Assembly (NCBI GenBank): GCA_030641185.1
Contig: DAOWHY010000035.1
Span: 1 to 55,025, forward strand
Length of the DNA: 55,025 nucleotides
Reading direction: 5' to 3'
DNA from: Candidatus Moraniibacteriota bacterium
GTDB lineage: Bacteria > Patescibacteriota > Minisyncoccia > JAHIHE01 > JAGLIN01
Shown: one piece after another, positions 1 through 55,025 of the stretch
How positions within the stretch are numbered: the first letter of the stretch is position 1
Layout: each line of letters opens with the position of its first letter
The notes under the pieces: generated by a model
Seen by the model: the letters and a program-made list of their open reading frames with translations, nothing else
What the model was told of the DNA's origin: nothing
The model's database searches: none
Made by a program: the position numbers and the translations under genes

Positions 1-1
1 A

Positions 2-1816
2 AAGAGGGCAAACATAAAACTAATCGCCGTTGATGAAGCGCATTGCATTTCTGAATGGGGGCACGATTTTCGTCCTGATTATCGCAATCTTAAACTTTTC
101 AAAAGCCAATTTCCAAACGTTCCTATTATTGCGTTAACCGCTACTGCCACCCCAAGAGTCCGGGAGGATATTATCAAACAGCTTTCTTTAAATAATTCCA
201 AGCCATTTATTTCCAGTTTTGACAGGGAAAACCTTATGATGATTGTTACCAGGAAGAGAAGGGCTTTTGACAAACTTTTAAAACTTATTCAGAAACATAA
301 AAATGAACCAACAATTATTTATTGTTTTTCCAGAAAAGATACGGAAAATATCGCGATGAGTTTACAGGCGGAAGGTTTTAACGCTTTGCCGTATCACGCG
401 GGACTTAACAATGAAACGCGAAAGAAAAATCAGGAGCTGTTTATCAAAGACGAGGTTTCAATTATTGTTGCGACAATTGCTTTTGGAATGGGAATTGATA
501 AGCCGGATATTCGCTTGATTATTCATTATACATTTCCCAAAACAATTGAAGGATATTATCAAGAAATCGGAAGAGCAGGGCGAGATGGATTGCCGAGTGA
601 GTGCGTTTTGTTTTATTCTTACGGAGACGCGCGAAAGCACGAATTTTTTATTGATCAAATGGAAGATGTTGTTGAGCAGGAAAAATGTCGGGAGAAATTA
701 AAACAGGTTATTGAATATTGCGAGACAGTGATTTGTCGCAGAAAATATGTATTGAAGTATTTTGGCGAAGATTATGTTTTTCCTGACAACAAAGAAACAG
801 ACCGCGATGAAAATAAAAAAGGCTGTGGAGCTTGTGATGTTTGTTTAAATCCGAACTTGTTATTTGACGCCACGGAAATTTCTCAAAAAATTCTTTCTTG
901 CGTTATTCGCACCGGAGGCAGATTTGGAAGAAATTATGTTGCCGATGTTCTTTTGGGCAAAAAATCTCAGCAAATTCTTGATAATCAACATAATAATATT
1001 TCTGTTTTTGGAATTGTTCAGGATTTTAATAAAGACGAAATCAATCATTTTATGAAATCTCTCGTCTCTCTCGGTTTTCTGCGGGTAGATTCGGGAAAAT
1101 ATCCTACGATCTCAGTTGCTCAAAAGGGAATTCAATTTTTGAAACAAAAAGAGTTGATAGAATTACCGAAAATGCGCGAAGATATGGAAGAGCGGGAAGA
1201 AAGTATTTCAAGGCGAAAAATGCGGTATGACTTTGATTTGTTTGAGAAATTAAGAATTTTAAGAAAACAAATCGCTGATGAAAATAAGGTTCCTCCTTTT
1301 ATGATTTTTAGCGATGTCTCTTTGCAGGAAATGGCGCATTATTTCCCTGTTGATAAAAATAATTTTTCCAAAATTGAAGGTGTGGGAAGTAAAAAGTTAG
1401 AAAGCTTTTCGGAATTGTTTTTAGATGTTATCAATAATCATATCAAAGAAAATAATCTCCAGTCTATTGAAATCCCAAAACGCATTCAGAACAGGAGTAT
1501 TGGCGGAAGAGCAGGCCTTATGTTTCCTGAAAGATATATTAGGACAAAAGAGATGCTTTCCAAAAAACTTCCTATTCTAGAGGTTGCGAATAAGCAAGGG
1601 TTTAAATATGGAACGATCGTCAGGCATATTGAAAAACTGATTTTAAATGGCGAAGATATTAATATTGATTATCTTAAACCGTCACAGGAAAGGTTGGAAA
1701 AAATAAAGATCGCATTTGAAAAATGCGGCGACGAAAAACTAAAACCAGTTTTTGATTTTTTAGATGAGGAGTATTCTTATGATGAGATTAGACTGGGGAA
1801 GTTGTTTTGGAAATAA
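2..1816 (+). CDS. recQ: ATP-dependent DNA helicase RecQ, 5' end cut by window edge
   Basis: Frame 2 is open from nt 2 and reads IAVDEAHCISEWGHDFRPDY (DEAH box). Later motifs: TIAFGMGIDKPDIR, QEIGRAGRDG, a Cys cluster CRRK..CGACDVC, an HRDC-like segment (FMIFSDVSLQEMA) and a C-terminal HTH-like extension. Confidence 0.93.
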   Translation, partial: KRANIKLIAVDEAHCISEWGHDFRPDYRNLKLFKSQFPNVPIIALTATATPRVREDIIKQLSLNNSKPFISSFDRENLMMIVTRKRRAFDKLLKLIQKHKNEPTIIYCFSRKDTENIAMSLQAEGFNALPYHAGLNNETRKKNQELFIKDEVSIIVATIAFGMGIDKPDIRLIIHYTFPKTIEGYYQEIGRAGRDGLPSECVLFYSYGDARKHEFFIDQMEDVVEQEKCREKLKQVIEYCETVICRRKYVLKYFGEDYVFPDNKETDRDENKKGCGACDVCLNPNLLFDATEISQKILSCVIRTGGRFGRNYVADVLLGKKSQQILDNQHNNISVFGIVQDFNKDEINHFMKSLVSLGFLRVDSGKYPTISVAQKGIQFLKQKELIELPKMREDMEEREESISRRKMRYDFDLFEKLRILRKQIADENKVPPFMIFSDVSLQEMAHYFPVDKNNFSKIEGVGSKKLESFSELFLDVINNHIKENNLQSIEIPKRIQNRSIGGRAGLMFPERYIRTKEMLSKKLPILEVANKQGFKYGTIVRHIEKLILNGEDINIDYLKPSQERLEKIKIAFEKCGDEKLKPVFDFLDEEYSYDEIRLGKLFWK

Positions 1817-1909
1817 AAAAATTGGAGGATTAGATTTTAGAAATAAACAAAAGGTTTAAGTTAGAGACATTGAACCAACGACAAAATACTGTTCTAAATT
1901 TTGCATTAA

Positions 1910-1940
1910 GGTTCCACAGCTCTGTGGAGACTATGGAACC
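1910..1940. repeat. family D hairpin repeat (GGTTCCACAGCTCTGYGGAGACTATGGAACC)
   Basis: Near-identical copies at 15948-15978, 20255-20285 (inside a CDS) and, inverted, at 42707-42736. Confidence 0.8.
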
Positions 1941-2105
1941 AGCGATGTCAAAAAAATTGGCGTTTATTTTTATTTATTGGTATAATAAAGCCATAACAAA
2001 AAATCAAAAGATTTTGGAGGTTTTGTTTCTATTTTTTAATTATGCGTTTGCGTTTGTAGATGAAAGATAATATTTAATAGTATAAATTAAACCTAAAACA
2101 ACAAA

Positions 2106-2132
2106 GATTCTGAAACAAGTTCAGAATGACAG
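2106..2132. repeat. family B terminal hairpin (GATTCTGAAACAAGTTCAGAATGACAG), solo end with about 90 bp of adjacent family B internal sequence
   Basis: It matches the right ends of the full copies at 32969-33169 and 53722-53924. The sequence upstream (2040-2105) resembles the interior of the 33-kb copy. Confidence 0.75.
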
Positions 2133-2155
2133 ATTTTTAATGTTTTAAAAAATAC

Positions 2156-2731
2156 ATGCCGGAAGTTTTGGAAAAACTTTTTCGTTCTAAAGCTGAAATT
2201 AAATTTTTGCGGTTGTTTTTGAATAATCCGGATAAGGAATATCTTTTAAGCGAGGCGGCTCAAAAATCAAAAATAAATTCAGCGACAACTCGAAAAGAAG
2301 TTAATAATTTAGCGAAAATTAAATTTTTGCTTTCCAGAAAAAAAGCCGGAAAAATATATTATCGCGCGAATCACGAGTTTATTTTTTATGACGAATTGAA
2401 AAAAATAATTTTTAAAACAAGTCCCACTTCGTCAGATAAAATCAAATCACAAGTATTGAAATTAGGACAGGTCAGATTTCTATTAATTTCCGGCGTGTTT
2501 ATAAATTCCGACAAGAGTAAAGTTGATATTATGATCGTCGGCGAGCATCTCAATAAAAGCAAGTTAAAAAGCTTCCTGTCTGTGATTGAAGCGGAAGCCG
2601 GCAAAGGGATAAACTATGTTTGTATGAGCACAGATGAATTTAGATATAGGAAAGGAATGTTTGATAAATTTGTGATCAATATTTTAGAAGGGCCTCATAA
2701 AATTTTAATAGATAGGATGAAAAATATTTAA
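2156..2731 (+). CDS. hypothetical protein, possible winged-helix regulator fused to a nucleotidyltransferase-like C-terminal half
   Basis: 191-aa ORF with typical local codon usage. The N-terminal pattern FLRLFLNNPDKEYLLSEAAQKSKINSATTRKEVNNLAK resembles a wHTH. Function is not established. Confidence 0.5.
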   Translation: MPEVLEKLFRSKAEIKFLRLFLNNPDKEYLLSEAAQKSKINSATTRKEVNNLAKIKFLLSRKKAGKIYYRANHEFIFYDELKKIIFKTSPTSSDKIKSQVLKLGQVRFLLISGVFINSDKSKVDIMIVGEHLNKSKLKSFLSVIEAEAGKGINYVCMSTDEFRYRKGMFDKFVINILEGPHKILIDRMKNI

Positions 2732-2736
2732 ATATT

Positions 2737-2813
2737 TAAATTGTTAAATTGTTATGTATGGCACAGCAATGAATTAATGAGTTATAATAATAATTTAACA
2801 ATGTAACAATGTA
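2737..2813. repeat. family G inverted repeat (AAATTGTTAAATTGTTA ... TAACAATGTAACAATG)
   Basis: Related copies at 7470-7562, 40166-48 and 41325-58. The arms are themselves made of 8-9 nt tandem units. Confidence 0.75.
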
Positions 2814-2824
2814 ATTTTAAATTC

Positions 2825-4585
2825 ATGGAGAATAAAAAACAAAAAACAATTTATCTAAATGCGGATGATGAAATTAATTTTATAATTGATAAGATTAAAA
2901 AATGTGAAGCAAAAGAAATTACGCTGATTATTCCTGAAAGCGCTATGGTTCTTCAAAATCTAATAAATCTCAAGGTGCTTAGGATGAACGCGAAAGAACT
3001 TGAAAAAGATATTTCAATAGTTACTATTGACGATGATGATTATTTTGAGACAGGAAATAAAATTGGAAATCGATCAAGTTCTATAAAGAATTTAATAGAT
3101 GAATCAGATGAAGAATTAAATAAGAAAAAAGAAAATGAAAGTGATGTTCCAAGTGTTTCTTTTGTTAAAAATCTGGAAAATAAAAAATCTGAAAGTAAAA
3201 CTGAAATGCGTGATATAATAAAAAAGAAAGAAATCAATACTGATGGCGCTGATAGCGCAGTCAAAGAAATAAGGGAAAAAAAAGAAGAGAGCTTGCTTCA
3301 ACAAAAAGAATTTAGTCAAAATGGAATTGAAAACGCAGAAAATAATAAAAACATAAATATTAGCAAAGTGAATGACTTTGAAAAATCAAAAAAACAGAGT
3401 AGGAGAAAAATAAATTTACTTCCGTCGCTAAGCTCAAGGTTTTTTGCCGGGTTTATCATTGTTTGCTTTACTACTGTTCTGGTAATTTTAGGGTTTGTGC
3501 TTCCTAAGTCAGATATAGTTATTACCTTGAAAACAGAAGCGTTAACATACGATTTTGAATTTGTGGCCGATGAATTAATAAATAAAATTGACTCAGTAAG
3601 CGATAAAATTCCGTCGGAAAAAATAGATATTATAAATGAAGAAAGTGGTAATTATCCAGCCACGGGAAAAAAGCATATTACAGAAAAAGCGGTAGGGAAG
3701 ATTACAATTTATAACGAGTGCTCCACTGGTTCGCAAACTTTAGTCGTTAATACTAGATTTCTCTCTAAGGAAGGAAAAATATTTAGAATAAAAAAAGCAG
3801 TTAAGATAGCTGGTTTTACTAAGCCTGAAGATAAAATTATTCCAGGAAGTGTTACGGTGGATGTTGTAGCTGAAGGGTCTGGCGAAAATTATAATATAAA
3901 TAGTACATCTTTTACTATACCTAGACTCCAAGAATTAAATAGTTGGAAATTCTCCTGTCTTTATGCTAGATCAGAACAAGCAATGTCTGGCGGAGTTGAT
4001 AGGGAAGTCTTATATTTTTCAGACAGCGATTATCTTACAGCCAAAGAAAAACTTGTAAAAATTGCAAAGGAAAAAAACGAGAAAGAATCTTCGGAGAAAT
4101 CTTCAGACAAATATGTGCTGTTAGAAAATTTGGAACAGAACGAAGAAGTTAAAATTGAAGATGATGTTAAAGTTGGCGATATTGTTGATAGTTTTCAAAT
4201 GACCGTTTCAGTAAAAACTACAGCTCTTTTTGCGACTAAAGACGATCTTGACGATTTAATAGATGAAAAAATCAGTTCAGATTTGAGTGATGATATAGAA
4301 CTCGTTGAGGGAAGCAGAAAATGGGAAGTTGGAGAAATAAATAAAGATGAAAATGGAAAAATGTCTATACCCGTTTCTGTTATCCAGAATTCAATTGCCA
4401 AAATTGACATTGATAAAATAAAAAACGAAATAGCTGGAAAAAACGAATTGGAATTACGAAAGTATTTTATTAACATAAAAGGAATTAAAGCAACGGATGT
4501 GGGTTTCTGGCCGTTTTGGGTAAAAAGTATTCCATCATCTTTGGATAAAATAAATATAACTATTGACATAAATAGTTCTATGTAG
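2825..4585 (+). CDS. hypothetical bitopic membrane protein with large extracytoplasmic C-terminal region
   Basis: 586-aa ORF. It has a K/E-rich N-terminal cytoplasmic part, one TM helix (FFAGFIIVCFTTVLVILGFVL) and then a beta-rich region. No motif recognised. Confidence 0.6.
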   Translation: MENKKQKTIYLNADDEINFIIDKIKKCEAKEITLIIPESAMVLQNLINLKVLRMNAKELEKDISIVTIDDDDYFETGNKIGNRSSSIKNLIDESDEELNKKKENESDVPSVSFVKNLENKKSESKTEMRDIIKKKEINTDGADSAVKEIREKKEESLLQQKEFSQNGIENAENNKNINISKVNDFEKSKKQSRRKINLLPSLSSRFFAGFIIVCFTTVLVILGFVLPKSDIVITLKTEALTYDFEFVADELINKIDSVSDKIPSEKIDIINEESGNYPATGKKHITEKAVGKITIYNECSTGSQTLVVNTRFLSKEGKIFRIKKAVKIAGFTKPEDKIIPGSVTVDVVAEGSGENYNINSTSFTIPRLQELNSWKFSCLYARSEQAMSGGVDREVLYFSDSDYLTAKEKLVKIAKEKNEKESSEKSSDKYVLLENLEQNEEVKIEDDVKVGDIVDSFQMTVSVKTTALFATKDDLDDLIDEKISSDLSDDIELVEGSRKWEVGEINKDENGKMSIPVSVIQNSIAKIDIDKIKNEIAGKNELELRKYFINIKGIKATDVGFWPFWVKSIPSSLDKINITIDINSSM

Positions 4586-4610
4586 TAGACTGCAAAAGTA
4601 GTTGATTCGT

Positions 4611-4680
4611 GTCATAGTGAGCTTGTCGAACTATGATAGGTTGGATGAGTCTGTTATCCTTCGACAAGCTTAGGATGACG
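4611..4680. repeat. family B' double-hairpin element (GTCATAGTGAGCTTGTCGAACTATGA ... ATCCTTCGACAAGCTTAGGATGAC)
   Basis: The same element occurs in the opposite orientation at 29139-29208. Confidence 0.85.
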
Positions 4681-4755
4681 AATAAAAGTAAATATTATTT
4701 TAAAGTATCAAGCTCAACTAGTGATACTAGTTGTTGTTTTGTTTACGAATAAAAA

Positions 4756-4858
4756 ATAGAAACTAATGGAAACTTGTAGAAACTGGTTGAAATTAATTGT
4801 CTTTAGAAAACAACAATTTAATTTCCATTAATTTCTATGAGTTTCTATAAATTTCTAT
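4756..4858. mobile_element. family H MITE-like element, intact copy of about 103 bp
   Basis: Terminal inverted repeats ATAGAAACTAATGGAAACTTGTAGAAA / TTTCTATGAGTTTCTATAAATTTCTAT. Other copies at 5146-5316 and 9011-9120. Confidence 0.8.
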
Positions 4859-4933
4859 TTATAGTAATAGTAATAGTTGTTTTGAAAATAAATAAAATTG
4901 TGAAAACATCAAAGTTTATTAATTTTGTAATTT

Positions 4934-5143
4934 ATGAAAGAAATAATACAAGTAGAAGGAAGCGTAACTGAAGTTTTGCCTGGAACAAAATTTAAAGTGC
5001 AAATTGATGATGGACATGAATTGCTGGCTCATATTTCCGGTAGAATGAGAATGAATTATATAAAGATATTACCGGGAGATAAAGTGGTTGTTGAGATGAG
5101 TCCTTATGATTTGACAAAAGGAAGGATTGTGAAGAGAGGGTAG
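4934..5143 (+). CDS. infA: translation initiation factor IF-1
   Basis: 69 aa with an S1-like fold signature: [60 protein letters not shown]. Confidence 0.95.
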
Positions 5144-5145
5144 CA

Positions 5146-5316
5146 ATAGAAATTTATAGTAATTAAATTGTTGTTTTCTAATTATAATTTATTTTTTGCC
5201 TTAAATCCTGGATTCCTGCCTCCGCAGGAATGACAAAAACTGCGTTTTTCGGAGGTTCCTAAAGACAATTAATTACAATTAGTTGCTACAAATTTCTATA
5301 AGTTTCCATTTACTAT
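5146..5316. mobile_element. family H element (reverse orientation) interrupted by a nested insertion
   Basis: It aligns to the reverse complement of 4756-4858, except for the 78-bp insert at 5182-5259 and a short internal deletion. Confidence 0.8.
5182..5259. mobile_element. short family C-type element nested inside the family H copy, flanked by a TAA duplication
   Basis: The uninterrupted H copy reads TTCTAAAGACAATT. Here it reads TTCTAA[78 bp]TAAAGACAATT. The insert carries GTCATTCCTGCGGAGGCAGGAATCCAGG (reverse strand), which matches the family C ends at 6005 and 51317. Confidence 0.8.
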
Positions 5317-5386
5317 TTGAGTTGATATGATTGATGGAGATAAAAATTTTTGAGAAAATTTGTTAATGTTTAACAAACAAAATAAT

Positions 5387-5500
5387 ATGAAAGTAAGAGC
5401 TTCGGTTAAAAAATTTTGTGATAAATGTAAAATAGTTCGGCGTAAAAAAAGAGTTTATGTTGTTTGTTCTAATCCAAAACATAAACAGAGACAAGGATAA
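5387..5500 (+). CDS. rpmJ: 50S ribosomal protein L36
   Basis: Absent from the ORF track because it is under 60 aa. Manual translation gives [37 protein letters not shown], the canonical L36 Zn-ribbon, in the expected infA-rpmJ-rpsM position. Confidence 0.93.
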
Positions 5501-5502
5501 AT

Positions 5503-5590
5503 AAGTATTAAGCATCAAGTAGTAAGTAGTAAGCAAGATAAATATTTATGTTTAGTGCTTAATACTAACTACTTAATACTAATTACTAAC
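5503..5590. repeat. family I palindromic repeat (AGTATTAAGC...AGTAGTAAG / GCTTAATACT...)
   Basis: It fills the whole rpmJ-rpsM spacer. Related copies at 14670-14737 and 15241-15273. Confidence 0.7.
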
Positions 5591-5592
5591 AA

Positions 5593-5982
5593 ATGCCAAG
5601 AATTTTAGGAGTTAATATTCCAGAAGAAAAAAGAATAGAAGTTGCTTTAACTTACATAAGTGGTGTGGGCGTTTTTTCTAGTAGAAAGATTTTAAAATCG
5701 GCTAATATTAATCTTGACAAAAGAGCAAAAGAGATCACTCTTGAGGAAGTAAGTAAAATCCAAAAGATTATTGAAAAAGAATATAAAACGGAAGGGGAGC
5801 TCAGGCGGATTATTATGATGAATATTAAGAGATTGAAAGAAATAGGATGTTATAGAGGAACAAGGCACTCTAAGGGATTGCCGACAAGAGGACAAAGAAC
5901 TAAAACAAATAATAGAACGGTAAGAGGAAATGTCAGAAGAACGGCTGGGAGCGGAAGAAGTAATGCTAGTGAGAAAACATAG
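5593..5982 (+). CDS. rpsM: 30S ribosomal protein S13
   Basis: MPRILGVNIPEEKRIEVALTYI.G.G ... YRGTRHSKGLPTRGQRTKTNNRT, a typical S13. Confidence 0.96.
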   Translation: MPRILGVNIPEEKRIEVALTYISGVGVFSSRKILKSANINLDKRAKEITLEEVSKIQKIIEKEYKTEGELRRIIMMNIKRLKEIGCYRGTRHSKGLPTRGQRTKTNNRTVRGNVRRTAGSGRSNASEKT

Positions 5983-6004
5983 AATGTTATATTACTAAAT
6001 TATT

Positions 6005-6138
6005 CGTCATTCCCGCGGAGGCGGGAATCCAGTTAATCTCAATGAATAATATTTATTGTATGATTTTGTTAAGTGAGACTAACTGGATCCCAGACATTTT
6101 TTCTTACGCTTCGCTTCAGAAAAAATTCTGGGATGACA
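6005..6138. mobile_element. family C MITE-like element, about 134 bp
   Basis: CGTCATTCCCGCGGAGGCGGGAATCCAG ... GTGAGACTAACTGGATCCCAGAC ... TCTGGGATGACA. A second full copy at 51317-51477 has long identical blocks. Confidence 0.88.
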
Positions 6139-6164
6139 AATAAATTTTTATAATAATAAATAAA

Positions 6165-6605
6165 ATGGGAAAAAGAAGAGTAATAAAAATTGGGAGTAAG
6201 GATGGGGATGGATCTAAAAATGCTTCTGGAAAGGCGTTGAAAAAGACCAAAAGAAAAAATGTTGCGAAAGGGAAGATTCATATCAAATCAACTTATAATA
6301 ATACAATTGTTACGCTAACGGATTTGAGCGGAGGTTTGATTGCTTGGTCCAGTGCTGGTCTTTTAGGTTTTAAAGGAGCTAAAAAAGCAACGCCATACGC
6401 AGCTACTAATATTGTCAATTCTTTGTTTGAAAGAGTGAAAAAAATAGGACTTAAAGAAGTTGATGTTTATGTAAAAGGAATTGGCAGTGGCAGAGAGTCT
6501 GCCGTCAGGGCGATTGCTTCTAATGGAATTAATATTGTTTCCATAACCGATACGACACCAATTCCGCATAATGGCTGCCGACCTCCGGGACCGAGGAGAA
6601 TGTAG
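6165..6605 (+). CDS. rpsK: 30S ribosomal protein S11 with lysine-rich N-terminal extension
   Basis: GKIHIKSTYNNTIVTLTD..G..IAWSSAG..GFKGAKKATPYAA ... TDTTPIPHNGCRPPGPRR. Confidence 0.96.
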   Translation: MGKRRVIKIGSKDGDGSKNASGKALKKTKRKNVAKGKIHIKSTYNNTIVTLTDLSGGLIAWSSAGLLGFKGAKKATPYAATNIVNSLFERVKKIGLKEVDVYVKGIGSGRESAVRAIASNGINIVSITDTTPIPHNGCRPPGPRRM

Positions 6606-6840
6606 GGAGTAAAATTTTGTAATTTTTAATTTTGTAATTTTTAAATAAATCTTAATTTTCAATTTCTAAATTTATTTTTTAAAGAAATGAATGATAGGTA
6701 AATTTAAAAATTTGGTCATTAAACATTATTTTAAAAATTAAAAAGTATAAAATTAAAAATTTAAACAATGTTGATACTGGAAATTCTGTAACAAATAATA
6801 AGACAAGCAAAGTATCACTATAATATATAATAAACTGTCT

Positions 6841-7467
6841 ATGGCTAGAGATTTAAGTCCAAAATGTAAAAAGTGTAGAAGAGAGGGAAAGAAGCTTTTC
6901 TTAAAAGGCGAGCGTTGTTATGGCGTAAAATGCGCGATGATTAAGAGACCATACGCGCCAGGAGAGCATGGGCAAGCAAGAAGAATGGGTCTTTCGGAAT
7001 ACGGAATTCAGTTAAGAGAAAAGCAGAAAGTCAAAAGAACATATGGGATTTTAGAAAAGCAATTTAGAAAATATTATGAAATGGCCAGTAAAGCAAAAGG
7101 TAATACAGGAAGCCTGTTGTCTGGTTTATTGGAGAGAAGATTAGACAATGCCGTCTACCGTCTTGGATTAGCGGATTCAAGGAATAAAGCGAGACAATTA
7201 GTTAATCATGGACATTTTTTGCTGAATGGAAAAAAAGTGGATATACCCTCTTGTCTTGTAAAAGAGGGCGATCTAATCTCAATCAAAAATGAAAACGGAG
7301 CTTGTTTTCAAGATTTAAAAAAGACATTAAAGAACTACAAAACCCCGTCTTGGCTATCTTTGGAATATCAGAAACTTCAGGGTAAAGTTATCTCTTTGCC
7401 AGTTGCCAAAGAAATTGATATTGATATTGATATTCATTTAGTCATTGAACATTATTCTAAAGCATAA
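6841..7467 (+). CDS. rpsD: 30S ribosomal protein S4
   Basis: N-terminal Zn-finger CKKCRREGKKLFLKGERC, then YGIQLREKQKVKRTYG and an S4 RNA-binding domain (RLDNAVYRLGLADSRNKARQLVNHGHFLLNGKKVDIPS). Confidence 0.96.
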   Translation: MARDLSPKCKKCRREGKKLFLKGERCYGVKCAMIKRPYAPGEHGQARRMGLSEYGIQLREKQKVKRTYGILEKQFRKYYEMASKAKGNTGSLLSGLLERRLDNAVYRLGLADSRNKARQLVNHGHFLLNGKKVDIPSCLVKEGDLISIKNENGACFQDLKKTLKNYKTPSWLSLEYQKLQGKVISLPVAKEIDIDIDIHLVIEHYSKA

Positions 7468-7469
7468 AG

Positions 7470-7562
7470 TTATATTGCTAAATTGTCATATTGTTAAATT
7501 ATTACGCATAGCGTAATAGTATGGCAAGGGACAATTTAACAATTTAACAATTTAACAATTTA
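7470..7562. repeat. family G inverted repeat
   Basis: TTATATTGCTAAATTGTCATATTGTTAAATT ... (CAATTTAA)n. It fills the rpsD-rpoA spacer. Confidence 0.75.
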
Positions 7563-7573
7563 ATTTAAAAAAT

Positions 7574-8578
7574 ATGCAAAAAATAACATTGCCAGAAAAA
7601 CCAAAAATAATAAAGCAGGAAGGCAACTTTGCAATTTTTGAAATCAAATCATGTTATCCTGGATACGGAATGACCATAGGAAACGCTTTAAGAAGGGTTC
7701 TTCTTTCTAGTTTAAGCGGATCAGCTATAACTGCCATTAATATTAGCGGAGTAAATCATGAATTTTCCACCATTCCCGGAATAGCGGAAGATGTTGTAGA
7801 AATAGTGCTTAATCTTAAAAAAGTAAGATTTAAAATGCATACAGATGAACCTGTAAAATTGACTCTAAGGACTAGTAAAGAAGGAGAAGTAAAGGCGTCG
7901 GAGATTATAGCTACAAGTGATGTTGAGGTGGTCAATAAAGATGCTCATATTGCAACCGTAAACGATAAAAACAGCAAGTTGGAAATGGAAATCAGAGTGG
8001 AAAGGGGAATAGGATATGTGCCGATTGAGCAGCAAAACAAGGAAAAACTTGAAACAGGAAACATATCTATAGATTCTATCTTTACTCCTGTAAAAAAAGT
8101 TAATTTTAAGGTTGAAAATATGCGTGTTGGTAAATTGACCAATTATGATAAACTTATTCTTGAAATAGAAACTAGCGGAGAAATAACACCAGAAGAAGCA
8201 TTTAAAAAAGCAACTAAACTGTTAGTTGATCATTTCAATTTATTCAGAGAAGTAATAGAAGAAAAAGTTGAAGATAAAGAAAAAGAGGATAAAGAAAAAA
8301 AGGAAGTTATAAAAAAAGAAAAGTCAGTTAAGGAAAAAAAGATAGAAAATGAAGAAAATGAAAAAGAAAAACAGGAAGATGTTTTAAAAACGCAAGTTGA
8401 AAGCCTCAATCTTTCTCCTAGAATTTTGAATATTTTAAACGATGGTAAAATAAAAAGTGTCAGTAAGCTTGTTAAAAAATCAGAAGAAGATTTAAAGGTA
8501 TTGCCTGGAATGGGAGATAAAGGAATAAAAGAAATTAAGAAAGCATTGGGAAAATTAGGATTGACTCTGAAAATATAA
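7574..8578 (+). CDS. rpoA: DNA-directed RNA polymerase alpha subunit, with a long K/E-rich NTD-CTD linker
   Basis: NTD motifs GYGMTIGNALRRVLLSSL and IPGIAEDVVEIVLNLK. CTD motif LNLSPRILNILNDGKIKSVSKLV. It lies in the conserved rpsD-rpoA-rplQ order. Confidence 0.95.
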   Translation: MQKITLPEKPKIIKQEGNFAIFEIKSCYPGYGMTIGNALRRVLLSSLSGSAITAINISGVNHEFSTIPGIAEDVVEIVLNLKKVRFKMHTDEPVKLTLRTSKEGEVKASEIIATSDVEVVNKDAHIATVNDKNSKLEMEIRVERGIGYVPIEQQNKEKLETGNISIDSIFTPVKKVNFKVENMRVGKLTNYDKLILEIETSGEITPEEAFKKATKLLVDHFNLFREVIEEKVEDKEKEDKEKKEVIKKEKSVKEKKIENEENEKEKQEDVLKTQVESLNLSPRILNILNDGKIKSVSKLVKKSEEDLKVLPGMGDKGIKEIKKALGKLGLTLKI

Positions 8579-8608
8579 TAGAATGATAGAAATTTAATAA
8601 GGACAACT

Positions 8609-8956
8609 ATGAAGCATAAAATAAAAGGAAGACAATTTAAGAGAAGCAAATCACAAAGAAAAGCTTTGTTGAAACATTTGACAGAAGCGCTTGTTTTACA
8701 TGAAAAAATTACGACAACAACAGCTAAAGCAAAAGAGCTTTCGGTTTATGCGGAGAAGTTAATTACGACGGCGAAGAAACAAAATCTTTCTTCGGCGAAA
8801 GCGATTCACGATATCTTAGCGGATAAACCAGCGAAGAAAATGATCAATGATATTTCTAAAAAATATAAAAGCAGAAACGGCGGATACACGAGAGTTATAA
8901 AAATCGGGGAAAGAAAAGGAGATGTCGCGGAGATGGCGATTATAGAATTGGTGTAA
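8609..8956 (+). CDS. rplQ: 50S ribosomal protein L17
   Basis: MKHKIKGRQFKRSKSQRKALLKHLTEAL..HEKITTT.AKAKEL ... GGYTRVIKIGERKGD. Confidence 0.95.
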   Translation: MKHKIKGRQFKRSKSQRKALLKHLTEALVLHEKITTTTAKAKELSVYAEKLITTAKKQNLSSAKAIHDILADKPAKKMINDISKKYKSRNGGYTRVIKIGERKGDVAEMAIIELV

Positions 8957-9010
8957 TAATTGGAGTTCATTTTTTAGAGTGTAGGAAGAGTGTAGAAAGT
9001 TTAATTTAAA

Positions 9011-9120
9011 TAGAATTAGAAATTAATTGAAATTCGTAGAAATTTATAGAAATTAAGTCGTTGCTTTCTAAAAACAATTAGTTTCAACAAGTTTCTGTGA
9101 GTTTCCATAAATTTCTATAG
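9011..9120. mobile_element. family H MITE-like element
   Basis: It ends with GTTTCTGTGAGTTTCCATAAATTTCTAT, as in the copies at 4756 and 5146. It lies in the rplQ-rplM spacer. Confidence 0.75.
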
Positions 9121-9131
9121 CTAATATAATT

Positions 9132-9557
9132 ATGTCAGTAAATAAAGATAATAATAGAACAAACAAAATAAAAAAGCCAGAAAGGGATTGGCATCTTTTT
9201 GATGCGCGAGAGGAAAGTTTTGGGAGGATGGCTTCAAAAATCGCTGTTTTGTTGAGGGGGAAAAATAAAGTGGATTTTGCTCCGCATATAGACGGCGGGG
9301 ATTATGTTGTGGTAACAAATTCCGATAATTTGAAATATACGGGAAATAAAGGCGAGGGGAAAATTTATTACAGATACAGTGGTTATATGGGCGGACTAAA
9401 AGAAATAAATTTAAAAGATAAAATTAAAAAAGATTCCAGAGAGGTGATTAAAATAGCAGTTTACGGAATGTTGCCAAAGAATAAATTAAGAGACGAAATG
9501 ATTAAAAGACTGAAAGTTTACAAAGACGAAGATTATTTAGAGAAAGATAAATTTTAG
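9132..9557 (+). CDS. rplM: 50S ribosomal protein L13
   Basis: WHLFDAREESFGRMASKIAVLLRGKNK..F.PH.D.GDYVVVTN ... GMLPKNKLRDEMIKRLKVY. Confidence 0.95.
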   Translation: MSVNKDNNRTNKIKKPERDWHLFDAREESFGRMASKIAVLLRGKNKVDFAPHIDGGDYVVVTNSDNLKYTGNKGEGKIYYRYSGYMGGLKEINLKDKIKKDSREVIKIAVYGMLPKNKLRDEMIKRLKVYKDEDYLEKDKF

Positions 9558-9577
9558 ATATAAATTGTTAAATTGAT

Positions 9578-9762
9578 TTCTACCCGGCTTTAGCCGAGGG
9601 TCGGCGAGGTTTTAACCTCGCGGGAAAAATATATAAACAAATATAAAATCGTTTGAGATTAATTTTTCAAAATTAGATTTCATAATGCATAAAATATAAA
9701 TTTATTGAATTAAATCTCGTGAGGTTAAAACCTCATTGACCGTGCGCTAAAGCGCCGTAGAA
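9578..9762. mobile_element. 185-bp MITE-like element with terminal inverted repeats of about 47 bp
   Basis: The left arm TTCTACCCGGCTTTAGCCGAGGGTCGGCGAGGTTTTAACCTCGCGGG pairs with the reverse complement of the right arm, TTCTACGGCGCTTTAGCGCACGGTCAATGAGGTTTTAACCTCACGAG. It lies between rplM and rpsI. Confidence 0.85.
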
Positions 9763-9782
9763 AAAATCTAAATTATGTAACT

Positions 9783-10208
9783 ATGAGTGAAGATAATAAA
9801 GAAAAAACTAAGGGAAAGTATTTTTATGCGACAGGCAGAAGAAAATCCTCTGTTGCCAAGGTTAGAGTTTATGATGAAGCAAAAGAAAAAGGCATTACAA
9901 TAAACGACAAGGATTATAAAGAATATTTTATGAAAAATAATATTCTTATTGAAAAAATAAACTCTCCATTAAAGCTTTTAAATTTTGAAGGTAAGTTTTT
10001 AATATCTGTTAAGGTCCTCGGCGGCGGAGCGAATGGTCAGGCAGAAGCTGTGAGATTGGGAATTGCCAGAGCGCTTCTTTCTATGAATGGGGATTTTAAA
10101 AAAGAATTAAGAGCCAATGATTATTTAACAAGAGATCCGAGGAAGGTTGAAAGAAAGAAGCCTGGGCTGAAGAAAGCAAGAAGAGCTCCGCAGTGGAAGA
10201 AGAGATAG
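9783..10208 (+). CDS. rpsI: 30S ribosomal protein S9
   Basis: YATGRRKSSVAKVRV ... GGGANGQAEAVRLGIARAL ... LTRDPRKVERKKPGLKKARRAPQWKKR. Confidence 0.96.
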   Translation: MSEDNKEKTKGKYFYATGRRKSSVAKVRVYDEAKEKGITINDKDYKEYFMKNNILIEKINSPLKLLNFEGKFLISVKVLGGGANGQAEAVRLGIARALLSMNGDFKKELRANDYLTRDPRKVERKKPGLKKARRAPQWKKR

Positions 10209-10230
10209 AATTAAAATTATTAGAAATTTA

Positions 10231-10260
10231 AAAAACCGCTTGTTGATGAGCGGTTTTTTT
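10231..10260 (+). terminator. rho-independent terminator after rpsI
   Basis: AAAAACCGCT-TGTTGATG-AGCGGTTTTTTT. Confidence 0.8.
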
Positions 10261-10319
10261 GTTTTGTTTTTCTTAAAATATTTATTCACAGTTTTTCACT
10301 TTATAAAGCGTATTTTTTG

Positions 10320-10328
10320 TGCTATAAT
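10320..10328 (+). promoter_or_regulatory. extended -10 promoter element (TGcTATAAT) upstream of the amidase island
   Basis: Perfect TATAAT at 10323-10328 with TG one nt upstream. It is followed by a leader of about 200 nt containing inverted repeats AGAGACAGTG (10403-12) / CACTGTCTCT (10446-55). Confidence 0.5.
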
Positions 10329-10523
10329 ATTGAGATATTAAGAGGAGAAGATAAAAAGTTCTTTCAAAAAACAAAACAAAAAATATGTCTCTTGAGTTTT
10401 TCAGAGACAGTGTTGAGTTTTCTGATTTTAGTTTAGAAAATTCTGCACTGTCTCTAATAAGGAAGTGAAATAAAAAAATAATGTTTTATTTCCAATGAAT
10501 TAAGGGGCGGACGGAGATATAAA

Positions 10524-11150
10524 ATGAAAACCAAAAGAATAGGAACAATAGTGGTAGCAATGCTATTACTAACATTGCTTTGCGCAATGGTAACACCAGT
10601 AGCTGCGTATAGCTACAATGGGGAAGCAGCAGCGAATTATGCGTATAACAACGCATATAACAATGTGCCAGGAACATATGTTTTTAAGAACGGTGGCGGT
10701 GATTGCACTAACTTTGCATCGCACTCTCTTCAAGCTGGAGGGTGGAGAGAAATCGGAGGTTGGTCGTATATCAGCAGTGATGTTTGGTTTTATGATTATC
10801 CCTATAGGTATGGTTATAGTCACACTTGGACTGTTGCTGATAGATTCTATGATTTTCTCGCAGCACATAATAATAGAGCATATCCAGTTTCGGTGAAATA
10901 TAGAAAGCATCTGTTACAAAAAGGCGATATTGTCCAGATAGACTACAAAGACAAATACGGGAATTGTGGATACTGGGATCATACAATGATTGTTACCGAT
11001 AAAAATGGTAATGATCCATTGATGTCATATCATTCAGTAGGAGAACCAAGCCAAACTGGAGTGAGAAACAAATCTCTTACGGAGATAATGAATGATAATT
11101 CAGATGCTCGTTTCCTTGGCTGGCGAATTCGCAGTACCTATTACTATTGA
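10524..11150 (+). CDS. secreted protein with putative amidase (Amidase_6 / CHAP-NlpC-like cysteine amidase) domain
   Basis: Signal peptide MKTKRIGTIVVAMLLLTLLCAMVTPVAA. Motifs GGGDCTNFASHSLQAGGW (candidate catalytic Cys), SHTWTVADRFYDFL and GDIVQIDY...WDHTMIVT (candidate His). These match my recollection of the 'putative amidase domain' family. Confidence 0.7.
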   Translation: MKTKRIGTIVVAMLLLTLLCAMVTPVAAYSYNGEAAANYAYNNAYNNVPGTYVFKNGGGDCTNFASHSLQAGGWREIGGWSYISSDVWFYDYPYRYGYSHTWTVADRFYDFLAAHNNRAYPVSVKYRKHLLQKGDIVQIDYKDKYGNCGYWDHTMIVTDKNGNDPLMSYHSVGEPSQTGVRNKSLTEIMNDNSDARFLGWRIRSTYYY

Positions 11151-11253
11151 AATTGCTAAGCAGTAATTTTAGTAGTATAATTGGGGGTAGATAATAATAA
11201 AAACAAAGAACTTTATTATTGTCTACTCTATTTTTTTAAAATTATTTATTGTA

Positions 11254-11856
11254 GTGAACAATTTAACAATTATCAAAAAAGTAATAATAGGAATGTTGTT
11301 AGTAGTAGTTTTTTTGGTGGTAGCAAAAGTAATTCTAAATGAGCGTCGTTTAAAACAAAGCGAGCAGCGGTTTTCTGAATGCTTTAATCAAATTCCAGAA
11401 AATCCAGATCCTGAAGATGTCATGGGTTTGAGTTTGGCAAGTTTGTCTGCTAATGAAGAAAAAGAGATACAAGAAATTATTAGAAAAGCATTTGAAGGAC
11501 AATGGTTATATCGTTATTGTTATAAGGATGAAGATGAAATGGATGATCTGATAGAAAATTTGTATATTTCAAAGGAGTATCAGCAATTTAAAAGAGAAAT
11601 TAAAGAAGAATATAAATATATCAGTCGCGAAAATAGTTTGGAAAATATTTCTTATTCTCTTGAGAAAATGAGATTTAGCAAACCAAGAAAGTATAAAGAT
11701 CTTGATGACAGAATTGGAATAATAGCTGGGAACGGTAATATCCATTATTTCCTATTCAAAAAAATTAATGACCAATGGAAAATAGAAAAAGAAATATGGC
11801 ATATAAAACCTTGTTTTCTTGATGAGACATTCTCTATTGTTGGTTCAGGTCTCTGA
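11254..11856 (+). CDS. hypothetical N-terminally anchored protein, candidate partner or immunity protein of the amidase
   Basis: 200-aa ORF with a GTG start and a TM helix VIIGMLLVVVFLVVAKVIL. The last five codons and the TGA stop lie inside a repeat (11838-11996). Function unknown. Confidence 0.5.
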   Translation: MNNLTIIKKVIIGMLLVVVFLVVAKVILNERRLKQSEQRFSECFNQIPENPDPEDVMGLSLASLSANEEKEIQEIIRKAFEGQWLYRYCYKDEDEMDDLIENLYISKEYQQFKREIKEEYKYISRENSLENISYSLEKMRFSKPRKYKDLDDRIGIIAGNGNIHYFLFKKINDQWKIEKEIWHIKPCFLDETFSIVGSGL

Positions 11857-11996
11857 CCTGAACCAGATATTTCTTAGGAAATAATTAAAAAACTTATATC
11901 TTTAATGATCTTATAATTTGTGAATTTAAGAATGATGTTTGGTTATAGATAGGTTAAAGAAATAAAAGGTTCAGGTCGGGAGACCTGAACCAACAG
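11838..11996. mobile_element. family F element (TGTTGGTTCAGGTC...GACCTGAACCAACA), two hairpins flanking about 100 bp
   Basis: A second copy lies at 23343-23464, and a solo end (TTGAACCAAC) at 1871-1880. Confidence 0.85.
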
Positions 11997-12120
11997 TAAA
12001 GGAACTGTTTATAAAACAGTTCCCACAATAAGTGTCAATCCCTAATATGCGACAAAATAAAATTTATCGTATTTTCAGGGCAGACACATAGGTCTGCCCC
12101 TACGATGATAATAAAATAAT

Positions 12121-12152
12121 AAAAAATCCTGCTATTTTGGCAGGATTTTTTT
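12121..12152. terminator. bidirectional terminator between the amidase island and the minus-strand PEGA gene
   Basis: AAAAAATCCTGC-TATTTTG-GCAGGATTTTTTT, with an A-run on one side and a T-run on the other. Confidence 0.75.
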
Positions 12153-12157
12153 AACTC

Positions 12158-13603
12158 TTATTCCTCCTCTAAATCAACCGAAATCAATCTACCATCCTCC
12201 ACATAATAAACAGAGTTATTGTCTCGGGAATAAAAAATATCATTATTCTCCAATTCTAAAACATCAAAAACATTTACTTTATCTCTATTGTCAAATTCTA
12301 TAAATTTAAAAATATCGTCTTCTTTATAAAATAAATGTTCCTCGTCTATGTATAACGAAATATTATTTATCTCGTTGCTGTATCTTGTGATTAACTCGTT
12401 TTCAAATTTTTCCTTATGAGGTTGTGAAAGTTTCTCTTTTAGATAATATATCCAAATTTCGTGGTTACTATAATAAATAATTCGTTCATTATAATTTGTG
12501 AAATAAGCATTCTTTACTTGAGAATTTATAAAAGTTATCTCGTTTGTTTTACTGATAAAGTATAACTCTCCAGACCAAGATAAAATTAGATAAGCGTTGT
12601 CGTTTGACTTTATTATTCTTGCCGGCGATTGAGTGTCAAAATCATTCGGCATTGTTGAAACAATTTTTGCTTCTGATAGATTATCCAAACTGCTGACATA
12701 TAAAACATAATCATTTTTTTTGAAATAATATAAATAATCCCCATGGACCAAGAATCCAGACACATTTTTCAGCACTCTTTTCGAAACTAATTTTTTATAA
12801 TCAAATTCATACAGTATATCATTCTTATCATTTTTTAAGTAAAACAGAGATTCACCAAAGTCAAAATTATATTTATTTTTAACTTTTGAAATTTCATTAA
12901 AAATAAAACTGACATCAGATATTTTATTTTTATTTTCAAAATCAATTAAATACCAAAAAAAGCTGTTGTTTTCGCTTATTTTAGCGATTATCTTTGTATC
13001 ATCATTTGACCAAATAATGTCGTCAAGACTAAAATTAATATCGTTCTTTTTAAATGGCGCGTTATTAAAATTCGCGATTATTTTTACTTCTTCATCTTTT
13101 GATTTTGAATTAATGTCAAACAAATTTAAATTATTTTGATTTCTGTAAACGACTTTATTTTTTCCGTTGCTGATCCAAATATTATTCGCGCCTAAACTTG
13201 TTGTTATATTATCCAGTAAAATATTTTTTTCATAATTATTTTTTAAAAGAGCAATGTTTTTAAGTTCAGTTATATATCCGCCATTGACATTTATATTTTT
13301 CCCCCAATCAAAATATCCATCCTTTTTTATTTTAATATTATACTCGCCGCTATTTAGATTTTCAATTTTAATATATCCAGTGAGCAAAGTATTTAAAGTG
13401 TTATTATTTTCAAAAAGATCGTCGTTAATATAAATGTCAATATCTTCTGGAGTAGATTTTATTATAATTGCTCCTGTTTGTATTGTTTCTCCTTTTTTCA
13501 TATCATATTTATATCCAAAACTATAAAACAAAACAATAGCAAGCAAAACAAAGAATGTCGTTATGCAAATATATAAATAGATTTTCAATTTTTTGTTTAT
13601 CAT
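12158..13603 (-). CDS. bitopic membrane protein with a PEGA-like domain and a beta-propeller-like C-terminal region
   Basis: Start trimmed to the internal ATG (MINKKLKIYLYICITTFFVLLAIVLF), because the longer ORF would overlap the mreB start on the opposite strand. PEGA-like stretch: IIIKSTPEDIDIYINDDLF...GEYNIKIKKDGYFDW. Confidence 0.6.
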   Translation of the reverse strand: MINKKLKIYLYICITTFFVLLAIVLFYSFGYKYDMKKGETIQTGAIIIKSTPEDIDIYINDDLFENNNTLNTLLTGYIKIENLNSGEYNIKIKKDGYFDWGKNINVNGGYITELKNIALLKNNYEKNILLDNITTSLGANNIWISNGKNKVVYRNQNNLNLFDINSKSKDEEVKIIANFNNAPFKKNDINFSLDDIIWSNDDTKIIAKISENNSFFWYLIDFENKNKISDVSFIFNEISKVKNKYNFDFGESLFYLKNDKNDILYEFDYKKLVSKRVLKNVSGFLVHGDYLYYFKKNDYVLYVSSLDNLSEAKIVSTMPNDFDTQSPARIIKSNDNAYLILSWSGELYFISKTNEITFINSQVKNAYFTNYNERIIYYSNHEIWIYYLKEKLSQPHKEKFENELITRYSNEINNISLYIDEEHLFYKEDDIFKFIEFDNRDKVNVFDVLELENNDIFYSRDNNSVYYVEDGRLISVDLEEE

Positions 13604-13674
13604 ATAATCATCATAATTTAAATTGACAATTAGCGCAAATAAGATAGAATAAAGGAAGTCGTTAACTAAAATAT

Positions 13675-14682
13675 ATGTTTGTAAAGAAAATAGGAATAGA
13701 TCTTGGAACCGCCAATATATTGGTATTTTTGCCTCAAAAGGGCGTTGTTGTAAACGAGCCATCTGTTATTGCGGTATCTATTGAAGATAATAAAATTTTG
13801 GCTGTTGGAAATAAAGCAAAAGAAATGTTGGGAAAAACCCCGGAAAGTATATCCGCAAGTCGTCCGGTTAAAGATGGTGTAATTGCCGATTATAAAGTTA
13901 CGGAAGCAATGATGCGGTACTTTATAAATAAAGTAAGTGGAAAAGTTCGATTTTTTAAGCCCGAAGTCATAGTTTCCGTTCCTGCTGGAATTACTTCAAC
14001 AGAAAGAAGGGCGGTTATTGACGCTACAATGCAAGCTGGCGCGAAGGCCGCCTATGTTGTTAAAGAACCGATTTTGGCCGCCATTGGCGCTGGAATTCCG
14101 ATAAATACGCCTTTTGGTAATATGATTATAGATATTGGCGGAGGAACTTCAGAAGTGGCTGTTATTTCTTTAGGAGGAGTTGTGTCATTTTCTTCGGTCA
14201 GAGTTGGCGGGGATAAATTGGACAAGGCAATTTCTGAATTTGTCAGAAAAAAGCATGGAATAATTATTGGCGACAGAAATGCGGAAGAGATAAAAATAAA
14301 AATCGGTAGCGCGATCATTTCAGAGGAAGATAATTTTATGGAGGTGAGAGGAAGAGATTTGATTTCGGGATTACCGAAGACAATAAAAATAAGCTCAAAT
14401 GAAATTACGGAGGCGATTCAAGATGAACTTCAGGAAATAATCAGGGCTGTAAAAAATGTCCTTCAAAATACACCGCCAGAATTATCTTCAGATGTTATTG
14501 ATCGCGGAATGGTTTTAAGCGGCGGCGGCGCGCTTTTGAAAAATCTGGATAAATTATTATCGCAAGTAACAGGCGTTCCATGCTATGTCGCGGACGATCC
14601 ATTATTGTGCGTTGCGAAAGGAACTGGTAAAGTTTTGGATGATTTGGATTTGTATAAGCGGAGCGTGATTAGTAGTAAGTAG
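13675..14682 (+). CDS. mreB: rod shape-determining actin homolog MreB
   Basis: IGIDLGTANILV, NEPSVIA, RPVKDGVIADY, DIGGGTSEVAVISLGG, VLSGGGALLKNLD. Confidence 0.95.
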   Translation: MFVKKIGIDLGTANILVFLPQKGVVVNEPSVIAVSIEDNKILAVGNKAKEMLGKTPESISASRPVKDGVIADYKVTEAMMRYFINKVSGKVRFFKPEVIVSVPAGITSTERRAVIDATMQAGAKAAYVVKEPILAAIGAGIPINTPFGNMIIDIGGGTSEVAVISLGGVVSFSSVRVGGDKLDKAISEFVRKKHGIIIGDRNAEEIKIKIGSAIISEEDNFMEVRGRDLISGLPKTIKISSNEITEAIQDELQEIIRAVKNVLQNTPPELSSDVIDRGMVLSGGGALLKNLDKLLSQVTGVPCYVADDPLLCVAKGTGKVLDDLDLYKRSVISSK

Positions 14683-14737
14683 TTAGTAGTAAGTATCAAG
14701 CGTACTTGATACTTACTACTTGATACTTACTACTTAC
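14670..14737. repeat. family I long palindrome
   Basis: AGTAGTAAGTAGTTAGTAGTAAGTATCAAGCG / CGTACTTGATACTTACTACTTGATACTTACTACT. It covers the last three codons and stop of mreB and ends 2 nt before the next start codon. Confidence 0.85.
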
Positions 14738-14739
14738 AC

Positions 14740-15828
14740 ATGAACATTGGCATTGATGCTTCACGGGCATTTATAAAAGAAAAAACTGGAATAGAAGAAT
14801 ATTCTTATCAGTTAATCAGAAATTTGGCGATGATGGATTTAAAAAGCCATCAAATTTTTTTATACGCGAGAAAAAATTCTGTTATAGATTTTAATCTGCC
14901 AAGTAATTTTAAATTAAAAATTATTTCTTTAAATAAACTTTGGACGCAAATTGGACTGGCATCTGAAATGATGAAAAATAAACCGGATATTTTATTTATT
15001 CCTTCTTATACTATTCCTCAAACACATCCAGCTAAAACAATCGTGACGATTCATGGTTTGGAATATAAATATTTTCCCGAATGTTATTCTATTAAGGAAA
15101 GATTATTTTTGGAATTAAATACTTTGTTCTCAATAAAATGGTCAAGCAAAGTTATTGTTCCGTCGGAGAGTACAAAGAGGGATTTGATTAAGTTTTATAA
15201 AGTTGATGGAGATAAAATTAAAGTTGTTTATCATGGGGCAAATAGTAGCAAGTATCAAGTAGTAAGTGTTAGGCAAGATTTTAAAAAAAGTTTTAATATT
15301 TTGTTTGTTGGGAGGTTGGAAAAAAGAAAAAATATAGTGAATTTAGTTAAAGCGTTTGAGCTGTTTAAAAAAAGCTACAAGCTACAAGCTACAAGCTACA
15401 AGCTAATCTTGGTTGGCAAAGCGGGATTTGGCTTTTCGGAAATAAAAAAAGCGATTGAAGAATCGTTATTTAAGAAAGACATTATTTTAAAAAATTATAT
15501 TACAGAAGCAGAAAAGGATGAGTTATATAAAAAATCCGATTTGTTTGTTTTGCCTTCTTTGTATGAGGGATTTGGTTTGCCAGTTTTAGAGGCAATGAGT
15601 TATGGCGTTCCAGTAATTTGTTCTAATGCTTCATCTCTGCCAGAAGTTGCGGGAGACGCGGCTTTATTAGTTGATCCAAACAACATTCAAGAAATTGCTG
15701 ACGCAATGAATAGAGTTTTTAGCGATGATGGTTTGAGAAATAAAATGATTGAAAAAGGATTTAAGAATATGGAGAAGTTTAGTTGGGGGAAGTGTGCGGG
15801 GGAGACGATGGAGGTGTTGCTAAATTGA
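14740..15828 (+). CDS. glycosyltransferase, GT4 family
   Basis: C-terminal GT-B motifs: LFVGRLEKRKN, LPSLYEGFGLPVLEAMSYGVPVICSNASSLPEVAGDAALLVDP. It contains repeat-derived in-frame segments at 15241-15273 and 15373-15405. Confidence 0.88.
   Translation: MNIGIDASRAFIKEKTGIEEYSYQLIRNLAMMDLKSHQIFLYARKNSVIDFNLPSNFKLKIISLNKLWTQIGLASEMMKNKPDILFIPSYTIPQTHPAKTIVTIHGLEYKYFPECYSIKERLFLELNTLFSIKWSSKVIVPSESTKRDLIKFYKVDGDKIKVVYHGANSSKYQVVSVRQDFKKSFNILFVGRLEKRKNIVNLVKAFELFKKSYKLQATSYKLILVGKAGFGFSEIKKAIEESLFKKDIILKNYITEAEKDELYKKSDLFVLPSLYEGFGLPVLEAMSYGVPVICSNASSLPEVAGDAALLVDPNNIQEIADAMNRVFSDDGLRNKMIEKGFKNMEKFSWGKCAGETMEVLLN
15373..15405 (+). repeat. heptanucleotide tandem repeat (AGCTACA) x4.7 inside the GT4 coding sequence
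   Basis: Read directly: AGCTACAAGCTACAAGCTACAAGCTACAAGCTA, 33 nt, translated as SYKLQATSYKL. It is the reverse complement of the family J motif AGCTTGTAGCT seen at 23303-40 and 51088-120. Confidence 0.9.
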
Positions 15829-15834
15829 TAAATT

Positions 15835-15997
15835 GGAGTTCAGGTTTTAACCTGTAAAATTTTACGCACTACGACGGTGCCATAGTCCAAAACGGAGCCG
15901 CAGCGTAGTGAGGCTGTGGCACTGCATTTGCAAATCTTGCATTTGGGATTCCACAGCTCTGCGGAGACTATGGAACCCTCGGCGGAGTGAACTCCAG
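15835..15997. mobile_element. composite family E/D MITE-like element, 163 bp
   Basis: Outer inverted repeats GGAGTTCAGG / (C)TGAACTCC(AG), with family D hairpins inside. Confidence 0.8.
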
Positions 15998-16073
15998 AGA
16001 TTTTATAGTTTGAAAAATTAAATAAAAAAAGAAAGGCAGAGCAATTTTAATTTTGTTAAATTAAAATTGATAC

Positions 16074-16271
16074 CTAAATTCTAAAAGTTATTACTGCTAT
16101 TGCTGCAGTAATTCCGCTTAAAGCGAAAGATAACAGCATATAAATTAACAGTCGACCTTGCGATCTACTGTAGTTTCCATTAGTAGCTATTTTTTTGAAA
16201 AATGTCCCAACTCCAAAAGAGAATACTGAAATTAAAACACTTATAAAAACAACCGCATCTATTATATTCAT
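16074..16271 (-). CDS. small two-TM membrane protein
   Basis: 65 aa with two hydrophobic helices. A strong SD (GGAGGTGA) lies 7 nt upstream of the ATG on the minus strand. Confidence 0.55.
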   Translation of the reverse strand: MNIIDAVVFISVLISVFSFGVGTFFKKIATNGNYSRSQGRLLIYMLLSFALSGITAAIAVITFRI

Positions 16272-16324
16272 ATTTTCACCTCCTTTTCAAATATGACTCT
16301 GCATCCTATCATAAGAATTAAACT

Positions 16325-17575
16325 ATGTCAACCCCAAAATCCAAAAAACCAAAAATAGCGATTGTTCACGACTTCCTAACTTACTTCGGTGGAGCCGAAA
16401 GGGTTTTGATGTCGTTGCATGAATTATATCCCGAAGCGCCGATTTATACTTTATTGTATGATGAGAAGAAAATGAAGAGATATTTTCCAGAGGCGAAAAT
16501 AAGAAGTTCGTTTTTGAATAGATTGCCGAAGTTTATAAGAAAGCGAAAAAAGTATTTACTACCACTGATGCCGACTGCGGCGGAGACGTTTGATTTGAGG
16601 GATTTTGACATTGTAATTTCCAGTTCCAGTTCATTTGTGAAAGGAATAATTACAAAACCAAAAGCGATTCATATTTGCTATTGTCATACTCCGACAAGAT
16701 TTCTTTGGGACTGGCATTATAATTATCTTGAGGAAAATAAAATAAAAGGAATTAAAAAAATATTTATTTTGCCAATTTTGCATTATTTAAGAATGTGGGA
16801 TAAATCAGCTTCGGAAAGAGCTGATTATTTTATTGCTAATTCGGAGCATACCGCAAAGAGGATTAAGAAGTTTTATGGAAGAGGAAGTGAAGTAATTTAT
16901 CCGCCAGTTAATACTGTCATTGCGAGGAGCCTGAGCGAGCGTAGCGAACGAAATGGCGACGAAGCAATCCCGTTATTAAATTCTTCGCGCGTAGTTGCGG
17001 GATTGCTTCGTCGCCCTGCGGGGCTTCTCGCAATGACAGATAAAAGTAAAGATTATTTCCTCATCGTTTCTCGTTTAAGCCCATACAAAAAAATAGATAT
17101 TGCTGTTGAAGCGTTTAATAAATTGGAATTGCCGCTTGTTATAATAGGCGAGGGAAGCGATAAAAATAAACTGGTAAAAATAGCGAATAAAAATATTAAA
17201 TTCCTTGGATTTCAGTCGGAAGAAAAACTTGCGCAATATTACGAAAATTGTTACGCGTTTATTTTTCCGGGAGAGGACGATTTTGGAATAACTCCGATTG
17301 AGGCAATGTCTTTTGGAAAGCCGGTTTTGGCATACAAAAAAGGAGGCGTTTTGGAAACAGTAATTGAAAATGAAACGGGAGAATTTTTTGATGATCCAAT
17401 CCCTGAAATTTTAGCGGATGGAGCGAGAAGATTAAAAAATAATTATAGTAATTACAACGCTGAAAAAATAAAAAAACAAGCAGAGAAATTTTCGGAAGAA
17501 AGATTTAAGGAGAAAATAAAGAAAGTTGTAGAAAACACAATAGCATTGTCATCCTTGTTTCAGAATAACAGATAG
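16325..17575 (+). CDS. glycosyltransferase, GT4 family, carrying an in-frame palindromic repeat insertion
   Basis: IAIVHDFLTYFGGAERV, ANSEHTAKRIKKFYGR.SEVIYPPV, FLIVSRLSPYKK, FPGEDDFGITPIEAMSFGKPVLAY. The inter-domain linker is occupied by repeat 16915-17038. Confidence 0.88.
   Translation: MSTPKSKKPKIAIVHDFLTYFGGAERVLMSLHELYPEAPIYTLLYDEKKMKRYFPEAKIRSSFLNRLPKFIRKRKKYLLPLMPTAAETFDLRDFDIVISSSSSFVKGIITKPKAIHICYCHTPTRFLWDWHYNYLEENKIKGIKKIFILPILHYLRMWDKSASERADYFIANSEHTAKRIKKFYGRGSEVIYPPVNTVIARSLSERSERNGDEAIPLLNSSRVVAGLLRRPAGLLAMTDKSKDYFLIVSRLSPYKKIDIAVEAFNKLELPLVIIGEGSDKNKLVKIANKNIKFLGFQSEEKLAQYYENCYAFIFPGEDDFGITPIEAMSFGKPVLAYKKGGVLETVIENETGEFFDDPIPEILADGARRLKNNYSNYNAEKIKKQAEKFSEERFKEKIKKVVENTIALSSLFQNNR
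16915..17038. mobile_element. family A palindromic element inserted in frame in the GT4 gene
   Basis: TGTCATTGCGAGGAGCC...GACGAAGCAATCCCG ... CGGGATTGCTTCGTC...CTCGCAATGACA. Intergenic copies lie at 21755-812 (half), 38501-605 and 46073-212. Confidence 0.9.
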
Positions 17576-17649
17576 CAAAGTGATAAATTTAATTTTGACC
17601 TAAGTTGACTATCATTATATAATATAAACATAGAAAATAAATCAAAAAT

Positions 17650-19707
17650 ATGTCTCAAAATGTTATAAATGAACAGACAGACGAGAATATTAAAAAATAT
17701 TTATCTGAAAGTGGGGAAGTGAATAAAACAGAAAATGCTAAGTGGTCTGATGTTCTAGATGGCAATGGCAAAAGTAGATTCAGTTTTAAGAAAAATAAGA
17801 AACTGGTTTTATTAATTTTGTTTTTAATTATAGCAGTTGTTTTGTCAGTCGCTTATTTTGTGTATCTGAAAGGACAGAGATCTTTTGATGATAAAAAGGT
17901 TAAGATTGAAATCAAAGCTCCTAATGAAGTAGCGAGCGGGAATGAAATAACTTTTGTAATAGAATATAGAAATGACACGGGAGTAAAATTGAAAAATCCA
18001 AAAATAACTTTTTTTACTCCAGAAAAATTTATTTTTACGTCAAGCGATAAAAAACCTCTTGAAGGAGGAGATGATGGGTTGGTGTTAAGCTGGAATATTG
18101 ACGATTTATCGGCTGGTGAATCTGGGAAAATAAAATTATTTGGCAGAATTACGGGAAACAAAAATAGCGAGCATGAATTTAATTCAAAAATTTCTTATAT
18201 TCCGAACAACTTTAATTATGAATTCCAGTCGGCGGGCAATTTAAGTAAAATTAAAATAGAAATAATCTCGGTTTCTTTTGATCTTTCTCTGAAATGTCCG
18301 GAGGAAATAATTACTGGCAATGAAATTGACTGTTTGATTGCGTTTGAAAATATTAGTGACAATAATTTTAGAAAAATAAACATTAAAGCCAATTTTCCAG
18401 AAGGGTTCATATTCGCTTCTGCTAACCCGGAAATTGATGAGAAAATAGAAAATAGTTTAAATTGGAATATGGAAGAAACGAAAACAAAGGCGAAAGGAGA
18501 GATAGCCATAAAAGGAAATTTAGTCGGGGAGAAAAATGAAGAAAAGGAAATAGAAATAGAGGTAGAAATTTTTGAAAGCGATGGAAGATTATTAGAACGT
18601 ATAAACAAAAAAGCTATTATAAAAATTCAGGAAGTTCCTATAGTTTTAGAACAAACAGTTAACGCGCTTGAAAATCTTTCTGTCAATAAGGAAGAAGAAA
18701 TGGAATACAGAATTAAATTTAAAAATATAAGCGATCAGGAAATTAGAGGATTGGTGATAAATAGTGAATTAAAAGGCGGTGTTGATTTTAACTCTCTTGA
18801 GGTAATTAATGGTTCTTATGACAATAAATCAAACAAAATAACCTGGAGCGCTTTTAATGTTCCTAAATTAGCGGTTTTCAAACCAGGAGATGAGGATGAA
18901 GTCAGTTTTAAAATTAAAGTAAGTGATTATTTTGATATCAGATCATCAGAAGACAAAAACTTTATCATTAAAAATAAAGTGGTAATAAGCAGTTTTAACT
19001 TTAATGACGATGAGGCAAAAATTGAAAAAGAAATTGTTTCCGATGAAATGATCGTGAAAATAAATTCATTTTTATTCATAAGGACAAAGGGATATTTTAA
19101 TGACGATGGCAGAATTAAAAATATCGGAGTTATCCCTCCTGAAGTCGGAAAAGAAACAACTTATACAATTCACTGGAATCTAAACAATCTCCTTGGAGAT
19201 ATTAAAAATGTGAAGATTGCCTCTATTTTGCCTGATAATGTGAAATGGACTGGAAATTATATAAAGTCAAACGGAGAGATATCTTTAGGAGATGAAAATA
19301 ATGGAACATATGTTCCGGAAGGCGAAGAAGAAAATGAAGAAGAAAATAATAATGAGGATGAGGTCAATTCTCAAGATGACAGTGAGGCAGAGGAATATCA
19401 GATAACCGAAGAGAAATTTTATTACAACGCTGTGACAAGAGAAATTGTTTGGGAGATGCCATGGCTTAGCGCTAACACCGGATTAATTTCTCCATCAAAA
19501 GAAATTGTTTATCAAGTTAGCATTATTCCAGAAGCTTCAGATGTTGGAAAAACGATAAAAATTATGAATGAAGTTGGAGCTGTTGGATTTGACGAATTCA
19601 CAAATGAAGAAATTGTAACTTTAGAAAGCGAACTTACGACAGAACTTCCCGATGATTACAGTATTGGACCGGAAGAAGGGATTGTAATAGAAAATTTAAA
19701 AGAATAA
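17650..19707 (+). CDS. large N-terminally anchored surface protein with repeated beta-sandwich (DUF11/CARDB-like) modules
   Basis: 685 aa. One TM helix (LVLLILFLIIAVVLSVAYFVYL), several recurring segments of about 100 aa (..GNEI.F.I.Y.N.....L.N..I...) and an acidic low-complexity tract. Confidence 0.6.
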   Translation: MSQNVINEQTDENIKKYLSESGEVNKTENAKWSDVLDGNGKSRFSFKKNKKLVLLILFLIIAVVLSVAYFVYLKGQRSFDDKKVKIEIKAPNEVASGNEITFVIEYRNDTGVKLKNPKITFFTPEKFIFTSSDKKPLEGGDDGLVLSWNIDDLSAGESGKIKLFGRITGNKNSEHEFNSKISYIPNNFNYEFQSAGNLSKIKIEIISVSFDLSLKCPEEIITGNEIDCLIAFENISDNNFRKINIKANFPEGFIFASANPEIDEKIENSLNWNMEETKTKAKGEIAIKGNLVGEKNEEKEIEIEVEIFESDGRLLERINKKAIIKIQEVPIVLEQTVNALENLSVNKEEEMEYRIKFKNISDQEIRGLVINSELKGGVDFNSLEVINGSYDNKSNKITWSAFNVPKLAVFKPGDEDEVSFKIKVSDYFDIRSSEDKNFIIKNKVVISSFNFNDDEAKIEKEIVSDEMIVKINSFLFIRTKGYFNDDGRIKNIGVIPPEVGKETTYTIHWNLNNLLGDIKNVKIASILPDNVKWTGNYIKSNGEISLGDENNGTYVPEGEEENEEENNNEDEVNSQDDSEAEEYQITEEKFYYNAVTREIVWEMPWLSANTGLISPSKEIVYQVSIIPEASDVGKTIKIMNEVGAVGFDEFTNEEIVTLESELTTELPDDYSIGPEEGIVIENLKE

Positions 19708-19896
19708 TAAATACCAATAGATAATATTTTAAAAAACTTAAATAAAATATATCAGCAAAAATATGGAGTTGCTGTTTTTAGTGTTAAGGCAAAAAATACA
19801 AAAGGAAGAATTGAAATAAGCGGAGAAGTTTTAACGGATACGCAAAGAGACAATATTTTAAATGTTTTTAAAAGAGAAAAAATAAAAGTAAAAAAA

Positions 19897-20682
19897 GTGG
19901 ATTTAAAAATTTTAAGTAATGCAAGTGAAAAAAATGAAATCGGTTGGGCGATTGCGAAAATGAAAATAGTGGATTTGAAATTGAGATTTGTTTCTAATGA
20001 AATATTGAATAGTAGAATTTTAAAAAGAATTAGGTGTTCACAGGCTTTTCAGGGTGAAATATTGCGAGTTTTATTTAGAAAAAGCGATCAATTGTTAGTT
20101 CAGCAAAATGATTTAACTCTGGGTTGGATAAATAGGAATGAAGTGATTTTAAAAAGGAGGAGTTTATATGGGAATTTGCATAAAAAATGGGCAAGTGGAA
20201 ATTTTGCTTTGAAGGGTAGGACGATTAAGATAAATAAAATTATAATTATAAAAAGGCTCCACAGCTTTGCGGAGACTATGGAGCCAACAACAAAATTTAG
20301 ATTAGACCCAATTGATAAAATTTTAAAAGAAGCTGAAATTTTTTTGGGCGTTAAATATCTTTTAGGGGGGAAATCTAAAAAAGGAATTGACTGTTCTGGT
20401 TTAACGCAGATGGTTTATAAGAATTCTTTCAATATAATTTTGCCAAAGCATTCCTGGGATCAAAAAAAAATGGGTAGAAAAATAAATCTAAAAAATATAA
20501 AATCAGGCGATTTAATATTTTTAATCAAAAAACCAAATAAGCATGTTGGGATTGTAGAAAAAAATAAGGGCGTAAATTTAATCCACGCTTCTTTGGAAAA
20601 GAAAAAAGTTATCAAGCAGAAATTAGACGAGGTTTTTGAGAGTTACGATTTTGTGGAAGCAAGGAGGATTATTGAAAGTTAG
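19897..20682 (+). CDS. NlpC/P60 (C40) cell-wall peptidase; the true start is probably upstream at a non-canonical codon
   Basis: GVKYLLGGKSKKGIDCSGLTQMVY (catalytic Cys), GDLIFL...HVGIV (His). The frame stays open and protein-like back to 19711. Confidence 0.8.
   Translation: MDLKILSNASEKNEIGWAIAKMKIVDLKLRFVSNEILNSRILKRIRCSQAFQGEILRVLFRKSDQLLVQQNDLTLGWINRNEVILKRRSLYGNLHKKWASGNFALKGRTIKINKIIIIKRLHSFAETMEPTTKFRLDPIDKILKEAEIFLGVKYLLGGKSKKGIDCSGLTQMVYKNSFNIILPKHSWDQKKMGRKINLKNIKSGDLIFLIKKPNKHVGIVEKNKGVNLIHASLEKKKVIKQKLDEVFESYDFVEARRIIES
20255..20285. repeat. family D hairpin inside the NlpC/P60 coding sequence
   Basis: GGCTCCACAGCTTTGCGGAGACTATGGAGCC, translated as RLHSFAETMEP. Confidence 0.8.
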
Positions 20683-20687
20683 AATAT

Positions 20688-20756
20688 ACGGAATTTACCC
20701 TTTAGGGTTTCAAAACCGTTGTAAATAAAAATGAAATCCTAAAGGATAAATTCCGT
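20688..20756. repeat. imperfect 24-bp inverted repeat (ACGGAATTTACCCTTTAGGGTTTC / GAAATCCTAAAGGATAAATTCCGT)
   Basis: Read directly. It lies just after the NlpC/P60 stop codon. Confidence 0.7.
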
Positions 20757-20829
20757 CTCCAAAAAGCCCTTTACAAAAATAAAATATTTATATAGAATAA
20801 AGCTATTGAAAAAAATAAATATCTACAAA

Positions 20830-21747
20830 ATGATTAAAGTTGAAAATCTGGCAAAAAAATATGGCGAACTTGCCGCACTGGACGGAGTGTCTTTTGAGAT
20901 GCAGGAAGGTGAAGTAATTGGTATCTTAGGACCAAATGGGGCAGGGAAAACAACGTTGCTTCGAATATTGGTTATGTTTCTTGAACCGACTTCGGGGAAA
21001 GTTGAAATTGACAATCTTGATCTTGGCAATCCGCTTTATCAGCAGGATATTAAAAGTAAAATTGGTTATCTACCGGAGAATGCTCCTTTATATGAAGATA
21101 TGACTGTTTGGGAATATTTAAGTTTTACGGGTAAAATGCAGGGGATTAAGAAAAATAATTTAAGTGAAAAAATCTTAAATGTTTTAGAAAAATGCGGGTT
21201 GAAAGACAAGCAAAATACGGAAATTTCAATTTTATCAAAAGGCTATCGGCAGAGAGTGGGAATTGCTCAGGCGCTTATTCACGATCCAAGAATTGTAATT
21301 TTAGACGAGCCAACAACCGGTCTTGATCCAAATCAACGAATTGAAATCAGGGATTTAATCAAAGAAATTGGCAAATCAAAAACTGTAATTTTATCCAGCC
21401 ATGTTTTATCTGAAGTGCAGGCAACTTGTTCGCGAATCTTGATTATTAATAAAGGTAAGATTGTTGCCGATGACACACCGGAGAAATTGGAAAATAAAAA
21501 TAGAAGCCAGTCAATGATTAATGCCGAAGTTGAAGAATTGGGGGCTAATATAGTTCCAAGACTAAAATTAATTGAAGGGATTAGAGAGGTTGAAATCAAT
21601 GGCAATAGAATTACAATTACTACTACTTTGGAATTTGATCTTAGAAAAGATATTGCAAAAATTATTGTTGAAGAAAACAGCGGGCTTTTAGAACTGACAG
21701 GGCAACAGGCTAACTTGGAAGATGTTTTTATAGAGTTGACGAAATAG
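20830..21747 (+). CDS. ABC transporter ATP-binding protein (GldA-like)
   Basis: Walker A GPNGAGKTT, signature LSKGYRQR, Walker B ILDEPTTGLD. Start set at the ATG giving MIKVENL. Confidence 0.9.
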   Translation: MIKVENLAKKYGELAALDGVSFEMQEGEVIGILGPNGAGKTTLLRILVMFLEPTSGKVEIDNLDLGNPLYQQDIKSKIGYLPENAPLYEDMTVWEYLSFTGKMQGIKKNNLSEKILNVLEKCGLKDKQNTEISILSKGYRQRVGIAQALIHDPRIVILDEPTTGLDPNQRIEIRDLIKEIGKSKTVILSSHVLSEVQATCSRILIINKGKIVADDTPEKLENKNRSQSMINAEVEELGANIVPRLKLIEGIREVEINGNRITITTTLEFDLRKDIAKIIVEENSGLLELTGQQANLEDVFIELTK

Positions 21748-21754
21748 GTTTTGC

Positions 21755-21812
21755 TGTCATTGTGAGGAGCCTGAGAGAGCGTAGCGAACGAAATGGCGAC
21801 GAAGCAATCCCG
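21755..21812. repeat. family A half-copy (left arm only)
   Basis: 58 nt nearly identical to 16915-16972. It lies between the ABC ATPase stop and ORF 21854. Confidence 0.85.
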
Positions 21813-21853
21813 TATCTAAGCCAATAGAGTTTTTAATTAATTAAGATAAGAAA

Positions 21854-22576
21854 ATGAATAATTTTGATGTTCCTCCAGTGGAGGATGAAAAAGAAGAATT
21901 GGAAATAGAAACAGATAAAGTAGTGGCTGAAAGTGTTGCTACAAATGAAGAAAATGAAGCAGGCTCAAAAGAGCAGAAAGAAAAACAGATAATATCTGAA
22001 GGAGATAAAACAATGGAATCTTTTCGTAAATACGAATATGAAAGGCTTAAAAGGGACTTAGAAAAAACTCTTCAAGAATTTGACCTAAAGATATTAAATG
22101 AAGCCGAAAAGTATGTAAATGAAGTACTTGATGTTGCAGTGGATTTTAAGAAAAGAAGAGAGGATAGAGGTGAAAATGAAGATGATAAATATAGAGATAA
22201 TAGTATTCAAAATTGCGAAGAGATAATTGAGGCAATATTGTCTATAAAATCTTTAAAGGGACAATCTATAAAAGGTTTAGATATAGAGGAATCTCTTGAT
22301 AGACTGGCACAATTTCAATATTTAAATTTAAATAAGCTAACGGATGAAAAATTTTCCAGCTTACTTCGTGAATTTAAAGGCAAAAGTTATTCTAAAGGTG
22401 TTTCAGGAATTGAGTTTTTTCACGATGTTGGGGATTTAGTTTGTCAATTAAGGGACGCAGTAAAAAATCTTGCTGAGTTTAAATATCCTAAATTAATACA
22501 AGAACAGGTTGATAAAGAAAATGAATTGAAAATTAGGAAAGCCAAAGAGAGTATGGATAAAATAAATATAAATTAA
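21854..22576 (+). CDS. hypothetical acidic, helical cytoplasmic protein
   Basis: 240-aa ORF with no TM helix or signal peptide. It lies between the ABC ATPase and permease genes, directly after a repeat half-copy. Confidence 0.5.
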   Translation: MNNFDVPPVEDEKEELEIETDKVVAESVATNEENEAGSKEQKEKQIISEGDKTMESFRKYEYERLKRDLEKTLQEFDLKILNEAEKYVNEVLDVAVDFKKRREDRGENEDDKYRDNSIQNCEEIIEAILSIKSLKGQSIKGLDIEESLDRLAQFQYLNLNKLTDEKFSSLLREFKGKSYSKGVSGIEFFHDVGDLVCQLRDAVKNLAEFKYPKLIQEQVDKENELKIRKAKESMDKININ

Positions 22577-22583
22577 TAACCAA

Positions 22584-23300
22584 ATGAACAAAATCCTCAC
22601 TATCACAAAAAAAGAACTAAACTCCCATTTCAATTCTCCTTTGGGCTATATTGTTGTGTCTGTTTTTTTGCTGATGAGCGGGTGGATTTTTATGCAGTCG
22701 TTTTTTATCGTCGGGCAGGCGTCAGCGAGATCGCTTTTTAATTTTTTGCCGATTATTTTTATGTTTATCTTGCCGGCGATTACGATGTTTTCTTGGGCGG
22801 AAGAAAAACGCAGTGGCACGGTTGAAGTGTTAATGACTTTTCCAGTTAAAACAATGGAAGTCGTTCTCGCTAAATTTCTTTCCAACTTTATTTTCTTATC
22901 AATAATGCTTTTGCTGACAATCGTTATTCCGATTATGATTACGGAAATAGGCAATCCGGATCGCGGTATAATCATTGCCGGTTACATCGGCGCTTTGCTT
23001 CTCGGCTCGTCTTATATTGCTATCGGACTCTGGATTTCTTCTATTACGAAAAACCAAATCATTTCTTTTGTTCTGACTGTCACAATTATTTTTATATTTT
23101 ACATCATTGGCAATTCGCTCATTCTTGATCAGCTGCCAAATTCTGTCGCTTTTATCGGTAAATTTTTAAGTTTTTCCACGCATTTTAATTCAATCCTGCG
23201 CGGCGTTATTTCTCTGGCGGATATTGTTTATTATTTATCAATCGTTATATTTTTCTTATTTTTAAATGCGAGAGTTGTGGGGTTGAGGAAGTGGAAATAG
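22584..23300 (+). CDS. ABC-2 type transporter permease (GldF-like)
   Basis: 238 aa with six predicted TM helices. N-terminus KELNSHFNSPLGYIVVSVFLLMSGWIF is typical of ABC-2 permeases. Confidence 0.8.
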   Translation: MNKILTITKKELNSHFNSPLGYIVVSVFLLMSGWIFMQSFFIVGQASARSLFNFLPIIFMFILPAITMFSWAEEKRSGTVEVLMTFPVKTMEVVLAKFLSNFIFLSIMLLLTIVIPIMITEIGNPDRGIIIAGYIGALLLGSSYIAIGLWISSITKNQIISFVLTVTIIFIFYIIGNSLILDQLPNSVAFIGKFLSFSTHFNSILRGVISLADIVYYLSIVIFFLFLNARVVGLRKWK

Positions 23301-23302
23301 GG

Positions 23303-23340
23303 TTAGCTTTTTAGCTTGTAGCTTTTTAGGGCTTAGAGCT
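23303..23340. repeat. family J repeat (TTAGCTTTTTAGCTTGTAGCTTTTTAGG)
   Basis: A similar sequence is at 51088-51120. The reverse complement of its core forms the heptamer array at 15373-15405. Confidence 0.65.
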
Positions 23341-23342
23341 GA

Positions 23343-23464
23343 TGTTGGTTCAGGACTCTGTCCTGAACCGTATATTTCTTAAAGTCAAAGTAAGAAACTC
23401 GTATTATTTTTGTAGATTTGATAAGTAGAAATACAAGGTTCAAGTCGGAGACTTGAACCAACAT
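23343..23464. mobile_element. family F element
   Basis: TGTTGGTTCAGGACTCTGTCCTGAACC ... GGTTCAAGTCGGAGACTTGAACCAACA. Same architecture as 11838-11996. Confidence 0.85.
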
Positions 23465-23500
23465 CGGAGAAGTATTTTTAACAGATTAACAATTAAAATT

Positions 23501-23851
23501 ATGAACTCAGAACAACCAACAAAAATTGAAAACAATATAGAAGATGTGGATATTAGCAAACTAAACTTTGAACAGTTAAAAGAAGCTCGAGAATTAGGAG
23601 AAAAATCTCTTCAGCGAACAGAGAGAGGATTTATGATGGTAAACGGAACAGAGTTATTTTTAAAAGAGACTGGTGGAGATGCCCATACTTTAATGAATGA
23701 AAGTGCTGTAGATAAATTACCAGCTTATATAGCGAATAACGATGATTCAATTTTGAACGATTCTAAAAATGAAGGTATGGACAGAGAAGTTATAATACAA
23801 GAATTAGAAAAAGTATTAACAGAAGAATTTGGATATATAGTTATTGAATAA
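23501..23851 (+). CDS. hypothetical acidic cytoplasmic protein
   Basis: Start trimmed to the ATG at 23501, because the longer TTG-initiated ORF begins inside repeat 23343-23464. No motif recognised. Confidence 0.45.
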   Translation: MNSEQPTKIENNIEDVDISKLNFEQLKEARELGEKSLQRTERGFMMVNGTELFLKETGGDAHTLMNESAVDKLPAYIANNDDSILNDSKNEGMDREVIIQELEKVLTEEFGYIVIE

Positions 23852-23873
23852 GATTTATTTTACAATAATCAAA

Positions 23874-25421
23874 ATGAAACCAAAAATCAAAAACTTACTA
23901 AACTCCTCCCTAAGCTCAGTCTTAATCTTTTTAGCGTTCCTCATTGCTATCAATTTTTTGGCATCTCAAAAATCATTTTATTTTGATTTAACGGAAGAAA
24001 AGATTTATACAACTTCCGAAGCGACAAGAGATATTTTGAAAAATTTGGAGGAAGAAGTTGAAGTTAATTTTTATATTTCCAAAGATCTGCCGCAAGATGT
24101 AGCTGGTGTCAAAACACAGCTGATAGATTTTATGAATCAGTATCAGGACATTGCCGGAGCAAGTTTGAAAGTTTCTTATTTGGAACCGGAAAATACTCCA
24201 GAAAAAGTGAGAGAACTTGCTGAAAAGGGAATTCCGCAGATTCAGTTCAATGTTATTGAGAAAGATAAATATGAAGTAAAACAGGGTTTCTTCGGCGTAG
24301 AGATAACTTCAGAAAGTGAAAATGGAATAAAAAGAGAAGCAATTCCAATTATTCAATCTATTGATAGTTGGGAATATGATTTTATTTCAGCCGTTTTTTC
24401 TGTTTCCAGAGAGAAAAAAGAACTTATCGCTTTTTTGCAAGGACATGGCGAAAAGATTTTGCAAATTCCGGATCTAATAAAAGCGTATGATATTCTGGAA
24501 GTTAAAATAGAAAGCGCGGAAGAACAAAAAGGATTTTATGTTGAAAAAACTATGAGCAGCGAGGAAGACACGGAAAGCGAAATAAAAACATTTGTTTATC
24601 CAATAACTTTAATAATTGCTGGCCCAATAGAAATAATATCGACCGAAGAAATTTCTGTTCTTGATGATTTTATAAAAAACGGCGGAAATCTGATTGTTTT
24701 ATCGGAAGCGGTTAATCCGAATTTGCAAGGAAATTTAGAAGCTCAACTCGCTGAAAACAATTTAAACGAACTGACGAAAAAATACGGAATTGAAATTAAT
24801 AATAATTTAGTTTACGACAAGTCCAATTTTAATATAACTTATCAGCAGGGATTTTTCTCCGTGAGCAAGCCATATCCTTTTTGGCTAAAATTAGTGAGCG
24901 AAAATTTTGGCGATCATCCTGCTTTGTCAAATATCCAGTCAATAATGTTTCCTTGGTCATCATCTTTAACTCTTTCTGAAAATAGTGATTATTTCGCCAG
25001 ACCTATTTTAAGTTCAACAAATCAAGGTGAAACGGTATCAGAAAATTATAATCTTCTTCCAGACGGTTATTTATCTTTTGCCAGCGGATCTAAAAAAACA
25101 GTCGCCGCTGTTTCTCAACCTAAAAATGAAAATTCAGAAAGCGGTTCGTTGTTTGTCGTTGGTGATTCTGATTTTGTTTCTTCAAATTTTATCAGACAAG
25201 TTCCCGACAATGAAATTTTCTTTGTCAATCTTATTGATTCAGTTTCAAATTCCGCAAACTTAGTTTCTATCAGGTCAAAAAATATTGTTGATCGACCGAT
25301 TAAAGATCTTGACGAATCAGAGAAAAACTACTGGAAGTTCATTGCGATTTTCGCCGGCGCTATTTTGATTGATGTTTATGGAGTTTTTAGGATTATGAAG
25401 AGGAGAAAAAGTAGCAGATAA
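23874..25421 (+). CDS. GldG-like auxiliary component of an ABC-type transport system
   Basis: N- and C-terminal TM anchors (SSVLIFLAFLIAINFLA; FIAIFAGAILIDVYGVF) flank a large periplasm-like domain. It follows the ATPase and permease genes. Confidence 0.7.
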   Translation: MKPKIKNLLNSSLSSVLIFLAFLIAINFLASQKSFYFDLTEEKIYTTSEATRDILKNLEEEVEVNFYISKDLPQDVAGVKTQLIDFMNQYQDIAGASLKVSYLEPENTPEKVRELAEKGIPQIQFNVIEKDKYEVKQGFFGVEITSESENGIKREAIPIIQSIDSWEYDFISAVFSVSREKKELIAFLQGHGEKILQIPDLIKAYDILEVKIESAEEQKGFYVEKTMSSEEDTESEIKTFVYPITLIIAGPIEIISTEEISVLDDFIKNGGNLIVLSEAVNPNLQGNLEAQLAENNLNELTKKYGIEINNNLVYDKSNFNITYQQGFFSVSKPYPFWLKLVSENFGDHPALSNIQSIMFPWSSSLTLSENSDYFARPILSSTNQGETVSENYNLLPDGYLSFASGSKKTVAAVSQPKNENSESGSLFVVGDSDFVSSNFIRQVPDNEIFFVNLIDSVSNSANLVSIRSKNIVDRPIKDLDESEKNYWKFIAIFAGAILIDVYGVFRIMKRRKSSR

Positions 25422-25440
25422 AAATTGAAATCTTTCAATT

Positions 25441-25465
25441 GGAGTTCAGGTTTTAACCTGTAAAA
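25441..25465. repeat. family E solo end (GGAGTTCAGGTTTTAACCTGTAAAA)
   Basis: Identical over the first 25 nt to 15835-15859. Confidence 0.8.
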
Positions 25466-25491
25466 AATACTGGCTTTTTGCCAGTTTTTTT
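25462..25491 (+). terminator. terminator after the GldG-like gene
   Basis: ACTGGC-TTTTT-GCCAGTTTTTTT. Confidence 0.75.
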
Positions 25492-25495
25492 GGTC

Positions 25496-25523
25496 TTGAC
25501 AACTTCTTGTTTTAGAGTATGAT
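25496..25523 (+). promoter_or_regulatory. sigma-70-like promoter of the PKD protein gene
   Basis: TTGACA (25496-501), a 16-nt spacer, then TATGAT (25518-23). A strong SD (GGGAGATGAGGAG) precedes the ATG. Confidence 0.6.
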
Positions 25524-25596
25524 GAAAAGTCTTTAAGGTGAAGGCGTTGTTCTTAATAAAAATAAATACAACAAAATAAAAGGGAGATGAGGAGAT

Positions 25597-27009
25597 ATGA
25601 GAAGAAGAATTATTTTATCAATGATTATTTCTTTGATAATAATAGGAATTACGGTAGCAGAAACTGGTAATGAACAGCCAATTGCTAAAGGAAGTGCCAT
25701 TCCGCAAGAATGTTTTGCTTGTGAATGCGATGCTATAATACTGGACGCTTCCGGATCTTATGATAGAGATGGTCGGGTTGTAAATTGTGAGTGGTATTAT
25801 GACTCTAAACTTGTTGCCGAAGGTCAAAGAATTTCTTTGGGAAAGGAATTTACCAAAAATCCTAAAACCTACAAAATTAATCTTGTAGTGACAGACAACG
25901 GTGGAATGACTGATGACTATAATGTAGAATTTCTCATAAAAAGCAATCCGACTCCAATAATAACAAACCTGAAACATGCAGACGAAGATTTTTTTGTTTT
26001 CGGAGATGAAATTTCAGTTGCTACCATTTTAGAAAGAAAGAATTATGGTAAATTAAGCTATGATTGGGATTACAACACAGAGGTGTTCCAGAAAATTGGA
26101 GATGGCAATAAAGTTGTTTTTAAGGTAATTTCTGATAAGGCTACTTGGAAAGATTATAAAATAGAGGTGGTTGTTTCAAATGCTTGTGGCGAAAAGGATA
26201 GCGAAGATATTAAAATAGAAGTAAGACCTTCTAAACCAAATTCTTTACTCAAAACCGAAATAATTCTTCCTTCAAAAATAGAGGAGGGAAAAAGTTTTCG
26301 GGTGAAATCTTCTTTCGTTGCAGAACAGGGAGTGGACGTTTCTTATCTCTGGAAAGTATTTAATGGAAATGGAGTATCAATAAAATCTTCTCCAAGAAAA
26401 GAGCTGTCATTTACTTTTTCGGATTCAGGGATGTATACTATAACTCTTGAAATAACAGATCGTTATCAAAGAAAGGGAAGTGCTACTGAAATCTTTGAAG
26501 TAAAAGAGATGATAAATGATCCGCCCATTGCTGATGCCTCTGCTTCACCAAAAACTGCTATATTCGGAGAGGCGTTTTCTTTAGATGCTAGCAAGTCACG
26601 TGATCCCGACGGAACATCACAAAAGACAATAGACAAATATTGCTGGTATGACAAAACCTACGGAGAGGATCTTGGGTGTTCTAGATGGCCAGTTTTGAAT
26701 GTAACGCTTAATAGAAGTGGACTGCATGACATAATTCTGACAGTGAAAGATACTGGAGAAAATGCGGGTAAGGACAATGAATTTCCAAAACCATTGTATG
26801 ATAGCGATCTTGTAATAATAAATGTTATAAGATCGTCGGATATATTAGCACCAACTCCGGTACCCAGAGAATCAGTCCAGCCAATATACCACTATCAAGA
26901 GAGGAGCCAGCATCATCCAACTCCAGAAACACCTGGAATGGGATTTGGTTTGACAATTACTACAATAATAGTAGTAGCATTTGTCATAATAAGGAAAAAC
27001 AAATATTAA
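25597..27009 (+). CDS. PKD-repeat surface protein with a C-terminal PGF-CTERM-like anchor
   Basis: Signal/anchor RRRIILSMIISLIIIGITVA. PKD-like units (ILDASGSYDRDGRVVNCEWYYD...LVVTDNGG; SLDASKSRDPDG...ILTVKDTG). C-terminus TPETPGMGFGLTITTIIVVAFVIIRKNKY. It has its own promoter and terminator. Confidence 0.75.
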   Translation: MRRRIILSMIISLIIIGITVAETGNEQPIAKGSAIPQECFACECDAIILDASGSYDRDGRVVNCEWYYDSKLVAEGQRISLGKEFTKNPKTYKINLVVTDNGGMTDDYNVEFLIKSNPTPIITNLKHADEDFFVFGDEISVATILERKNYGKLSYDWDYNTEVFQKIGDGNKVVFKVISDKATWKDYKIEVVVSNACGEKDSEDIKIEVRPSKPNSLLKTEIILPSKIEEGKSFRVKSSFVAEQGVDVSYLWKVFNGNGVSIKSSPRKELSFTFSDSGMYTITLEITDRYQRKGSATEIFEVKEMINDPPIADASASPKTAIFGEAFSLDASKSRDPDGTSQKTIDKYCWYDKTYGEDLGCSRWPVLNVTLNRSGLHDIILTVKDTGENAGKDNEFPKPLYDSDLVIINVIRSSDILAPTPVPRESVQPIYHYQERSQHHPTPETPGMGFGLTITTIIVVAFVIIRKNKY

Positions 27010-27044
27010 TCAGTTTCAAACAAACGGAACTGATTATTTTTTTT
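27009..27044 (+). terminator. terminator after the PKD protein gene
   Basis: ATCAGTT-TCAAACAAACGG-AACTGAT followed by TATTTTTTTT. Confidence 0.7.
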
Positions 27045-27091
27045 GGTAATAACTAAAATCTATGATAGAATGAAGAAGTTAAAAATAAACT

Positions 27092-28225
27092 ATGCTTGAA
27101 CAAATATTAATAACAATTATAGCATTAGCCACAGTTTTAGCTGTTTTGTTTTTGTTGTTTAAAAAACCAATTCTTAATTATTTAGCTAATTTCAGCGAGA
27201 AAATGGCGGAGAGGAATTTGAAAATGTTGGAAGAAAGGAATAAAGAAACACTAAAAGAAGAGAGGGAAAGATTTATGGAATTAAGCGACGAGAAAATGAA
27301 AAGGAATGAGCAAATTATGGAAGGCAAAAAAGATGTCATAAAAGAAATGATTGAAAAAATAGACAGTGGGCTCAGGGACAGCCAGAAAAAAATAGAAATC
27401 TCAGAAAGAGACAGAATCGGTGAATTTTCGAAAATGAAAGCAATCTTAGAAGAGCATAAAAATATCACCGGAGAGTTGAAAAATTCTACAGATAATTTGA
27501 AGAAAATACTTTCCAATAATCAACAGCGCGGAAAATATGGAGAAGAAGTTGCGGAAAATATTTTGAAAATGCTAGGGTTCGTGAAAGACTTGGATTATAC
27601 TGTGAATTTGAGACAAGAAACAAATGCCAACAGGCCCGATATTACGATTAAATTGCCGGACAAAACAAAAATTAATATAGATGTAAAATTTCCCTATGCG
27701 GCCCTTCAAAAACTTCAGGAAGTTGAAGATAAGCTGGAAAAGAAAAAATATCTTGACCAGTTCAAAGTTGATGTAAAACAGAAAATCAAACAAGTGACAA
27801 GCCGTGATTATATAAATCCCGAAGAGAAAACGCTGGACTTTGTTATTATGTTTGTTCCCAATGAGAGTATCTTCAGTTTTATTTGCGATAAATTGGATAT
27901 TTCGAATGAAGCTCTTGAAAAGAAAGTTATCATCACGGGCCCTTTTTCTTTTGCGGCGATTGCCAGAATGATTAAACAGTCGTATAATAATTTCAAAATC
28001 CAGGAAGATTTACATAGAGTTGTTGGTATAATTGAAAAATTCAAGCAGGAATTTTCAAAATATAGCGATGAGTTTGACAAGCTGGGAGACAGGATAAATT
28101 CAATGTCCAAACAATATGACAGCGTGTCAAACACCAGAACAAGGCAGTTGACAAAATTGGTGGATAAAATTAGCGAAGAAAATGAAATTATCAATGAGAG
28201 TGAAAAGAATAAGTTGATAGAGTGA
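27092..28225 (+). CDS. rmuC: DNA recombination protein RmuC
   Basis: N-terminal TM helix, long coiled coil, then an RmuC nuclease-like core (GKYGEEVAENILK, RPDITIKLPD...INIDVKFP, DFVIMFVPNESIF). Confidence 0.85.
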   Translation: MLEQILITIIALATVLAVLFLLFKKPILNYLANFSEKMAERNLKMLEERNKETLKEERERFMELSDEKMKRNEQIMEGKKDVIKEMIEKIDSGLRDSQKKIEISERDRIGEFSKMKAILEEHKNITGELKNSTDNLKKILSNNQQRGKYGEEVAENILKMLGFVKDLDYTVNLRQETNANRPDITIKLPDKTKINIDVKFPYAALQKLQEVEDKLEKKKYLDQFKVDVKQKIKQVTSRDYINPEEKTLDFVIMFVPNESIFSFICDKLDISNEALEKKVIITGPFSFAAIARMIKQSYNNFKIQEDLHRVVGIIEKFKQEFSKYSDEFDKLGDRINSMSKQYDSVSNTRTRQLTKLVDKISEENEIINESEKNKLIE

Positions 28226-28233
28226 AATTTTAT

Positions 28234-28767
28234 ATGAAAAATTGGAAAACAGTAAAATCGAAAGTCGTTTTTGAGTGCAAATATTTAAAAATTTTGGATG
28301 AGGATTTTTTGACACCGAGCGGGAAGAATGGAAAATATTATATATTACAAAGAAATGATTTTGTGGTGGTAATTGCAAAAGATAAAAATAATTTTTATTT
28401 AATTAAACAGTTTAGATATACAACCAAGTCAAAATTGGTTGAATTTATAGCAGGGGAAATAGAAAAGGGAGAAACGCCTCTAAAAGCCGCAAGAAGAGAA
28501 CTTCAGGAGGAAGCGGGAATAAGAGCGAAAAAATTTGAAAATCTTGGATGGTATTATGCTTGCAAGGGGTGCTCAAAACAAAAAGGATATGTTTTTTTAG
28601 CAGAAGATTTAGATTTTATAAAACAAAATCCTGATGAAATGGAAAGCGAGGGAGGAATAAAAGTTGTTAGGTTTAAAATTTCTGAAATTAAAAAAATGAT
28701 TAAAAATGGAAAGATTGATGATAATGATACGCTGTCAGCGTTCTGTTTGTTTATGTTAAAATATTAA
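28234..28767 (+). CDS. NUDIX hydrolase (ADP-ribose pyrophosphatase-like)
   Basis: Nudix box GEIEKGETPLKAARRELQEEAG. The alternative GTG start at 28222 would overlap the rmuC stop by 4 nt. Confidence 0.85.
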   Translation: MKNWKTVKSKVVFECKYLKILDEDFLTPSGKNGKYYILQRNDFVVVIAKDKNNFYLIKQFRYTTKSKLVEFIAGEIEKGETPLKAARRELQEEAGIRAKKFENLGWYYACKGCSKQKGYVFLAEDLDFIKQNPDEMESEGGIKVVRFKISEIKKMIKNGKIDDNDTLSAFCLFMLKY

Positions 28768-28788
28768 TTAATTCACTAAATTAAAACA

Positions 28789-29121
28789 ATGGGAATAAAA
28801 GATTCAATTAAAAAAGTTGTGGGCAAAGGCGCGATGAAATTTGCTAAAACCGGAGTGGGAAAAAAAGTGATGAACAAAGCGATGGAGAAACAGTTAAAAG
28901 ATATGCCAGAGGGTCAGCAAAAAGAAATGGCGATGAAGGCGATGGAAAATATGCAAAATATGAGTTATGACGAACAACAGGAAATGGCGGAGAAGATGAA
29001 AAAATTAATGGGAGGAAAAGAAAATCCAAGTCAATTGGAAATGATGGAAAGGCTAAGAAAAATGTCGCCGCAAGAAAGAAAAGAATATGAAGAATTGGCG
29101 AGGAAGATGATGGGAATGTAG
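28789..29121 (+). CDS. hypothetical Met/Lys/Glu-rich small protein
   Basis: 110 aa, about one residue in six is Met (by my count), with repeated M..M and KM/EM motifs. No TM helix. Confidence 0.5.
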   Translation: MGIKDSIKKVVGKGAMKFAKTGVGKKVMNKAMEKQLKDMPEGQQKEMAMKAMENMQNMSYDEQQEMAEKMKKLMGGKENPSQLEMMERLRKMSPQERKEYEELARKMMGM

Positions 29122-29138
29122 CGAAGTTATAAAGTTTC

Positions 29139-29208
29139 TGTCATCCTGAGCTTGTCGAAGGGTGGCAAGCACGCTAAATTTATCATAGTTCGACAAGCTC
29201 ACTATGAC
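29139..29208. repeat. family B' double-hairpin element, inverted relative to 4611-4680
   Basis: TGTCATCCTGAGCTTGTCGAAGG ... TCATAGTTCGACAAGCTCACTATGAC. Confidence 0.85.
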
Positions 29209-29253
29209 AAATTTAGCTATTTTGTAATTTAAAGTAATTTGTATAAAAAATAA

Positions 29254-29721
29254 ATGAAAAATTTCGTTGTGATTTGCGATGGTCTTAGGAGCTTATTTAA
29301 TGTAGGCTCCGTTTTTAGAACTGCTGATGGGGCTGGGATTGATAAAGTATATTTATGCGGAATAACAGGAAAACCCGATACAAACAAAGCGGAAAGAAAA
29401 ATATCCAAAGTGGCTCTCGGTGCGCAAAAATATGTTGAGTGGGAATATGTGAAGCAATCATGGAGGTTAGTTGAGAAATTAAAAAAGGAAAGGTATCAGG
29501 TTGTGTCTCTGGAACAGGCTTCCAAAAGCATAGATTATACTAGTTTTAAGCCAAAGTTTCCCCTTGCTTTGATTATTGGCAATGAGGGAAAGGGAGTAAA
29601 AAAATCTTTATTAAATAGATCTGATAAAATTATTGATATTCCAATGCGTGGACAAAAAGAATCTTTAAATGTTTCTGTTGCTTTCGGGGTTGCGGCTTAT
29701 TGGATTGGAGGATTTAAATAA
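29254..29721 (+). CDS. SpoU/TrmH-family (SPOUT) RNA 2'-O-methyltransferase, minimal single-domain form
   Basis: NVGSVFRTADGAG, LIIGNEGKGV, IDIPMRGQKESLNVSVAFGVAAY. Confidence 0.85.
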   Translation: MKNFVVICDGLRSLFNVGSVFRTADGAGIDKVYLCGITGKPDTNKAERKISKVALGAQKYVEWEYVKQSWRLVEKLKKERYQVVSLEQASKSIDYTSFKPKFPLALIIGNEGKGVKKSLLNRSDKIIDIPMRGQKESLNVSVAFGVAAYWIGGFK

Positions 29722-29789
29722 ATTTTATAAGATCCATTTTAATGAAATTATGTTTGCTGATTTTAAAAAATAAAAAAAGATATTACAAG

Positions 29790-30140
29790 TCAATTCTGAC
29801 TCATAATATCTTGCATAACTTTTTCAAATTGAGGAATTGCATCAAGGGGCATTATCATTTGATCTATTGATTTTATGCCATTTGGTGTCAGTCTCACTTT
29901 TTGTTTGTCTCCAGAAAATTCTATCCAACCAACATTTGCGAAATTTGCCAGATCATCTGGTAATTCTTGCGGTTCTTTGCTTATAATATCATAAGTTATT
30001 ATACCTTCTCCTTCTAATTTTCCAAATGCTTCTTTTAAAACATCTACACTCAGAAAATTATTTTTTTCAGAAATTCTTCTTAAAAATTTCAAAGCAAATC
30101 CGCCTGGTTTTTTTATTTCAATTTTCTTTTCATTTGCCAT
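29790..30140 (-). CDS. hypothetical small protein, possible winged-helix protein
   Basis: 116 aa with a strong SD (AGGAGGTG) before the ATG. It is divergent from the Trm9-like gene, and the shared spacer contains palindromes. Confidence 0.5.
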   Translation of the reverse strand: MANEKKIEIKKPGGFALKFLRRISEKNNFLSVDVLKEAFGKLEGEGIITYDIISKEPQELPDDLANFANVGWIEFSGDKQKVRLTPNGIKSIDQMIMPLDAIPQFEKVMQDIMSQN

Positions 30141-30286
30141 TTATTGGCACCTCCTATTCTTGCAGATTAGCATGTCTTTTATAATTGTCAATGATTCTAA
30201 AAATCAGTTTAGAATAGTCTCAGTTATTTACTATAGTCCCATACCCCAGGGCATGGAACTATATAGTTTTTGAATTCCAAAATAAT

Positions 30287-31000
30287 ATGAATAAAAATAA
30301 TCCACAAAAAATTATAGAGAAAGTCAAAGATGACTATAATTTAATTGCTACTGAATGGGATTTAAGCAGAAATAAAGCTTCTCAGTTAAAGATAAACTTA
30401 ATAGAAAACGTGGAATCAAAATCTAAAATTCTGGATATCGGTTGTGGCAATGCTTTAATACTCCCTTCTATTTTAAAGAAAAACATTTTTTATTTTGGTT
30501 TTGATATTTCAGAAAAGCTTATTGAAATTGCTACAAAAAAATATGCAAAAGAAATAAAAAATAAAGAAGCTAATTTTTTTACGGGACAGGCGACTAAGCT
30601 TCCTTTTAAAAATAAAGAATTTGATTTTGTGATAAGTTTTGCTACGCTTCATCACATTCCTTCAAAAGAATTACAAGAGAAGTTTTTTAGAGAAATTAAA
30701 AGAGTTTCTAAACCAAACGCAAAAGTGAAAATTATTGTCTGGAATCTTTATAGTGAGTGGACTAATAAAAGATTTGATATTGAGAATAAGCTTAAAGGAA
30801 AAAAGAGTGGAGAAGTTTTTATTCCCTGGAAAGCGACTCAAGGGAAAATTATCAATCGTTTTATTTATCAATTTTCAAAAGAAGAATTATTATCTCTTAC
30901 TAAGAACGCAGGATTTAAAAATATAAAAATTGATTTATTTAATAGAGCGGGAGAGAGAATAGAAAATGGAGAAGAAATGGTTTTAGAGATGGAGATGTAA
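30287..31000 (+). CDS. class I SAM-dependent methyltransferase resembling tRNA methyltransferase Trm9/ALKBH8-MT
   Basis: ILDIGCGN (motif I), LPFKNKEFDFVISFATLHHIPSKE, IIVWNLYSEW, GEVFIPWK, RFIYQFSKEEL. Order and spacing parallel yeast Trm9 (IDVGCGNGKY / LPHKNETFDFAISIAVVHHWST / IYCWALEQ / QDVFVPW / YRYYHLYREGEL). Confidence 0.7.
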   Translation: MNKNNPQKIIEKVKDDYNLIATEWDLSRNKASQLKINLIENVESKSKILDIGCGNALILPSILKKNIFYFGFDISEKLIEIATKKYAKEIKNKEANFFTGQATKLPFKNKEFDFVISFATLHHIPSKELQEKFFREIKRVSKPNAKVKIIVWNLYSEWTNKRFDIENKLKGKKSGEVFIPWKATQGKIINRFIYQFSKEELLSLTKNAGFKNIKIDLFNRAGERIENGEEMVLEMEM

Positions 31001-31018
31001 AGTGGTTATAAATAAAAA

Positions 31019-31040
31019 GCTAAGGGTTTATTTCCTTAGC
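31019..31040. terminator. hairpin between the convergent Trm9-like and elp3-operon genes
   Basis: GCTAAGG-GTTTATTT-CCTTAGC. Confidence 0.55.
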
Positions 31041-31041
31041 A

Positions 31042-31239
31042 TTATCTCATCATCATTTTGGCGCAAGATTCAGAACAGCTCCCAGTTCCATTTATTGCTC
31101 TAAATTCTGTTTTGGTTATTTCTATTTCCTTATCACAAAAATTACAGTTTATGTTTACAAAATTATTAGTCTGTAAATCTATCCAGTTGAATATTTTGTA
31201 AAAAAACCGCCTTCTTTTTTCTGGCATTACATCTCCCAT
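31042..31239 (-). CDS. small 4-Cys metal-binding protein with TRASH-type spacing
   Basis: 65 aa with C32-x2-C35-x19-C55-x3-C59 (NCNFCDKEIEI...GSCSESCAKM). SD AGGAGG lies 8 nt upstream. It starts 27 nt after the Elp3 stop on the same strand. Confidence 0.6.
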   Translation of the reverse strand: MGDVMPEKRRRFFYKIFNWIDLQTNNFVNINCNFCDKEIEITKTEFRAINGTGSCSESCAKMMMR

Positions 31240-31265
31240 TTATTTTACCTCCTTAACATTTTTTC

Positions 31266-32954
31266 CTAAATCCACTTTACCATATATCCATCTTCAAGTC
31301 TATATCCCAATTTCCGATAATAATCTCTTACTCCCACACCGCTAATGACGGCGATTTTTTTTAGATTAAATTCTTCTTGTGTAATTTTTTCCGCTTCCAA
31401 AATTAGTTTTTTTCCCAGTCCAATATGCTGGGGAGATTTTTTGTTTTTAGATTTTATTGGCATCATTTGTCCATAAGTGTGAACCTCACGAATGATGGAC
31501 TGGAGTTCAGGTTTTAACCTGTAAGGCTTACATTCTAAAGAGTGAACTTCGGAATTGATTCTCAATCTCAACAATGAATAAAGATTCTTTCTTTCTCTGT
31601 CTTCAAAACTCAAGAATATTTCTTTGCCATCAGAAGCGTTATAATCTTGGCGGAATAATTTTAAATTTTTAGATGCCGCAAATTTATTTCTTATCTCCCG
31701 ACATCTTATGCATTTACATTGCCAGCCTTCTTCTTCTGATTTTTTCTTTAAAACCTGTCTTAAATTAGAAACTTTATTTCCAGCAATTATACTTGTTGAC
31801 GGAATATCGCGAATGAGGCGAGTAATACGGACATAGTAGGGCATCATCTTTTTTATTTCCGCTAATAATTCTATCAGTTTTTTGTCAGAATATGGTTTAT
31901 ATTTGCCATTTTTCCACCACTTATAAATAGATGAGTCTTTAACCACAACGCACGGGTAAATTTTTAGCATGTCAGGTTGGAAGTTTGGATTGGAAAATAA
32001 TTCTTTAAACATTTCTAAATCTCTTTTATAATTTGATCCCGGAAGATTCGGCATCATATGATAATTTATTTTAAACCCGGCTTCTTTCAATAATCTTGTC
32101 GCTTCAATCGTCGTGGCAACAGAATGTCCGCGTTTGTTTAATTTTAAAATGTCGTCATAAATACTTTGAATGCCAAGCTCAACTCGCGTCGCGCCCAATT
32201 TTCGCATGCTAATAATTTCTTTCGTGTCAATATAATCCGGCCGCGTTTCAAGAGTTAAGCCGATAATTCTGTGCTTTGATTTCTCGTTTGTTTTTTGAAG
32301 TTGGAGCAGAGTATGTTTAACGATGTCCGACGACGAAATCCTCCACGCTCCCTTTGTGAAAGAGGGAGTCGTGCTTCCCCTTTGTAAAAGGGGGCGGGGG
32401 GGATTTCGTCGGTCGATTTCATTACATGCCCGAAAACATTCTTTCACAAACCACGTTTGATATTGTTTTGGAAAATATGAAAAAGTCCCACCCATGATGA
32501 TCAATTCAATCTTGTCTGTTTTATGTCCGGTCGCTTCAAGCGATTTTATTCTTGCCGCCACTTGTTTGTAAGGATGAAAGTCCGTCAAAATCGCTCGCAT
32601 CACTGCCGGTTCATTTGATAAATAACTCTTCGGCATATCTTTTTCCGTCGGGCAATAAACACAAGTTCCGGGACAAGCGTATGGTTTTGTTAAAACGGCA
32701 ATAACTGCCACGCCGGACAATGTCCTGATATTTTTAGTTATCAAAAGATTTTCAATATTTTCATTCGGCTTTATTTTTTTATTCTTTACCATCTTTCTAT
32801 AAACTTCCAAAAGTTCAATGTTTGTCGGATTTGGCAAGCTGAATTTCTTTGAAGCTTTTCTTTTCAATTTCAAAAAATACTCATTCTGATTTTTGATGGG
32901 GATTTTTTTGAGGAGTTGTTTGATGATGTATTCGTTGATCATAAATTTTGACAT
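31266..32954 (-). CDS. elp3: Elp3-type radical SAM / GNAT acetyltransferase (tRNA U34 carboxymethylation enzyme homolog)
   Basis: Radical-SAM cluster motif CPGTCVYCP, IMGGTFS, GLTLETRPDYI, VELGIQSIYDDILKLNKRGH, HMMPNLPGS. C-terminal GNAT: IIREVHTYGQ, QHIGLGKKLILEAEKI. Two palindromic repeats are inserted in frame. Confidence 0.9.
   Translation of the reverse strand: MSKFMINEYIIKQLLKKIPIKNQNEYFLKLKRKASKKFSLPNPTNIELLEVYRKMVKNKKIKPNENIENLLITKNIRTLSGVAVIAVLTKPYACPGTCVYCPTEKDMPKSYLSNEPAVMRAILTDFHPYKQVAARIKSLEATGHKTDKIELIIMGGTFSYFPKQYQTWFVKECFRACNEIDRRNPPRPLLQRGSTTPSFTKGAWRISSSDIVKHTLLQLQKTNEKSKHRIIGLTLETRPDYIDTKEIISMRKLGATRVELGIQSIYDDILKLNKRGHSVATTIEATRLLKEAGFKINYHMMPNLPGSNYKRDLEMFKELFSNPNFQPDMLKIYPCVVVKDSSIYKWWKNGKYKPYSDKKLIELLAEIKKMMPYYVRITRLIRDIPSTSIIAGNKVSNLRQVLKKKSEEEGWQCKCIRCREIRNKFAASKNLKLFRQDYNASDGKEIFLSFEDRERKNLYSLLRLRINSEVHSLECKPYRLKPELQSIIREVHTYGQMMPIKSKNKKSPQHIGLGKKLILEAEKITQEEFNLKKIAVISGVGVRDYYRKLGYRLEDGYMVKWI
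31503..31550. repeat. 48-nt internally deleted family E element, in frame inside elp3
   Basis: GGAGTTCAGGTTTTAACCTGTAAGG...AGAGTGAACTT keeps both ends of the 163-bp element at 15835-15997. 48 nt equals 16 codons, contained within the SEVHSLECKPYRLKPELQ stretch on the minus strand. Confidence 0.75.
32331..32411. repeat. 81-nt palindromic element in frame inside elp3
   Basis: Terminal inverted repeats CGACGAAATCC / GGATTTCGTCG enclose two hairpins (CTCCCTTTGTGAAAGAGGGAG; TCCCCTTTGTAAAAGGGG). 81 nt equals 27 codons. This is the only copy in the window. Confidence 0.65.
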
Positions 32955-32968
32955 TTGATATTAAATTT

Positions 32969-33169
32969 TGTCATCCTGAACTTGTTTCAGGATCTTTTAT
33001 CTATTACGCTAATTTATTAAATAATTCACTAGACATTTTGATTAAACTGAAAACATAATTAATGTATTTAAAAGATAATCGTGTTTGCGTCGTAGATGAA
33101 ATATAATTTTAAAATAGAATAGATTAAACCTAAAATAGAATAGATTCTGAAACAAGTTCAGAATGAAAG
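32969..33169. mobile_element. family B full-length MITE-like element, about 200 bp
   Basis: Ends TGTCATCCTGAACTTGTTTCAGGATC / GATTCTGAAACAAGTTCAGAATGA. Each end is itself a hairpin. A second full copy lies at 53722-53924. Confidence 0.85.
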
Positions 33170-33264
33170 AACTTTTTCTGAGCGTCAAGTAAAAATTTGG
33201 CAGTTTTTTTAAATATTTAAAATATGTTATAATAAAATCAATAAAAAGTAAGTTTATTAACCAA

Positions 33265-33624
33265 ATGATCTTAGAATATTTCATCAATTTGCCGATTAAA
33301 TTTGTGAAGGGAATAAATCAATTCTTTTATTTTTGGTATGTCCAAAGTTCCAAAGATTTTTGGCATCGAGAAATTGCTTTTATAAAAGGAGTTGAGAGAG
33401 ACATCGGCGTGATGATAAATTTAAAATTGATTACCCAGCCGATTTTTGGGGATTATACGTATGCAGGCAGAGTAATCGGTCCGATTTTCAGATTAAGCCG
33501 GGTTTTAATTGGTTTTGTAATTATGATCGCTTCAATATTTATTGTTATTTTGATTTATTTAATTTGGATAATTTTGCCGCCACTGGCGTTTTTGATGGTA
33601 ATATTAAATTTAGTTACTATTTGA
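33265..33624 (+). CDS. hypothetical membrane protein
   Basis: 119 aa with C-terminal TM helices (LIGFVIMIASIFIVILIYLIWIILPPLAFLMVIL). It ends 7 nt before the AAA+ gene. Confidence 0.45.
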   Translation: MILEYFINLPIKFVKGINQFFYFWYVQSSKDFWHREIAFIKGVERDIGVMINLKLITQPIFGDYTYAGRVIGPIFRLSRVLIGFVIMIASIFIVILIYLIWIILPPLAFLMVILNLVTI

Positions 33625-33631
33625 TATTAAG

Positions 33632-36451
33632 ATGCCAAAAAAAGAAAAGATCACAATAAAAATTATCGTTTGTCCGCATTGCAACGGGAATAAAATTACG
33701 GACGATAAAACTAAATGTTCTGACTGCCAAGGGCTGGGAGTTTTTTTAGTGGTTGGGAAAAAGGGAATATACTACTGGCGGGAAAAGCTTTCCGGATTTT
33801 CGCCGTTGACGAGACATCTTTATGAAATATTTCCAAAGACAGTTCGTTTAATTATCTTTGTTTTAGCGTTGTTTGCTTTTGTCCATGGCGCTTATTTTGT
33901 TTTTACAAACAATTCCGATTTTCTTTATTTTTTGAAGGAGGACATTGCTGAAGAAGAAGGACGAACAATTATGGGATTCTGGTTTGTAATAATCGCTAAG
34001 TTTATTTATCGCTGCCTTGAAGCGTTTTTTGTCTTAGTGGAAAAGAGAGGAATGGGACCGTTAATGTTTTGGCTGGCAACCTCTGGAGCTATTTATTTAT
34101 ATTGCTATTATAAATTAAAAGATGTCTCAAAAAAATCTATTGATTTGTCTCTTCCTGCGTTTGAAATTCTTTACAATAAAAAAGCGGCAGGTCCGAAAGA
34201 TCCAGTTAATGTTGCTGATTATATTTCTATTTCCGCGAAGAGCATTTTGCTGGCGGCTTTAGATATAGCGCATAGTCGAAAGCAATCTCCTTCGCCGTAT
34301 CATTTAGCAAAAGCTCTTCTTGAAAATTCAAAAACAAAGATCTTGTCTAAGCGGCTGGAGATTGATGTTAAACAATTTATGAAAAATATAGATGAGACAA
34401 TAGATAACCTGCCAAAAAATAGATATTATGAACAAGACGGATTTTTAGGCGGCACGATAATGAGTCCTGAATTGGAGAGAATGGCTGTTTTAGCATTTGA
34501 AGAAACTTTGATTGTCGGTTTAGATAAAATTGAACCGGAAAGTTTGTTCTTGGCATTATTCCAGGACGAAACACTGAATAAATATTTTAAAAATATAAAT
34601 GTGGAACTGGAAGACGCGAGGAATACTGTTCTTTGGGTAAAAAGCTGGTCAAGCGCGAGAGTGAGATTAAAGAGGCCGCGAAAAATTCAGCATACTGTGA
34701 TGAACAGGGCATGGACGGCAAGAGTAACTCCAGAGCTTGATCGATTTAGTTATGATTTAACCGATCACGCCAGATCTGGATTAACCGGTTACATTGTAAA
34801 CAGAAAAAAAGAAATTGATAATTTAATGAGAATATTGGAAAGAACCAGCCAGAATAACGCTCTTATTATTGGCGAAGAAGGAGTAGGTAAGACTGCCATA
34901 GTGAAAGCGCTGGCAAATAAAATGATCAAAGATCAAGTTCTGCCGACCTTGCAAGATAAAAGATTGGTTGTTTTGGATATCGGCGCCTTGGTTTCCGGCG
35001 CCAGGGCGGGTGGAGATTTGGAGTTGCGAATTAGAACATTATTGGAAGACATGGGTAAAAGCGGAAATATAATTTTATATATTCCGAATATTCACAATAT
35101 GGCGGCGGCGGGAAGCGGAGAGGGATTTGACGCTTCAAAAATTTTATCTCCAATTTTATCACAAGGATTATTCCAAGTAATTGGCTCAACAGATTATCGG
35201 AACTATCACCGTTATATTGAACCAAGATCAGATTTTGCCAATAATTTTGATCTTATTAGGGTAGAGGAATTAGACGAAAAAACAAGTATGGAAGTTTTAG
35301 CGGCGCAGGCAAAAATTATAGAATCCAGAGAAGGAATTATTATGACTTATGGGGCAATTAAAAAAGCGGTGGAACTTTCCAAAAGATATATAACTGATCG
35401 GCTTCTGCCCGGCAAGGCAATAGACCTTCTCAGTGAAACAGCGGTAGAAGTTCAACGAATGGGCGCGGGATCTGTTTTGCGGGACAAAGACGTAATGGAA
35501 GTGATTACGGAAAAAACGGGTATTCCTTTAGTAGATGTAACGGCAAAAGAAGCGGAGAAGCTTTTAAATTTGGAAGAAAATTTGCACCAAAGAGTTATTG
35601 GCCAACGCGAAGCGGTGAAAGCAATTTCGGCGGCAATTAGAAGAGTGCGAGTCGGAATGAAGCATAAGGACAGTCCGATTGGAACATTTTTATTTTTAGG
35701 CCCGACGGGAGTCGGAAAAACGGAACTTGCCAAGGCGTTGGCAGAAGCATATTATGGCGACGAGAACGCAATGATTAGACTGGATATGAGCGAGTATCAA
35801 ACAGTGGCTAGCATAGAAAAACTAATTGGTTCATCTGTCAATTTATCTGAATCTGGTTCTGGCGGCGTTTTGACAGAAGCTATAAAAAGAAAGCCATTTT
35901 CTCTTATTCTTCTTGACGAGCTTGAAAAAGCGAACAAAAATGTTCTAAATTTATTCTTGCAAGTCTTTGATGACGGGCGGCTCACGGATAATTTAGGCCG
36001 AACGGTTAATTTTACAAACACAATTATAATTGCCACTTCCAATGCCGGTTCGCAAGTAATTAGAAAAATAGTGGTTGACAAAAAGAGCAGTAATGCGAGA
36101 ATGATTCAGGTGCTTGAGCCGTATCTTCTCAAAAGTTTCGCGCCGGAATTTTTGAATCGTTTTACTGCTAAGATTATATTTAAGTCGCTTTCTCCAAAAG
36201 AAATAATTGCTATCGCGCGGCTTCAGATAAAGAATTTATCCAAAAGGTTAGATGAGGCGCAAAAGATTCAAATAAGTATTTCTGATAAAGCGCTTGAAAA
36301 ATTAGCCGATTTAGGATATAGTCCTGAGTATGGTGCGAGATTTTTACAAAGAACAATTCAGGAAAAGATTGAAAATATGATCGCGACGAAATTTTTGAAA
36401 GGGGAGATTAAAAGGGGAGATGTATTTGAGATCACAGAGAATGATATATAA
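33632..36451 (+). CDS. ClpB/ClpC-like double AAA+ ATPase with an N-terminal DnaJ-type zinc finger and TM segments
   Basis: CPHCNGNK..CSDCQGLG, then hydrophobic helices and Clp_N-like repeats. D1 Walker A is GEEGVGKT, but the Walker B position reads ILYIPNIH. D2 is intact (GPTGVGKTELAKALA, LILLDELEKA). Confidence 0.85.
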   Translation: MPKKEKITIKIIVCPHCNGNKITDDKTKCSDCQGLGVFLVVGKKGIYYWREKLSGFSPLTRHLYEIFPKTVRLIIFVLALFAFVHGAYFVFTNNSDFLYFLKEDIAEEEGRTIMGFWFVIIAKFIYRCLEAFFVLVEKRGMGPLMFWLATSGAIYLYCYYKLKDVSKKSIDLSLPAFEILYNKKAAGPKDPVNVADYISISAKSILLAALDIAHSRKQSPSPYHLAKALLENSKTKILSKRLEIDVKQFMKNIDETIDNLPKNRYYEQDGFLGGTIMSPELERMAVLAFEETLIVGLDKIEPESLFLALFQDETLNKYFKNINVELEDARNTVLWVKSWSSARVRLKRPRKIQHTVMNRAWTARVTPELDRFSYDLTDHARSGLTGYIVNRKKEIDNLMRILERTSQNNALIIGEEGVGKTAIVKALANKMIKDQVLPTLQDKRLVVLDIGALVSGARAGGDLELRIRTLLEDMGKSGNIILYIPNIHNMAAAGSGEGFDASKILSPILSQGLFQVIGSTDYRNYHRYIEPRSDFANNFDLIRVEELDEKTSMEVLAAQAKIIESREGIIMTYGAIKKAVELSKRYITDRLLPGKAIDLLSETAVEVQRMGAGSVLRDKDVMEVITEKTGIPLVDVTAKEAEKLLNLEENLHQRVIGQREAVKAISAAIRRVRVGMKHKDSPIGTFLFLGPTGVGKTELAKALAEAYYGDENAMIRLDMSEYQTVASIEKLIGSSVNLSESGSGGVLTEAIKRKPFSLILLDELEKANKNVLNLFLQVFDDGRLTDNLGRTVNFTNTIIIATSNAGSQVIRKIVVDKKSSNARMIQVLEPYLLKSFAPEFLNRFTAKIIFKSLSPKEIIAIARLQIKNLSKRLDEAQKIQISISDKALEKLADLGYSPEYGARFLQRTIQEKIENMIATKFLKGEIKRGDVFEITENDI

Positions 36452-36456
36452 TTATG

Positions 36457-36535
36457 GTATTCAGTATACAGTATTTAGTATTCGGTATTGAATGCTCAAT
36501 CGTATACTAAATACTGTATACTAAATACTAAATAC
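36457..36535. repeat. long palindrome (29-nt arms) after the AAA+ gene
   Basis: GTATTCAGTATACAGTATTTAGTATTCGG pairs with TCGTATACTAAATACTGTATACTAAATAC. Confidence 0.8.
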
Positions 36536-36725
36536 AATTTTATGCGTTTAAAAAAAGAAGGGGAAGGGGTTGTGGAAATTTTCTTAAATATTTTTATGCC
36601 AATCTGGCTGCCGATTAAGGCTATTTCTATGATGATTAAGGAGATGAGGGAGGAGAAGAGAAAGAGGAGAGAGACGGAAGAGAAATAGAGTTTTTAATTT
36701 TAATCAATTTAAATCTTAGCAAAAA

Positions 36726-37760
36726 ATGAAAGATAAGTATGATGTGATTATTGTCGGCGCTGGTCCAGCGGGATTGAGTTGCGCGGAAGTTTTGGCTAAG
36801 AATGGCAAGTCTGTTTTGGTTTTGGAGAAAAATAAAAAAATTGGTCCTAAAGTTTGCGCTGGGGGATTGACGGCAAGAGTAGAGAAGGAAAGATTTTTAT
36901 CTCTACAAGATGTTGATAAAACTTTCAATTCTTTTAAGCTCCATTTTCTAAAAACATGTAAAACACTTACTGATTCTAATCCTCTTGTCGCAACTATTGA
37001 TCGTAAAAAGTTGGGAGAAATAATGTTAGAAAAAGCGCTTAAAAAAGGAGCGGAAATAAAAACAGAAATAAAAGTAAAAGAGATTAAAGAAAATTCAATA
37101 ATTATTAATGGACAAGAAATAAAATTTGATTATTTAATCGGCGCGGATGGAAGCAATTCAACAGTGAGAAGATTTTTAGGAATAAAAACTAAAAAAATAC
37201 TTGTTACTTTGCAATATATTATTTCTCAAGATATTCAGAAATTTAAAGAAATGGAATATTTCTTTAATTCAAAAATATTGAATGGCTATTTTTGGATTTT
37301 TCCTCATAAAAATTTTACAGCTGTTGGATGTGGTTATTGTCCAAAAAATACTTGGCAAGATGTGCGTATTAAAGAATGTTTTGAAAAATGGTTGATAAAA
37401 CATAGAATTAAGACGGAGAAATTAGAACTAAGAAGTTTTCCAATTCAATTTGATTATCAGGGCTATCAATTCGGCAATAAATTTTTGATCGGCGATGCAG
37501 GAGGATTTGTTTCGGGGGCAACAGGAGAGGGAATTTATTTCGCGATGGTTTCTGGAAAAGAAGTGGCTAAAAAGATTATTAATCCGCAATACGACTGTCC
37601 TGAGATTTCTAAGATTTTAAAAATAAAAAGAAGACACGAATATTCTTTTAGAAAAATTAATTTTTTAAATAATATTTTTCCGAATCTCGGATTTAATATA
37701 TTAGCTTTTCTTTTAAATTTTAGATGGTTCAAGAAAATCTTCATTAAGATTTTTATTTAA
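36726..37760 (+). CDS. FAD-dependent oxidoreductase of the geranylgeranyl reductase family
   Basis: YDVIIVGAGPAGLSCAEVLAKNGKSVLVLEK....GPKVCAGGL, GADGSNS, GDAGGFVSGATGEGIYFAM. Confidence 0.8.
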   Translation: MKDKYDVIIVGAGPAGLSCAEVLAKNGKSVLVLEKNKKIGPKVCAGGLTARVEKERFLSLQDVDKTFNSFKLHFLKTCKTLTDSNPLVATIDRKKLGEIMLEKALKKGAEIKTEIKVKEIKENSIIINGQEIKFDYLIGADGSNSTVRRFLGIKTKKILVTLQYIISQDIQKFKEMEYFFNSKILNGYFWIFPHKNFTAVGCGYCPKNTWQDVRIKECFEKWLIKHRIKTEKLELRSFPIQFDYQGYQFGNKFLIGDAGGFVSGATGEGIYFAMVSGKEVAKKIINPQYDCPEISKILKIKRRHEYSFRKINFLNNIFPNLGFNILAFLLNFRWFKKIFIKIFI

Positions 37761-37791
37761 ATTTAATTAACTTAACAAACTAACAAAAACT

Positions 37792-38493
37792 ATGGGTAGA
37801 AAAAAATTATTAAAACTACAGAGAAAAGAGGAAAAAAAACTTGAAGTGATTAATAAAAAAGAAAGCAAGAGGAAAACGGTAATTAGAATTGTTTTTTTGG
37901 TGTTGCTTATTTTTGTGGTTTATCAATTAAATATTGCTATGAATAAAAATTCTGAAAATAATAATGTGAGCGTGAATGATGTTGTTGACGAAAATAATAA
38001 TGAGGACAATAAAAATAACGGCGAGAACAATGCGGACAATGTTGATTTACGAATTGCTGTTATTGAAACAAATAAAGGAAATATAAAATTAGAATTATTT
38101 ACAAATGACGCGCCGAAGACGGTGGAGAATTTTGTGAAGTTGGCAAGCGAGAATTTTTATGATGAAACAAAATTCCACAGAGTAATTTCAGATTTTATGA
38201 TTCAAACAGGGGACCCGCTTAGCAAAGATGATGATCCATCTAATGACGGTACGGGCGGGCCGGGATATTCTTTTGAAGATGAAATAAATTCTCATAAAGT
38301 TGAAGTCGGCTCTTTAGCGATGGCAAATTCCGGACCGAACACGAACGGCAGTCAATTTTTTATTGTTACCGAAAGAGCGCAACCGCATCTTGATGGCAAG
38401 CATACCGTTTTTGGAAAAGTGCTTGAAGGGATGGAAGTGGTGAGAAGTATTGAACAGGGGGATGTGATGGAGAGGGTTTATATTGCTGAGTAA
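37792..38493 (+). CDS. membrane-anchored cyclophilin-type peptidyl-prolyl isomerase
   Basis: TM helix [16 protein letters not shown], an Asn-rich linker, then the cyclophilin core: [47 protein letters not shown]. Confidence 0.9.
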
Positions 38494-38500
38494 AAAAATC

Positions 38501-38605
38501 TGTCATTGCGAGGAGTCCCGCAGGACGACGAAGCAATCCCGTGACTAAATTCCTCGTGTGTAGTCACGGGATTGCTTCGGTCGCTGCGGCTCCCTCGCAA
38601 TGACA
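38501..38605. mobile_element. family A element, short full copy of 105 bp
   Basis: TGTCATTGCGAGGAG...GACGAAGCAATCCCGTGAC ... GTCACGGGATTGCTTCGG...CCTCGCAATGACA. Confidence 0.88.
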
Positions 38606-38621
38606 AATAATTAATATAATT

Positions 38622-39758
38622 ATGCCAGATAAAAACTATATTTACGCGGTTTCAACTTTTGTTGGTACCGCGATTGGCGTTGGAATTTTCAGCTTGCCTT
38701 TCGTAGCTTCTAAATCAGGCTTTTCTTTTTTTGCCGTTCTCCTCGTTTTATTAGGATTTATTATGATTGTTCTAAATTTAATGTATGGAGAAATTACCTT
38801 GAGAACTAAAAATAAAGGTCGCTTAGTCGGCTATTGCGGGAAATATTTAGGAAAAAACGGAAAAAGATTCGCGACATTTACTACTCTTTTCTCTCTATAC
38901 TCCAGCACGCTGGCTTATATAATAATTGGCGGTGTCTTTTTAAACGCTTTATTCTCCGGTTATTTTGGTGGCAGTGAATTTGCTTACAGTATTATAATAT
39001 TTTCTGTCATTTCAATAGGAATATACGTTAGCTTGAAAATGGTCAGTATTATAGAATTATTAATGGTCATTTTTCTTTTTGTCGCTATGTTTGGAATCAT
39101 CATAAAAGGCAGCGTTCTTGTTGATTCTAACAATTTATTAACTTCTAATTTTTCGCAAGCTTTTTTTCCTTTTGGCGCTATCCTTTTTTCTTTAAGCGCT
39201 TTGTCGGCTATTCCGGAGCTGGAACATATTATTAAAAGAAAGAAAGAAAGAATTAAGGGCGTTATAATTTGGGGAGGCATAACTACAATAATCGTCTTTT
39301 TATTATTTGTTGCGGTAGTGCTTGGTGTTACCGGAGTTAATACTTCGGAAGACGCTTTGTCGGGAATTAACGCGGTTATGGGAAACGGCATTGTTACTAT
39401 TGGTTTAATCTTTGGAGTTTTTGCCATCGCCACTTCATTTCTAATGATCGGAATCAATTTAAAAGAAATATTCTGGTATGATTATCATCTGAGCGAAAAG
39501 AAGGCCTGGTTGCTTACCTGTTTCGTGCCGTTTATTATTTTTCTTTTAGGTTTGCGTGATTTTATAACTGTGGTAAGTATCGCGGGCGGTATCGCGGGCG
39601 GTTTTGTTGGTATTCTTATCATAGTTTCATTTTATCGGGCTAAAAAAATGGGGGACATGCAACCTGCCTATGAAATAAAAGTTCCCAAAATATTTTCCGC
39701 CTTAATGATTTTTATTTTCCTTTTAGGAATTGTGTATCAATTTGTTTACGGATTTTAA
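38622..39758 (+). CDS. amino-acid permease-like transporter, about 11 TM helices
   Basis: 378 aa, polytopic. N-terminus AVSTFVGTAIGVGIFSLPFV resembles aromatic/amino-acid transporter families. Substrate unknown. Confidence 0.65.
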   Translation: MPDKNYIYAVSTFVGTAIGVGIFSLPFVASKSGFSFFAVLLVLLGFIMIVLNLMYGEITLRTKNKGRLVGYCGKYLGKNGKRFATFTTLFSLYSSTLAYIIIGGVFLNALFSGYFGGSEFAYSIIIFSVISIGIYVSLKMVSIIELLMVIFLFVAMFGIIIKGSVLVDSNNLLTSNFSQAFFPFGAILFSLSALSAIPELEHIIKRKKERIKGVIIWGGITTIIVFLLFVAVVLGVTGVNTSEDALSGINAVMGNGIVTIGLIFGVFAIATSFLMIGINLKEIFWYDYHLSEKKAWLLTCFVPFIIFLLGLRDFITVVSIAGGIAGGFVGILIIVSFYRAKKMGDMQPAYEIKVPKIFSALMIFIFLLGIVYQFVYGF

Positions 39759-39768
39759 TATTTTAAAA

Positions 39769-40149
39769 ATGCAGAAAAAAGCAAAAACAATAATTAAACT
39801 TTGGCTTCCAGTTTTTGTCTGGTGCGTTGTTATTTACTACCTTTCTTCAATCCCAAGCTTAAAATCTGACCTGCCTAATCAATGGGATTTTGTTTTGAGA
39901 AAAATCGCGCATATGGCGGAATATGGAATTTTGACTGTTTTTCTTTTTAGGGCGTATTTTAAAAGCAATGGACTTACAATAAAAAAATCCATTTCTTTCG
40001 CAATAGTATTTGCCCTAACTTACGCTTTTACCGATGAATATCACCAGCTCTTTGTCTTTGGCAGACAAGGTAGTTTAAATGATGTATTTATTGATAGTTT
40101 AGGCGTGTTTTTTGCGGCGTTTTTGATTTACAAAAAGATAAAAAAATGA
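39769..40149 (+). CDS. VanZ-family membrane protein
   Basis: KIAHMAEYGILT, TDEYHQLFVFGRQGSLNDVFIDSLG. Start set at the ATG giving MQKKAKT. Confidence 0.8.
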   Translation: MQKKAKTIIKLWLPVFVWCVVIYYLSSIPSLKSDLPNQWDFVLRKIAHMAEYGILTVFLFRAYFKSNGLTIKKSISFAIVFALTYAFTDEYHQLFVFGRQGSLNDVFIDSLGVFFAAFLIYKKIKK

Positions 40150-40165
40150 TAGAATACTAATATTA

Positions 40166-40248
40166 AAATTGTTATATTGCTCTATTGTTAAATTGTTATG
40201 CATAGCACGATTATTTAACAATTTAACAATTTAACAATTTAACAATTT
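40166..40248. repeat. family G inverted repeat
   Basis: AAATTGTTATATTGCTCTATTGTTAAATTGTTATGCATAGC ... (TAACAATT)n. It fills the VanZ-mraY spacer. Confidence 0.75.
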
Positions 40249-40253
40249 AATTC

Positions 40254-41321
40254 ATGATCTCTTTTGAAAATCCTTTATTAGTAATTGAAGTAAGCAGAGT
40301 GTTTGTAATTTTGGCGATATCATTTATTGCCGCAATGTTAGCGACGCCGTTGCTTACTCATTTTTTATATAAATATAAAATCGGCAAGCAGATTAGGGAC
40401 GACGGAAGCAGTCCTGTTTTTAGCGCGCTTCATAGGAAAAAAGCTGGAACGCCGACAATGGGAGGGCTTTTAATTTGGATTATTGTTCCAATTTTGGCGA
40501 TTATGTTTTGGTTATTTTCTTCCATAAGCGATAATCCTGCTATAAACAGCATGAATTTTCTTGATCGCGCTCATACTTACCTGCCTTTGGGAATTTTAGT
40601 TTTAGCCGGGTTAGTTGGAGCGGTTGATGATATTATGGGCGTGTTTAAAATCGGTCCAAAGGGAGGAGGTCTTGGAATTAAAGAAAGAATATTACTTTAT
40701 ACTTTTGTGGCGGTAATAGGAGCCTATTGGTTTTATTTTAAACTTGGTTGGGACATGATTCATATTCCAGCAATTGGAGATTTTGCGATAGGTTTCTGGT
40801 ATTTTCCGCTTTTTATTTTTGTAATTGTGGCCACTTCATTCTCTCTCAATGAAACAGATGGATTAGATGGGTTGGCAGGAGGAGTTACTTTGCCGGCTTT
40901 TGGAGTTTTTGGCGCGATCGCTTTCGCGCAAGGGAATGTGGAACTTGCGATGTTTTGCGCTGCGATAATTGGAACTCTGCTTGCTTTTCTATGGTTTAAT
41001 GTTCATCCGGCAAGATTTTATATGGGCGATACGGGTTCAATGGCGCTTGGCGTGACTTTGGGCGTGGTTGCGATGCTGACGAACTCGTTTTTAATCTTGC
41101 CTTTCGTTTGTTTTATTTTAGTTGTTGAATCGTTATCAGTTATTATCCAGTTAACCTCAAAAAAATTCCGCCACAAAAAAGTTTTCCGAAGCGCGCCGAT
41201 CCATCATCACTTCGAAGCTCTTGGCTGGCCGGAATGTAAAGTGACAATGAGGTTTTGGATCATCGCCTGGGTAATGGCGGCGATTGGGCTGGTGGTGGGG
41301 TTGATGGGGATGGGGAATTGA
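40254..41321 (+). CDS. mraY: phospho-N-acetylmuramoyl-pentapeptide transferase
   Basis: KAGTPTMGGLL, NETDGLDGLAGG, PARFYMGDTGSMALG, RSAPIHHHFEALGW. Confidence 0.95.
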   Translation: MISFENPLLVIEVSRVFVILAISFIAAMLATPLLTHFLYKYKIGKQIRDDGSSPVFSALHRKKAGTPTMGGLLIWIIVPILAIMFWLFSSISDNPAINSMNFLDRAHTYLPLGILVLAGLVGAVDDIMGVFKIGPKGGGLGIKERILLYTFVAVIGAYWFYFKLGWDMIHIPAIGDFAIGFWYFPLFIFVIVATSFSLNETDGLDGLAGGVTLPAFGVFGAIAFAQGNVELAMFCAAIIGTLLAFLWFNVHPARFYMGDTGSMALGVTLGVVAMLTNSFLILPFVCFILVVESLSVIIQLTSKKFRHKKVFRSAPIHHHFEALGWPECKVTMRFWIIAWVMAAIGLVVGLMGMGN

Positions 41322-41370
41322 ATTAAATTGTTATATTGCTAAATTGTTACATTGTTATAGAATTTACGTG

Positions 41371-41471
41371 TTTGGAGTGTCAAACGCAGCCGCAGCGAAG
41401 TTTGACTTGAAGTATCAGTTAATTTCCGCTTTCAGGTAGAGCTTCGTTGTGGCTCCACCCTACGCTCCAAA
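41371..41471. mobile_element. family K element (TTTGGAGTGTCAAACGCAGCCGCAGCGAAGTTTGAC ... ACGCTCCAAA)
   Basis: A second, longer copy lies at 48120-48300. It is preceded by a family G half-copy at 41325-41358. Confidence 0.75.
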
Positions 41472-41516
41472 ATGTGATAATACCTAAATTATTTTTAAAA
41501 AATTAAAAATAAAAAA

Positions 41517-42662
41517 ATGAAAAAAGAATCTTTGTCAACATCAATGTCAAAATTAATTTTAACGATCGTTTTGATTATTTGTATTGGGACAACATTTGGA
41601 CTGATGGGATATTATTCAACAAAGACACCAACAAAAACTAAAATTCCAGAAAATAAAATAGCGTGGGCGATGTATAACTCAGTTGATAAAAGTTTGTTTG
41701 ATTGGGAAAATTATAATATTAAATATCCCAGTGATTGGAATTATACAGAAGAAAGAATTTCTTCATCAAGAAAAACTGGCACTTTAATGACTATTTTTAC
41801 AGATAGCAAACGGTTTAATAAATTATTAATAATCACTGGTGGTAAAAGATTAGACAATATGACAAATCAAAATATGTCAGAAATTAAATTTTCTAATAAT
41901 GTTTTTTACAAGTACAATAATATAGAAACTGAACAAGTATATTATATTTATAAAACTGGCTTAGATGAAGAAATTAATTTTGGAATGGAAACAGAAATAT
42001 TTTTTAAATTCAATAATACTGATGAGAATATAATAAAAGAGATACTAGGAAGTTTTAGTTTAAATTTGTCTGTAGAGTTGATATCGACGGAAATAGAAAT
42101 AATAAACGACACTTCCGACTGGCAGACTTATCGGAATGAGGAGTTTGAGTTTGAGTTTGAATATCCTTCGAAATTTGGAGAAGTTATTTTTGAAATAAAT
42201 CCAGAAATAGCTCTTGTAAAAGAAGGAGAAAAAAGAGGAATGAAAATGGAAGGATATTTTTCTAATAAATCAGGTATAATTTTTGGTGGAAAGACGGCTA
42301 ATTATGACGATGTTTCTAGAGAAATTACTAAAATTGATTTTAAAGGATATACTAAAAACAACGAGGGATATTTTTTTGGTTTTAATCCTTATCAAAATGA
42401 ATTATATGGAAAAATGACGCCAAAGAAAATTATAAACGATAATATTTTATTAGTAAATTGCAAAAGTTTTGCGGAACGATGTTTTATTATTGATACATAT
42501 ATGTCGAGAACAGTGGATGAAGACCTAAAACATTCAATGGCGGGCTTAATAAATTTAAAGAAGGGTGAATTTAGTGGTTTGATGATGTTAGCAAATGATA
42601 AATATATAAGAGAAGACGAATTTATTAAAATCCTTTCCACTTTCAAATTTATAGAAAACTAA
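41517..42662 (+). CDS. hypothetical secreted/anchored protein, paralog 1 of a cassette pair
   Basis: N-terminus MKKESLSTSMSKLILTIVLIICIGTTFG. It has the W.TY.NEEFEFEFEYP motif and ends STFKFIEN. It shares 5' and 3' ends with 42792-44456. Confidence 0.6.
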   Translation: MKKESLSTSMSKLILTIVLIICIGTTFGLMGYYSTKTPTKTKIPENKIAWAMYNSVDKSLFDWENYNIKYPSDWNYTEERISSSRKTGTLMTIFTDSKRFNKLLIITGGKRLDNMTNQNMSEIKFSNNVFYKYNNIETEQVYYIYKTGLDEEINFGMETEIFFKFNNTDENIIKEILGSFSLNLSVELISTEIEIINDTSDWQTYRNEEFEFEFEYPSKFGEVIFEINPEIALVKEGEKRGMKMEGYFSNKSGIIFGGKTANYDDVSREITKIDFKGYTKNNEGYFFGFNPYQNELYGKMTPKKIINDNILLVNCKSFAERCFIIDTYMSRTVDEDLKHSMAGLINLKKGEFSGLMMLANDKYIREDEFIKILSTFKFIEN

Positions 42663-42704
42663 AAAACACAAAAATAAATATTAATAATCCAAATATTATG
42701 TTAG
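42661..42704 (+). repeat. 44-nt direct duplicate of the sequence preceding and starting the D-aminoacylase gene
   Basis: AAAAAACACAAAAATAAATATTAATAATCCAAATATTATGTTAG versus 44455-44498, with one mismatch. It includes ATGTTAG, the start of the downstream CDS. Confidence 0.9.
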
Positions 42705-42706
42705 TT

Positions 42707-42736
42707 GGCTCCATAGTCCACGTAGGGCTGTGGAGC
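42707..42736. repeat. family D hairpin, inverted orientation
   Basis: GGCTCCATAGTCCACGTAGGGCTGTGGAGC. Confidence 0.75.
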
Positions 42737-42791
42737 TCAAGTGCAAACGGTTTGCATTTAAGCTATTTTAAAAAACTAAAAACAAAAAAAA

Positions 42792-44456
42792 ATGAAAAAA
42801 GAATCTTTATCAGTTATGACAGTCAAAACGCTTTTGGCTGTGGTTATTTTTACGGGGATTGGAACGATTATTATCGGCGGGGGATATATTATTGGGGAGT
42901 ATTCTAAAACGCAAAATAATAATAAAACTATTAAGATTATTGAGACTGTTGAAGAAAATCAAAAAGAGGAATTAATAATATCTTGCAAAACAGATTCGGA
43001 TTGCGAAGGTTATTTTTCGTATAATACTTGTGAAGTTTTTTGTGCTAATAAAGATGAAAAAAATCAAAAAATACTTGAGGGATTTAAGAAAAGGTGTGAT
43101 CTAACAGCATGGTTTGCGCTTCAACCTAAATGTGGATGTATTGATAATAAGTGTCAGCAAGTAGTTGGAGAAAGGTCTTATGATCTTTTAGAAAAAAAAT
43201 GTGACGGCAATAGCTGTTGCCTAGATGCTCTTGAATATATGAAAGAGAATAATTATAAGGAAACCAAACGAAGTTTTCAGCCAGAAGAAAAGCATAACTG
43301 CCCGAGTGGGTTTAAAGTAGGGAGTCTTGATTGCTATACTTTTTTGAAGTGGTGCGAGCCGGTTGAAGAAAAATATTGTTTTGACGGCCAAAATAATCGT
43401 AGAGAAATTGGAGAAATTTGGTCAGAAAGTCCGACTATATTTACAGAATGCAATGAATTCGAGAGTGTTTCAGTCAATCATGTGTTGTCTTGCGGTAAAG
43501 AAAAATTAATTATCTCGGCTGGCTATAGTTCTAATGAAAACAATATAAACAGAACTAACCCATCACTTCCTTTTTTCATCGGAACCGACCTCTCGTTAAA
43601 ATATACATGGGTTATAGACGGAAATAAATACACAAGCTCTTCTGGCGGACCGACTGGGGTTTTTGCCTCGTGCGAAAATGAAAAAGCGGCAATATTTTCT
43701 TTTGGTGGGATGGGTGAAACATATTATAAAAAAACATTTTTTGAAAATGATTATAAAACAGTAATATCTTGTCTTGATTCGTTAGCTTATTATGAAGAAG
43801 GCGGAAGAGTTTACGATGAAAATGATCCTAAAAATTTTACAATCGGCAGATTTAAAAATGGCGAAAGAGCGGGAGAGTTTAAACTGCTTGAAAATGGAAA
43901 AGAAATATGTCAGGAAATTAAAGAAAGGTATCAAGAGATAGAAGAAACTACCATTGGCACATTAAACTGGCAGATTTATCAGGATAAAAAGTTTGGATTT
44001 GAGATGAAGTGTCCGGAATATTATAATAGGTTGTTATATGATTTTAAGACTATGAAAGAAGAAGATTATAACAGTATTCATTTTTTTAGAGATATGAGCG
44101 AAGAAGAATTGAATGATTTCAAAGAAAATTATTTAATTGTCTTTGAAGAGGGTGGTACTCATTCGGGAACAGTTTTGGTGAAATCATATAATAATGAGGA
44201 AAAATTAAAAAAATGGTATGAAATTGAATCATTTGAAGATCTTGAATTTAAAGAATTCGATAATGTAGATTATTATATAGCGAACAAACTAACAAAGAAC
44301 ACTTCATCTAAAAACGAACAGTTGATAGCAGGTTATAACTATATTATCCCGCACCGTGAAATTGACAATTTATTTTTGGTCTTTGAGATACCTGAGTTTT
44401 TAAAATCAAAATTTGAAAAGGATTTTCTTCCCACTTTTAAATTCACACAAAAATAA
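42792..44456 (+). CDS. hypothetical secreted/anchored Cys-rich protein, paralog 2 of a cassette pair
   Basis: N-terminus MKKESLSVMTVKTLLAVVIFTGIGTIIIGGG. It has a Cys-rich central region, the motif WQIYQDKKFGFEMKCP, and ends PTFKFTQK. Confidence 0.6.
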   Translation: MKKESLSVMTVKTLLAVVIFTGIGTIIIGGGYIIGEYSKTQNNNKTIKIIETVEENQKEELIISCKTDSDCEGYFSYNTCEVFCANKDEKNQKILEGFKKRCDLTAWFALQPKCGCIDNKCQQVVGERSYDLLEKKCDGNSCCLDALEYMKENNYKETKRSFQPEEKHNCPSGFKVGSLDCYTFLKWCEPVEEKYCFDGQNNRREIGEIWSESPTIFTECNEFESVSVNHVLSCGKEKLIISAGYSSNENNINRTNPSLPFFIGTDLSLKYTWVIDGNKYTSSSGGPTGVFASCENEKAAIFSFGGMGETYYKKTFFENDYKTVISCLDSLAYYEEGGRVYDENDPKNFTIGRFKNGERAGEFKLLENGKEICQEIKERYQEIEETTIGTLNWQIYQDKKFGFEMKCPEYYNRLLYDFKTMKEEDYNSIHFFRDMSEEELNDFKENYLIVFEEGGTHSGTVLVKSYNNEEKLKKWYEIESFEDLEFKEFDNVDYYIANKLTKNTSSKNEQLIAGYNYIIPHREIDNLFLVFEIPEFLKSKFEKDFLPTFKFTQK

Positions 44457-44498
44457 AAAACACAAAAATAAATATTCATAATCCAAATATTATGTTAG
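44455..44498 (+). repeat. second copy of the 44-nt direct repeat
   Basis: See 42661-42704. Confidence 0.9.
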
Positions 44499-46069
44499 AC
44501 ATATTAATAAAAAATGGAACTGTGATTGATGGAACTGCGACCAAAGGAAAAATCGCTGATGTTGGGATAGAGAAAGATAAAATAACTGTTGTTGAAAAAT
44601 TAGATGATAATACTAAAGCGGCTAAAATTATAGACGCCGAAGGAATGATTGTTTGCCCCGGGTTTATTGATATCCTTGACCATTCAGACAATTTTTGGAC
44701 TTTATTTTCAATACCAAGATTAGATAGCAAAATAACACAAGGAATAACCACCATAATCGGCGGAAATTGCGGATCATCGTTGGCGCCAGTATTAGGAGAA
44801 AATTCAGTTAAAGCGATTAGCAAATGGGTTGATGTTGGTAATACTAATATAAATTGGATTAGAACCAAGGAATTCCTTAATGAAGTAGAGAAAAGAAATA
44901 TTGGAATTAATTTTGGAACTTTAGTTGGTCATGAAACATTAAGGCGTGGATTGTTAGGAGACGAGGTTAGAAGAATAACGGACGAAGAAATAAAAATGAT
45001 TGGCAGAATGCTTTCTGATAGCCTGGCGGACGGGGCCTTTGGAATGTCAACCGGACTTGTTTTTTCACATGCCAAAATGACCACAATCAGTGAAATAAAA
45101 TATTTAACAGAAATATTAAAAGCAAACGATTCTTTTTATGCCAGTCATATCAGGGGAGAAGCCGAAGAATTGCTTCCAAGCATAAATGAAACAATTCAAA
45201 TCGGAAGGGAAACCAGGGTTCCTGTTGAAATTTCACATCTAAAAGCTATCGGAGAAAGATACTGGTCTGATATGTTTCGCGCGCTGGAAATGATAAATGT
45301 CGCCAACGAAGAAAATGTTGAAATTGGTTTTGATATATATCCCTACAATACGACTGGTTCGGTTTTATATATTCTTTTACCCGATTGGGTTTCAAGGGGA
45401 GGGAGAAAAAAAATGATTTCAAGATTAAAAGATTTGGATTTACGAAATAAAATAATAAAAGAGATAAAAGAAATGAATTATGACTACGAAAATATTATAG
45501 TTTCAATTTGTCCAAAATTAAAAGAAATAGTTGGAAAGAGGATTACAGATATTGCGTCCAAACAAGAAATAAGTTCAGAAGAAGCCATAATAGAGCTTTT
45601 AATCAGCGCTAACGGGCATGTTATAGTGTTTGATAGAAAAATTTTAAGCGAAGAAAATATTGAATTGGCGCTAAAAAATCCCCATTGCATAATTTCTTCA
45701 GCTGATGCTGCCTATAATGTTGAATATATAAGAACGGGGGAAATCATTCATCCAAGATGCTTTGGAACATTCCCAAGAATTTTGGGAAGGTATGTCAGAG
45801 AGCAAAAAGTTTTAAATATAGAGGACGCTATAGAAAAAATGACTTCCAAGCCGGCTAAAAAAATAGGATTGAAAAATAGAGGAATTTTGAGAAAAGGATT
45901 TTACGCGGATGTTGTCGTTTTTGATCCTAAGTCTGTCATAGATAAAGCCGACTTTAATAACCCATATCAATATTCAGAGGGAATTGAGCAAGTGGTTATT
46001 AATGGGAAGATAGTTATAGAAAATGGGGGACATACAGGGGAGTTGGCGGGAAGGGCTTTGAGGAAATAA
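44492..46069 (+). CDS. amidohydrolase of the N-acyl-D-amino-acid deacylase (D-aminoacylase) family
   Basis: ILIKNGTVIDG, VCPGFIDILDHSD, GGNCGSS, YASHIRGE, VEISHLKA, C-terminal DVVVFDP. Confidence 0.8.
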   Translation: MLDILIKNGTVIDGTATKGKIADVGIEKDKITVVEKLDDNTKAAKIIDAEGMIVCPGFIDILDHSDNFWTLFSIPRLDSKITQGITTIIGGNCGSSLAPVLGENSVKAISKWVDVGNTNINWIRTKEFLNEVEKRNIGINFGTLVGHETLRRGLLGDEVRRITDEEIKMIGRMLSDSLADGAFGMSTGLVFSHAKMTTISEIKYLTEILKANDSFYASHIRGEAEELLPSINETIQIGRETRVPVEISHLKAIGERYWSDMFRALEMINVANEENVEIGFDIYPYNTTGSVLYILLPDWVSRGGRKKMISRLKDLDLRNKIIKEIKEMNYDYENIIVSICPKLKEIVGKRITDIASKQEISSEEAIIELLISANGHVIVFDRKILSEENIELALKNPHCIISSADAAYNVEYIRTGEIIHPRCFGTFPRILGRYVREQKVLNIEDAIEKMTSKPAKKIGLKNRGILRKGFYADVVVFDPKSVIDKADFNNPYQYSEGIEQVVINGKIVIENGGHTGELAGRALRK

Positions 46070-46072
46070 AAT

Positions 46073-46212
46073 TGTCATTGCGAGGAGCCTGAGTGGACGC
46101 AGTGAACGAGAAGGCGACGAAGCAATCCCGCAACTAAGCTCTCTGTGCGTAGTTACGGGATTGCTTCGTCATTCCACTACGCTATCGCTCCGTTCCATTC
46201 CTCGCAATGATA
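46073..46212. mobile_element. family A element, 140 bp
   Basis: TGTCATTGCGAGGAGCCTGAGTGGACGC...GACGAAGCAATCCCGCAAC ... GTTACGGGATTGCTTCGTC...CCTCGCAATGATA. Its right end supplies an upstream in-frame ATG for the tgt ORF. Confidence 0.88.
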
Positions 46213-46224
46213 GTAAAACATATT

Positions 46225-47364
46225 ATGTTCAAACTTCTCAAAAAATTCAAAAAATCTAATGCCAGATTAGGGGAATTAAAAACAAAACACGGGATTATAA
46301 AAACCCCGTGTTTTATGCCGATTGCGACTTGTGGGAGCGTGAAATCAATTGATAGCATTGAGATGGAAAAACTTGGCGCAAATATAATTCTGGGAAATAC
46401 TTATCATTTATACTTAAGACCGGGAGATAAACTAATTAAAAAATTCAGTGGGCTGCATAATTTTATGAATTGGCAAAAACCAATTTTAACGGATAGCGGT
46501 GGATATCAGGTTTTTTCTTTGGCAAAGATGAGAAAAATTACTGAGGAAGGAGTAAGCTTTCAATCTCACATTGATGGATCTCGCCATCTGCTAACTCCGG
46601 AAAAATCGATTGAGATTCAGCGAAATTTGGGAAGCGATATTATTATGGTTTTGGATGAATGCGCGCCATACCCGGCGAGTAAAAAATATATCAAAGAATC
46701 GTTAGAATTAACGACGAGATGGGCAGGTCGCTGTAAAGATTATTTTGAAAAAACACAAAGCATAAAATACAAAAGCCAAACAAAACACAAAACACAAAGA
46801 GCTTTATTATTTGGCATTGTGCAGGGCGGGATTTATAAAGACCTGCGGAAAAAATCGGCTAAACAATTATTAGAATTAAATTTTGACGGTTACGCAATCG
46901 GCGGAGTTTCGGTAGGGGAGCCGAGCGAAAAAATGTTGCAGGTTGTTGACTGGACTATGCCGTTTTTGCCGGAAGATAAGCCGAGATATTTGATGGGAGT
47001 TGGAAAACCGGAAGAAGTTGTCAGCGCTGTGGCAAGAGGGATTGATATGTTTGATTGCGTGATTCCGACAAGAAACGCGAGACATGGAACGATATATAAA
47101 TTTAAAAATAAAAGCTCAAAGTTAAAAGTTGCGGAAAAACAAAATAAAAATTTTTATGAAATTTTGCATATTACGAATGAGAAATTTAAAAGCGATAAAA
47201 AACCGATAGATAAAAACTGCCAATGTTTTACCTGCCAAAACTATTCCCGCGCGTATTTAAGGCATTTATTTGCCTCCGGCGAATTGCTCGCTTTGCGATT
47301 GGCAAGTATTCATAATATATATTTTTATTTGGAGTTGATGAAAAGGATTAGAAATTCGGTTTGA
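46225..47364 (+). CDS. tgt: queuine tRNA-ribosyltransferase
   Basis: TPCFMPIAT.GSVK, ILGNTYHLYLRPG, LTDSGGYQVFSL, VLDEC, FGIVQGG, GYAIGG.SVGE, PRYLMGVG, FDCV.PTRNARHG, Zn site C.C..C. Start set at the internal ATG because the first 6 codons of the ORF belong to repeat 46073-46212. Confidence 0.93.
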   Translation: MFKLLKKFKKSNARLGELKTKHGIIKTPCFMPIATCGSVKSIDSIEMEKLGANIILGNTYHLYLRPGDKLIKKFSGLHNFMNWQKPILTDSGGYQVFSLAKMRKITEEGVSFQSHIDGSRHLLTPEKSIEIQRNLGSDIIMVLDECAPYPASKKYIKESLELTTRWAGRCKDYFEKTQSIKYKSQTKHKTQRALLFGIVQGGIYKDLRKKSAKQLLELNFDGYAIGGVSVGEPSEKMLQVVDWTMPFLPEDKPRYLMGVGKPEEVVSAVARGIDMFDCVIPTRNARHGTIYKFKNKSSKLKVAEKQNKNFYEILHITNEKFKSDKKPIDKNCQCFTCQNYSRAYLRHLFASGELLALRLASIHNIYFYLELMKRIRNSV

Positions 47365-47372
47365 TATAGCTC

Positions 47373-47411
47373 GGTGACGGGCACCCTTTAAGGTGCCCGT
47401 CACCTTTATTT
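47373..47411 (+). terminator. strong terminator after tgt
   Basis: Perfect 13-bp stem GGTGACGGGCACC / GGTGCCCGTCACC with loop CTTTAA, then TTTATTT. Confidence 0.85.
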
Positions 47412-48119
47412 AAAAAACAAAAAAACAGGCTTTGTTGCCAGTTTGAATATAATAAAAAAGGGTAAGTTTTCTACCTTAATAATTTTCTATCAAGGTCTCA
47501 GGTATAAATCCTGAGTTGTCTTTTTTCCTAAGACTAAAGAAAACCTACCCATTTGTTAAAATCTCCTCATTGATTTTTCCTCCTTTTCAAAAAATGCCGA
47601 TCAACCTCGCTGTACTCTGTTTTGATCTTCCCCTTCGTTTGCTTGGGGGTATGGCGAGGGTTGGTTTTGGAACACAAGCGGCGTCGCTTTTATTCCTTGT
47701 CGTCAGCAATCTTCTTGAGCTTCTCCCATAACTGGGAATTTTCCTATTTTTTATTTTAAGTCTTAAAATTGATGCTGATTTTTCCGCCGATGGGCGGTTG
47801 TTCTGGTCCCTGCAGGTCCGATCCTATTGAAGCTCAATCGTAAACTGGCGGCCGAACAGCTGGGTATCAGTGGTTGGTATAATGGTTCTTACAAAAAATT
47901 TGTCTTTCATCTTTTTTCCATACTATCTACTCCTTTGGTCCTCTGCTTAACGCAGTTGTTATACATCTTGTGCATAACAAACGGACTCTTTATTTATAAA
48001 GTTTCTTTCTTAATCAACTTCAAATCAAGAAATCAACTTTATAAACCACCGTAGCACATCAAAAAGATTTGTCAAGACCTGAAGAAAGTATTAGAATGAA
48101 ACTACATTGCTCTATTATA

Positions 48120-48300
48120 TTTGGAGTATCAAACAAGCCGCAGCGAAGTTTGACTGAATAACAATAAATTACAATCTTACGATTTTTCGGTAGAACTCCG
48201 CTCCGCTTTATTCTTAAAAAGACTTAATATAAAAACAAGCAGTTTGAAGATGTGTTTTATAAATTTTAGAAAAAAGGCGGAGCTATGTTCTACACTCCAG
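48120..48300. mobile_element. family K element, about 181 bp
   Basis: TTTGGAGTATCAAACAAGCCGCAGCGAAGTTTGAC ... TCTACACTCCAG. It lies immediately upstream of the Na/Pi transporter gene. Confidence 0.7.
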
Positions 48301-48322
48301 TATATTAACAATTTATTTTTTT

Positions 48323-49936
48323 ATGAATAACCTTGAAATACTATTTCAAATAATTGGAGGAATAGCCATCTTGCTTTATGGCATTCATCTATCCGGCGTG
48401 AGCTTGCAAAAAATGCTCGGGTTTCGGCTGGAGGAAATATTGAAAAAAACAAACGAGAATCCAGTTAAGGGATTAGCGATTGGAACAGGGATCACGAGTT
48501 TAATTCAAAGCAGTGGAACAACAATGATAATGCTGATTGGATTTATCAGTGCCGGGCTTTTAACCCTGAAAGGCGCGATTCCCGTGATGCTTGGCGCGAA
48601 TATTGGCAGCACTATAACTATCCAGCTTGCATCTTTCAAATTGGGATTATACGCGCTACCAATTTTAACAACCGGCGTATTTATCCACATTTTCTCAGTT
48701 CGCAAGATCTACAAAAATTTTGGAGAGGCGCTAATCGGGTTTAGTTTCTTGTTTTTAGGAATGAACTTTATTTTTACCGGGACTCAATCATTATCTTTAA
48801 ATGAATCTGCTGTCGCGCTTATTAGCGTTATAGGATCTTCCGCATCTCTTTCAATATTTATTGCTGCCACTCTCGCAGTTGCGTTAAGAAGCAGTAGCGC
48901 TGTTTCTGTTTTTATCGTAGCGCTTGGAGTGTCTCAAATTATAGATCTTAAAGCAGCTATTTTCTTAATTTTTGGAGTAAATCTTGGTTCAAGTTTAAAA
49001 ATAATTTATTTAACTTTAACTGGAAGAGGATTTTTTGGAAGAATTGCTTTTCTAAGTTTGTTATTTAATCTATTCGGAATTTTTGTTCTCTTATTATTTT
49101 TTCAACACTTCCACTATTTAATAAGCGCTACTTCAGGAGATATCGGCAGGCAGATTGCCAACGCGCATACTTTATACAACATTATCGCCGCTTTAATATT
49201 TATTCCGTTTATTCCGTTTATCCTAAAATTGATGGATAAGTATGTGCCAATAAAAGAGTTTAAAAACAAAGAACTATTTTATCTTAACAGGAAATTACTT
49301 TATACTCCGTCTGTGGCTCTTAATCAGGTTAATAGAGCTGTAGTGGAAATGGGAAAAATTTCATACGAGATGTTGGAAGATTCTAAAGCAATACTTTTTG
49401 AGGGTAAAACGGAATTATTTAAAAAGGTTGAGGAAAATGAGGATAAGATAGACGAAATGACCGGAAAAATTTCGGAATACACAACCCAAATTTCCCAGCA
49501 AAATTTAACCAAAAAAGACGCAATGCGCCTTTATAGTTCAATGCATATTTTAACTGATACGGAACATCTTTGCGATCATATTTTAACCGTTGCTGAATTA
49601 TTGATTGATTTAAGAAATGATAAAATAGAATTTTCCGAAAAAGCTGTTCGTGAATTAACCGCTATATTTGGGAAATTAAAAATAATGCAAAATCTTGTTA
49701 TAAAATCGCTTGATGAAGATAATTTACATCTTGCTTATGAAATTATAAAACATGAAAATAAAGTTGACGAGATAGTAAAAAAAGCGCATAACAATCACAT
49801 AGAAAGAATAGATAAAGGAATGTGTCCATTGGAAAATGCTAAATATTTTTCTGAACTTCTAAATAACTTGGAGCGAATTGGAGATCATTATGATAATATC
49901 GCTTATGCTGTAGTGGACAGATTTAGATATAAGTAG
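48323..49936 (+). CDS. Na/Pi cotransporter family protein with C-terminal PhoU-like domains
   Basis: GGIAILLYGIHLSG..L, SLIQSSGTTMIML, MLGANIGSTIT, and a second repeat FGVNLGSS. The C-terminal helical region ends LERIGDHYDNIA (PhoU-like). Confidence 0.85.
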   Translation: MNNLEILFQIIGGIAILLYGIHLSGVSLQKMLGFRLEEILKKTNENPVKGLAIGTGITSLIQSSGTTMIMLIGFISAGLLTLKGAIPVMLGANIGSTITIQLASFKLGLYALPILTTGVFIHIFSVRKIYKNFGEALIGFSFLFLGMNFIFTGTQSLSLNESAVALISVIGSSASLSIFIAATLAVALRSSSAVSVFIVALGVSQIIDLKAAIFLIFGVNLGSSLKIIYLTLTGRGFFGRIAFLSLLFNLFGIFVLLLFFQHFHYLISATSGDIGRQIANAHTLYNIIAALIFIPFIPFILKLMDKYVPIKEFKNKELFYLNRKLLYTPSVALNQVNRAVVEMGKISYEMLEDSKAILFEGKTELFKKVEENEDKIDEMTGKISEYTTQISQQNLTKKDAMRLYSSMHILTDTEHLCDHILTVAELLIDLRNDKIEFSEKAVRELTAIFGKLKIMQNLVIKSLDEDNLHLAYEIIKHENKVDEIVKKAHNNHIERIDKGMCPLENAKYFSELLNNLERIGDHYDNIAYAVVDRFRYK

Positions 49937-49939
49937 AAG

Positions 49940-50098
49940 CATTTTAGCATACTAATATTTTAACATTTTAACAAAATCCCTGTTTATTTAATTTCTAAAA
50001 GTAATAATAGTATTTTAATAAATTGGATATTAGATATTTAAAAATAAGTTTGTTGAAAATTTTGTTAAAATGTTAATATGTTAAAATGTTAATATGTT
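49940..50098. repeat. inverted repeat built from TTAACATTTTAACA / TGTTAAAATGTTAA units
   Basis: Left arm 49948-49977, right arm 50059-50097. It fills the spacer before the CvpA-CAP gene. Confidence 0.75.
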
Positions 50099-50101
50099 TA
50101 T

Positions 50102-51085
50102 ATGTTAGATACTACGATTGGAAATTGGATGGACTTACTTGTAATTTTTTATTTGTTTCTTCATTTAATAAGCGGGATGAGGAGAGGACTGTTTTCTATT
50201 TTTGTAAGTCTGATTAGTTTTATCTTGGCTTTGATTATTGCTTTTTTTACTTATGCTTATAGCGCCGTTTTTTTTATTGAAAATTTTGGCATAGACAATT
50301 CCTACGCGAATGTTTTAGGATTTTTTACGAATATTTTTATTGTAAAAATTATTATTTTTTTGGTAGTTTACAAGGCGCTGTCTGGAATCGCATCCACAAT
50401 CACTAATTCATTTTTAAATCGTTTGGTCGGTGGCTTGGTTTTATTTACATACGGGATAGTTATTGTTTTTTTAATATTTTCCATCACTCTTTCTTTCTCA
50501 CTGCCTGATTTTATGAACAAAGAGATATGTTCATCTACCACTGGAAAATTTGTTGAGAGCGATCCGTTGAAATTGAATGACAGATTTAAAAACATTTTCG
50601 GCGATATTCTAAAAACGACCATAGAAAAATTTGATTTTTTGACAGTTGAAATCGGAAAAAATGAAAAAATAGATCTTAATTTTAAAATTTCTGATCTTAA
50701 AATTGATGAGCAGATGGAAATAGATATGCTTGAAATGGTCAATTACGAACGAACTTTATCCGGGCTTAGTATATTAGTTGTTGATGAAAAAGCTCGTGAG
50801 GCGGCAAGAAAGCACGGAAGGGATATGTTTGAAAATGGATATTTTTCGCACGAAGATCTTAATGGCGGAAGCCATGATGATCGCATGAAAGAAACAGGAA
50901 CCGAGTTTATGATGTCTGGCGAAAATCTTGCTTTGTCACAAGATCTTGAATCAGCGCACGAAGGATTGATGAACAGCCCGGGACATAGAAAAAATATTCT
51001 CCATCCATTTTTCCACCGCGTTGGAATTGGAGTAATTGACGGCGGGGAATACGGGATAATTTTCGTCCAAAATTTCGCGGATTAA
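50102..51085 (+). CDS. fusion of a CvpA-like membrane domain and a CAP/SCP (YkwD-like) domain
   Basis: Four N-terminal TM helices (DLLVIFYLFLHLISGMRRGLF...). C-terminus NYER...L..D..L...A..H..DM....YFSH, SGENLA, GLMNSPGHRKNIL, VGIGV. Confidence 0.75.
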   Translation: MLDTTIGNWMDLLVIFYLFLHLISGMRRGLFSIFVSLISFILALIIAFFTYAYSAVFFIENFGIDNSYANVLGFFTNIFIVKIIIFLVVYKALSGIASTITNSFLNRLVGGLVLFTYGIVIVFLIFSITLSFSLPDFMNKEICSSTTGKFVESDPLKLNDRFKNIFGDILKTTIEKFDFLTVEIGKNEKIDLNFKISDLKIDEQMEIDMLEMVNYERTLSGLSILVVDEKAREAARKHGRDMFENGYFSHEDLNGGSHDDRMKETGTEFMMSGENLALSQDLESAHEGLMNSPGHRKNILHPFFHRVGIGVIDGGEYGIIFVQNFAD

Positions 51086-51087
51086 GA

Positions 51088-51120
51088 TTAGCTTTTTAGG
51101 TTGTAGTTTGTTAGCTTTTT
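51088..51120. repeat. family J repeat
   Basis: TTAGCTTTTTAGGTTGTAGTTTGTTAGCTTTTT. Compare 23303-23340. Confidence 0.6.
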
Positions 51121-51316
51121 AAATAAAAAAAGAAGACAAAAAGTCTTCATATTGTTCGCCATGATTCTTTGCTATCATAATTAAAAAATTCGTCAATATC
51201 TAATATTTTATTTTACCATGAAAAAACATTCTTCTAAAAAATGTTCAAAAAACAAAACTGGGTTCAGAACGCCGAGTGTTTTTCGGAGTGATGTTGAAAG
51301 AAAAAATAAATCCTCT

Positions 51317-51477
51317 CGTCATTCCCGCACTGAAATAAAATTCAGCATAAACTCCGGCGGGAATCCAGTAAAGCTCAATAAATAATATTTCTCGTATAAT
51401 TTTAATAAAGTGAGACTAACTGGATCCCAGACATTTTTTTCTAAAGCTATCGCTTTATAAAAAATTCTGGGATGACA
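51317..51477. mobile_element. family C MITE-like element, about 161 bp
   Basis: CGTCATTCCCGC...GGCGGGAATCCAG ... GTGAGACTAACTGGATCCCAGACATTTTTTT ... TCTGGGATGACA. Collinear with 6005-6138. Confidence 0.88.
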
Positions 51478-51510
51478 AAACGAGAAAGTTTTAAAATAAT
51501 TTACACATAA

Positions 51511-52401
51511 ATGAAAAAAATAAAAGATCTGCAATTGAATTTTTTAATCCAGATTATTATCGCTTTTTTAATCACCGCCTCTCTTTCCTTGGCAACGGCG
51601 CATAATATGACGACTGGAAAAGTTATTTATACTTCAGAGCCCGTTCAATCTATCTATGTCCCGCCATCACCCGTTCCGCCGTATCAGCCGGCAGAAATTG
51701 GCGTGTTTCAATTTCTAGTTTCTTTTTTAATCGCGACTCTTTTAATGCTACTTTTTTTGAAAATATCTAAAGGTAAATTTATGTTTGAAATTTTCTTTTC
51801 CGGAGCGATAGTTTTTGGCGCGCAGGGACCTTTGGGAATTGTTTTTGTTAAATTTACCGCCTTTTTAGGCGCTATTGCTATTGTCGCTTTAAGATTTATT
51901 TATCCAAGAATTTTGACGCAAAATATCGCAATAATAATCGGTATTGCCGGAATCTCCGCAAGTTTAGGTATGAGCGTCAAACCATTGATGGTGTTAATAA
52001 TATTAATTCTTCTTTCTATTTATGATATTATTGCTGTATATAAAACACGCCATATGATCAAGCTTTTTAAAGAAATGGCTAAGAGAGGAGCGGTCCTTGC
52101 TCTTGTGGTTCCGAAAAGTTTTTCTTTGTGGTTTAATAAATTTGAAATAATAAAACCGGAAAATAAAAACGAGTTTATTTTTTTGGGAACGGGAGATTTG
52201 GCTTTACCTATTTTCTTTGCGATATCAGCCTTGTCGTTGGGAATTAGATTCTTTTTACTTATAATTTTCGGGGCAGTTATTGGGTTTGCCGTCAATCATC
52301 TAATTTTTATAAATCAAAAAGAGAGGAAACCGATACCAGCTCTTCCGGCTATAGCATTTTTTTCTATACTGGGATATGCCTGTAGTTTTATGTATAAATA
52401 A
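51511..52401 (+). CDS. presenilin / signal-peptide-peptidase-like intramembrane aspartyl protease (A22 family, archaeal PSH type)
   Basis: Polytopic membrane protein with LSIYDIIAVYKTRHM (YD motif), FLGTGDLALP (GxGD motif) and PALPAI (PAL motif), in the canonical order. Confidence 0.75.
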   Translation: MKKIKDLQLNFLIQIIIAFLITASLSLATAHNMTTGKVIYTSEPVQSIYVPPSPVPPYQPAEIGVFQFLVSFLIATLLMLLFLKISKGKFMFEIFFSGAIVFGAQGPLGIVFVKFTAFLGAIAIVALRFIYPRILTQNIAIIIGIAGISASLGMSVKPLMVLIILILLSIYDIIAVYKTRHMIKLFKEMAKRGAVLALVVPKSFSLWFNKFEIIKPENKNEFIFLGTGDLALPIFFAISALSLGIRFFLLIIFGAVIGFAVNHLIFINQKERKPIPALPAIAFFSILGYACSFMYK

Positions 52402-52413
52402 TATAATTAAAAT

Positions 52414-52848
52414 ATGCAACAAAAAGAAGAAAAATTCGTAAAAGTTGTTTTTAGAAGAATTATTATTCTGAAGGATTTTTTATTGAGCGGGTGTAAAATA
52501 ATTATTGCCAGACCTTATTGGAAAGATAAGCAAATAATGACGATCCTTTTTTTGAGCGTTTTGCTAAATATTTTCATTTGGATTTTTCTTTTTCAAAATC
52601 AAAAGGAAAACAGCTATCCCATTATCTTGCATTATAATTTATTTTTTGGCGTTGATTATCTTGGCAATTATGAAAAAGTTTATTTAATCCCACTATCCGG
52701 GCTTATTGTAATTATTGTAAATTCAATTTTGGGACATTTGCTGTATTTAAAAGAAAAATTAGCAGTTTATTTTTTGGTTTTTATTATTTTTATAATCCAG
52801 GTTTTTTTATTAATAAACAGCTATTTAATTATAAGAATTAATTCATGA
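52414..52848 (+). CDS. hypothetical membrane protein; start uncertain
   Basis: ORF with three or four hydrophobic helices, followed by a perfect 23-bp hairpin. An internal ATG giving MTILFLSVLL is also possible. Confidence 0.4.
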   Translation: MQQKEEKFVKVVFRRIIILKDFLLSGCKIIIARPYWKDKQIMTILFLSVLLNIFIWIFLFQNQKENSYPIILHYNLFFGVDYLGNYEKVYLIPLSGLIVIIVNSILGHLLYLKEKLAVYFLVFIIFIIQVFLLINSYLIIRINS

Positions 52849-52853
52849 ACATT

Positions 52854-52932
52854 AAAATATTAAAACACGAGAACATGTTGAGATTTCAAAATTTTGTTTT
52901 AATGTTTTGATGTTCTCGTGTTTTAATATTTT
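52854..52932 (+). terminator. perfect 23-bp stem hairpin with a 33-nt loop, followed by a T-run
   Basis: AAAATATTAAAACACGAGAACAT (52854-76) is the exact reverse complement of ATGTTCTCGTGTTTTAATATTTT (52910-32). Confidence 0.6.
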
Positions 52933-52937
52933 TGGGG

Positions 52938-52965
52938 TTGACATATGATTTCAATATGATACTAT
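52938..52965 (+). promoter_or_regulatory. sigma-70-like promoter upstream of greA
   Basis: TTGACA (52938-43), a 16-nt spacer, then TGaTACTAT (extended -10, 52957-65). Confidence 0.55.
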
Positions 52966-53069
52966 GGTACAAGTGATTTTTACCCAACTTATTTAGTGGG
53001 TTTTTAATTTTATAAATCGCTAATTTTAAGGTTTAGAAACATTATAAAATAATCAGATAAAACAAAAAA

Positions 53070-53531
53070 ATGGCAAAAAAATTCATTACAATAGATGGTT
53101 TAAAGAAATTAAAAGAAGAACTTAATTATTTAAAAACATCAAAAAGACAAGAGATATCAAAACGAATTCAGAGCGCGAAAGAATTAGGAGATCTGAGTGA
53201 AAATGCGGAATATTCCGAGGCAAAAGAACAGCAAGCTCTTAATGAATCAAAAATTGAAGAGTTGGAAGAAACTTTTAAAAATATTGAAACAATTGATGAT
53301 CGTCATTCAAAGTCCAATGTTGTGAATATTGGATCTACGATAAAAATGAAGAATGGAGAAATTGAACGCACTCTTACTATAGTCGGTTCAAATGAAGCCG
53401 ATCCGTCGGAAGGTAGAATTTCCAACGAATCACCTCTTGCAATGTCTTTTTTGGGGCATAAAGTTAATGATAAAGTTGAAGTTAAAACTCCAAAAGGAAA
53501 AACAAGCTATCTTATCTTAGAAATTTCATAA
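53070..53531 (+). CDS. greA: transcription elongation factor GreA
   Basis: IT..G...LKEEL.YLK...R.EI...I..A...GDLSENAEY..AKE.Q, with a C-terminal FKBP-like domain (ISNESPLAMSFLGHKVNDKVEV). Confidence 0.93.
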   Translation: MAKKFITIDGLKKLKEELNYLKTSKRQEISKRIQSAKELGDLSENAEYSEAKEQQALNESKIEELEETFKNIETIDDRHSKSNVVNIGSTIKMKNGEIERTLTIVGSNEADPSEGRISNESPLAMSFLGHKVNDKVEVKTPKGKTSYLILEIS

Positions 53532-53553
53532 ACGATTTAAATCTAGTTATTAT

Positions 53554-53586
53554 AAAAGACGATGATTTTGAATCTCGTCTTTTTTG
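53554..53586 (+). terminator. terminator after greA
   Basis: AAAAGACGA-loop-TCGTCTTTTTTT. Confidence 0.7.
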
Positions 53587-53721
53587 TATCCCGCTTAATT
53601 ACGATAAATTATTAAAAGCGCTTTTTGTTTTTAATAGTTTAGTGATATAATGAATTTAGATTAGTGGAAAGATGTATTGCAGAGGAAATTTTGGGTTACT
53701 GAAATATGATTGTGTAGAATT

Positions 53722-53924
53722 TGTCATCCTGAACTTGTTTCAGGATATTTCAGCCATTATATTGATTTAGCCCACAAGTCACAAAGCATTTAACTAAACC
53801 GAAAACACAATTGTCGTATCAAACGGGAAGACACTTGAATTTTCATTGTAAACGAAAGGCAATACTGAATAGTACAAATTAAAACTTAAAATGTAAAAGA
53901 TCCTGAAACAAGTTCAGGATGACA
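53722..53924. mobile_element. family B full-length MITE-like element, 203 bp
   Basis: TGTCATCCTGAACTTGTTTCAGGAT ... ATCCTGAAACAAGTTCAGGATGACA. It ends 17 nt before the dnaG start codon. Confidence 0.88.
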
Positions 53925-53941
53925 GAATCTAAGTTATCAAT

Positions 53942-55025
53942 ATGCTCATCTCTCAAACAGACGAAATAAAATCAAAATTGAGCGTGGAAGAAGTGATTTC
54001 GGGGTATCTTCAGCTACAAAGAGCGGGGAGAAATTTGAAAGCCAATTGCCCATTTCACAATGAAAAGACTCCATCTTTTATGGTCAGCCCTGAACGACAG
54101 ATGTGGCATTGTTTTGGCTGTGGCGAAGGCGGGGATATTTTTACTTTTGTAATGAAAATTGAAGGACTTGAATTTCGCGACGCGCTAAAATTGTTGGCAG
54201 AAAAAGCGGGAGTGGAACTTAAAAGTGCTGGTTATAAAAGCGGTGATAGCGGAAAGAAAAAAAGAATTTTTGAAGTTGTTGAAGTTTCCAGAAAATTTTA
54301 CGAAGAATGTTTGAAAATAAAAACGGGCAAAAAAGCATCCGAGTATTTATTAGAAAGGGGACTTTCAAAAAACACAATAGAAAAATTTCAGCTTGGGTAC
54401 GCGCCGGATTCATGGGATTTACTAAGTAAATTTCTACAGAAAAAAGGCTACAAAGAAAATGAAATTTTTGCCGCTGGAATGACCGTAAAAAAAGATCGCG
54501 GCGGATATTATGACAGATTTCGCGGCAGAATAATGTTTCCAATTAATAATATCAGCGAACAAACAATCGGATTCAGTTCTCGCGTTATGCCTGGACAGGA
54601 TGAAAGCCAGGCAAAATATATCAACACGCCAGAGACTATATTATATAACAAAAGCCAGGTTTTATATGGTTTGGACAAAGCAAAACTTGCGATCAGAAAA
54701 AATAATTCGGCGATTTTGGTGGAAGGCAATATGGATGTCATTGCCTCCTTTCAGGCTAAAATTGAAAATGTCGTCGCCGCTTCAGGAACCGCTTTAACAA
54801 ATGAGCAAATAAGAATTATAAAAAGATATACGGACAACGTTGCTTTTTCATTTGACTTAGATCCTGCTGGAATTAAAGCGGCGAATCGAGGAATAGAAAT
54901 CGCCCTGGCGGAAGGAATGAATGTTCAGGTGATCACGGTTCCCGAAGGAAAAGATCCCGCCGACTGCGTAAAGAATAATCCCGCTTTATGGAAAGAAGCG
55001 GTTAAAGATCCGAGTCCAATTATGG
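53942..55025 (+). CDS. dnaG: DNA primase, 3' end cut by window edge
   Basis: Absent from the ORF track because it runs off the window. Manual translation gives CHC2 zinc finger CPFHNEKTPSFMVSPERQMWHCFGCGEGGD, YDRFRGRIMFPI, NTPET.LY.K...LYGL, and TOPRIM ILVEGNMDVI...SGTALT. Confidence 0.93.
   Translation, partial: MLISQTDEIKSKLSVEEVISGYLQLQRAGRNLKANCPFHNEKTPSFMVSPERQMWHCFGCGEGGDIFTFVMKIEGLEFRDALKLLAEKAGVELKSAGYKSGDSGKKKRIFEVVEVSRKFYEECLKIKTGKKASEYLLERGLSKNTIEKFQLGYAPDSWDLLSKFLQKKGYKENEIFAAGMTVKKDRGGYYDRFRGRIMFPINNISEQTIGFSSRVMPGQDESQAKYINTPETILYNKSQVLYGLDKAKLAIRKNNSAILVEGNMDVIASFQAKIENVVAASGTALTNEQIRIIKRYTDNVAFSFDLDPAGIKAANRGIEIALAEGMNVQVITVPEGKDPADCVKNNPALWKEAVKDPSPIM

Follow-up and report, generated by a model that had tools for sequence, protein, structure and literature searches.

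Repeat content of the intergenic spacers

This locus raises the question of what the short palindromic repeats that crowd its intergenic spacers are, and of which enzyme their shared ends might point to. The window, i.e. the whole 55,025 nt stretch of DNA that was analysed, belongs to the AT-rich (32% GC) genome of an ultra-small bacterium of the Patescibacteria/Parcubacteria type from a cold seep. Self-BLAST and repeat finding identified approximately 12 multi-copy palindromic families (A, B, B', C, D, E, F, G, H, I, J and a TTAGCTTTTTAG repeat) in addition to single palindromes, in agreement with an earlier note on this DNA that had counted at least a dozen families, and whose quoted sequences were all found at the expected positions. 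When spacers of at least 60 nt were scored as positive if repeat or palindrome accounted for 20 nt or more, 28 of 37 were positive, and repeats covered 38% of spacer bases versus 1.2% of coding bases. The spacers are colonised by many hairpin-forming repeat families, although the description of almost every spacer longer than 60 bp as made of repeats was somewhat overstated, with nine spacers carrying none at this threshold, several of which are ordinary terminators or carriers of small ORFs. Compared with dinucleotide shuffles, 10 of 12 folded elements had z-scores between -6 and -12, the two weak folds being the family G copy at 2728-2814 (z -2.6) and the left part of K (z -2.9). The families whose ends do not begin with GTCAT are also multi-copy or polymorphic hairpins, of which G, H and I are AT-rich and periodic (strand is given where assigned):

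1908-1941: family D hairpin, GGTTCCACAGCTCTGTGGAGACTATGGAACC; further copies at 15945-15978, 20253-20286 (inside the NlpC/P60 gene) and ~42703-42736
15829-15859, plus strand: family E, GGAGTTCAGGTTTTAACCTGTAAAA, abutting the preceding stop codon; further copies at 25435-25465 and 31493-31524 (inside Elp3)
11838-12001: family F element with ends TGTTGGTTCAGGTCTCTGACCTGAACC, whose hairpin loop supplies the TGA stop of the ORF at 11254-11856; second copy at 23341-23465
7469-7566: family G, an AT-rich periodic palindrome that has (TAACAATT)n as one arm and takes up the whole rpsD-rpoA spacer between the stop and start codons; copies at 2728-2814, 40159-40250 and 41322-41367 (left arm only)
4754-4860: family H, AT-rich palindrome whose units are 10 nt long (TAGAAACTNN); copies at 5147-5189 with 5256-5317, and at 9011-9118
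14671-14734: family I palindrome built of AGTAGTAAG units, which takes up the mreB-GT spacer; related copy at 5500-5584
41365-41475: family J (GGAGTGTCAAAC..GTTTGACT); second copy at ~48115-48300, 85% over 54 nt
9577-9763: K, 187 nt long, AT-rich inside and with two-hairpin ends, from inverted-repeat finding
36457, 49934, 52854, 20688 and 32318: other single palindromes

Summed word depths in metagenomes, which reached ~1000 for family G, include other organisms for all repeats and do not represent copy numbers.

Shared architecture of the GTCAT families

The families A, B, B' and C are represented in the window by the following copies:

16915-17038: family A nested palindrome (TGTCATTGCGAGG..CGAAGCAATCCCG / inverted), from self-BLAST, in frame in a GT4 gene
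21755-21821, plus strand: family A left half only, reading TGTCATTGTGAGG, 96.7% identical to 16914-16973
38501-38605: family A full palindrome, beginning TGTCATTGCGAGG, fold -73 kcal/mol
46073-46210: family A full element, beginning TGTCATTGCGAGG, from self-BLAST; its right terminus CCTCGCAATGA overlaps the annotated tgt ATG (46207)
32969-33167: family B element of ~200 bp, TGTCATCCTGAAC at 32969, left end TGTCATCCTGAACTTGTTTCAGGATCT, right end degenerate
53722-53924: family B element with two intact ends (TGTCATCCTGAAC at 53722 and, on the minus strand, at 53924), from self-BLAST and inverted-repeat finding
2046-2131, minus strand: family B right half, from self-BLAST
4608-4679: family B' 72-nt element (GTCATAGT-GAGC-TTGT-CGAA-ACTAT / inverted), GTCATAGTGAGC at 4612, from self-BLAST and folding
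29140-29210: family B' second copy, GTCATCCTGAGC at 29141, from self-BLAST
6005-6138: family C element with left end CGTCATTCCCGCGGAGGCGGGAATCCAG, central hairpin and right end GTCATCCCAGA..TCTGGGATCCAG; CGTCATTCCCGC at 6005 and, on the minus strand, TGTCATCCCAGA at 6138
51317-51477: family C second copy with a longer left-hairpin loop, 84.8% over 145 nt; CGTCATTCCCGC at 51317 and, on the minus strand, TGTCATCCCAGA at 51477
5207-5235, minus strand: family C solo hairpin (TGTCATTCCTGCGGAGGCAGGAATCCAG), from sequence search

All four families read as an unpaired (C/T)GTC tag followed by a stem that opens and closes with AT; the base next to the stem is a C in A, B and C, and B' is without a trailing C after its palindrome. 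GTC precedes 11 perfect stems of 7 bp or more; ten of these start with AT, nine have C as the next base, and nine belong to B or C copies. Two structural classes were apparent: in B and the left end of C, a loop of 4-5 nt closes a perfect stem of 8 bp; in A and B', the stem has 5 bp and leads into a GAG(G/C)...CGAA internal loop, with an additional long inserted loop in A. As elements, the GTCAT copies of the window are gene-less inverted hairpin pairs with their tags facing outward.

These features identify the GTCAT families as CGTC/TGTC-tagged palindromic repeats (Di Nocera 2013, PMC3733652), alias Ssn-related motifs, or SRMs (Chenal 2025, PMC11893778). The kind is thus already known, from the CGTC-tagged REPs of 2013 and the Ssn system of 2025, and what is unusual here is the density, the turnover and the insertions within genes. 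The tagged REPs, which equal dRS3 of Neisseria and RPE-4/RPE-6 of Rickettsia, have AT-start stems, head-to-head dimers and intragenic copies (PMC3733652), and the window shares with this superfamily the CGTC or TGTC tag, the 8-9-bp AT-start stems with 4-5-nt loops (B and the C left end), a CCA-type tail (C), the head-to-head dimers, the in-frame intragenic copies and the sites immediately after stop codons. The internal loop on a 5-bp stem in A and B', and the inserted loop of A, differ from it, and the families listed by Di Nocera, De Gregorio and Rocco in 2013 are chiefly from Alphaproteobacteria, with candidate-phyla bacteria unlisted (PMC3733652).

In the Ssn system, NTS/SRM motifs are bound as single-stranded DNA by small single-domain GIY-YIG nucleases and cut a few bases upstream, cleavage being governed by the three bases upstream of the palindrome, with the C after the palindrome as the key binding base (Chenal et al., PMC11893778). 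The GTC tag, AT-start palindrome and trailing C of A, B and C are held in common with these motifs, and family C is nearly NTS itself, its left end matching the Neisseria NTS consensus CGTCATTCCCGCGMAVGCGGGAATCYRG at 27 of 28 positions with one loop base as the mismatch. However, the published SRM search pattern had no matches in the window, because C fails at that loop base and the stems of A, B and B' are AT-richer or bulged. The window further differs from the published system in its Patescibacterial host with a very AT-rich genome, in the coexistence of at least four hairpin families, and in carrying copies in most longer spacers and inside genes, whereas only 2% of NTS in N. meningitidis are intragenic.

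A GIY-YIG partner in other genomes

The GTCAT families are not confined to the window, as the family A half motif, with its 26 fixed bases, was matched in over 114 tiles that span many phyla, and B ends occur in metagenomes. Unbiased clustering of all small ORFs in the A tiles returned a single recurring real protein family, a GIY-YIG protein of ~96 aa. Its gene lies between A halves as inverted ends in 2 of 114 tiles (L086 and L095) and between direct copies in one (L042); among tags-outward A pairs, 30 are gene-less with centres of 10-82 nt and two hold the gene in centres of 315 and 316 nt. The prediction that inverted B ends 310-340 nt apart hold a GIY-YIG gene was borne out by a metagenome scan, which returned 53 loci; a GIY-YIG ORF was present in 25 of 57 B-end intervals, with HMM E-values of 1e-22 to 1e-38. 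The 27-nt B end of these units is 100% identical to that of the window (terminal inverted repeat of the copy at 32969-33167). The gene-bearing unit is a hairpin, a ~95-aa putative ssn gene and an inverted hairpin within 350-400 bp, with the same ends as in the window, and such hairpin-ssn-hairpin units with identical ends are a further likeness to the published system, as is the single-domain GIY-YIG partner of that size. The partner belongs to PF01541, for which over 8000 relatives, the majority on short contigs, were scored, and is probably of the Ssn type, judging from family, size, framing and a match to PDB 1ZG2. Its C-terminal motif shifts with hairpin class, being KNWHRxWK in units with perfect-stem B1 ends and KGWxRxKK or KGGSRxKK in units with bulged ends (B2, A), and the A-unit nucleases form one clade (support 0.92), a pattern that would follow from a separate cognate enzyme for every hairpin family.

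Ends are linked to a GIY-YIG gene for A and B, in other genomes; the window, unlike the published system, is without an ssn gene (GIY-YIG HMM, all six frames). The earlier note had proposed that the shared GTCAT end reflects a common mobilising enzyme, and since A and B ends frame GIY-YIG genes elsewhere, one enzyme family is indicated. Its candidate, however, was a RAYT or IS200/IS605-type tyrosine transposase acting on REP/BIME-type repeats. The hairpins, inverted dimers and sites directly after stop codons resemble a REP/BIME organisation, and REP/BIME systems with RAYT also share the lack of target duplication and a domesticated or selfish nuclease partner acting on single-stranded DNA hairpins. 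Yet the GTCAT tag is CGTC/TGTC rather than GTAG (PMC3733652), and the sole recurring gene near A ends in the 114 tiles and in the 25 B-end pairs encodes a ~95-aa GIY-YIG rather than an HUH/Y1 enzyme, Ssn having a published activity as a nuclease only. The window also has no transposase, as the note had observed, in Pfam scans of 50 ORFs (Y1 transposases included) or in the precomputed Pfam listing of ORFs 20806 to 28225. This explanation is accordingly improbable, though it may well hold for some non-GTCAT families. Classical MITEs, i.e. deletion derivatives of a DDE-transposase IS moved by cut-and-paste in trans, would account for the terminal inverted repeats around interiors that vary, the element lengths of 70-200 bp and the solo ends, but are still less plausible and can be given very little weight: neither target-site duplications nor a target consensus was seen around nine window copies and 22 gene-bearing units, the parent-like unit with identical ends encodes the 95-aa GIY-YIG and no DDE transposase, and the family B interior has no homology to the GIY-YIG gene.

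The best explanation overall, held with good confidence, is that the GTCAT families are CGTC/TGTC-tagged repeats with Ssn-type GIY-YIG partners, accompanied by other hairpin families. The gene-less inverted pairs of the window match the gene-bearing units of other genomes, Ssn enzymes encoded elsewhere in the genome may act on the window copies, and the repeats could be spread or maintained by nucleases acting on single-stranded DNA that arises in replication, repair or DNA uptake. The mobilising part of the earlier proposal stays conditional, because target-site duplications were not seen and the demonstrated activity of Ssn is that of a site-specific ssDNA nuclease (PMC11893778), with no transposition activity published.

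Turnover between relatives and insertion within genes

Comparison spacer by spacer with the relative CSMAG_1921 (~85-89% nucleotide identity; proteins 58-97% identical, most 73-97%) revealed different elements in nearly every orthologous spacer, bearing out the ongoing turnover suggested by the coexistence of solo, half and internally deleted copies (A half 21755-21821, B half 2046-2131, C solo 5207-5235, G left arm 41322-41367). Presence/absence polymorphism exists both between close relatives and within the sampled population. The B' copy at 4608-4679 is cleanly missing (72 nt; joint 4607->4680) in one contig of the best-matching sample, run X1, is replaced by 28 other letters in X2, and is missing in the relative; for the copy at 29140-29210, strains from runs X3 and X4 have a different 35-nt sequence instead of the whole spacer (joint 29137->29254). 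The relative lacks the C element at 6005-6138, its spacer there being 33 nt, and has a full C copy at a different site. Where the window has the H copies 4754-4860 and 9011-9118, the relative carries family A elements; it also has a full A element in place of the I copy at 14671-14734, and a family A half, likewise ending ..ATGACAG, at the site of the B half 2046-2131, with a similar distance to the start of the next gene (29 nt in the window, 30 nt in the relative). The relative has no K, only a spacer of 30 nt, and some contigs carry other sequence in place of the K interior; the D hairpin at 1908-1941 is found in both.

These comparisons also bear on the possibility that the hairpins serve chiefly as functional structures in RNA or DNA, selected spacer by spacer (terminators, mRNA stabilisers, processing sites, translation coupling), with family identity incidental. 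Many elements reach precisely from a stop codon to the following start, the folded structures are highly stable, the relative has a different strong hairpin rather than none at rpsK|rpsD, mreB|GT, rplQ|rplM and upstream of infA, and most REPs are transcribed, as argued by Di Nocera et al. (PMC3733652). However, several spacers of the relative are short and hairpin-free, among them rpsM|rpsK (33 nt), rplM|rpsI (30 nt) and infA|rpmJ (49 nt), so a hairpin is not required, and local function leaves the identical 27-nt ends in unrelated metagenomes unexplained. Such a role is thus the most credible of the alternatives, while remaining rather unlikely as the main explanation.

Repeat copies also survive in frame inside genes. 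The A copy at 16915-17038 lies within the GT4 glycosyltransferase gene 16325-17575, where it is translated as VIARS...LLAMT and coincides with a gap in the GT4 Pfam domain at aa 197-239; it is present in all four cold-seep runs. Across 21 orthologues this linker contains at least five different repeat types and is therefore an insertion hot spot. A second case is the single palindrome in Elp3:

32318-32424: 107-nt palindrome, in frame inside the Elp3 gene, from inverted-repeat finding

It forms a 32-residue insert (aa 183-214) that is missing from solved Elp3 structures. Rickettsia palindromic elements similarly add loops of ~30-40 residues and are tolerated in frame in conserved genes, as here in the GT4 linker and the Elp3 radical-SAM domain, but in another host phylum; the GT4 linker hot spot is a further difference. 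The in-frame copies within genes, like the prior description of the system, were points that the earlier note had missed.

Repeat load of the window

The window has a GC content of 32%, and nearly all of its genes lie on the + strand. Positions 13032-27575 are identical to a cold-seep metagenome scaffold, and homologues of the window's proteins are labelled Parcubacteria, Paceibacteria or Patescibacteria by their sources.

Genes named in the window and the basis of each name
recQ, mreB, glycosyltransferase genes, ABC transporter genes, rmuC, clpB, tgt, greA and dnaG: Pfam
Elp3-type radical-SAM enzyme: Pfam
Ribosomal protein cluster rpsM-rpsK-rpsD-rpoA-rplQ-rplM-rpsI: Pfam
infA and rpmJ, upstream of the ribosomal cluster: translation and orthology only

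Self-BLAST and a repeat finder recovered the hairpin and palindromic repeat families A to K where the earlier note had placed them, along with several more, and half, solo and arm-only copies were also found. When spacers of at least 60 nt, delimited by a curated gene list, were scored for a multi-copy repeat or self-palindrome, one of at least 20 nt was present in 28 of 37, and the claim that almost every spacer is filled with repeats is therefore a mild overstatement of what is true of most. Repeats covered 38% of spacer bases and 1.2% of coding bases. Of the 12 elements folded, ten gave z-scores of -6 to -12 relative to dinucleotide shuffles, with fold energies down to -73 kcal/mol for the A palindrome, the weak folds being the G copy at 2728-2814 (z -2.6) and the left part of K (z -2.9). 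Scans with Pfam/HMM models, for tRNAs and against Rfam were negative across the window: they found neither a transposase, in agreement with the first reading, nor a GIY-YIG gene, a tRNA or an Rfam family.

Families D, E, F, G, H, I, J and K are real, multi-copy or polymorphic hairpins, and some of the families without GTCAT termini also occur in the relative CSMAG_1921 or in another cold-seep Patescibacterium. The arms of G, H and I, the AT-rich periodic palindromes, consist of tandem units of 7-10 nt without a CGTC tag, and these elements commonly span precisely the interval between one gene's stop codon and the start of the following gene. No partner gene was found for families D to K, and none of the RNA runs searched contains the window. 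Two further stretches were noted. The 958 nt at 47365-48322 hold no ORF of at least 80 aa, the longest having 75 aa and matching no Pfam family, and gave no hit in Rfam. They have a GC content above their surroundings, begin with a strong terminator hairpin and contain a J copy; they could represent a decayed gene or an undescribed RNA. A 72-nt direct repeat (42633-42704 and 44427-44498, 90% identity) spans, for each of the adjacent genes 41517-42662 and 42792-44456, neither with a Pfam family, the 3' end and the spacer that follows, which suggests a tandem paralogue pair and not a mobile repeat.

Tagged hairpin ends and the nuclease gene they frame in other genomes

The four families with GTCAT termini (A, B, B' and C) have hairpins that begin alike. 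Every one of their ends reads (C/T)GTC and then AT, and in the window the elements are inverted pairs with the tags outward. In A, B and C the tag is followed by a stem that starts and ends in AT and then by C; B' has the same tag and stem, but the stem is followed by G or A. Family B has an 8-bp stem, a 5-nt loop and the tail CT, and the left end of C has an 8-bp stem, a 4-nt loop and the tail CCAG, whereas A and B' have a 5-bp stem plus a GAG..CGAA internal loop and so fall outside an 8-9-bp stem criterion.

This layout is that of a repeat superfamily already described. Di Nocera et al. (2013, PMC3733652) reported REPs bearing a CGTC or TGTC tag, with stems that start in AT, loops of 4-5 nt and a CCA tail, which form head-to-head dimers and also occur inside genes; the authors equated these repeats with dRS3 and the Rickettsia RPE-4/6 elements and stated that they 'lack a dedicated transposase'. 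Head-to-head dimers predominate in that superfamily, and the window elements are likewise paired. A candidate enzyme is offered by Chenal et al. (2025, PMC11893778), in whose work SsnA, a GIY-YIG protein of ~94 aa, bound the Neisseria hairpin motif NTS solely as single-stranded DNA and cut a few bases upstream; cleavage by Ssn was governed by the three bases before the palindrome and the key base for binding was the C after it, and ssn genes typically had such motifs on both flanks. The left end of C, CGTCATTCCCGCGGAGGCGGGAATCCAG, differs from the NTS consensus, CGTCATTCCCGCGMAVGCGGGAATCYRG, by one loop base, which places C next to a proven Ssn substrate.

The published degenerate pattern for the Ssn-related motif (SRM), HGTCWYN(0-2)YYVSBRHN(0-5)WNVSBRGN(0-2)RNCYNB, had 0 matches on either strand of the window (shuffles averaged 0.01). 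Family C misses it because of that single loop base, a G where H is required, and A, B and B' miss it because their stems are unlike YYVSBR. Given the absence of window matches, the pattern was dropped as a membership filter for AT-rich or bulged variants. Of the bases that control cleavage and binding, GTC directly upstream of the palindrome and C directly after it, A, B and C carry both and B' only the GTC; B' was placed in a bulged class on account of the GAG(C)...CGAA internal loop that it has in common with A, an assignment by resemblance only.

The A half motif, TGTCATTGCGAGG-N10-40-CGAAGCAATCCCG, was searched in a species-representative genome collection and occurred in at least 114 genome tiles, many of them from Patescibacteria and others from Proteobacteria, Chloroflexota, Acidobacteriota, Gemmatimonadota, Omnitrophota, Melainabacteria, Ignavibacteria and Planctomycetes, so that the family spreads across phyla. 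A simple GIY...YIG regular expression gave no match among ORFs within 600 nt of A motifs, and this screen was superseded by assumption-free ORF clustering with HMM searches. Among the 2890 small ORFs of the A tiles listed, one real protein family recurred, a GIY-YIG protein of ~96 aa; a cluster of equal size (4 tiles each) was read-through of the repeat itself. No Y1 transposase was among the recurring ORFs near A ends in these tiles. In L086 (Melainabacteria) and L095 the GIY-YIG gene lies exactly between inverted A halves, in the order TGTCATTGCGAG..GAAGCAATC-[gene]-GGGATTGCTTCG..CTCGCAATGACA, and in L042 (Burkholderiales) it has an A half on each side, the two in direct orientation. These framing ends are the same as those of the gene-less A palindromes of the window. 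Of 32 tags-outward A pairs among the 114 tiles listed, 30 had centres of 10-82 nt and two had centres of 315/316 nt, and both of the latter hold the GIY-YIG gene.

It was predicted that inverted B ends 310-340 nt apart should likewise enclose a GIY-YIG gene, and metagenomes were scanned for such pairs. The scan yielded 53 loci, and 25 of 57 intervals between inverted B ends contained a GIY-YIG ORF (HMM E-values 1e-22 to 1e-38), the remaining intervals being arrays of short hairpins. The gene-bearing units measure 348-364 bp, share a 27-nt end identical to the B end of the window, and are lower in GC than their host contig in all 25 cases. In many units with perfect-stem ends (among loci L116-L168) the putative ssn ORF extends into the hairpin on its right (…EDPETSSG), its stop being the TGA of ..GGATGACA. 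The interior of window B has no homology to the ssn gene of these units, and B is therefore not a simple internal-deletion derivative of them. As with the published motif, the tagged ends thus flank a GIY-YIG gene of ~95 aa in other genomes (three A loci, 25 B units), whereas none is present in the window. The repeats are not limited to the window.

The framed proteins belong to Pfam PF01541, a very large family; there is no specific NCBIfam family for them, and among solved structures the closest is 1ZG2, a GIY-YIG protein of the UPF0213 group. The C-terminal motif of the nuclease varies with hairpin class, and the three A proteins form one clade (support 0.92). In this small sample, the comparison suggests that hairpin and nuclease specificities are co-evolving.

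Hairpin class of the framing ends and C-terminal motif of the framed nuclease
B1, gene-bearing metagenome units with perfect-stem B-type ends: KNWHRxWK
B2, gene-bearing metagenome units with bulged B-type ends: KGWxRxKK
A, bulged ends: KGGSRxKK

The earlier note took the shared GTCAT ends as a sign of a common mobilising enzyme, and the framing of GIY-YIG genes by A and B ends upholds this in part, although its proposed enzyme, a RAYT or IS200/IS605-type TnpA, is not the one found: the tag is CGTC/TGTC and the framed gene is GIY-YIG. An origin of the GTCAT families as REP/BIME elements mobilised by a RAYT was judged unlikely from the same tag, which is not GTAG, and from the absence of a Y1 transposase from the window and from the recurring ORFs near A ends. 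Derivation as classical MITEs from a DDE insertion sequence was judged very unlikely, since the parent-like unit encodes a GIY-YIG protein and there are no target-site duplications; neither a duplication nor a target consensus was found, nine window copies and 22 gene-bearing units having been checked for duplications. Judged by sequence, the GTCAT families are CGTC-tagged repeats whose partner would be the Ssn family of ssDNA nucleases, a system that is already described.

It is established elsewhere that Ssn binds a folded motif on one ssDNA strand and cuts upstream, and that in Neisseria its action reduces the integration of motif-bearing transforming DNA. One or more Ssn enzymes of the host genome would act on the window copies; the hairpin-ssn-hairpin unit would be selfish, and gene-less pairs would spread or persist through Ssn activity. 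More speculatively, motifs at most gene boundaries might cause incoming homologous ssDNA to be cut into roughly gene-sized pieces. A broader proposal, which we regard as rather unlikely, is that the 350-400-bp hairpin-ssn-hairpin unit is itself an autonomous selfish element of very small size, mobile via ssDNA and existing in several specificity classes, each with a co-evolving hairpin and nuclease C-terminal recognition motif; that this tiny, probably competence-dependent Patescibacteria genome carries remnants of four or more such lineages at once, which shape operon spacers and add enzyme loops; and that the bulged cross-phylum 'GAG...CGAA' class (A, B' and B2) is possibly a major Ssn substrate class missed by the published motif.

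What is unusual here is how many families there are, how densely they lie and how much they turn over, together with hairpins outside the published pattern and a protein linker that is a hot spot for insertion. The window adds a clear case from the candidate phyla radiation, with several hairpin classes together in one genome, and hairpin types that fall outside the published search pattern yet frame putative ssn genes.

Gain, loss and replacement of copies

Positions 64001-80000 of contig DAOWDU010000031.1 of CSMAG_1921 (tiles L104 and L101) are syntenic with window positions 1-17000, at ~85-89% nucleotide identity and 58-97%, mostly 73-97%, protein identity. Repeats were absent from the relative at some sites and replaced by others elsewhere, and a full C copy is present in the relative at another place.

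Repeat-bearing sites of the window and their state in CSMAG_1921
rpsM-rpsK spacer, C: absent, 33-nt spacer
rplM-rpsI spacer, K: absent, 30-nt spacer
After ORF 2156-2731, G: absent
4608-4679, B': absent
infA-rpmJ spacer, 241 nt: 49 nt
4754-4860 and 9011-9118, H: full A elements
14671-14734, I: full A element
2046-2131, B half: A half, also ending ..ATGACAG; 29 vs 30 nt ahead of the next start
rpsK-rpsD, AT-rich palindrome: AT-rich palindrome of other sequence

In the rpsD-rpoA interval the relative also has ~2.4 kb more coding sequence than the window; it has an extra ORF in the spacer after recQ, and it is without the window's amidase gene, 200-aa ORF and F element (10209-12157).

Presence/absence polymorphism was also seen among Logan contigs from four cold-seep metagenome runs (X1-X4, of which X1 is the best match to the window), where breaks occur at nearly every repeat. 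One X1 contig omits exactly the B' copy at 4608-4679, strains in X3 and X4 have the spacer 29138-29253 without B', a strain in X3 has 21 nt in place of 5140-5379, and some contigs carry other sequence inside K, F and G. Summed word depth of the A, B and C cores was ~30- to 1000-fold that of neighbouring sequence, a figure to which other organisms contribute and which does not measure copy number. The turnover and insertion polymorphism anticipated from the sequence are thus borne out by the spacers of CSMAG_1921 and the X1, X3 and X4 alleles, which show directly that copies are rapidly gained, lost and replaced both between genomes ~85-89% identical in DNA and within one sampled population. 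In practical terms, the repeats break assemblies, and gene calls in such genomes acquire spurious extensions, starts and stops from them.

Copies inside genes and at gene ends

Some copies are tolerated in frame within genes. In a GT4 glycosyltransferase gene (16325-17575), the A element at 16915-17038 is translated in frame as VIARS...LLAMT, within the linker that joins the enzyme's two Rossmann halves. This linker is 13 residues long in six of 21 orthologues and carries inserts in the other 15, at the same place and of at least five unrelated repeat types, including A variants (some internally deleted), a C/NTS type (CHSRP...GGNPV), a PLPRGEG type and others. Each of the four sampled populations has the insertion, as does the orthologue in the relative, which also ends in a C-type tail (CHSRGGGNPV). 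The inter-domain linker of GT4 is a hot spot for repeat insertion, a protein linker that has repeatedly absorbed such elements; even the short linker, 'PPPPLRKGE', looks like the translation of a CCCCC..GGGGG hairpin.

In Elp3, the 107-nt palindrome at 32318-32424 corresponds to an insert of 32 residues within the radical-SAM domain, missing from solved Elp3 structures (6IA8). Both GT4 and Elp3 thus show an in-frame repeat with orthologues that are without it, as in RPE-type insertions. Elsewhere in Elp3, an E-like stretch at 31493-31524 (91% identical over 32 nt, fully identical over 24 nt) encodes YRLKPELQS and may be an insertion; near it the alignment with 6IA8 shows only a 7-residue difference in length.

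Other copies lie in or at the edges of coding sequence. An NlpC/P60 gene (19897-20682) contains a D hairpin (20253-20286), positioned ahead of the part that encodes the catalytic domain (aa 151-257). The TGA stop (11854-11856) of ORF 11254-11856 comes from the loop of an F hairpin, and the right end of an A element (46205-46210) overlaps the annotated ATG of tgt. Many + strand genes are without a Shine-Dalgarno sequence and have the AT-rich right arm of a palindrome directly before them (for example 5388, 5593, 6165, 7574, 14740 and 40254), and small minus-strand ORFs, for example near 16290, have strong GGAGG sites.

Follow-up and report, generated by a model that had tools for sequence, protein, structure and literature searches.

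A GT4-family glycosyltransferase gene of a Candidatus Moraniibacteriota bacterium carries a palindromic repeat, here called family A, in frame in the linker between the two halves of its product. The explanation that best accounts for the whole is a translated, probably neutral passenger of the REP/RPE kind, and we consider it very likely. The evidence comes from other copies in the window (the entire 55,025-nt stretch of DNA analysed), from the corresponding linker in orthologues, and from altered versions of the same insert in relatives.

An in-frame insert between the halves of a functional glycosyltransferase

The open reading frame passes through the element as ...VIYPPVNT-VIARSLSERSERNGDEAIPLLNSSRVVAGLLRRPAGLLAMT-DKSKDYFLIVSRL..., and Pfam assigned Glyco_transf_4 to residues 22–197 and Glycos_transf_1 to residues 239–388. 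Because the first domain ends at residue 197 and the second resumes at 239, the insert occupies the gap between the GT-B halves, as the initial annotation had proposed in placing a stop-free element between the two Rossmann halves. The net insertion is 123 nt, or 41 codons, since the 124-nt palindrome shares one of its terminal bases with the Thr197 codon, where it is the third base. Foldseek searches with the predicted structure matched the GT4 structures MshA, BshA and PimA, and the nearest solved sequence was the C-domain of WbaZ-1. In the AlphaFold2 model (pTM 0.74), the C-terminal domain was well predicted and the N-terminal domain moderately so; the 41 inserted residues had pLDDT values of 24–39, and residues 200–240 were below 50, consistent with the previously suggested surface loop between GT-B flanks.

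Repeats are classic sites of misassembly and our view is limited to 55 kb of the genome, both of which would favour a repeat-driven assembly chimera or a dead gene whose intact copy lies elsewhere. The insert-bearing gene, however, is present in three assemblies from different samples: the identical gene, insert included, occurs in ENA ERZ23498525, and a version with 8 substitutions, one of them within the element, in ENA ERZ23498458. Related insert-bearing versions were found in NCBI, JGI and ENA metagenome-assembled genomes. The flanking domains had dN/dS values of 0.06–0.09 (seven pairwise comparisons with relatives), and E317, D318, D319, G321 and E326 of the catalytic region were invariant among orthologues. 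The sole other GT4 gene in the window is only 26% identical, over the C-domain alone. Given these dN/dS values and the agreement of three independent assemblies, the gene is neither a pseudogene nor a chimera, two doubts raised at the outset, and the chance of either is practically negligible. By these sequence measures the glycosyltransferase remains functional, with its flanking domains under purifying selection.

Family A is a dispersed, strongly folding repeat

The terminus TGTCATTGCGAGG occurred at 7 sites in the window (both strands together, at most 2 mismatches) against 0.70 expected, and 0 of 100 shuffled sequences reached 7. These sites, at 16915(+)/17026(−), 21755(+), 38501(+)/38593(−) and 46073(+)/46200(−), delimit three dimers and one singlet (Table 1), one of the four being intragenic and three intergenic; ends and alignment thus agree with the three intergenic copies first reported. 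The terminus is kept across all family A copies, as part of terminal inverted repeats of 12–13 nt, TGTCATTGCGAG(G) and its complement. All three intergenic copies begin 3–7 nt past the upstream stop codon, and across seven intergenic sites in the window and relatives the gap was 3–18 nt. Close relatives held further copies, and those after rplQ and after mreB were present or absent at orthologous sites.

The coding copy folds into a single long hairpin both as RNA (−72.5 kcal/mol, z −8.8) and as DNA (−42.5 kcal/mol, z −7.8), bearing out its description as a palindrome of about 124 nt; across the window copies folded, z values were −7 to −12. The further label 'MITE-like' holds for the terminal inverted repeats but fails on target-site duplication, which was absent at 8 junction pairs (window copies and those of two relatives, L004 and L005). 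A terminator role for the intragenic hairpin was considered and rejected, no terminator-like site being predicted there and no T-run following the hairpin. An Rfam scan of the whole window at gathering score gave no family matching the element, and at a relaxed E-value the element yielded generic hairpin (miRNA) matches only, all well under threshold. The search for tRNA genes in the window was negative.

Table 1 Features of the glycosyltransferase gene, its insert and other in-frame or dispersed repeats in the window
Feature	Position	Strand	Details and basis
GT4 family, GT-B fold glycosyltransferase (WbaZ-like), 416 aa, intact	16325..17575	+	ORF, Pfam, Foldseek, dN/dS
Family A palindromic repeat, dimer of two inverted units	16915..17038	+	Translated in frame, 41 aa, residues 198–238
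Outer stem, left arm	16915..16932	+	Begins with conserved terminus TGTCATTGCGAGG; pairs with 17021–17038 (minimum-free-energy fold)
Left variable module 'X' CTGAGCGAGCGTAGCGAACGAAATGG	16933..16954	+	Copy alignment; right module not complementary
Inner stem, left arm	16955..16973	+	Conserved core GACGAAGCAATCCCG, invariant in copy alignment; pairs with 16997–17015
Apical loop/spacer	16974..16996	+	...TTAAATTCTTCGCGCGTAGTT..., conserved among CPR copies
Inner stem, right arm (CGGGATTGCTTCGTC...)	16997..17015	+	Minimum-free-energy fold
Short right module, part of GCCCTGCGGGGC	17016..17020	+	Far shorter than intergenic counterparts
Outer stem, right arm	17021..17038	+	Terminates with CTCGCAATGACA
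Family A half-element (single unit)	21755..21812 (end approximate)	+	Intergenic, 7 nt past stop of ORF 20806–21747
Family B in-frame hairpin repeat	32327..32433	−	Inside ELP3-like radical-SAM ORF 31266–32954(−)
Family A full element, 105 nt	38501..38605	+	Intergenic, 7 nt past stop of ORF 37792–38493; DNA fold z −12.5
Family A full element, 140 nt	46073..46212	+	Intergenic, 3 nt past stop of ORF 44492–46069

Each family A unit has the form [T/C]GTC-ATTGC-variable centre-GCAAT-CC, and two such units stand inverted around a short spacer. Pairing within a unit is confined to ATTGC/GCAAT (5 bp), around a variable centre of 18–45 nt. The arm variants ATCGC/GCGAT (10+1) and ATCCC/GGGAT (1) stay complementary, and none of 98 right arms gave a mixed pair. 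This covariation suggested arms that fold on their own as REPs do, a candidate that we dropped: single arms folded no better than shuffles (z +1.7, 0.0 and +1.4), and common descent of the arms would explain it just as well. In the comparison of modules with the coding copy, intergenic copies were 139–141 nt long and had two long modules. Units of the window copies have the tail CCC(G), and the form most common among metagenome and Novosphingobium copies has CCA(G); the outer tag is TGTC at both ends in the window and CGTC in many metagenome and Novosphingobium copies. The spacer of copies from the Candidate Phyla Radiation (CPR) has a conserved CGTAGT, the terminal tag being TGTC and not GTAG. 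G+C content was 50% in the linker and 36% in the gene.

The linker is short in other phyla and recurrently occupied in Patescibacteria

In 45 non-CPR orthologue loci the linker measured 42–63 nt, mostly exactly 42 nt (14 aa), in the form 'VDxxxFxxxxxxxD'; these loci provide the empty site for which an orthologue alignment had been proposed, with no equivalent segment. Linkers at Patescibacteria orthologue loci measured 45–231 nt (15–77 aa) and were always in frame, and the N- and C-domain tblastn matches shared a frame in 91/91 sequences compared. The insertion is not a one-off: orthologues in other Patescibacteria hold at least 8 sequence-unrelated hairpin inserts in this linker, with folding energies of −31 to −79 kcal/mol, against none in the 45 non-CPR loci, and 32 of 114 close homologues had a linker longer than 30 aa. 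Among the occupants, part of family B fills the linker in the close relatives L003 and L007, and CGTC-1-type peptides (CHSRxxGNP) lie there in P0010, P0053 and P0054. Other CPR orthologues (L012, L015 and L020) have short, unstructured linkers (0 to −3 kcal/mol). With at least 8 hairpin families hitting one short linker, pure tolerance may not be the full explanation.

Inverted and shortened versions of the insert in relatives

The junctions AATAC/TGTCATTGC...GCAATGACA/GATAA (slashes mark the insert ends) were identical in the window and in L001, L004, L005 and L006, and synteny was conserved. The suspicion, voiced in the initial annotation, of behaviour like that of Rickettsia palindromic elements (RPEs) is supported by the orthologues with an empty site, by synteny, by selection on the host gene and by the predicted structure.

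The window element matched the reverse complement of the L006 element at 113/124 positions (91%), gap-free, against 61% in direct orientation. Module X stands on the right arm as its reverse complement in L006 and L004, and the loop is inverted along with the modules; judged by this alignment, the L006 element is the same element inverted in place. The two orientations encode unrelated peptide interiors (VIARSLSERSERNGDEAIPLL... and VIARNSTERRSNPVTTREEF...), and the window coding element is open in frames +1 and −1 only, those that the two orientations need. Two further relatives carry in-frame deletions, of 66 nt between GCAAT repeats in L001 and of 69 nt between ATTGC repeats in L005. Each has lost one arm, with folding reduced to −26 and −20 kcal/mol, respectively, and both genes are under the same purifying selection as their relatives.

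In the window, L006 and L004, position 13 of the terminal repeat reads G on the left and the complement of A on the right, a pattern that would fit inversion by crossover inside the repeats; L005 deviates, and the pattern is suggestive rather than proof. A bolder reading would make the TGTCATTGCGAG termini recognition sites of a recombinase, in which case the insert would be a targeted rather than random, invertible cassette toggling two different 41-residue loops, its hairpin also tuning expression. We judge this unlikely; if true, CPR bacteria would possess, in CGTC-like repeats, an active means of diversifying proteins at directed sites.

In the gene tree, the B-type linker of L003 is nested inside the A-type clade. 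This rules out a single ancestral insertion followed by vertical descent, and recombination between alleles or repeated events are therefore needed. An A insertion at the VNT|...|D junction is found both in the clade of the window and in that of P0041 and P0020.

The segment is probably translated and looks like a passenger

Removal at the RNA or protein level had been put forward as an alternative, whether by RNA splicing or processing, by ribosomal bypassing (as in T4 gene 60 or the yeast 'byps') or by protein splicing, each leaving a short mature linker. A perfect stem would bring both junctions together in the RNA, and ribosome-bypassed, GC-rich mobile hairpins exist in yeast mitochondria. 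Yet every version of the segment, original insert and derivatives alike and whichever way round it stands, has a length divisible by 3 and contains no stop, including the L001 and L005 versions that are unable to form the hairpin. Only 6 of 36 frames were open in six intergenic copies, so openness has been selected in the coding versions, which would be needless if the segment were skipped. Nor did the segment resemble a known excised element: no Rfam intron or other family matched at gathering score, take-off and landing codons that match are lacking, as is a stop at the 5′ junction, and 41 aa falls well short of the length of an intein. The segment has Val as its first residue and Thr as its last, with Asp next in the protein, and lacks the intein junctions (Cys/Ser...His-Asn + Cys/Ser/Thr). 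Removal thus finds no support, the inverted and hairpin-less versions all keeping the frame open, and we regard it as extremely improbable.

If the segment is translated, the loop could have been recruited for a function of the protein, for example as a new interaction or membrane-contact loop. The insert has lasted in several lineages that have diverged by 0.27–0.70 at flanking synonymous sites, and RPE-derived segments are proposed to be compatible with protein function (PMC10969869). Against recruitment, the two orientations encode unrelated interiors, deletions take away half the insert, and sister lineages have entirely different inserts or none. The insert dN/dS between L006 and L004 was ~1, a rough value from an ungapped alignment shifted in one module, and the AlphaFold2 model has no confident structure at the insert. 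A protein-level role is therefore very unlikely. With its peptide not conserved and its DNA flipped and trimmed, the insert looks like a neutral passenger.

Strict neutrality of the element DNA is questionable, because the element diverges less than flanking synonymous sites: window and L006 differ at 8.9% of element sites, below their flanking synonymous dS of 0.27. Slow divergence may reflect either constraint on the stems or a copy refreshed by gene conversion.

Family A beyond the window and other in-frame hairpins

Family A is not peculiar to the source genome. Contigs that carry it span 31–71% G+C, and named hosts include Alphaproteobacteria (Novosphingobium and Methylosinus among them) and Legionella; its ends are nearly invariant across this range. 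On unrelated contigs it lies in frame in genes for UvrB, FolD, SAICAR synthase (PurC) and a WecG/TagA transferase. In Novosphingobium aromaticivorans the gap after the upstream stop codon is 14 nt. With matches in only 19 contigs of IMG/VR, family A is unlikely to have spread mainly through phages. Searched against a set of 5.8 billion proteins, the 41-aa insert peptide matched a single 53-aa ORF.

The window holds a second in-frame hairpin repeat, family B, inside an ELP3-like gene, and the L009 orthologue of that gene lacks 22 aa at the site. In relatives, loops of the neighbouring GT4 paralogue carry inserts, and the C-terminus of P0005 also carries one.

Recurrent, unrelated hairpins in the GT4 linker would, if kept for a nucleic-acid role, mean selection and not mere tolerance; the hairpin might cause ribosome pausing that aids N-domain folding, or act as an RNase III-type cleavage or stability switch. 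The contrast between the many strongly folding Patescibacteria inserts and the 45 loci of other phyla favours such a role, as do the frequency of long linkers among close homologues and the slower divergence of the element stems relative to flanking synonymous sites. On the other hand, L001 and L005 lost an arm and yet purifying selection is unchanged, many CPR orthologues manage with short unstructured linkers, and other tolerant spots are hit too (the P0005 C-terminus, the paralogue loops and the ELP3-like gene). The failure to predict a terminator-like site at the element also weighs against it. We consider a nucleic-acid role rather improbable.

A full-text literature search with strings of the element sequence returned unrelated primer matches only, and a limited search for palindromic or in-frame elements in CPR bacteria found no description of such repeats.

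Origin and implications

A passenger origin could have run as follows. Family A is a palindromic repeat, widespread and non-autonomous, in which a short spacer separates two inverted REP-like units; in this AT-rich Patescibacteria genome it usually lies a few bases past stop codons, within transcription units. One copy would have entered the 14-codon hinge between the Rossmann-like halves of the GT4 enzyme. Ribosomes would read through the 123-nt stop-free insert, as the conserved frame suggests, to give a 41-residue, predicted-disordered loop at a point where the GT-B fold probably tolerates extra length. In sister lineages the insert DNA was later inverted where it stood and shortened by deletions at microhomologies, with only in-frame, stop-free versions surviving. 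By analogy with REPs and REPINs, the family may have been mobilised in trans in the form of a single-strand hairpin; alternatively, copies may have spread through recombination or gene conversion with one another.

If so, Rickettsia-style 'coding palindromes' extend to the Candidate Phyla Radiation. The hinge amounts to a natural experiment, with the site empty in 45 loci of other phyla and many independent insertions in Patescibacteria, and for one element the series is complete, from intact through inverted to microhomology-deleted versions, each of which has passed the filter of an open frame. Such a series would show selfish hairpin DNA lengthening proteins in streamlined genomes and would mark tolerant positions of the GT-B fold; it also counsels caution in the annotation and structure prediction of CPR proteins. 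Near-invariant ends in hosts of such different G+C offer a handle on how CGTC-type REPs spread. The recurrently colonised linker and the in-place inversion are more interesting results than the element itself, which is a known kind of repeat.

Comparison with known repeats

Classical MITEs (such as Correia, Nezha and Chunjie) resemble family A in being small and non-coding, with terminal inverted repeats and possible in-frame fusions, and differ in the target-site duplication that family A lacks at its 8 junction pairs. We know of no cognate IS sharing the family A ends. Yeast mitochondria harbour GC-rich palindromic clusters, including one in frame in var1 and the bypassed 'byps'; like family A, these are GC-rich mobile hairpins inside coding sequence in an AT-rich genome. 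The byps, unlike family A, are organellar and skipped by ribosomes and need no frame, whereas all family A versions in the GT4 linker are in frame and stop-free.

RPEs are closer in behaviour. Like family A, they are palindromes of ~100–150 bp, both intergenic and in frame in unrelated housekeeping genes of a small AT-rich genome, where they add a peptide at fold-compatible positions and leave the host gene functional. The host here, by contrast, belongs to the Patescibacteria/CPR, and most window copies are intergenic (1/4 in a gene). To our knowledge, neither in-place inversion nor the arrival of many families in a single linker has been reported for RPEs. Intragenic REPs and RPEs are documented (PMC3733652, PMC10969869); the account of RPEs in PMC10969869, which summarises Ogata et al. 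2000 and 2002, places nearly half of those of R. conorii within ORFs. The likeness to RPEs is behavioural, and the tie in sequence is indirect, via the CGTC tag of RPE-4 and RPE-6.

REPINs (Bertels & Rainey 2011, PMC3116915) share with family A the two inverted REP-like units in a hairpin of ~100 nt, many copies per genome, singlets as decayed remnants and a non-autonomous nature. They differ in consisting of GTAG-type REPs tied to a RAYT transposase gene, where family A has a TGTC tag.

CGTC-tagged REPs were described by Di Nocera, De Gregorio & Rocco 2013 (PMC3733652), in whose classification CGTC-1 and CGTC-4 of R. conorii correspond to RPE-6 and RPE-4. As with family A, no dedicated transposase is known for them, and intragenic in-frame copies occur, uvr genes included. 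As set out there, the CGTC unit has an 8–9-bp stem, a 4–5-nt loop and a CCA tail. Both these REPs and family A begin with a CGTC/TGTC tag followed by AT, have complementary A-T pairs at the first and second stem positions, and occur mostly as inverted dimers with a spacer, at most 20 bp from the 3′ end of the upstream ORF; a CC(A) tail may be a further trait in common. The family A unit differs in having, in place of the 8–9-bp stem and 4–5-nt loop, 5 bp around an 18–45-nt centre. The supplements of PMC3733652 contain no family A strings or peptides. The family A ends CGTC-ATTGC...GCAAT-CCA do agree with the ends that the CGTC-3 peptides VIAGLDPAIH.../...AMT of that paper would imply, and on such shared sequence traits family A appears closest to the CGTC-tagged REP superfamily rather than to a MITE.

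An in-frame palindromic element in a glycosyltransferase hinge

The 416-aa reading frame of the GT4 glycosyltransferase runs without a stop across the palindromic family A element. Pfam ends one domain before it (Glyco_transf_4, residues 22–197) and starts the next after it (Glycos_transf_1, residues 239–388), so that the insert occupies the gap between the GT-B halves, as the initial annotation had claimed. G+C content was 50% in the linker and 36% in the gene. The nearest homologues are annotated as glycosyltransferases and come from Candidatus Parcubacteria, Paceibacterota or Patescibacteria MAGs. An AlphaFold2 model built on 39 orthologues (pTM 0.74) resembled GT4 GT-B structures, for example MshA, BshA and PimA; the nearest solved sequence was the C-domain of the mannosyltransferase WbaZ-1. 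In the model, residues 200–240 had a pLDDT of 24–39 and were nearly devoid of secondary structure; the C-terminal domain, which follows them, was predicted well and the N-terminal domain only moderately.

Searching the window for the terminus TGTCATTGCGAGG (both strands, up to two mismatches) returned seven sites against 0.70 expected, a number reached by 0 of 100 shuffles. The element lies where it was first placed, and the three further copies named earlier are indeed intergenic, each beginning 3–7 nt beyond the preceding gene's stop codon. The copy within the GT4 gene was predicted to form a single long hairpin with an outer stem of 18 bp, an inner stem of 19 bp, two modules not complementary to each other and a ~23-nt loop (RNA, -72.5 kcal/mol, z -8.8; DNA, -42.5 kcal/mol, z -7.8). 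Single arms folded no better than shuffles, and by these predictions the dimer is the stable structure of family A.

Repeats and related features in the window
Feature	Position	Setting
Family A element	16915-17038	in frame in GT4 ORF 16325-17575
Family A half-element	21755 to ~21812	intergenic
Family A element, 105 nt	38501-38605	intergenic
Family A element, 140 nt	46073-46212	intergenic
Family B hairpin, 107 nt, GC-rich, -58 kcal/mol	32327-32433 (-)	inside ORF 31266-32954
Family W (TGGTTCCATAGTCC…GGACTATGGAACC)	15870-15995; 42704-42755	intergenic
Inverted dimers of TGTC-ATCCTGAAC-TTGTT-TCAGGAT units	32963-33174; 53715-53931	
GC-rich palindromic inverted repeat, 49-nt arms, 78% complementary, 89 nt apart	9577-9763	between putative rplM and rpsI (assigned by synteny)
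AT-rich repeats of AACAATTT units	2787-2814; 7533-7566; 40213-40250	intergenic
AT-rich perfect hairpin	14671-14734	immediately 3' of mreB
GT4 paralogue	14740-15828	upstream of the studied gene

Many hairpin families share one linker

A result that goes further than the original finding is that hairpins of many families have entered a single GT-B hinge time and again. To survey the linker, we ran the N domain and the C domain individually as tblastn queries; the 91 sequences searched comprised the window, its syntenic relatives and representatives of 80 GTDB species. At every locus the two matches shared one frame. The empty site sought among orthologues was found outside Patescibacteria, where the linker measured 42–63 nt in 45 of 45 loci (including Clostridia, Chlamydiae, Cyanobacteria, Acidobacteriota and Nitrospirota), was mostly exactly 42 nt and had the form VDxxxFxxxxxxxD. 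Patescibacterial linkers spanned 45–231 nt, and many of the long ones were strong hairpins (-31 to -79 kcal/mol) of families unrelated in sequence. Family A occupied the linker in the window and in L001, L004, L005 and L006, with a remnant in L009; family W (TGGTTCCATAGTCC...GGACTATGGAACCA) in L014, L018, L045 and part of L019; a CGTC-1-type unit (TGTCATTCCCG...GGGAATCC) in L033; fragments of family B (GACGAAATCCCCCC...CCCCCTTTGCGAAAGGGGG) in L003, L007 and L033; and other hairpins in L030, L031, L034, L035/L038, L037/L039/L040 and L041. Several of these repeats reappeared at other positions within the same loci or in related ones, and the window also holds copies of families W and B. Among database proteins carrying both flanking motifs, the 114 closest include 32 whose linker exceeds 30 aa. 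Besides the linker and a variable N-terminus, the orthologue alignment varied in length only at the C-terminus, which in the orthologue P0005 is a CGTC-1-like peptide.

The best-supported account is that a translated, essentially neutral passenger sits in a tolerant GT-B hinge; it was later inverted and trimmed, and the versions that survived are those that stayed in frame and free of stops. The repeat family, the empty site, the identical junctions, the inversion and deletions, the filter for open frames and the purifying selection on the enzyme gene are shown by the data, whereas translation, absence of a function and the element's mode of movement are inferred. Its main rival, an advantage at the RNA level that favours hairpins in the GT4 linker, draws on their striking recurrence there; against it, the hairpin has gone from, or was never present in, close relatives whose enzyme is under unchanged selection.

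Inversion and trimming in place

Close relatives share the window's gene order here: mreB, GT4 paralogue, small ORF, the studied GT4, a large secreted protein and NlpC/P60. The junctions of the insert (AATAC/TGTCATTGC...GCAATGACA/GATAA) were identical in the window, L001, L004, L005 and L006. L006 and L004 carry the same 124-nt element inverted in place: the window element matched the reverse complement of L006 at 113 of 124 positions, gap-free, versus 61% in direct orientation, and the short module, long module and loop had all been inverted with it. In-frame deletions removed 66 nt between two GCAAT repeats in L001 and 69 nt between two ATTGC repeats in L005. This documented series of in-place inversion and in-frame deletion was not part of the original finding. 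In a second clade (P0020/L009), whose orthologues, like P0041, are ~73–77% identical to the window protein, the right end of an A-type insert alone remains, and its member P0041 has a full, different A-type insert at the same junction (VNT/VIARERMKRQ…FTSLAMT/DINKN); this means that the insertion is old or has happened more than once at precisely this site. A neighbour-joining tree built from the flanking domains placed the B-type linker basally and also nested one B-type gene (L003) beside the window, a pattern that requires allelic recombination or repeated events.

Two of six frames were open in the GT4 copies, those required by the two orientations, compared with 6 of 36 in six intergenic copies, most of whose lengths (105, 139–141 nt) cannot be divided by three. 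Hence selection, and not the repeat as such, accounts for the open frame. We consider removal of the insert at the RNA or protein level, offered initially as the alternative, unlikely. For the insert, dN/dS between L006 and L004 was ~1, a rough value with one module shifted in the ungapped alignment, and the interiors encoded by the two orientations differed; from these comparisons the peptide looks unconstrained, and its recruitment for a function is improbable. Element DNA differed by 8.9% between the window and L006, less than the flanking synonymous dS of 0.27, which would reflect either constrained stems or refreshment from other copies.

The host gene is under purifying selection, with dN/dS of 0.06–0.09 in seven comparisons over 351 flanking codons and invariant catalytic-region residues in the orthologue alignment. 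The exact gene recurs in a second ENA assembly (L211), and a third (L212) has a version with eight substitutions, one of them within the element; the window holds only one other GT4, 26% identical and in the C-domain only. We therefore rejected both an assembly chimera and a pseudogene with an intact second copy, either of which the initial annotation had named as refuting, and an artefact is unlikely. The finding is real and its interpretation correct.

Family A beyond the GT4 gene

L004 and L005 carry intergenic copies after rplQ and mreB that are missing from the window, L001 and L003; the rplQ-site copy lay in opposite orientation in L004 versus L005. A metagenome scan for TGTCATTGCGAG-N8-38-GACGAAGCAATCC matched at least 120 stretches, and among the matches listed contig G+C ranged from 31 to 71% and TGTCATTGCGAGGAGCGAAGCGACGAAGCAATCCAG-loop-CTGGATTGCTTCGCTTCGCTCGCAATGACG was the commonest form. 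The ends of family A are nearly invariant across very different bacteria, which again extends the original finding. In cultured Alphaproteobacteria, unannotated copies lie at 40 or more places on one replicon, Novosphingobium resinovorum pSA1 (L233), and at 154842-154925 of N. aromaticivorans pNL2 (L232), 14 nt past a stop codon. The named hosts also include Methylosinus, Methylocystis and Legionella plasmids, and 19 IMG/VR contigs matched. Units or dimers lay in frame in UvrB, FolD, SAICAR synthase and a WecG/TagA transferase on metagenome contigs of unrelated bacteria (L127, L202, L174 and L135; GC 39–55%).

We counted covariation in the right arms, which the scan pattern left unconstrained. 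Terminal/inner pentamers among the matches listed were ATTGC/GCAAT (69), ATCGC/GCGAT (10), CTCGC/GCGAT (1) and ATCCC/GGGAT (1), with no mixed ATTGC/GCGAT or ATCGC/GCAAT arms; this perfect covariation may simply stem from the arms' shared ancestry. Unlike the dispersed dimers found elsewhere, metagenome contig Ga0207055_1035 (L097) has a tandem array at 3908-4975 (period 121 nt, 8.8 copies, 97% identical).

Other repeats in the window and its relatives

The family B hairpin is predicted from its ORF to be translated in frame (…IDRRNPPRPLLQRGSTTPSFTKGAWRISSSDI…) in the radical-SAM domain of an ELP3-like gene, whose L009 orthologue (76% identical) lacks 22 of the hairpin-encoded residues. Family W is read in frame as WFHSP…LWNQ in the GT4 linkers of L014, L018 and L045. 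The AACAATTT repeats and the post-mreB hairpin make up a separate AT-rich intergenic class. The upstream GT4 paralogue is decorated too in L003, L004, L005 and L007, with NPPNPLFQRGNRTPPLVKGAGG in a loop in L005 and NQLRRRHSGMSPSQ in L004 and L007, and several relatives have KSKVHKVK in the linker of the paralogue itself; all three are absent from the window copy.

Relation to known palindromic repeats

No target-site duplication was visible at any junction examined, among copies in the window and in relatives. The strict use of 'MITE', which calls for a target-site duplication and a parent IS, is unsupported. Di Nocera et al. (PMC3733652) divide REPs into GTAG- and CGTC-tagged superfamilies. 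CGTC units are described there as starting with CGTC or TGTC, opening the stem with AT and closing with a CCA tail; most form inverted dimers up to 20 bp from the 3' end of the upstream ORF, and according to that account they have no known transposase. It equates R. conorii RPE-6 with CGTC-1 and RPE-4 with CGTC-4, and lists many intragenic in-frame copies, notably in uvr genes.

Family A shares with CGTC REPs the tag, AT start, dimer form and genomic position; its CC tail reads CCC(G) in the window copies and CCA(G) in the commonest metagenome and Novosphingobium form. The CGTC-3 peptides in the same source imply ends like those of family A. Because it lacks the 8–9-bp stem and 4–5-nt loop of that class, we file it provisionally as CGTC-like and not under CGTC-1 to -4. 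In other orthologues the GT4 linker holds CHSRxxGNP peptides that correspond to textbook CGTC-shaped units, and the TGTC units in the window also have the textbook shape (tag, AT-first stem, 5-nt loop). The likeness to Rickettsia palindromic elements drawn initially thus holds for behaviour and, given the shared CGTC-type features, probably for kinship. In-frame REP/RPE-like palindromes were already known, and Patescibacteria are now added to their hosts.

What the first reader, a model, noticed from the sequence alone, without database searches (positions are those of the whole stretch)
29254..32954. Compact Elp3 + TRASH-type 4-Cys protein + Trm9-like methyltransferase cluster: a possible bacterial mcm5U34 module
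Seen in the sequence:
- An Elp3-type radical-SAM/GNAT gene (CPGTCVYCP, GLTLETRPD, IIREVHTYG, QHIGLGKKL).
- A 65-aa ORF follows 27 nt later on the same strand, with its own AGGAGG SD. Its cysteines are spaced C-x2-C-x19-C-x3-C, the TRASH-domain spacing.
- Converging on this operon is a class-I methyltransferase whose motif order (ILDIGCGN / LPFKNKEFDFVISFATLHH / IIVWNLYSEW / GEVFIPWK / RFIYQFSKEEL) parallels eukaryotic Trm9/ALKBH8-MT block for block.
- A minimal SpoU methyltransferase and a small wHTH-like ORF sit next door. tgt lies 13 kb away.

Established knowledge:
- In eukaryotes, Elp3 installs cm5 on U34 and Trm9, with the small Zn protein Trm112, methylates it to mcm5U.
- Kti11 is a small Cys4 metal protein that supplies electrons to Elongator.
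- Most bacteria use MnmE/MnmG instead.
- Stand-alone bacterial Elp3 exists (Dehalococcoides).

Inference: this is a self-contained three-gene wobble-uridine pathway. The 65-aa protein would act as a Trm112-like or Kti11-like partner. I am not aware of such a linked module being a described bacterial system.
Basis: partly seen in the sequence, partly recalled or inferred. Interest (0 to 1): 0.78.

Follow-up and report, generated by a model that had tools for sequence, protein, structure and literature searches.

The report
Bacterial Elp3–Trm9-like wobble-uridine gene pair
This candidate-phyla bacterium carries the archaeal/eukaryotic-type enzyme pair (Elp3 plus a Trm9-like methyltransferase) predicted to make the tRNA wobble base mcm5U, and the same pair sits side by side in well over a hundred bacterial loci, including Dehalococcoides, whereas the small 4-cysteine protein beside it is only a patchy, lineage-restricted extra.

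Summary
The sequence features are real. Elp3 (31266-32954, minus strand) scores 609 bits on TIGR01211. A 65-aa C-x2-C-x19-C-x3-C ORF with an AAGGAGG ribosome-binding site follows it, and a 237-aa class-I methyltransferase converges on the pair.

The methyltransferase is Trm9-like:
- Seven residues of the yeast Trm9 active-site patch (six shown essential by mutation) are conserved in 116-117 of 117 Elp3-adjacent homologues.
- An eighth (W168) is W or F; Y243 is not conserved.
- A profile of its C-terminal substrate-binding half finds only Trm9 in the PDB (E=3.5e-5).

Elp3 and this methyltransferase are neighbours in 60 of 69 assessable methyltransferase-centred loci and 61 of 67 Elp3-centred loci. 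These come from Patescibacteria and Anaerolineae, and the pair is usually head-to-head. The pair also occurs in Dehalococcoides mccartyi, next to the crystallised Elp3. A two-gene bacterial (m)cm5U34 module is therefore well supported.

The three-gene reading is not supported:
- The 65-aa protein is a real gene (dN/dS about 0.3) of a small FCS/TRASH-like family.
- It recurs directly after Elp3 in six contexts within one subclade.
- It is absent from nine assessable close relatives and from all head-to-head loci.
- It shows no Trm112 or Kti11 similarity.

SpoU and the 116-aa ORF are local synteny only. The locus is a new bacterial member of a known pathway.

The parts
31266..32954 (-). Elp3: radical-SAM plus GNAT/KAT tRNA U34 carboxymethyl (cm5U) synthase, 562 aa, with a basic N-terminal extension
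   Evidence: TIGR01211 608.9 bits against a cutoff of 350. PF04055 and PF16199 match. Best PDB matches are M. infernus Elp3 6ia8 (471 bits) and D. mccartyi Elp3 5l7j (420 bits). CPGTCVYCP, QHIGLGKKL and the CKCIRC zinc triad are read directly from the translation.
32318..32424 (.). In-frame imperfect palindrome (51-nt arms, 73% complementary) inside a hypervariable Elp3 surface loop
   Evidence: The inverted repeat was found. The loop after ECFRACNE varies in length and sequence in 140 related Elp3 proteins. The motif occurs nowhere else in the window.
31248..31254 (-). Shine-Dalgarno AAGGAGG, 8 nt upstream of the 65-aa ORF start
   Evidence: Read from the sequence.
31042..31239 (-). 65-aa Cys4 (C-x2-C-x19-C-x3-C) small zinc-finger-like protein, co-oriented with and 26 nt downstream of Elp3; a lineage-restricted accessory gene
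   Evidence: ORF length and all four Cys are conserved, with dN/dS 0.28-0.34 against L081 and L082. HMMER on 1.84 billion representatives recovered a family of 62-76-aa proteins. A member lies directly after Elp3 in L081, L082/83, L170, L164 and L169. There are only sub-threshold FCS/MYM and L24e hits.
31019..31040 (-). Terminator-like hairpin plus T-run ending the Elp3-small ORF transcript, between the convergent genes
30287..31000 (+). Trm9-like class-I SAM methyltransferase (237 aa), predicted cm5U34 to mcm5U34 carboxyl methyltransferase
   Evidence: Generic Methyltransf_11/25 domain hits. The profile aligns full length to Y. lipolytica Trm9 5cm2_Z at 71.9 bits. A profile of the C-terminal half hits only Trm9 (E=3.5e-5). 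The AlphaFold2 model has pLDDT 93; Trm9 gives TM 0.81 and rmsd 3.0 A, the best of the six top-ranked targets. Active-site residues are conserved. Elp3 is adjacent in most related loci.
29790..30140 (-). 116-aa orphan ORF between SpoU and the methyltransferase; a neighbour, not part of the module
   Evidence: It is conserved only in L081 (79%). It is absent where SpoU and the methyltransferase abut in L001, L003, L086 and L097. No family or PDB match was found.
29254..29721 (+). Minimal SpoU/TrmH-family 2'-O-methyltransferase (155 aa); a syntenic neighbour only
   Evidence: PF00588, E=4e-33. It scores below every NCBIfam equivalog cutoff; TrmL reaches only 29.5 bits. It lies next to the methyltransferase only in the window's own clade and is absent from the head-to-head loci.

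Best explanation
The core of this locus is a two-gene tRNA wobble-uridine module of the archaeal/eukaryotic type.

Elp3 works as a stand-alone enzyme. It is predicted to use SAM and acetyl-CoA to put a carboxymethyl group on C5 of U34 (cm5U). The neighbouring Trm9-family methyltransferase is predicted to esterify that carboxyl group with SAM, giving mcm5U34.

In most bacteria that carry the pair, the two genes are head-to-head and share a short divergent promoter region. In the window's own Patescibacteria subclade, a rearrangement has left them tail-to-tail.

The 65-aa Cys4 protein is a real gene co-transcribed with Elp3. It has its own Shine-Dalgarno sequence and a terminator after it. It is an optional, lineage-restricted add-on of an FCS/TRASH-like small zinc-finger family. 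Its role, perhaps nucleic-acid binding or metal handling for Elp3, is unknown.

SpoU and the 116-aa ORF are bystanders.

Shown here: gene identities, conservation of the Trm9 active-site residues, and the gene linkage. Inferred, not shown: the chemistry (cm5U then mcm5U), the tRNA substrates, and independence from Trm112.
For: Elp3 identity:
- TIGR01211 609 bits.
- PDB Elp3 hits of 420-471 bits.

Trm9 likeness of the methyltransferase:
- Letoquart 2015 (PMC4678810) lists the ScTrm9 residues whose mutation abolishes activity in vivo, and models Y18 (not mutated) as contacting the cm5U carboxyl group.
- Among 117 Elp3-adjacent homologues, Y18, R29, D72, H115, H116, W145 and R241 are conserved in 116-117, and W168 is W (67) or F (46).
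- An Asn corresponding to N271 is visible in most C-termini.
- The C-terminal-half profile (A3) has Trm9 5cm2_Z as its only significant PDB hit, at E=3.5e-5; the next hit is at 0.13.
- Against the AlphaFold2 model (pLDDT 93), Trm9 gives target-normalised TM 0.81 and rmsd 3.0 A, better than the five targets ranked above it.
- IMG already names a few members TRM9.

Linkage:
- 60 of 69 assessable methyltransferase-centred genome loci have Elp3 adjacent (59 divergent, 1 convergent).
- 61 of 67 assessable Elp3-centred metagenome loci have the methyltransferase adjacent (55 divergent, 6 convergent).
- The identities of the two proteins co-vary across 110 pairs (Spearman 0.71).
- D. mccartyi CP019867.1 has a 224-aa family member 43 nt from, and divergent to, an Elp3 98% identical to the crystallised one.

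Precedent: Elp3 and Trm9 genes cluster in Sulfolobus solfataricus (PMC2584109).
Against: - No biochemical data exist for any bacterial member.
- Whole-protein HMM and Foldseek E-values do not separate Trm9 from other class-I methyltransferases. PH0226 and 3sm3 score marginally higher on the Rossmann core.
- The Trm9 residue Y243 is not conserved; it is H, V or I.
- No Trm112 partner was identified.
- A minority of loci have one gene without the other nearby: L001-L003, L085, L087, L095, L130 and L159.
- Presence or absence of MnmE/MnmG in these genomes is unknown.
- No formal phylogeny against CmoM/UbiE-type enzymes was made.
Confidence: 0.72

Rival explanations
1. Elp3, the 65-aa Cys4 protein and the methyltransferase form an obligate three-component pathway. 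The small protein acts as a Trm112-like activator of the methyltransferase or as a Kti11-like electron donor to Elp3.
For: - The small gene is real, under purifying selection and operonic with Elp3.
- Homologues as low as 39-52% identity again lie 24-28 nt after Elp3 in L164 and L169.
- Other family members sit next to ArgRS, or next to a DUF3850 gene.
Against: - It is absent from every head-to-head Elp3-methyltransferase locus (59 + 55).
- It is absent from nine assessable loci of the window's own clade, including L086 (methyltransferase 85% identical) and L097, where no room exists between the genes.
- No Trm112 (PF03966) or Kti11/CSL hit appears in Pfam at E<=10 or in a PDB profile search at E<=10.
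- The Cys spacing differs from my recollection of the Kti11 C-x-C...C-x2-C pattern (own knowledge).
- The structure model was too poor to test the idea (pLDDT 61).
Confidence: 0.12
2. The methyltransferase is an ordinary UbiE/SmtA-type small-molecule or other non-tRNA methyltransferase. Its position next to Elp3 has no functional meaning.
For: - Pfam and NCBIfam give only generic or UbiE/MenG-type sub-threshold matches.
- Several unrelated class-I methyltransferases score as well as Trm9 over the Rossmann core.
Against: - Adjacency holds in about 90% of assessable loci, across Patescibacteria and Anaerolineae and down to 22-25% methyltransferase identity. This is far more than synteny decay would leave. 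Two Dehalococcoides-type loci also show it.
- The substrate-binding half matches only Trm9.
- The residues of the Trm9 active-site patch are near-invariant.
Confidence: 0.07
3. The pair modifies tRNA, but the end product differs from mcm5U. The methyl ester could be an intermediate towards ncm5U or a thiolated or otherwise extended derivative. Alternatively, the methyltransferase could act on a different Elp3-dependent carboxyl group.
For: - Y243 is replaced in all bacterial members.
- Different clades attach different extra genes to the Elp3 operon: a Nudix gene in 27 loci, an APS/PAPS-reductase-family gene in a group of Anaerolineales loci, and the Cys4 protein here.
- The title of a yeast trm9 study listed (PMC3110198) suggests an additional step in mcm5U synthesis.
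Against: Nothing in the sequences requires a different product. The residues proposed to hold the cm5U carboxylate and uracil (R29, H115/H116, R241, N271) are kept.
Confidence: 0.09

Closest known systems
Eukaryotic Elongator (Elp3) / Trm9-Trm112 (ALKBH8-TRMT112) mcm5U34 pathway
   Same: - The catalytic Elp3 architecture is the same: radical-SAM plus KAT domains.
- The methyltransferase shares the Trm9 fold and the specific C-terminal cap.
- It shares the active-site residues Y18, R29, D72, H115/H116, W145, W168 (as W or F) and R241.
   Different: - No Elp1,2,4-6, Kti11-13 or Trm112 homologues were seen in the window or its related loci.
- Y243 is not conserved.
- The genes are physically linked, usually as a divergent pair.
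- Enzyme activity is untested.
Archaeal stand-alone Elp3 with Trm9 orthologue (clustered in Sulfolobus solfataricus; HVO_1032 / HVO_0574 in Haloferax)
   Same: - Elp3 is stand-alone. The window's Elp3 scores highest against archaeal M. infernus Elp3 and has a similar basic N-terminal extension.
- Elp3-Trm9 gene clustering has been noted in an archaeon (PMC2584109).
   Different: - The host here is bacterial: Patescibacteria, Anaerolineae and Dehalococcoidia.
- Archaeal Trm9 orthologues were reported only in Sulfolobales and Halobacteriales (PMC5372719). I assume, from the title of PMC6144793 and my own knowledge, that archaeal Trm9 works with Trm112.
- The bacterial pairing is far more pervasive, at about 90% of loci.
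Dehalococcoides mccartyi Elp3 (PDB 5l7j), the characterised bacterial Elp3
   Same: It is the same enzyme family. Its gene also has a divergent Trm9-like methyltransferase 43 nt upstream.
   Different: - DmcElp3 lacks the long basic N-terminus present here (and the alignment).
- The papers I could read call DmcElp3 'a rare example of bacterial Elp3s' and do not mention a partner methyltransferase.
- The original 2016 paper was not available to check.
TRASH / FCS-type (MYM, FLZ, L24e-like) Cys4 zinc fingers
   Same: - The C-x2-C-x19-C-x3-C spacing matches.
- The family consensus is C-x-F-C-x-K ... (C/S)-C-S-x-x-C-A-K.
- The best, though non-significant, profile hits are the ZMYM5 MYM finger (E=0.078) and ribosomal L24e (E=0.46-0.87).
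   Different: - No member reaches a Pfam gathering score. The best is zf-FLZ at 16.5 bits against 23.4.
- The proteins carry a conserved N-terminal helix (W-I/L-D...N) that these domains do not define.
- Metal binding is untested.

Membership tests
Elp3 (TIGR01211) | Whole-protein match to the curated Elp3 model above its cutoff, with a radical-SAM domain followed by a GNAT/KAT domain | tested here: met
   608.9 bits against a cutoff of 350, covering residues 25-561. PF04055 and PF16199 match, with a weak GNAT hit.
Elp3 (TIGR01211) | Radical-SAM cysteine triad, acetyl-CoA motif Q-x-x-G-x-G, and the bacterial/archaeal three-Cys zinc site in the linker | tested here: met
   CPGTCVYCP, QHIGLGKKL and CKCIRC are read from the translation. 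The zinc-site criterion comes from PMC6367351.
Elp3 (TIGR01211) | cm5U34 formation on tRNA | not testable with these tools
   This needs enzymology or tRNA LC-MS.
Trm9 / ALKBH8-type tRNA (cm5U34) carboxyl methyltransferase | Class-I SAM methyltransferase fold with the SAM-binding acidic residue (ScTrm9 D72) | tested here: met
   Methyltransf_11/25 hits. The AlphaFold2 model has pLDDT 93. The D73 equivalent is D in 116 of 117 homologues.
Trm9 / ALKBH8-type tRNA (cm5U34) carboxyl methyltransferase | Active-site residues needed for activity in yeast: R29, H116, W145, W168, R241, Y243, N271 (plus H115 and Y18) | tested here: inconclusive
   - Conserved: Y18 117/117, R29 116, H115 116, H116 117, W145 117, R241 116.
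- W168 is W in 67 and F in 46.
- N271: an Asn is visible in most C-termini, but the column is alignment-dependent.
- Y243 is not conserved (H 43, V 41, others).
Trm9 / ALKBH8-type tRNA (cm5U34) carboxyl methyltransferase | Specific homology of the substrate-binding C-terminal half (VW-x-L/E, PW, R-Y-Y-H-x-F/Y blocks), beyond the generic Rossmann core | tested here: met
   The profile of window residues 141-237 and 32 homologues hits only 5cm2_Z (Trm9) at E=3.5e-5; the next hit is at 0.13. The full-length profile aligns across positions 37-218. Trm9 gives TM 0.81 and rmsd 3.0 A.
Trm9 / ALKBH8-type tRNA (cm5U34) carboxyl methyltransferase | Functional coupling to Elp3 (same pathway) | tested here: met
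   Gene adjacency holds in 60 of 69 and 61 of 67 assessable loci, and in D. mccartyi.
Trm9 / ALKBH8-type tRNA (cm5U34) carboxyl methyltransferase | Obligate Trm112 partner | not tested
   No Trm112-like ORF was noticed in the window or its loci. Whole genomes could not be searched, and no multimer modelling was available.
Trm9 / ALKBH8-type tRNA (cm5U34) carboxyl methyltransferase | Phylogenetic placement with bona fide Trm9 rather than CmoM/UbiE-type methyltransferases | not tested
TRASH / FCS-type zinc finger (65-aa protein) | C-x2-C-x19-22-C-x3-C spacing | tested here: met
   Cysteines at 32, 35, 55 and 59. All four are invariant in 10 family members.
TRASH / FCS-type zinc finger (65-aa protein) | Match to a curated model (zf-FCS, zf-FLZ, Arc_trans_TRASH, YHS, L24e) above threshold | tested here: not met
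   The best matches are zf-FLZ at 16.5 bits (cutoff 23.4) and zf-FCS at 13.2 bits (cutoff 22.4). The PDB profile's best hit is at E=0.078.
Trm112 (PF03966) as identity of the 65-aa protein | Sequence or profile similarity to the Trm112 zinc-knuckle family | tested here: not met
   No PF03966 hit at E<=10. No Trm112 chain appears in the PDB profile search at E<=10.
Kti11/Dph3 (CSL zinc finger) as identity of the 65-aa protein | Sequence or profile similarity to the CSL zinc finger | tested here: not met
   No such Pfam or PDB hit at E<=10.

The most novel reading that the evidence does not exclude
The 62-76-aa FCS/TRASH-like Cys4 proteins could be a previously unrecognised accessory factor of stand-alone bacterial Elp3. 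They might deliver tRNA, metal or electrons, which would be analogous in role, though not in ancestry, to Kti11. Together with the clade-specific Nudix gene, this would mean that bacteria have repeatedly recruited small helpers to an Elp3-Trm9 module that makes mcm5U without Elongator or Trm112.
Probability: 0.15. Interest if true: 0.7.

Novelty: new member of a known kind. Interest (0 to 1): 0.5.

Why it matters
As far as I know, mcm5U-type wobble modification is regarded as a eukaryotic and, to a limited extent, archaeal trait. One paper I read calls bacterial Elp3 'rare' (PMC6367351), and none of those I could read names a partner for it.

A Trm9-like methyltransferase is the near-constant neighbour of Elp3 in Patescibacteria and Anaerolineae, and it also flanks Elp3 in Dehalococcoides. 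This predicts that these bacteria make mcm5U34 with just two proteins.

The prediction can be tested at once in a tractable system. D. mccartyi Elp3 is already purified and crystallised, and its partner gene lies 43 nt away. The same system bears on two open questions: whether Trm9 chemistry can run without Trm112, and how the pathway moved between domains of life.

Tried and rejected
- **Word-indexed homologue search with the 65-aa protein.** It found only three near-identical sequences. I first read the ORF as nearly unique. Full HMMER on cluster representatives later found a wider family, and I revised that view.
- **tblastn and Cys-pattern scans for a small Cys4 ORF.** Across 160 Elp3/methyltransferase loci they found none outside the subclade.
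- **Spacer ORFs in L004 and L091-L098.** They are junk-like or repeat DNA, not a diverged homologue.
- **AlphaFold2 of the 65-aa protein from a three-sequence alignment.** The model was poor (pLDDT 61) and Foldseek gave nothing significant.
- **Whole-protein HMM and Foldseek ranking of the methyltransferase against the PDB.** It did not discriminate Trm9 from other class-I methyltransferases. Splitting off the C-terminal half did.
- **SpoU as a TrmL-like wobble 2'-O-methylase.** Rejected: TrmL reaches 29.5 bits against a cutoff of 190.6, and the linkage is clade-local.
- **The 116-aa ORF as a wHTH protein.** No evidence either way.
- **MnmE/MnmG absence.** None was found among the window's proteins scanned with Pfam.
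- **Literature.** No held paper links Elp3 with Patescibacteria, CPR or Chloroflexi. The one Patescibacteria hit concerned Thorarchaeia. Glatt 2016 was not held.
- **tRNA genes.** None in the window.

Full report
**1. What is in the sequence**

The region 29254-32954 holds five ORFs:
- a 155-aa SpoU-family methyltransferase (29254-29721, +; PF00588, E=4e-33);
- a 116-aa ORF with no detectable relatives in Pfam, NCBIfam or the PDB (29790-30140, -);
- a 237-aa class-I SAM methyltransferase (30287-31000, +);
- a 65-aa ORF (31042-31239, -);
- a 562-aa Elp3 (31266-32954, -).

Elp3 is unambiguous.
- It scores 608.9 bits on TIGR01211 against a cutoff of 350.
- It scores 471 bits against M. infernus Elp3 and 420 bits against D. 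mccartyi Elp3 in the PDB.
- The radical-SAM cysteines, the QHIGLGKKL acetyl-CoA motif and the CKCIRC zinc triad are all present. Lin et al. (PMC6367351) describe that triad as conserved in bacterial and archaeal Elp3.

The 65-aa ORF starts 26 nt after the Elp3 stop.
- AAGGAGG lies 8 nt before its ATG, and a hairpin plus T-run follows it.
- Its cysteines are at positions 32, 35, 55 and 59.

tgt is at 46207-47364. The window has 28-39% G+C per 2-kb bin. Relatives of its methyltransferase that carry an organism name are from Patescibacteria.

**2. Is the methyltransferase Trm9-like?**

Curated libraries give only generic answers: Methyltransf_11/25 and sub-threshold UbiE/MenG matches. Whole-protein comparison with the PDB is dominated by the Rossmann core.
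- Y. lipolytica Trm9 (5cm2_Z) ranks fifth with the single sequence.
- It ranks third with a 26-sequence family profile (71.9 bits, against 76.2 for PH0226). It is one of only two targets among the three printed alignments that align through the C-terminal blocks; the other is 3sm3.

Three more specific tests were run.

(i) Active-site residues. Letoquart et al. (PMC4678810) showed that ScTrm9 R29, D72, H116, W145, W168, R241, Y243 and N271 are needed for activity in vivo. H115 contributes, and Y18 is modelled as contacting the cm5U carboxyl group. I aligned 117 complete, Elp3-adjacent homologues extracted from the loci below:

| ScTrm9 residue | State in 117 homologues |
|---|---|
| Y18 | 117/117 |
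| R29 | 116 |
| D72 | 116 |
| H115 | 116 |
| H116 | 117 |
| W145 | 117 |
| R241 | 116 |
| W168 | W in 67, F in 46 |
| Y243 | not conserved (H, V, I and others) |

An Asn corresponding to N271 is visible near most C-termini (E-x-N-I/L-x-x-V...K, or E-N-G-E-E in the window's clade). It falls in alignment-dependent columns.

(ii) C-terminal half. A profile of only this half (window residues 141-237 plus 32 diverse homologues, A3) finds Trm9 as the single significant hit among 177,635 PDB sequences. Its E-value is 3.5e-5, and the next hit is at 0.13.

(iii) Structure. A confident AlphaFold2 model (pLDDT 93) matches many class-I methyltransferases at similar Foldseek E-values. Trm9 gives target-normalised TM 0.81 and rmsd 3.0 A, better than the five targets ranked above it.

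IMG already labels a few family members 'TRM9'. I conclude that the protein is a Trm9-family enzyme, with one non-conserved active-site position. No formal phylogeny was made.

**3. Are the genes co-conserved?**

Methyltransferase-centred scan. A scan of one genome per GTDB species with the family alignment returned 80 loci.
- In 71 of them the match extends into the C-terminal part (to window residue 195 or beyond).
- Of those 71, 69 have enough flank to judge.
- Of those 69, 60 have Elp3 adjacent: 59 head-to-head and 1 tail-to-tail.

These loci come from Patescibacteria and from many Anaerolineae/Chloroflexota. The Patescibacteria titles include Paceibacterota, Magasanikbacteria, Yanofskybacteria and Saccharibacteria.

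Elp3-centred scan. A scan of metagenome contigs with the window's Elp3 returned 80 loci.
- Of these, 67 are assessable.
- Of those 67, 61 have the methyltransferase adjacent: 55 head-to-head and 6 tail-to-tail.

Across 110 pairs, the identities of the two proteins to the window's copies co-vary (Spearman 0.71).

Dehalococcoides. I rebuilt the D. mccartyi Elp3 sequence from the PDB alignment, found its database cluster and read its locus. In CP019867.1 a 224-aa methyltransferase lies 43 nt upstream of Elp3 and is transcribed divergently.
- It is 28% identical to the window's enzyme (E=6e-23).
- It carries FHH, VWN, VPWK and K-R-Y-Y-R-L-Y.
- A second relative, with Elp3 69% identical to DmcElp3, shows the same pair.

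The Elp3-methyltransferase pair is thus one of the most constant features around bacterial Elp3. The window's tail-to-tail order is a derived arrangement of its own subclade. The local block there is RmuC-Nudix-p110-SpoU-methyltransferase / Elp3-p119-ClpB.

**4. The 65-aa protein**

It is a real gene.
- Three relatives keep the 65-codon frame with no indels and keep all four Cys.
- Substitutions are biased to third codon positions, and dN/dS is 0.28-0.34.

A word-indexed search found only near-identical copies. Exhaustive HMMER over 1.84 billion cluster representatives found further 62-76-aa relatives. They share W-I/L-D...N...C-x-F-C-x-K...(C/S)-C-S-x-x-C-A-K.

Genomic contexts:
- It lies directly after Elp3, 24-39 nt away and on the same strand, in L081, L082/83, L170, L164 (Elp3 58% identical) and L169 (Elp3 70%). 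L169 has a second tandem paralogue.
- Other members sit beside ArgRS (L167), after a DUF3850 gene (L165/166), or before a sortase (L168).

Against a core role:
- It is absent from nine assessable Elp3 loci of the same subclade.
- L086 (methyltransferase 85% identical) and L097 have only 25-47 nt between the Elp3 and methyltransferase stops.
- L091-L093 and L098 have repeat-filled spacers.
- It is absent from every head-to-head locus.

Homology:
- Only sub-threshold FCS/MYM, FLZ and L24e-type hits appear.
- Trm112 and Kti11 are not hit at E<=10.
- The structure model is unreliable.

It is best described as an optional, TRASH/FCS-like zinc-finger accessory that has a recurrent but narrow association with Elp3.

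**5. Other neighbours**

- SpoU and the 116-aa ORF are linked to the pair only within the window's clade.
- SpoU scores highest against RlmB/TrmH models, not TrmL.
- Other clades attach other genes. A ~132-aa Nudix gene lies immediately after Elp3 in 27 CPR loci. An APS/PAPS-reductase-family gene lies between the methyltransferase and Elp3 in a group of Anaerolineales loci.

**6. Mechanism**

Shown here: the identity of Elp3, conservation of the Trm9 active-site residues, and tight gene linkage.

Inferred from the established eukaryotic and archaeal pathway (PMC6367351, PMC4678810, PMC2584109):
- Elp3 makes cm5U34 from SAM and acetyl-CoA.
- The Trm9-like enzyme methyl-esterifies it to mcm5U34.

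Unknown:
- the tRNA substrates (no tRNA genes lie in the window);
- whether a Trm112-like partner is needed;
- whether 2-thiolation follows;
- whether MnmE/MnmG are absent. None is encoded among the window's proteins scanned with Pfam, but the genome could not be searched.

**7. Comparison with what is known, and novelty**

- The pathway itself is textbook for eukaryotes.
- Stand-alone Elp3 is known in archaea and in D. mccartyi.
- Elp3-Trm9 gene clustering was noted for Sulfolobus solfataricus (PMC2584109).
- Archaeal Trm9 orthologues were reported as confined to Sulfolobales and Halobacteriales (PMC5372719).

In the library I could search, no paper connects Elp3 with Patescibacteria, CPR or Chloroflexi. 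The Elp3 papers I read do not mention a bacterial Trm9 partner. Glatt et al. 2016 was not available, so prior mention there cannot be excluded.

I rate this as a new (bacterial) member of a known kind. It carries a useful, directly testable prediction, and a minor open question about the small zinc-finger protein.

Noticed in passing
window 32318-32424 (inside Elp3, residues ~180-215): An in-frame imperfect palindrome (51-nt arms, 73% complementary) sits in an Elp3 loop after 'ECFRACNE'. The loop is hypervariable in length and sequence across 140 related Elp3 proteins. To my eye several relatives carry different repeat-element-like peptides there, so the loop may tolerate insertion of palindromic repeat elements.
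   Followed up: partly
L103, L106, L108, L114, L120 and 22 other loci, directly downstream of Elp3: A ~132-aa NUDIX hydrolase (PF00293, E=1e-17) lies immediately after Elp3 on the same strand in 27 CPR loci with the head-to-head methyltransferase-Elp3 pair. This is a second, clade-specific candidate accessory gene.
   Followed up: partly
L024, L026, L027, L029, L035, L043, L049, L051, L060, L072, L077, L079 (between the methyltransferase and Elp3): In a group of Anaerolineales loci, a ~250-aa APS/PAPS-reductase-family gene lies between the divergent methyltransferase and Elp3, co-oriented with Elp3. It matches PF01507 and carries CC...CxxC and ECGLH motifs.
   Followed up: partly
L171 4283-4957 (-) and 5001-6380 (+); D. 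mccartyi CP019867.1: The structurally characterised bacterial Elp3 has a divergent 224-aa Trm9-like methyltransferase 43 nt upstream, carrying FHH, VWN, VPWK and KRYYRLY. QueH lies in the same locus, about 2.3 kb upstream of Elp3.
   Followed up: yes
window 29790-30140 (-): This 116-aa orphan ORF has its own terminator-like hairpin (29812-29777). It is conserved at 79% in L081 only and has no family, PDB or other locus match.
   Followed up: partly
L169 1007-1202 and 1299-1676: Two tandem paralogues of the Cys4 small protein follow Elp3. The second is 125 aa with a C-terminal extension.
   Followed up: no
L092 7603-7986: The Elp3-methyltransferase spacer in this relative holds two copies of a ~45-nt repeat bearing a hairpin (GCGCGTGGTTCACGACCTTTCrGTCGTGrTCCAGGATAC) instead of a small ORF. 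In addition, seven metagenome contigs end within about 130 nt after Elp3, which may reflect repeats that break assemblies.
   Followed up: no
L007, L009, L010, L011: These MAG contigs are titled 'uncultured Gammaproteobacteria' yet carry Elp3-methyltransferase pairs 32-47% / 42-50% identical to the window's. They are probably mis-binned or mislabelled CPR-like sequence.
   Followed up: no
window 2825-4585 (+), 12158-13762 (-), 41517-42662 (+), 42792-44456 (+): These large ORFs (381-586 aa) have no Pfam match at E<=1e-5. The last two are adjacent and begin with near-identical N-termini (MKKESLS...), which suggests paralogous membrane-anchored proteins.
   Followed up: no

Follow-up and report, generated by a model that had tools for sequence, protein, structure and literature searches.

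A probable REP doublet translated in frame beside the catalytic strand of Elp3 in a Patescibacteria genome

REP and REPIN sequences and their RAYT (TnpA-REP) enzymes together make up the 'REPtrons' (Bertels & Rainey 2011, PMC3116915; Ton-Hoang et al. 2012, PMC3333891; Messing et al. 2012, PMC3479197; Quentin et al. 2018, PMC6006769). Palindromic repeats are also found in frame inside genes, as intragenic REPs and as Rickettsia palindromic elements (RPEs; Ogata et al. 2000, as summarized by Di Nocera et al. 2013, PMC3733652, and by PMC10969869). The kind of event described here is already known from these cases; the present locus, in an ultra-small bacterium, shows it in unusual detail.

The window, that is, the whole stretch of 55,025 nucleotides that was analysed, contains an Elp3 gene with a pair of inverted repeat units:
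31266-32954, minus strand: Elp3 gene, 562 aa, a radical-SAM plus GNAT/KAT tRNA U34 cm5 enzyme, intact ORF
31502-31524, plus strand: A-type REP unit GGAGTTCAGGTTTTAACCTGTAA, antisense to Elp3, 0 mismatches to the family consensus
31525-31527, no strand assigned: 3-nt spacer GGC between the inverted units, by direct sequence reading
31528-31550, minus strand: decayed B-type REP unit, reading GAAGTTCACTCTTTAGAATGTAA where the consensus has GGAGTTCACTCTTTAGAGTGTAA, encoding EVHSLECK (residues 469-476)

Elp3 scores 609 bits on TIGR01211 (cut-off 350) and matches the solved PDB Elp3 chains at E = 1e-140. It retains every position that is invariant across 89 aligned homologues, and its dN/dS against relatives lies between 0.10 and 0.16: the gene is intact and under purifying selection. 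The AF2 model has a mean pLDDT of 87 and drops below 50 in two segments only, residues 471-478 and 184-207, both of them derived from repeats.

Delimited by the family consensus, the repeat segment covers 31502-31550 (49 nt), in frame within the intact gene. Each hairpin unit follows the pattern GGAGTTCA-nnn-TTTA-nnn-TGTAA, and we assign a probability of about 80% to the reading of the segment as a full-length REP doublet (REPIN), composed of two inverted 23-nt units. The A unit is identical at 23/23 positions, with 0 mismatches, to copies at 15835-15857 and 25441-25463, and is matched in 0/100 shuffles; its own 5-bp hairpin folds at -3.5 kcal/mol. The B unit departs from the consensus at one fixed base and at one stem base, and keeps 2/3 variable stem pairs; its hairpin is lost (0 kcal/mol), and the doublet as a whole folds weakly (-5.2 kcal/mol, z = -1.3). 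An earlier note on this DNA had proposed a segment of dispersed-repeat origin, read in frame by the ribosome, which the 23/23 identity and the intact ORF bear out. Its borders, 31503-31550, do equal codons E469-L484, but the left end of the family lies one base further out, at 31502; as the element measures 49 nt by consensus, the figure of exactly 16 codons is a product of the borders chosen.

In this orientation, the reading frame used is the sole one without a stop codon. The resulting peptide, EVHSLEC-K-PYRLKPEL(Q), in which the A unit reads (Y)RLKPEL(Q) on the Elp3 strand (residues 478-485), connects two β-strands of the acetyltransferase domain and directly precedes the catalytic R-E-V-H strand; the position just before IIREVHTYG had been correctly noted before. 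Mapped onto the AF2 model, the B-unit side (471-478) is the low-confidence part, while residues 479-485 are better modelled and 482-485 form a short helix. The REP-encoded P-E-L-Q aligns with a native P-x-L-Q motif, and its leucine, L484, lies at an alignment position that at least 90% of homologues conserve. In Dmc numbering, the repeat corresponds to 366-381, ahead of the R-E-L-H strand. The acetyl-CoA blocking loop, Dmc 390-406, after HVYG (PMC6367351), is thereby ruled out as the REPIN site; a paper on a molecular tunnel (PMC13315578) has nothing on this linker.

A second repeat is embedded in the same gene:
32318-32424, no strand assigned: site A, a palindromic repeat unrelated to the REPIN, roughly residues 183-214 of Elp3, in frame, RNPPRPLLQRGSTTPSFTKGAWRISSSDIVKH
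It is an inverted repeat with 51-nt arms, 73% complementary, with copies on at least 9 other contigs. Missing from the PDB Elp3 chains and from the same-genus relative G002, it constitutes an extra loop of about 30 aa relative to homologues, with pLDDT below 50 at residues 184-207.

The match of the A unit to Elp3 deserves scrutiny, as repeat-free relatives encode IPELQ with CCTGAACTCC at the same position. Metagenome assemblers can mis-join contigs at repeats, and a chimera formed at a repeated 23-mer is conceivable as well. Chance likeness of native sequence and a chimera have to contend with the 23/23 match accompanied by a second, inverted unit, with the absence of any shuffle match, with the same architecture at the same codon position in four independent assemblies (G001, G011, G012 and G018) and about 20 database proteins, and with a reading frame and Elp3 homology that are continuous on both sides. 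We give either explanation practically no credence. The native CCTGAACTCC is ruled out as the source of the whole A-unit match by relatives in which a full A unit stands next to the native motif (L023, P0006, P0010, P0017). Part of the match could in principle be native sequence, because CCTGAACTCC (IPELQ/R) is present at this position in the repeat-free relatives of genus g5 too.

The probable REPIN of Elp3 belongs to a family dispersed over the genome. The host assembly (G000; 554 kb, 70% complete) holds about 24 units, against just 1-5 weak matches in base-composition shuffles. The free stem positions are complementary 3/3 in 23/24 units, the Elp3 B unit being the exception, and at least 6 different stem triplets occur, that is, the stems covary. 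Other units and doublets are placed as follows:
25441-25463, plus strand: A-type REP unit, solitary, intergenic
8962-8984, plus strand: degenerate solitary unit, GGAGTTCATTTTTTAGAGTGTAG
C23:4387-4436, C27:5016-5064, C4:11576-11646, C11:8882-8929 and C16:1525-1600, outside the window: REP doublets
Inverted doublets combine one A-type with one B-type unit, separated by 2-4 nt (C11, C27, C23) or about 25-30 nt (C4, C16). The intergenic doublet of C23 folds at -12.4 kcal/mol (z = -5.0). The C16 doublet, 76 nt long, lies within a U32/TrhP-like gene and is a second case of translation in the same frame; its 26 aa are missing from the corresponding loop in G001 and G002, of the same genus, where the loops are 13-20 aa shorter overall.

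One further element needs to be considered:
15835-15997, plus strand: 163-bp 'family E' element, in which a foreign palindromic repeat is nested between an A unit (15835-15857) and a B-unit remnant
The earlier note had taken 48 nt of Elp3 for a MITE derived from this element by internal deletion, inserted as 16 codons and perhaps leaving the near-duplicate SEVH and REVH as a trace of insertion. The ends of the segment do resemble both 163-bp termini, and the borders chosen give exactly 16 codons. On the left, the terminus is indeed retained at 23/23 positions; on the right, only about 10 bases are common (GAGTGAACT.C), where the 163-bp element has an 11-nt remnant (GAGTGAACTCC, 15985-15995) and Elp3 a complete, slightly decayed second unit. 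The five other doublets exist without any 163-bp form, three of them at 48-50 nt and with lengths of 49-50 nt among them. Moreover, the interior of the element (its positions 64-148) matches contigs without the termini, on both strands, as a separate palindromic repeat family that stands alone on C29, C37, C12, C11 and C6. Because canonical doublets exist elsewhere and the interior is an independent family, the 163-bp element is a composite, the same doublet with an unrelated repeat nested in it, and the Elp3 copy is the basic form.

Nor does the protein alignment point to a net insertion of 16 codons. The linker from LRLRI to IIREVH counts 20 aa here and 18 aa in repeat-free relatives, a net gain of 2 aa; in Dehalococcoides, archaeal, yeast and human Elp3 it has 14-18 aa. 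SEVH and REVH are both present, but SEVH (GAAGTTCAC) belongs to the repeat unit, as its head, and is not a flank: GGAGTTCAC is found in every B-type copy. REVH is a universal catalytic motif, R-E-x-H being invariant in 89/89 aligned Elp3 sequences, repeat-free ones included. Finally, the flanks of the repeat copies listed show no target-site duplication, and the associated enzyme is a Y1/HUH RAYT, which places the family with REP/REPIN sequences and not with MITEs. Descent from a deleted 163-bp MITE is in our view very improbable.

The enzyme in question is encoded on another contig:
C11:8952-9491: RAYT ORF, 180 aa, scoring 89 bits against NF047646 REP_Tyr_transpos (cut-off 80) and 37 bits against Pfam Y1_Tnp
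HYH and YIHHN motifs can be seen in its sequence, and it is flanked by inverted REP units at C11:8944-8966 (plus strand) and C11:9514-9536 (minus strand). Its orthologues in G014, G022, G010 and G017 (50-61% identity) are flanked by a related unit, an GGAGTAGC-hairpin. The foot of the hairpin reads GGA-GTTC-A in G000 units, in place of the canonical GT[AG]G, and GGA-GTAG-C beside the orthologous RAYTs. Since the latter units read GTAG, the family stems from canonical GTAG REPs, with a foot altered in G000. The flanking arrangement suggests that the C11 enzyme may move this family; G001 and G002, with about 30 units each, yielded no close orthologue of it at E ≤ 1e-10, save a 27%-identical paralogue.

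REP units occur in 17/24 genomes of the host's family (0 for a reversed-pattern control), span at least 11 genera and number 2-31 copies in each relative that carries them. Presence at fixed sites is patchy among close relatives, an indirect sign that the RAYT may mobilize the units. All genomes with units in Elp3 carry the family (9/9), and none of the copy-free ones has any in Elp3 (0/7). About 120 homologues form a series at the linker: native linker, one unit, doublet plus native stretch, doublet fused, linker almost deleted. At least 11 state changes are counted on a tree of 70 proteins, and at least three other repeat families have colonized the same site. Monophyly was rejected by AU tests whose p-values are overstated, the groups having been named after viewing the tree. 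As repeat-free relatives have a linker just 2 aa shorter, the doublet occupies the place of the native linker and seems to have replaced it, not to have been added to it.

The two units have fared differently in Elp3. In five genomes, with dS from 0.3 to saturation, 22/23 columns of the A unit are invariant, which ties the best of 1300 23-nt windows in the gene, while the B unit keeps 13/23, near the mean of 0.58 for the gene. Even synonymous sites of the A unit are conserved, which suggests that the unit may be refreshed by other REPs of the genome, through re-insertion or gene conversion. The repeat could alternatively be kept for a DNA or RNA function of its own, such as an mRNA hairpin for stability or translation or a RAYT or gyrase site, and not for its peptide. 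Constancy of 22/23 columns, synonymous positions included, among genomes with dS from 0.9 to saturated, the intact A-unit hairpin and an equal conservation of the A unit in lineages that still hold the native motif would all agree with this. Yet the B-unit hairpin is gone and the doublet is weak; the close relatives P0009, P0011 and P0014 manage without any unit or without the whole linker; and since all copies of the family, wherever located, show the same degree of conservation between genera, turnover from a master copy fits just as well. We consider such a function doubtful as the reason why the repeat is kept.

Returning to the peptide, we propose the following history for the REPIN. A unit or doublet would have landed upstream of the native P-x-L-Q motif, a state that persists in relatives. 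The native stretch, by then redundant, would have been deleted, fusing the PELQ of the repeat to (A/S)IIREVH. Afterwards, the B-unit half would have been left to drift in a disordered loop, and the A-unit half would supply structure and be conserved. Since the 49-nt consensus length is not a multiple of three, more than a simple insertion in one step must have taken place. We infer the borders and the order of insertion and deletion from relatives in an intermediate state (such as ...YRLKPELQ-LSNRFSNNLSALNNAA-IIREVH), because an exact empty site for the Elp3 copy was not found among the relatives compared: of the nearest repeat-free ones, P0014 and P0011 contain a different repeat, and in P0009 the linker is deleted. 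In its fullest form, the proposal is one of exaptation: once inserted next to the native H-F-I-P-x-L-Q-N-A, YRLKPELQ would have come to serve in its stead, near-invariant leucine included, and deletion of the native copy would have followed. Separate lineages would have gone through this repeatedly, with at least 8 transitions on the tree. The constancy of the A unit at synonymous sites despite saturated dS would then reflect site-specific re-insertion or gene conversion driven by RAYT and REP, or a hairpin function in the Elp3 gene or mRNA. We put this forward tentatively, as a possible but rather unlikely whole.

Quite apart from this fullest form, the locus indicates that REP/RAYT elements are active in tiny Patescibacteria genomes and reshape a core tRNA wobble modification enzyme directly beside its catalytic strand. 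Selfish DNA can apparently, beyond adding loops, replace a native segment and come to encode a conserved structural motif. The homologue series could serve to test what Elp3 activity needs from its linker and how REP sequences choose their targets. For annotation, such repeats may account for odd low-confidence loops and length variation in CPR proteins.

How does the system compare with those already described? With classical bacterial MITEs, it shares small, non-autonomous elements with inverted ends; it departs from them in that neither a target-site duplication nor a parent IS with a DDE transposase was found, and its units are individually recognized hairpins and not terminal inverted repeats. 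The two hairpin types at opposite ends, A and B, recall the left and right subterminal hairpins of IS200/IS605 (TnpA, Y1), an enzyme family that acts on single-stranded DNA and makes no target duplication. Unlike in IS200/IS605, no transposase gene lies between the hairpins of a doublet, and the RAYT is apparently single-copy for the family here.

The resemblance to REPtrons includes a short hairpin unit repeated tens of times in each genome, frequent inverted doublets able to form a longer hairpin, a Y1/HUH RAYT gene between two inverted units, co-variation of repeat and enzyme between genomes, and flanks in which no target-site duplication was seen. The differences lie in the GTTC foot (canonically GT[AG]G, with GTAG at the orthologous RAYTs of related genomes), in very short (5 bp), AT-rich stems, in a Patescibacteria host of about 0.6-1 Mb with the family in at least 11 genera, and in some genomes where the repeats occur but no close C11 RAYT orthologue does.

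As for RPEs, they too, as summarized in those papers, are palindromic repeats translated in intact, conserved housekeeping genes, with dimers encoding roughly 20-30 aa, inserts in tolerant loops and several genes affected per genome. The extra surface loop typical of them is seen at site A and in the U32-like gene of C16, but not at the Elp3 REPIN, which brings almost no net gain in length, replaces the native linker and supplies its P-x-L-Q. Also unlike RPEs, the Elp3 site has been colonized, remodelled or emptied at least 11 times among 70 homologues, with at least three further repeat families involved.

The reverse-strand gene at 31266-32954 encodes an Elp3 of 562 aa (TIGR01211, 609 bits), whose best solved-structure matches are archaeal, bacterial and eukaryotic Elp3 chains (E down to 1e-140). 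It is under purifying selection: dN/dS against relatives is 0.10-0.16, with dS of 0.30 for the congeneric G001, 0.8-1.2 for the congeneric G002 and for G011 and G018, and saturation for G012. On the forward strand, 31502-31550 reads GGAGTTCAGGTTTTAACCTGTAA-GGC-TTACATTCTAAAGAGTGAACTTC, which is an inverted doublet of REP units (23-nt hairpins of A or B type). Its first 23 bases recur with 0 mismatches at 15835-15857 and 25441-25463, and have no match in 100 shuffles; the repeat origin that an earlier note assigned to 31503-31550 thus holds. The doublet is 89% identical to a copy on contig C27 of the same assembly across 47 nt. The coding strand gives E469-V-H-S-L-E-C-K-P-Y-R-L-K-P-E-L484 and the first base of Q485, in frame and just before the GNAT motif R489-E490-V-H492, as the note had placed it. 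The 16 codons that it counted are exact for 31503-31550, but the family consensus extends the element by one base on the left, to 49 nt.

We scanned the whole assembly (554 kb, 38 contigs, 70% complete), in which the window is contig C30, with the pattern GGAGTTCA-NNN-TTTA-NNN-TGTAA, its six N positions unconstrained. About 24 units were found with at most one mismatch in the fixed positions, against 1-5 weak matches in base-composition shuffles. The N positions form three complementary pairs in 23 of 24 units, using at least six triplets (GGT/ACC, GAC/GTC, CTC/GAG, CAC/GTG, CGC/GCG and GAT/ATC); such compensatory changes show the unit to be a 5-bp hairpin, CAGGT-TTTA-ACCTG in the A type and CAC.C-TTTA-G.GTG in the B type. 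The folding energy of lone units is -3.0 to -3.5 kcal/mol. Inverted doublets, in which an A and a B unit lie 2-4 nt or about 25-30 nt apart, are common in the assembly.

Example doublets on other contigs of the assembly
C23:4387-4436, intergenic; one long hairpin, -12.4 kcal/mol, z = -5.0
C27:5016-5064
C4:11576-11646
C16:1525-1600 (L055), 76-nt REPIN (two inverted units) in a 448-aa U32/TrhP-like gene; frame as in Elp3, GVHSLECNSSKFKQCESSYGLKPELQ (GVHSLEC...YGLKPELQ)

Within the taxonomic family, 17 of 24 genomes have units, with an unchanged A consensus. The REP family is present in each of the nine genomes whose Elp3 contains units, and none of the seven copy-free genomes has an Elp3 unit.

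The earlier note derived the Elp3 copy, by internal deletion, from a 163-bp MITE at 15835-15997. That element consists of an A unit, an interior of about 127 nt and 11 nt from the end of a B unit. Its interior positions 64-148 match contigs C29, C37, C12, C11, C6 and others on either strand, where the REP termini are absent, so the interior is an independent palindromic repeat, which is nested within a doublet or has displaced part of one. Of the two, the 163-bp element is the derived form, not the parent of the Elp3 copy, which is the basic form. Nor is the family of the MITE class: it is a REP family, with inverted units flanking the gene of a REP-associated tyrosine transposase (RAYT) on C11.

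RAYT loci
C11:8952-9491, reverse strand, RAYT ORF of 180 aa, start MFKPHYPPHHYFDNKVYFITART, HYH and YIHHN motifs; NF047646 89 bits, Pfam Y1_Tnp match
C11:9514-9536, reverse strand, unit 30 nt upstream of the RAYT start
C11:8944-8966, forward strand, inverted unit across the RAYT stop codon
C11:8882-8929, doublet beyond the RAYT and its stop-codon unit
C9:684-1112, second RAYT, 87.5 bits; very unlike flanking hairpins, GGGAAC-TGGTTTGTAACCGG / GGGAACGGGTTGCAAACCCGC

Both genes exceed the 80-bit cut-off of NF047646, the curated NCBIfam model of these transposases. C11 8882-9536 (L045:1431-2085) is a complete REPtron of textbook layout. Orthologues of its RAYT at 50-61% identity occur in G022, G010, G017 and G014 (L047, L048, L049 and L046), flanked by similarly built units, GGAGTAGC-hairpin-GCGC, with the canonical foot GTAG. 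The foot here is GTTC, which makes this a REP family with a changed guide tetranucleotide; the change appears to have accompanied the enzyme lineage. The C9 RAYT presumably serves another REP family, and together with several weaker RAYT-like genes it fits the many unrelated repeat families of this genome.

The repeat sits in place of the native linker. The linker that joins strand LRLRI to strand (I/L)(I/V)RE.H has 14 aa in M. infernus, 16 in human, 17 in D. mccartyi and 18 in yeast Elp3 and in repeat-free Patescibacteria relatives (NSEETKIKHFIPELQDAA), against 20 in the query (NSEVHSLECKPYRLKPELQS). Alignment with Dehalococcoides, archaeal and other Patescibacteria Elp3, proposed in the note, does reveal differing repeat states, but with the native linker replaced rather than a net insertion; the near-duplicate SEVH and REVH, taken there as a possible trace of the insertion, are the repeat head and the catalytic motif. 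Across 120 database homologues and 30 genes from relatives, the linker states form a graded series.

Linker states
0, native linker: ...KHFIP(A/E)LQNAA
1, one B unit and native: GVHSLECKNS..IIPALQNAS, GVQTLVCKNL..FPALQDAT
2, doublet and native: ...YRLKPELQ-LSNRFSNNLSALNNAA
3, doublet fused straight to (A/S/T)IIREVH: query, homologues P0002-5, P0008, P0013, P0015, P0018/19, P0026/27, P0048
4, linker nearly lost: P0009, ENNTA

On the simplest reading, the repeat would have inserted upstream of the native P-x-L-Q-N-A motif, and the native stretch, then redundant, would have been deleted. P482-E-L484-Q485 of the repeat aligns to native P-x-L-Q, with L484 in a column conserved to at least 90% among 89 homologues. 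In the repeat-free genus g5 (L029, L030), the native IPELQ / IPELR codons, CCGGAACTCC / CCTGAACTCC, agree with the A unit over its outer 9-10 bases, in genomes without the GGAGTTCA family. The match may be chance, a microhomology guiding rearrangement or an old relic; as microhomology, it might favour linker rearrangement. Homologue P0009 (524 aa, 82% identical) has a five-residue linker, LRLRIN-ENNTA-IIREVH, in an otherwise intact Elp3, which suggests that the linker may be largely dispensable.

An AlphaFold2 model built with the 89 homologues (mean pLDDT 87, pTM 0.86) gives the structural mapping that the note had proposed, with the repeat in a strand-to-strand linker. Predicted pLDDT falls below 50 only at 184-207 and at 471-478, which covers the B-unit half and the spacer. 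Confidence is higher for 479-485, from the A unit, where 482-485 form a short helix into strand 486-493, which bears R489-E490-V-H492. By alignment the linker corresponds to Dmc Elp3 366-381; this rules it out as the acetyl-CoA blocking loop, Dmc 390-406, which follows HVYG (PMC6367351).

Over the five genomes with the doublet in Elp3, the A unit has 22 of 23 columns invariant, a value reached by only 3 of 1300 23-nt windows of the gene (mean fraction 0.58), whereas the B unit has 13 of 23, about the gene average, with mostly non-synonymous substitutions. On a 70-protein tree with both repeat sites masked, states are patchy: no fewer than 11 changes are needed to explain unit presence, and no fewer than eight to explain the fused state. 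Forcing the fused rows together costs 387 log-likelihood units, and all A-unit rows 551, the p-values being overstated because the groups were named post hoc from the tree. Either the site was repeatedly struck and remodelled, or short tracts shift between alleles or genomic copies.

Other repeats are also translated. The 26 aa of the C16 REPIN are absent from G001 and G002, and a REPIN lies at the same loop in G009 and G016, of other genera. Each doublet orientation has one stop-free frame only, and only with a spacer that is a multiple of three, hence the frame shared by the Elp3 and C16 doublets. An unrelated palindromic repeat at 32318-32424 (site A; 51-nt arms, 73% complementary; inner hairpins CTCCCTTTGTGAAAGAGGGAG and CCCCTTTGTAAAAGGGG) adds about 30 in-frame Elp3 residues, 183-214, including the low-pLDDT stretch 184-207; it is present in G001, absent in G002 and copied on at least nine other contigs. 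In relatives, peptides derived from other repeats, of at least three more types (VIARSEATWQSQ..., ..PP.PF.KGG.., ..VETRHCLVST..), occupy the linker site and site A. The linker is a common insertion target of several repeat families. The linkers of L012, L013, L015, L036-L038, L020, L011, L016 and L033 contain other repeat-derived peptides (VIARSEATWQSQ..., ..PP.PFAKGG.., ..QAPH.VWSQH..), with up to about 55 extra residues.

A full-text search of one literature library returned no paper tying Patescibacteria to such elements. Good descriptions exist of REP/REPIN-RAYT systems (PMC3116915, PMC3333891, PMC3479197, PMC6006769) and of intragenic in-frame REPs and Rickettsia palindromic elements (PMC3733652), and Quentin et al. 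noted that such insertions may do no harm in flexible loops (PMC6006769). In contrast to the known REP/REPIN-RAYT systems, the family in Elp3 has a changed foot, GTTC; in contrast to known in-frame REPs and Rickettsia palindromic elements, the Elp3 doublet replaced a native linker and added no loop. The unlike fates of the doublet's two halves and the dense series of intermediates among relatives are also particular to this case.
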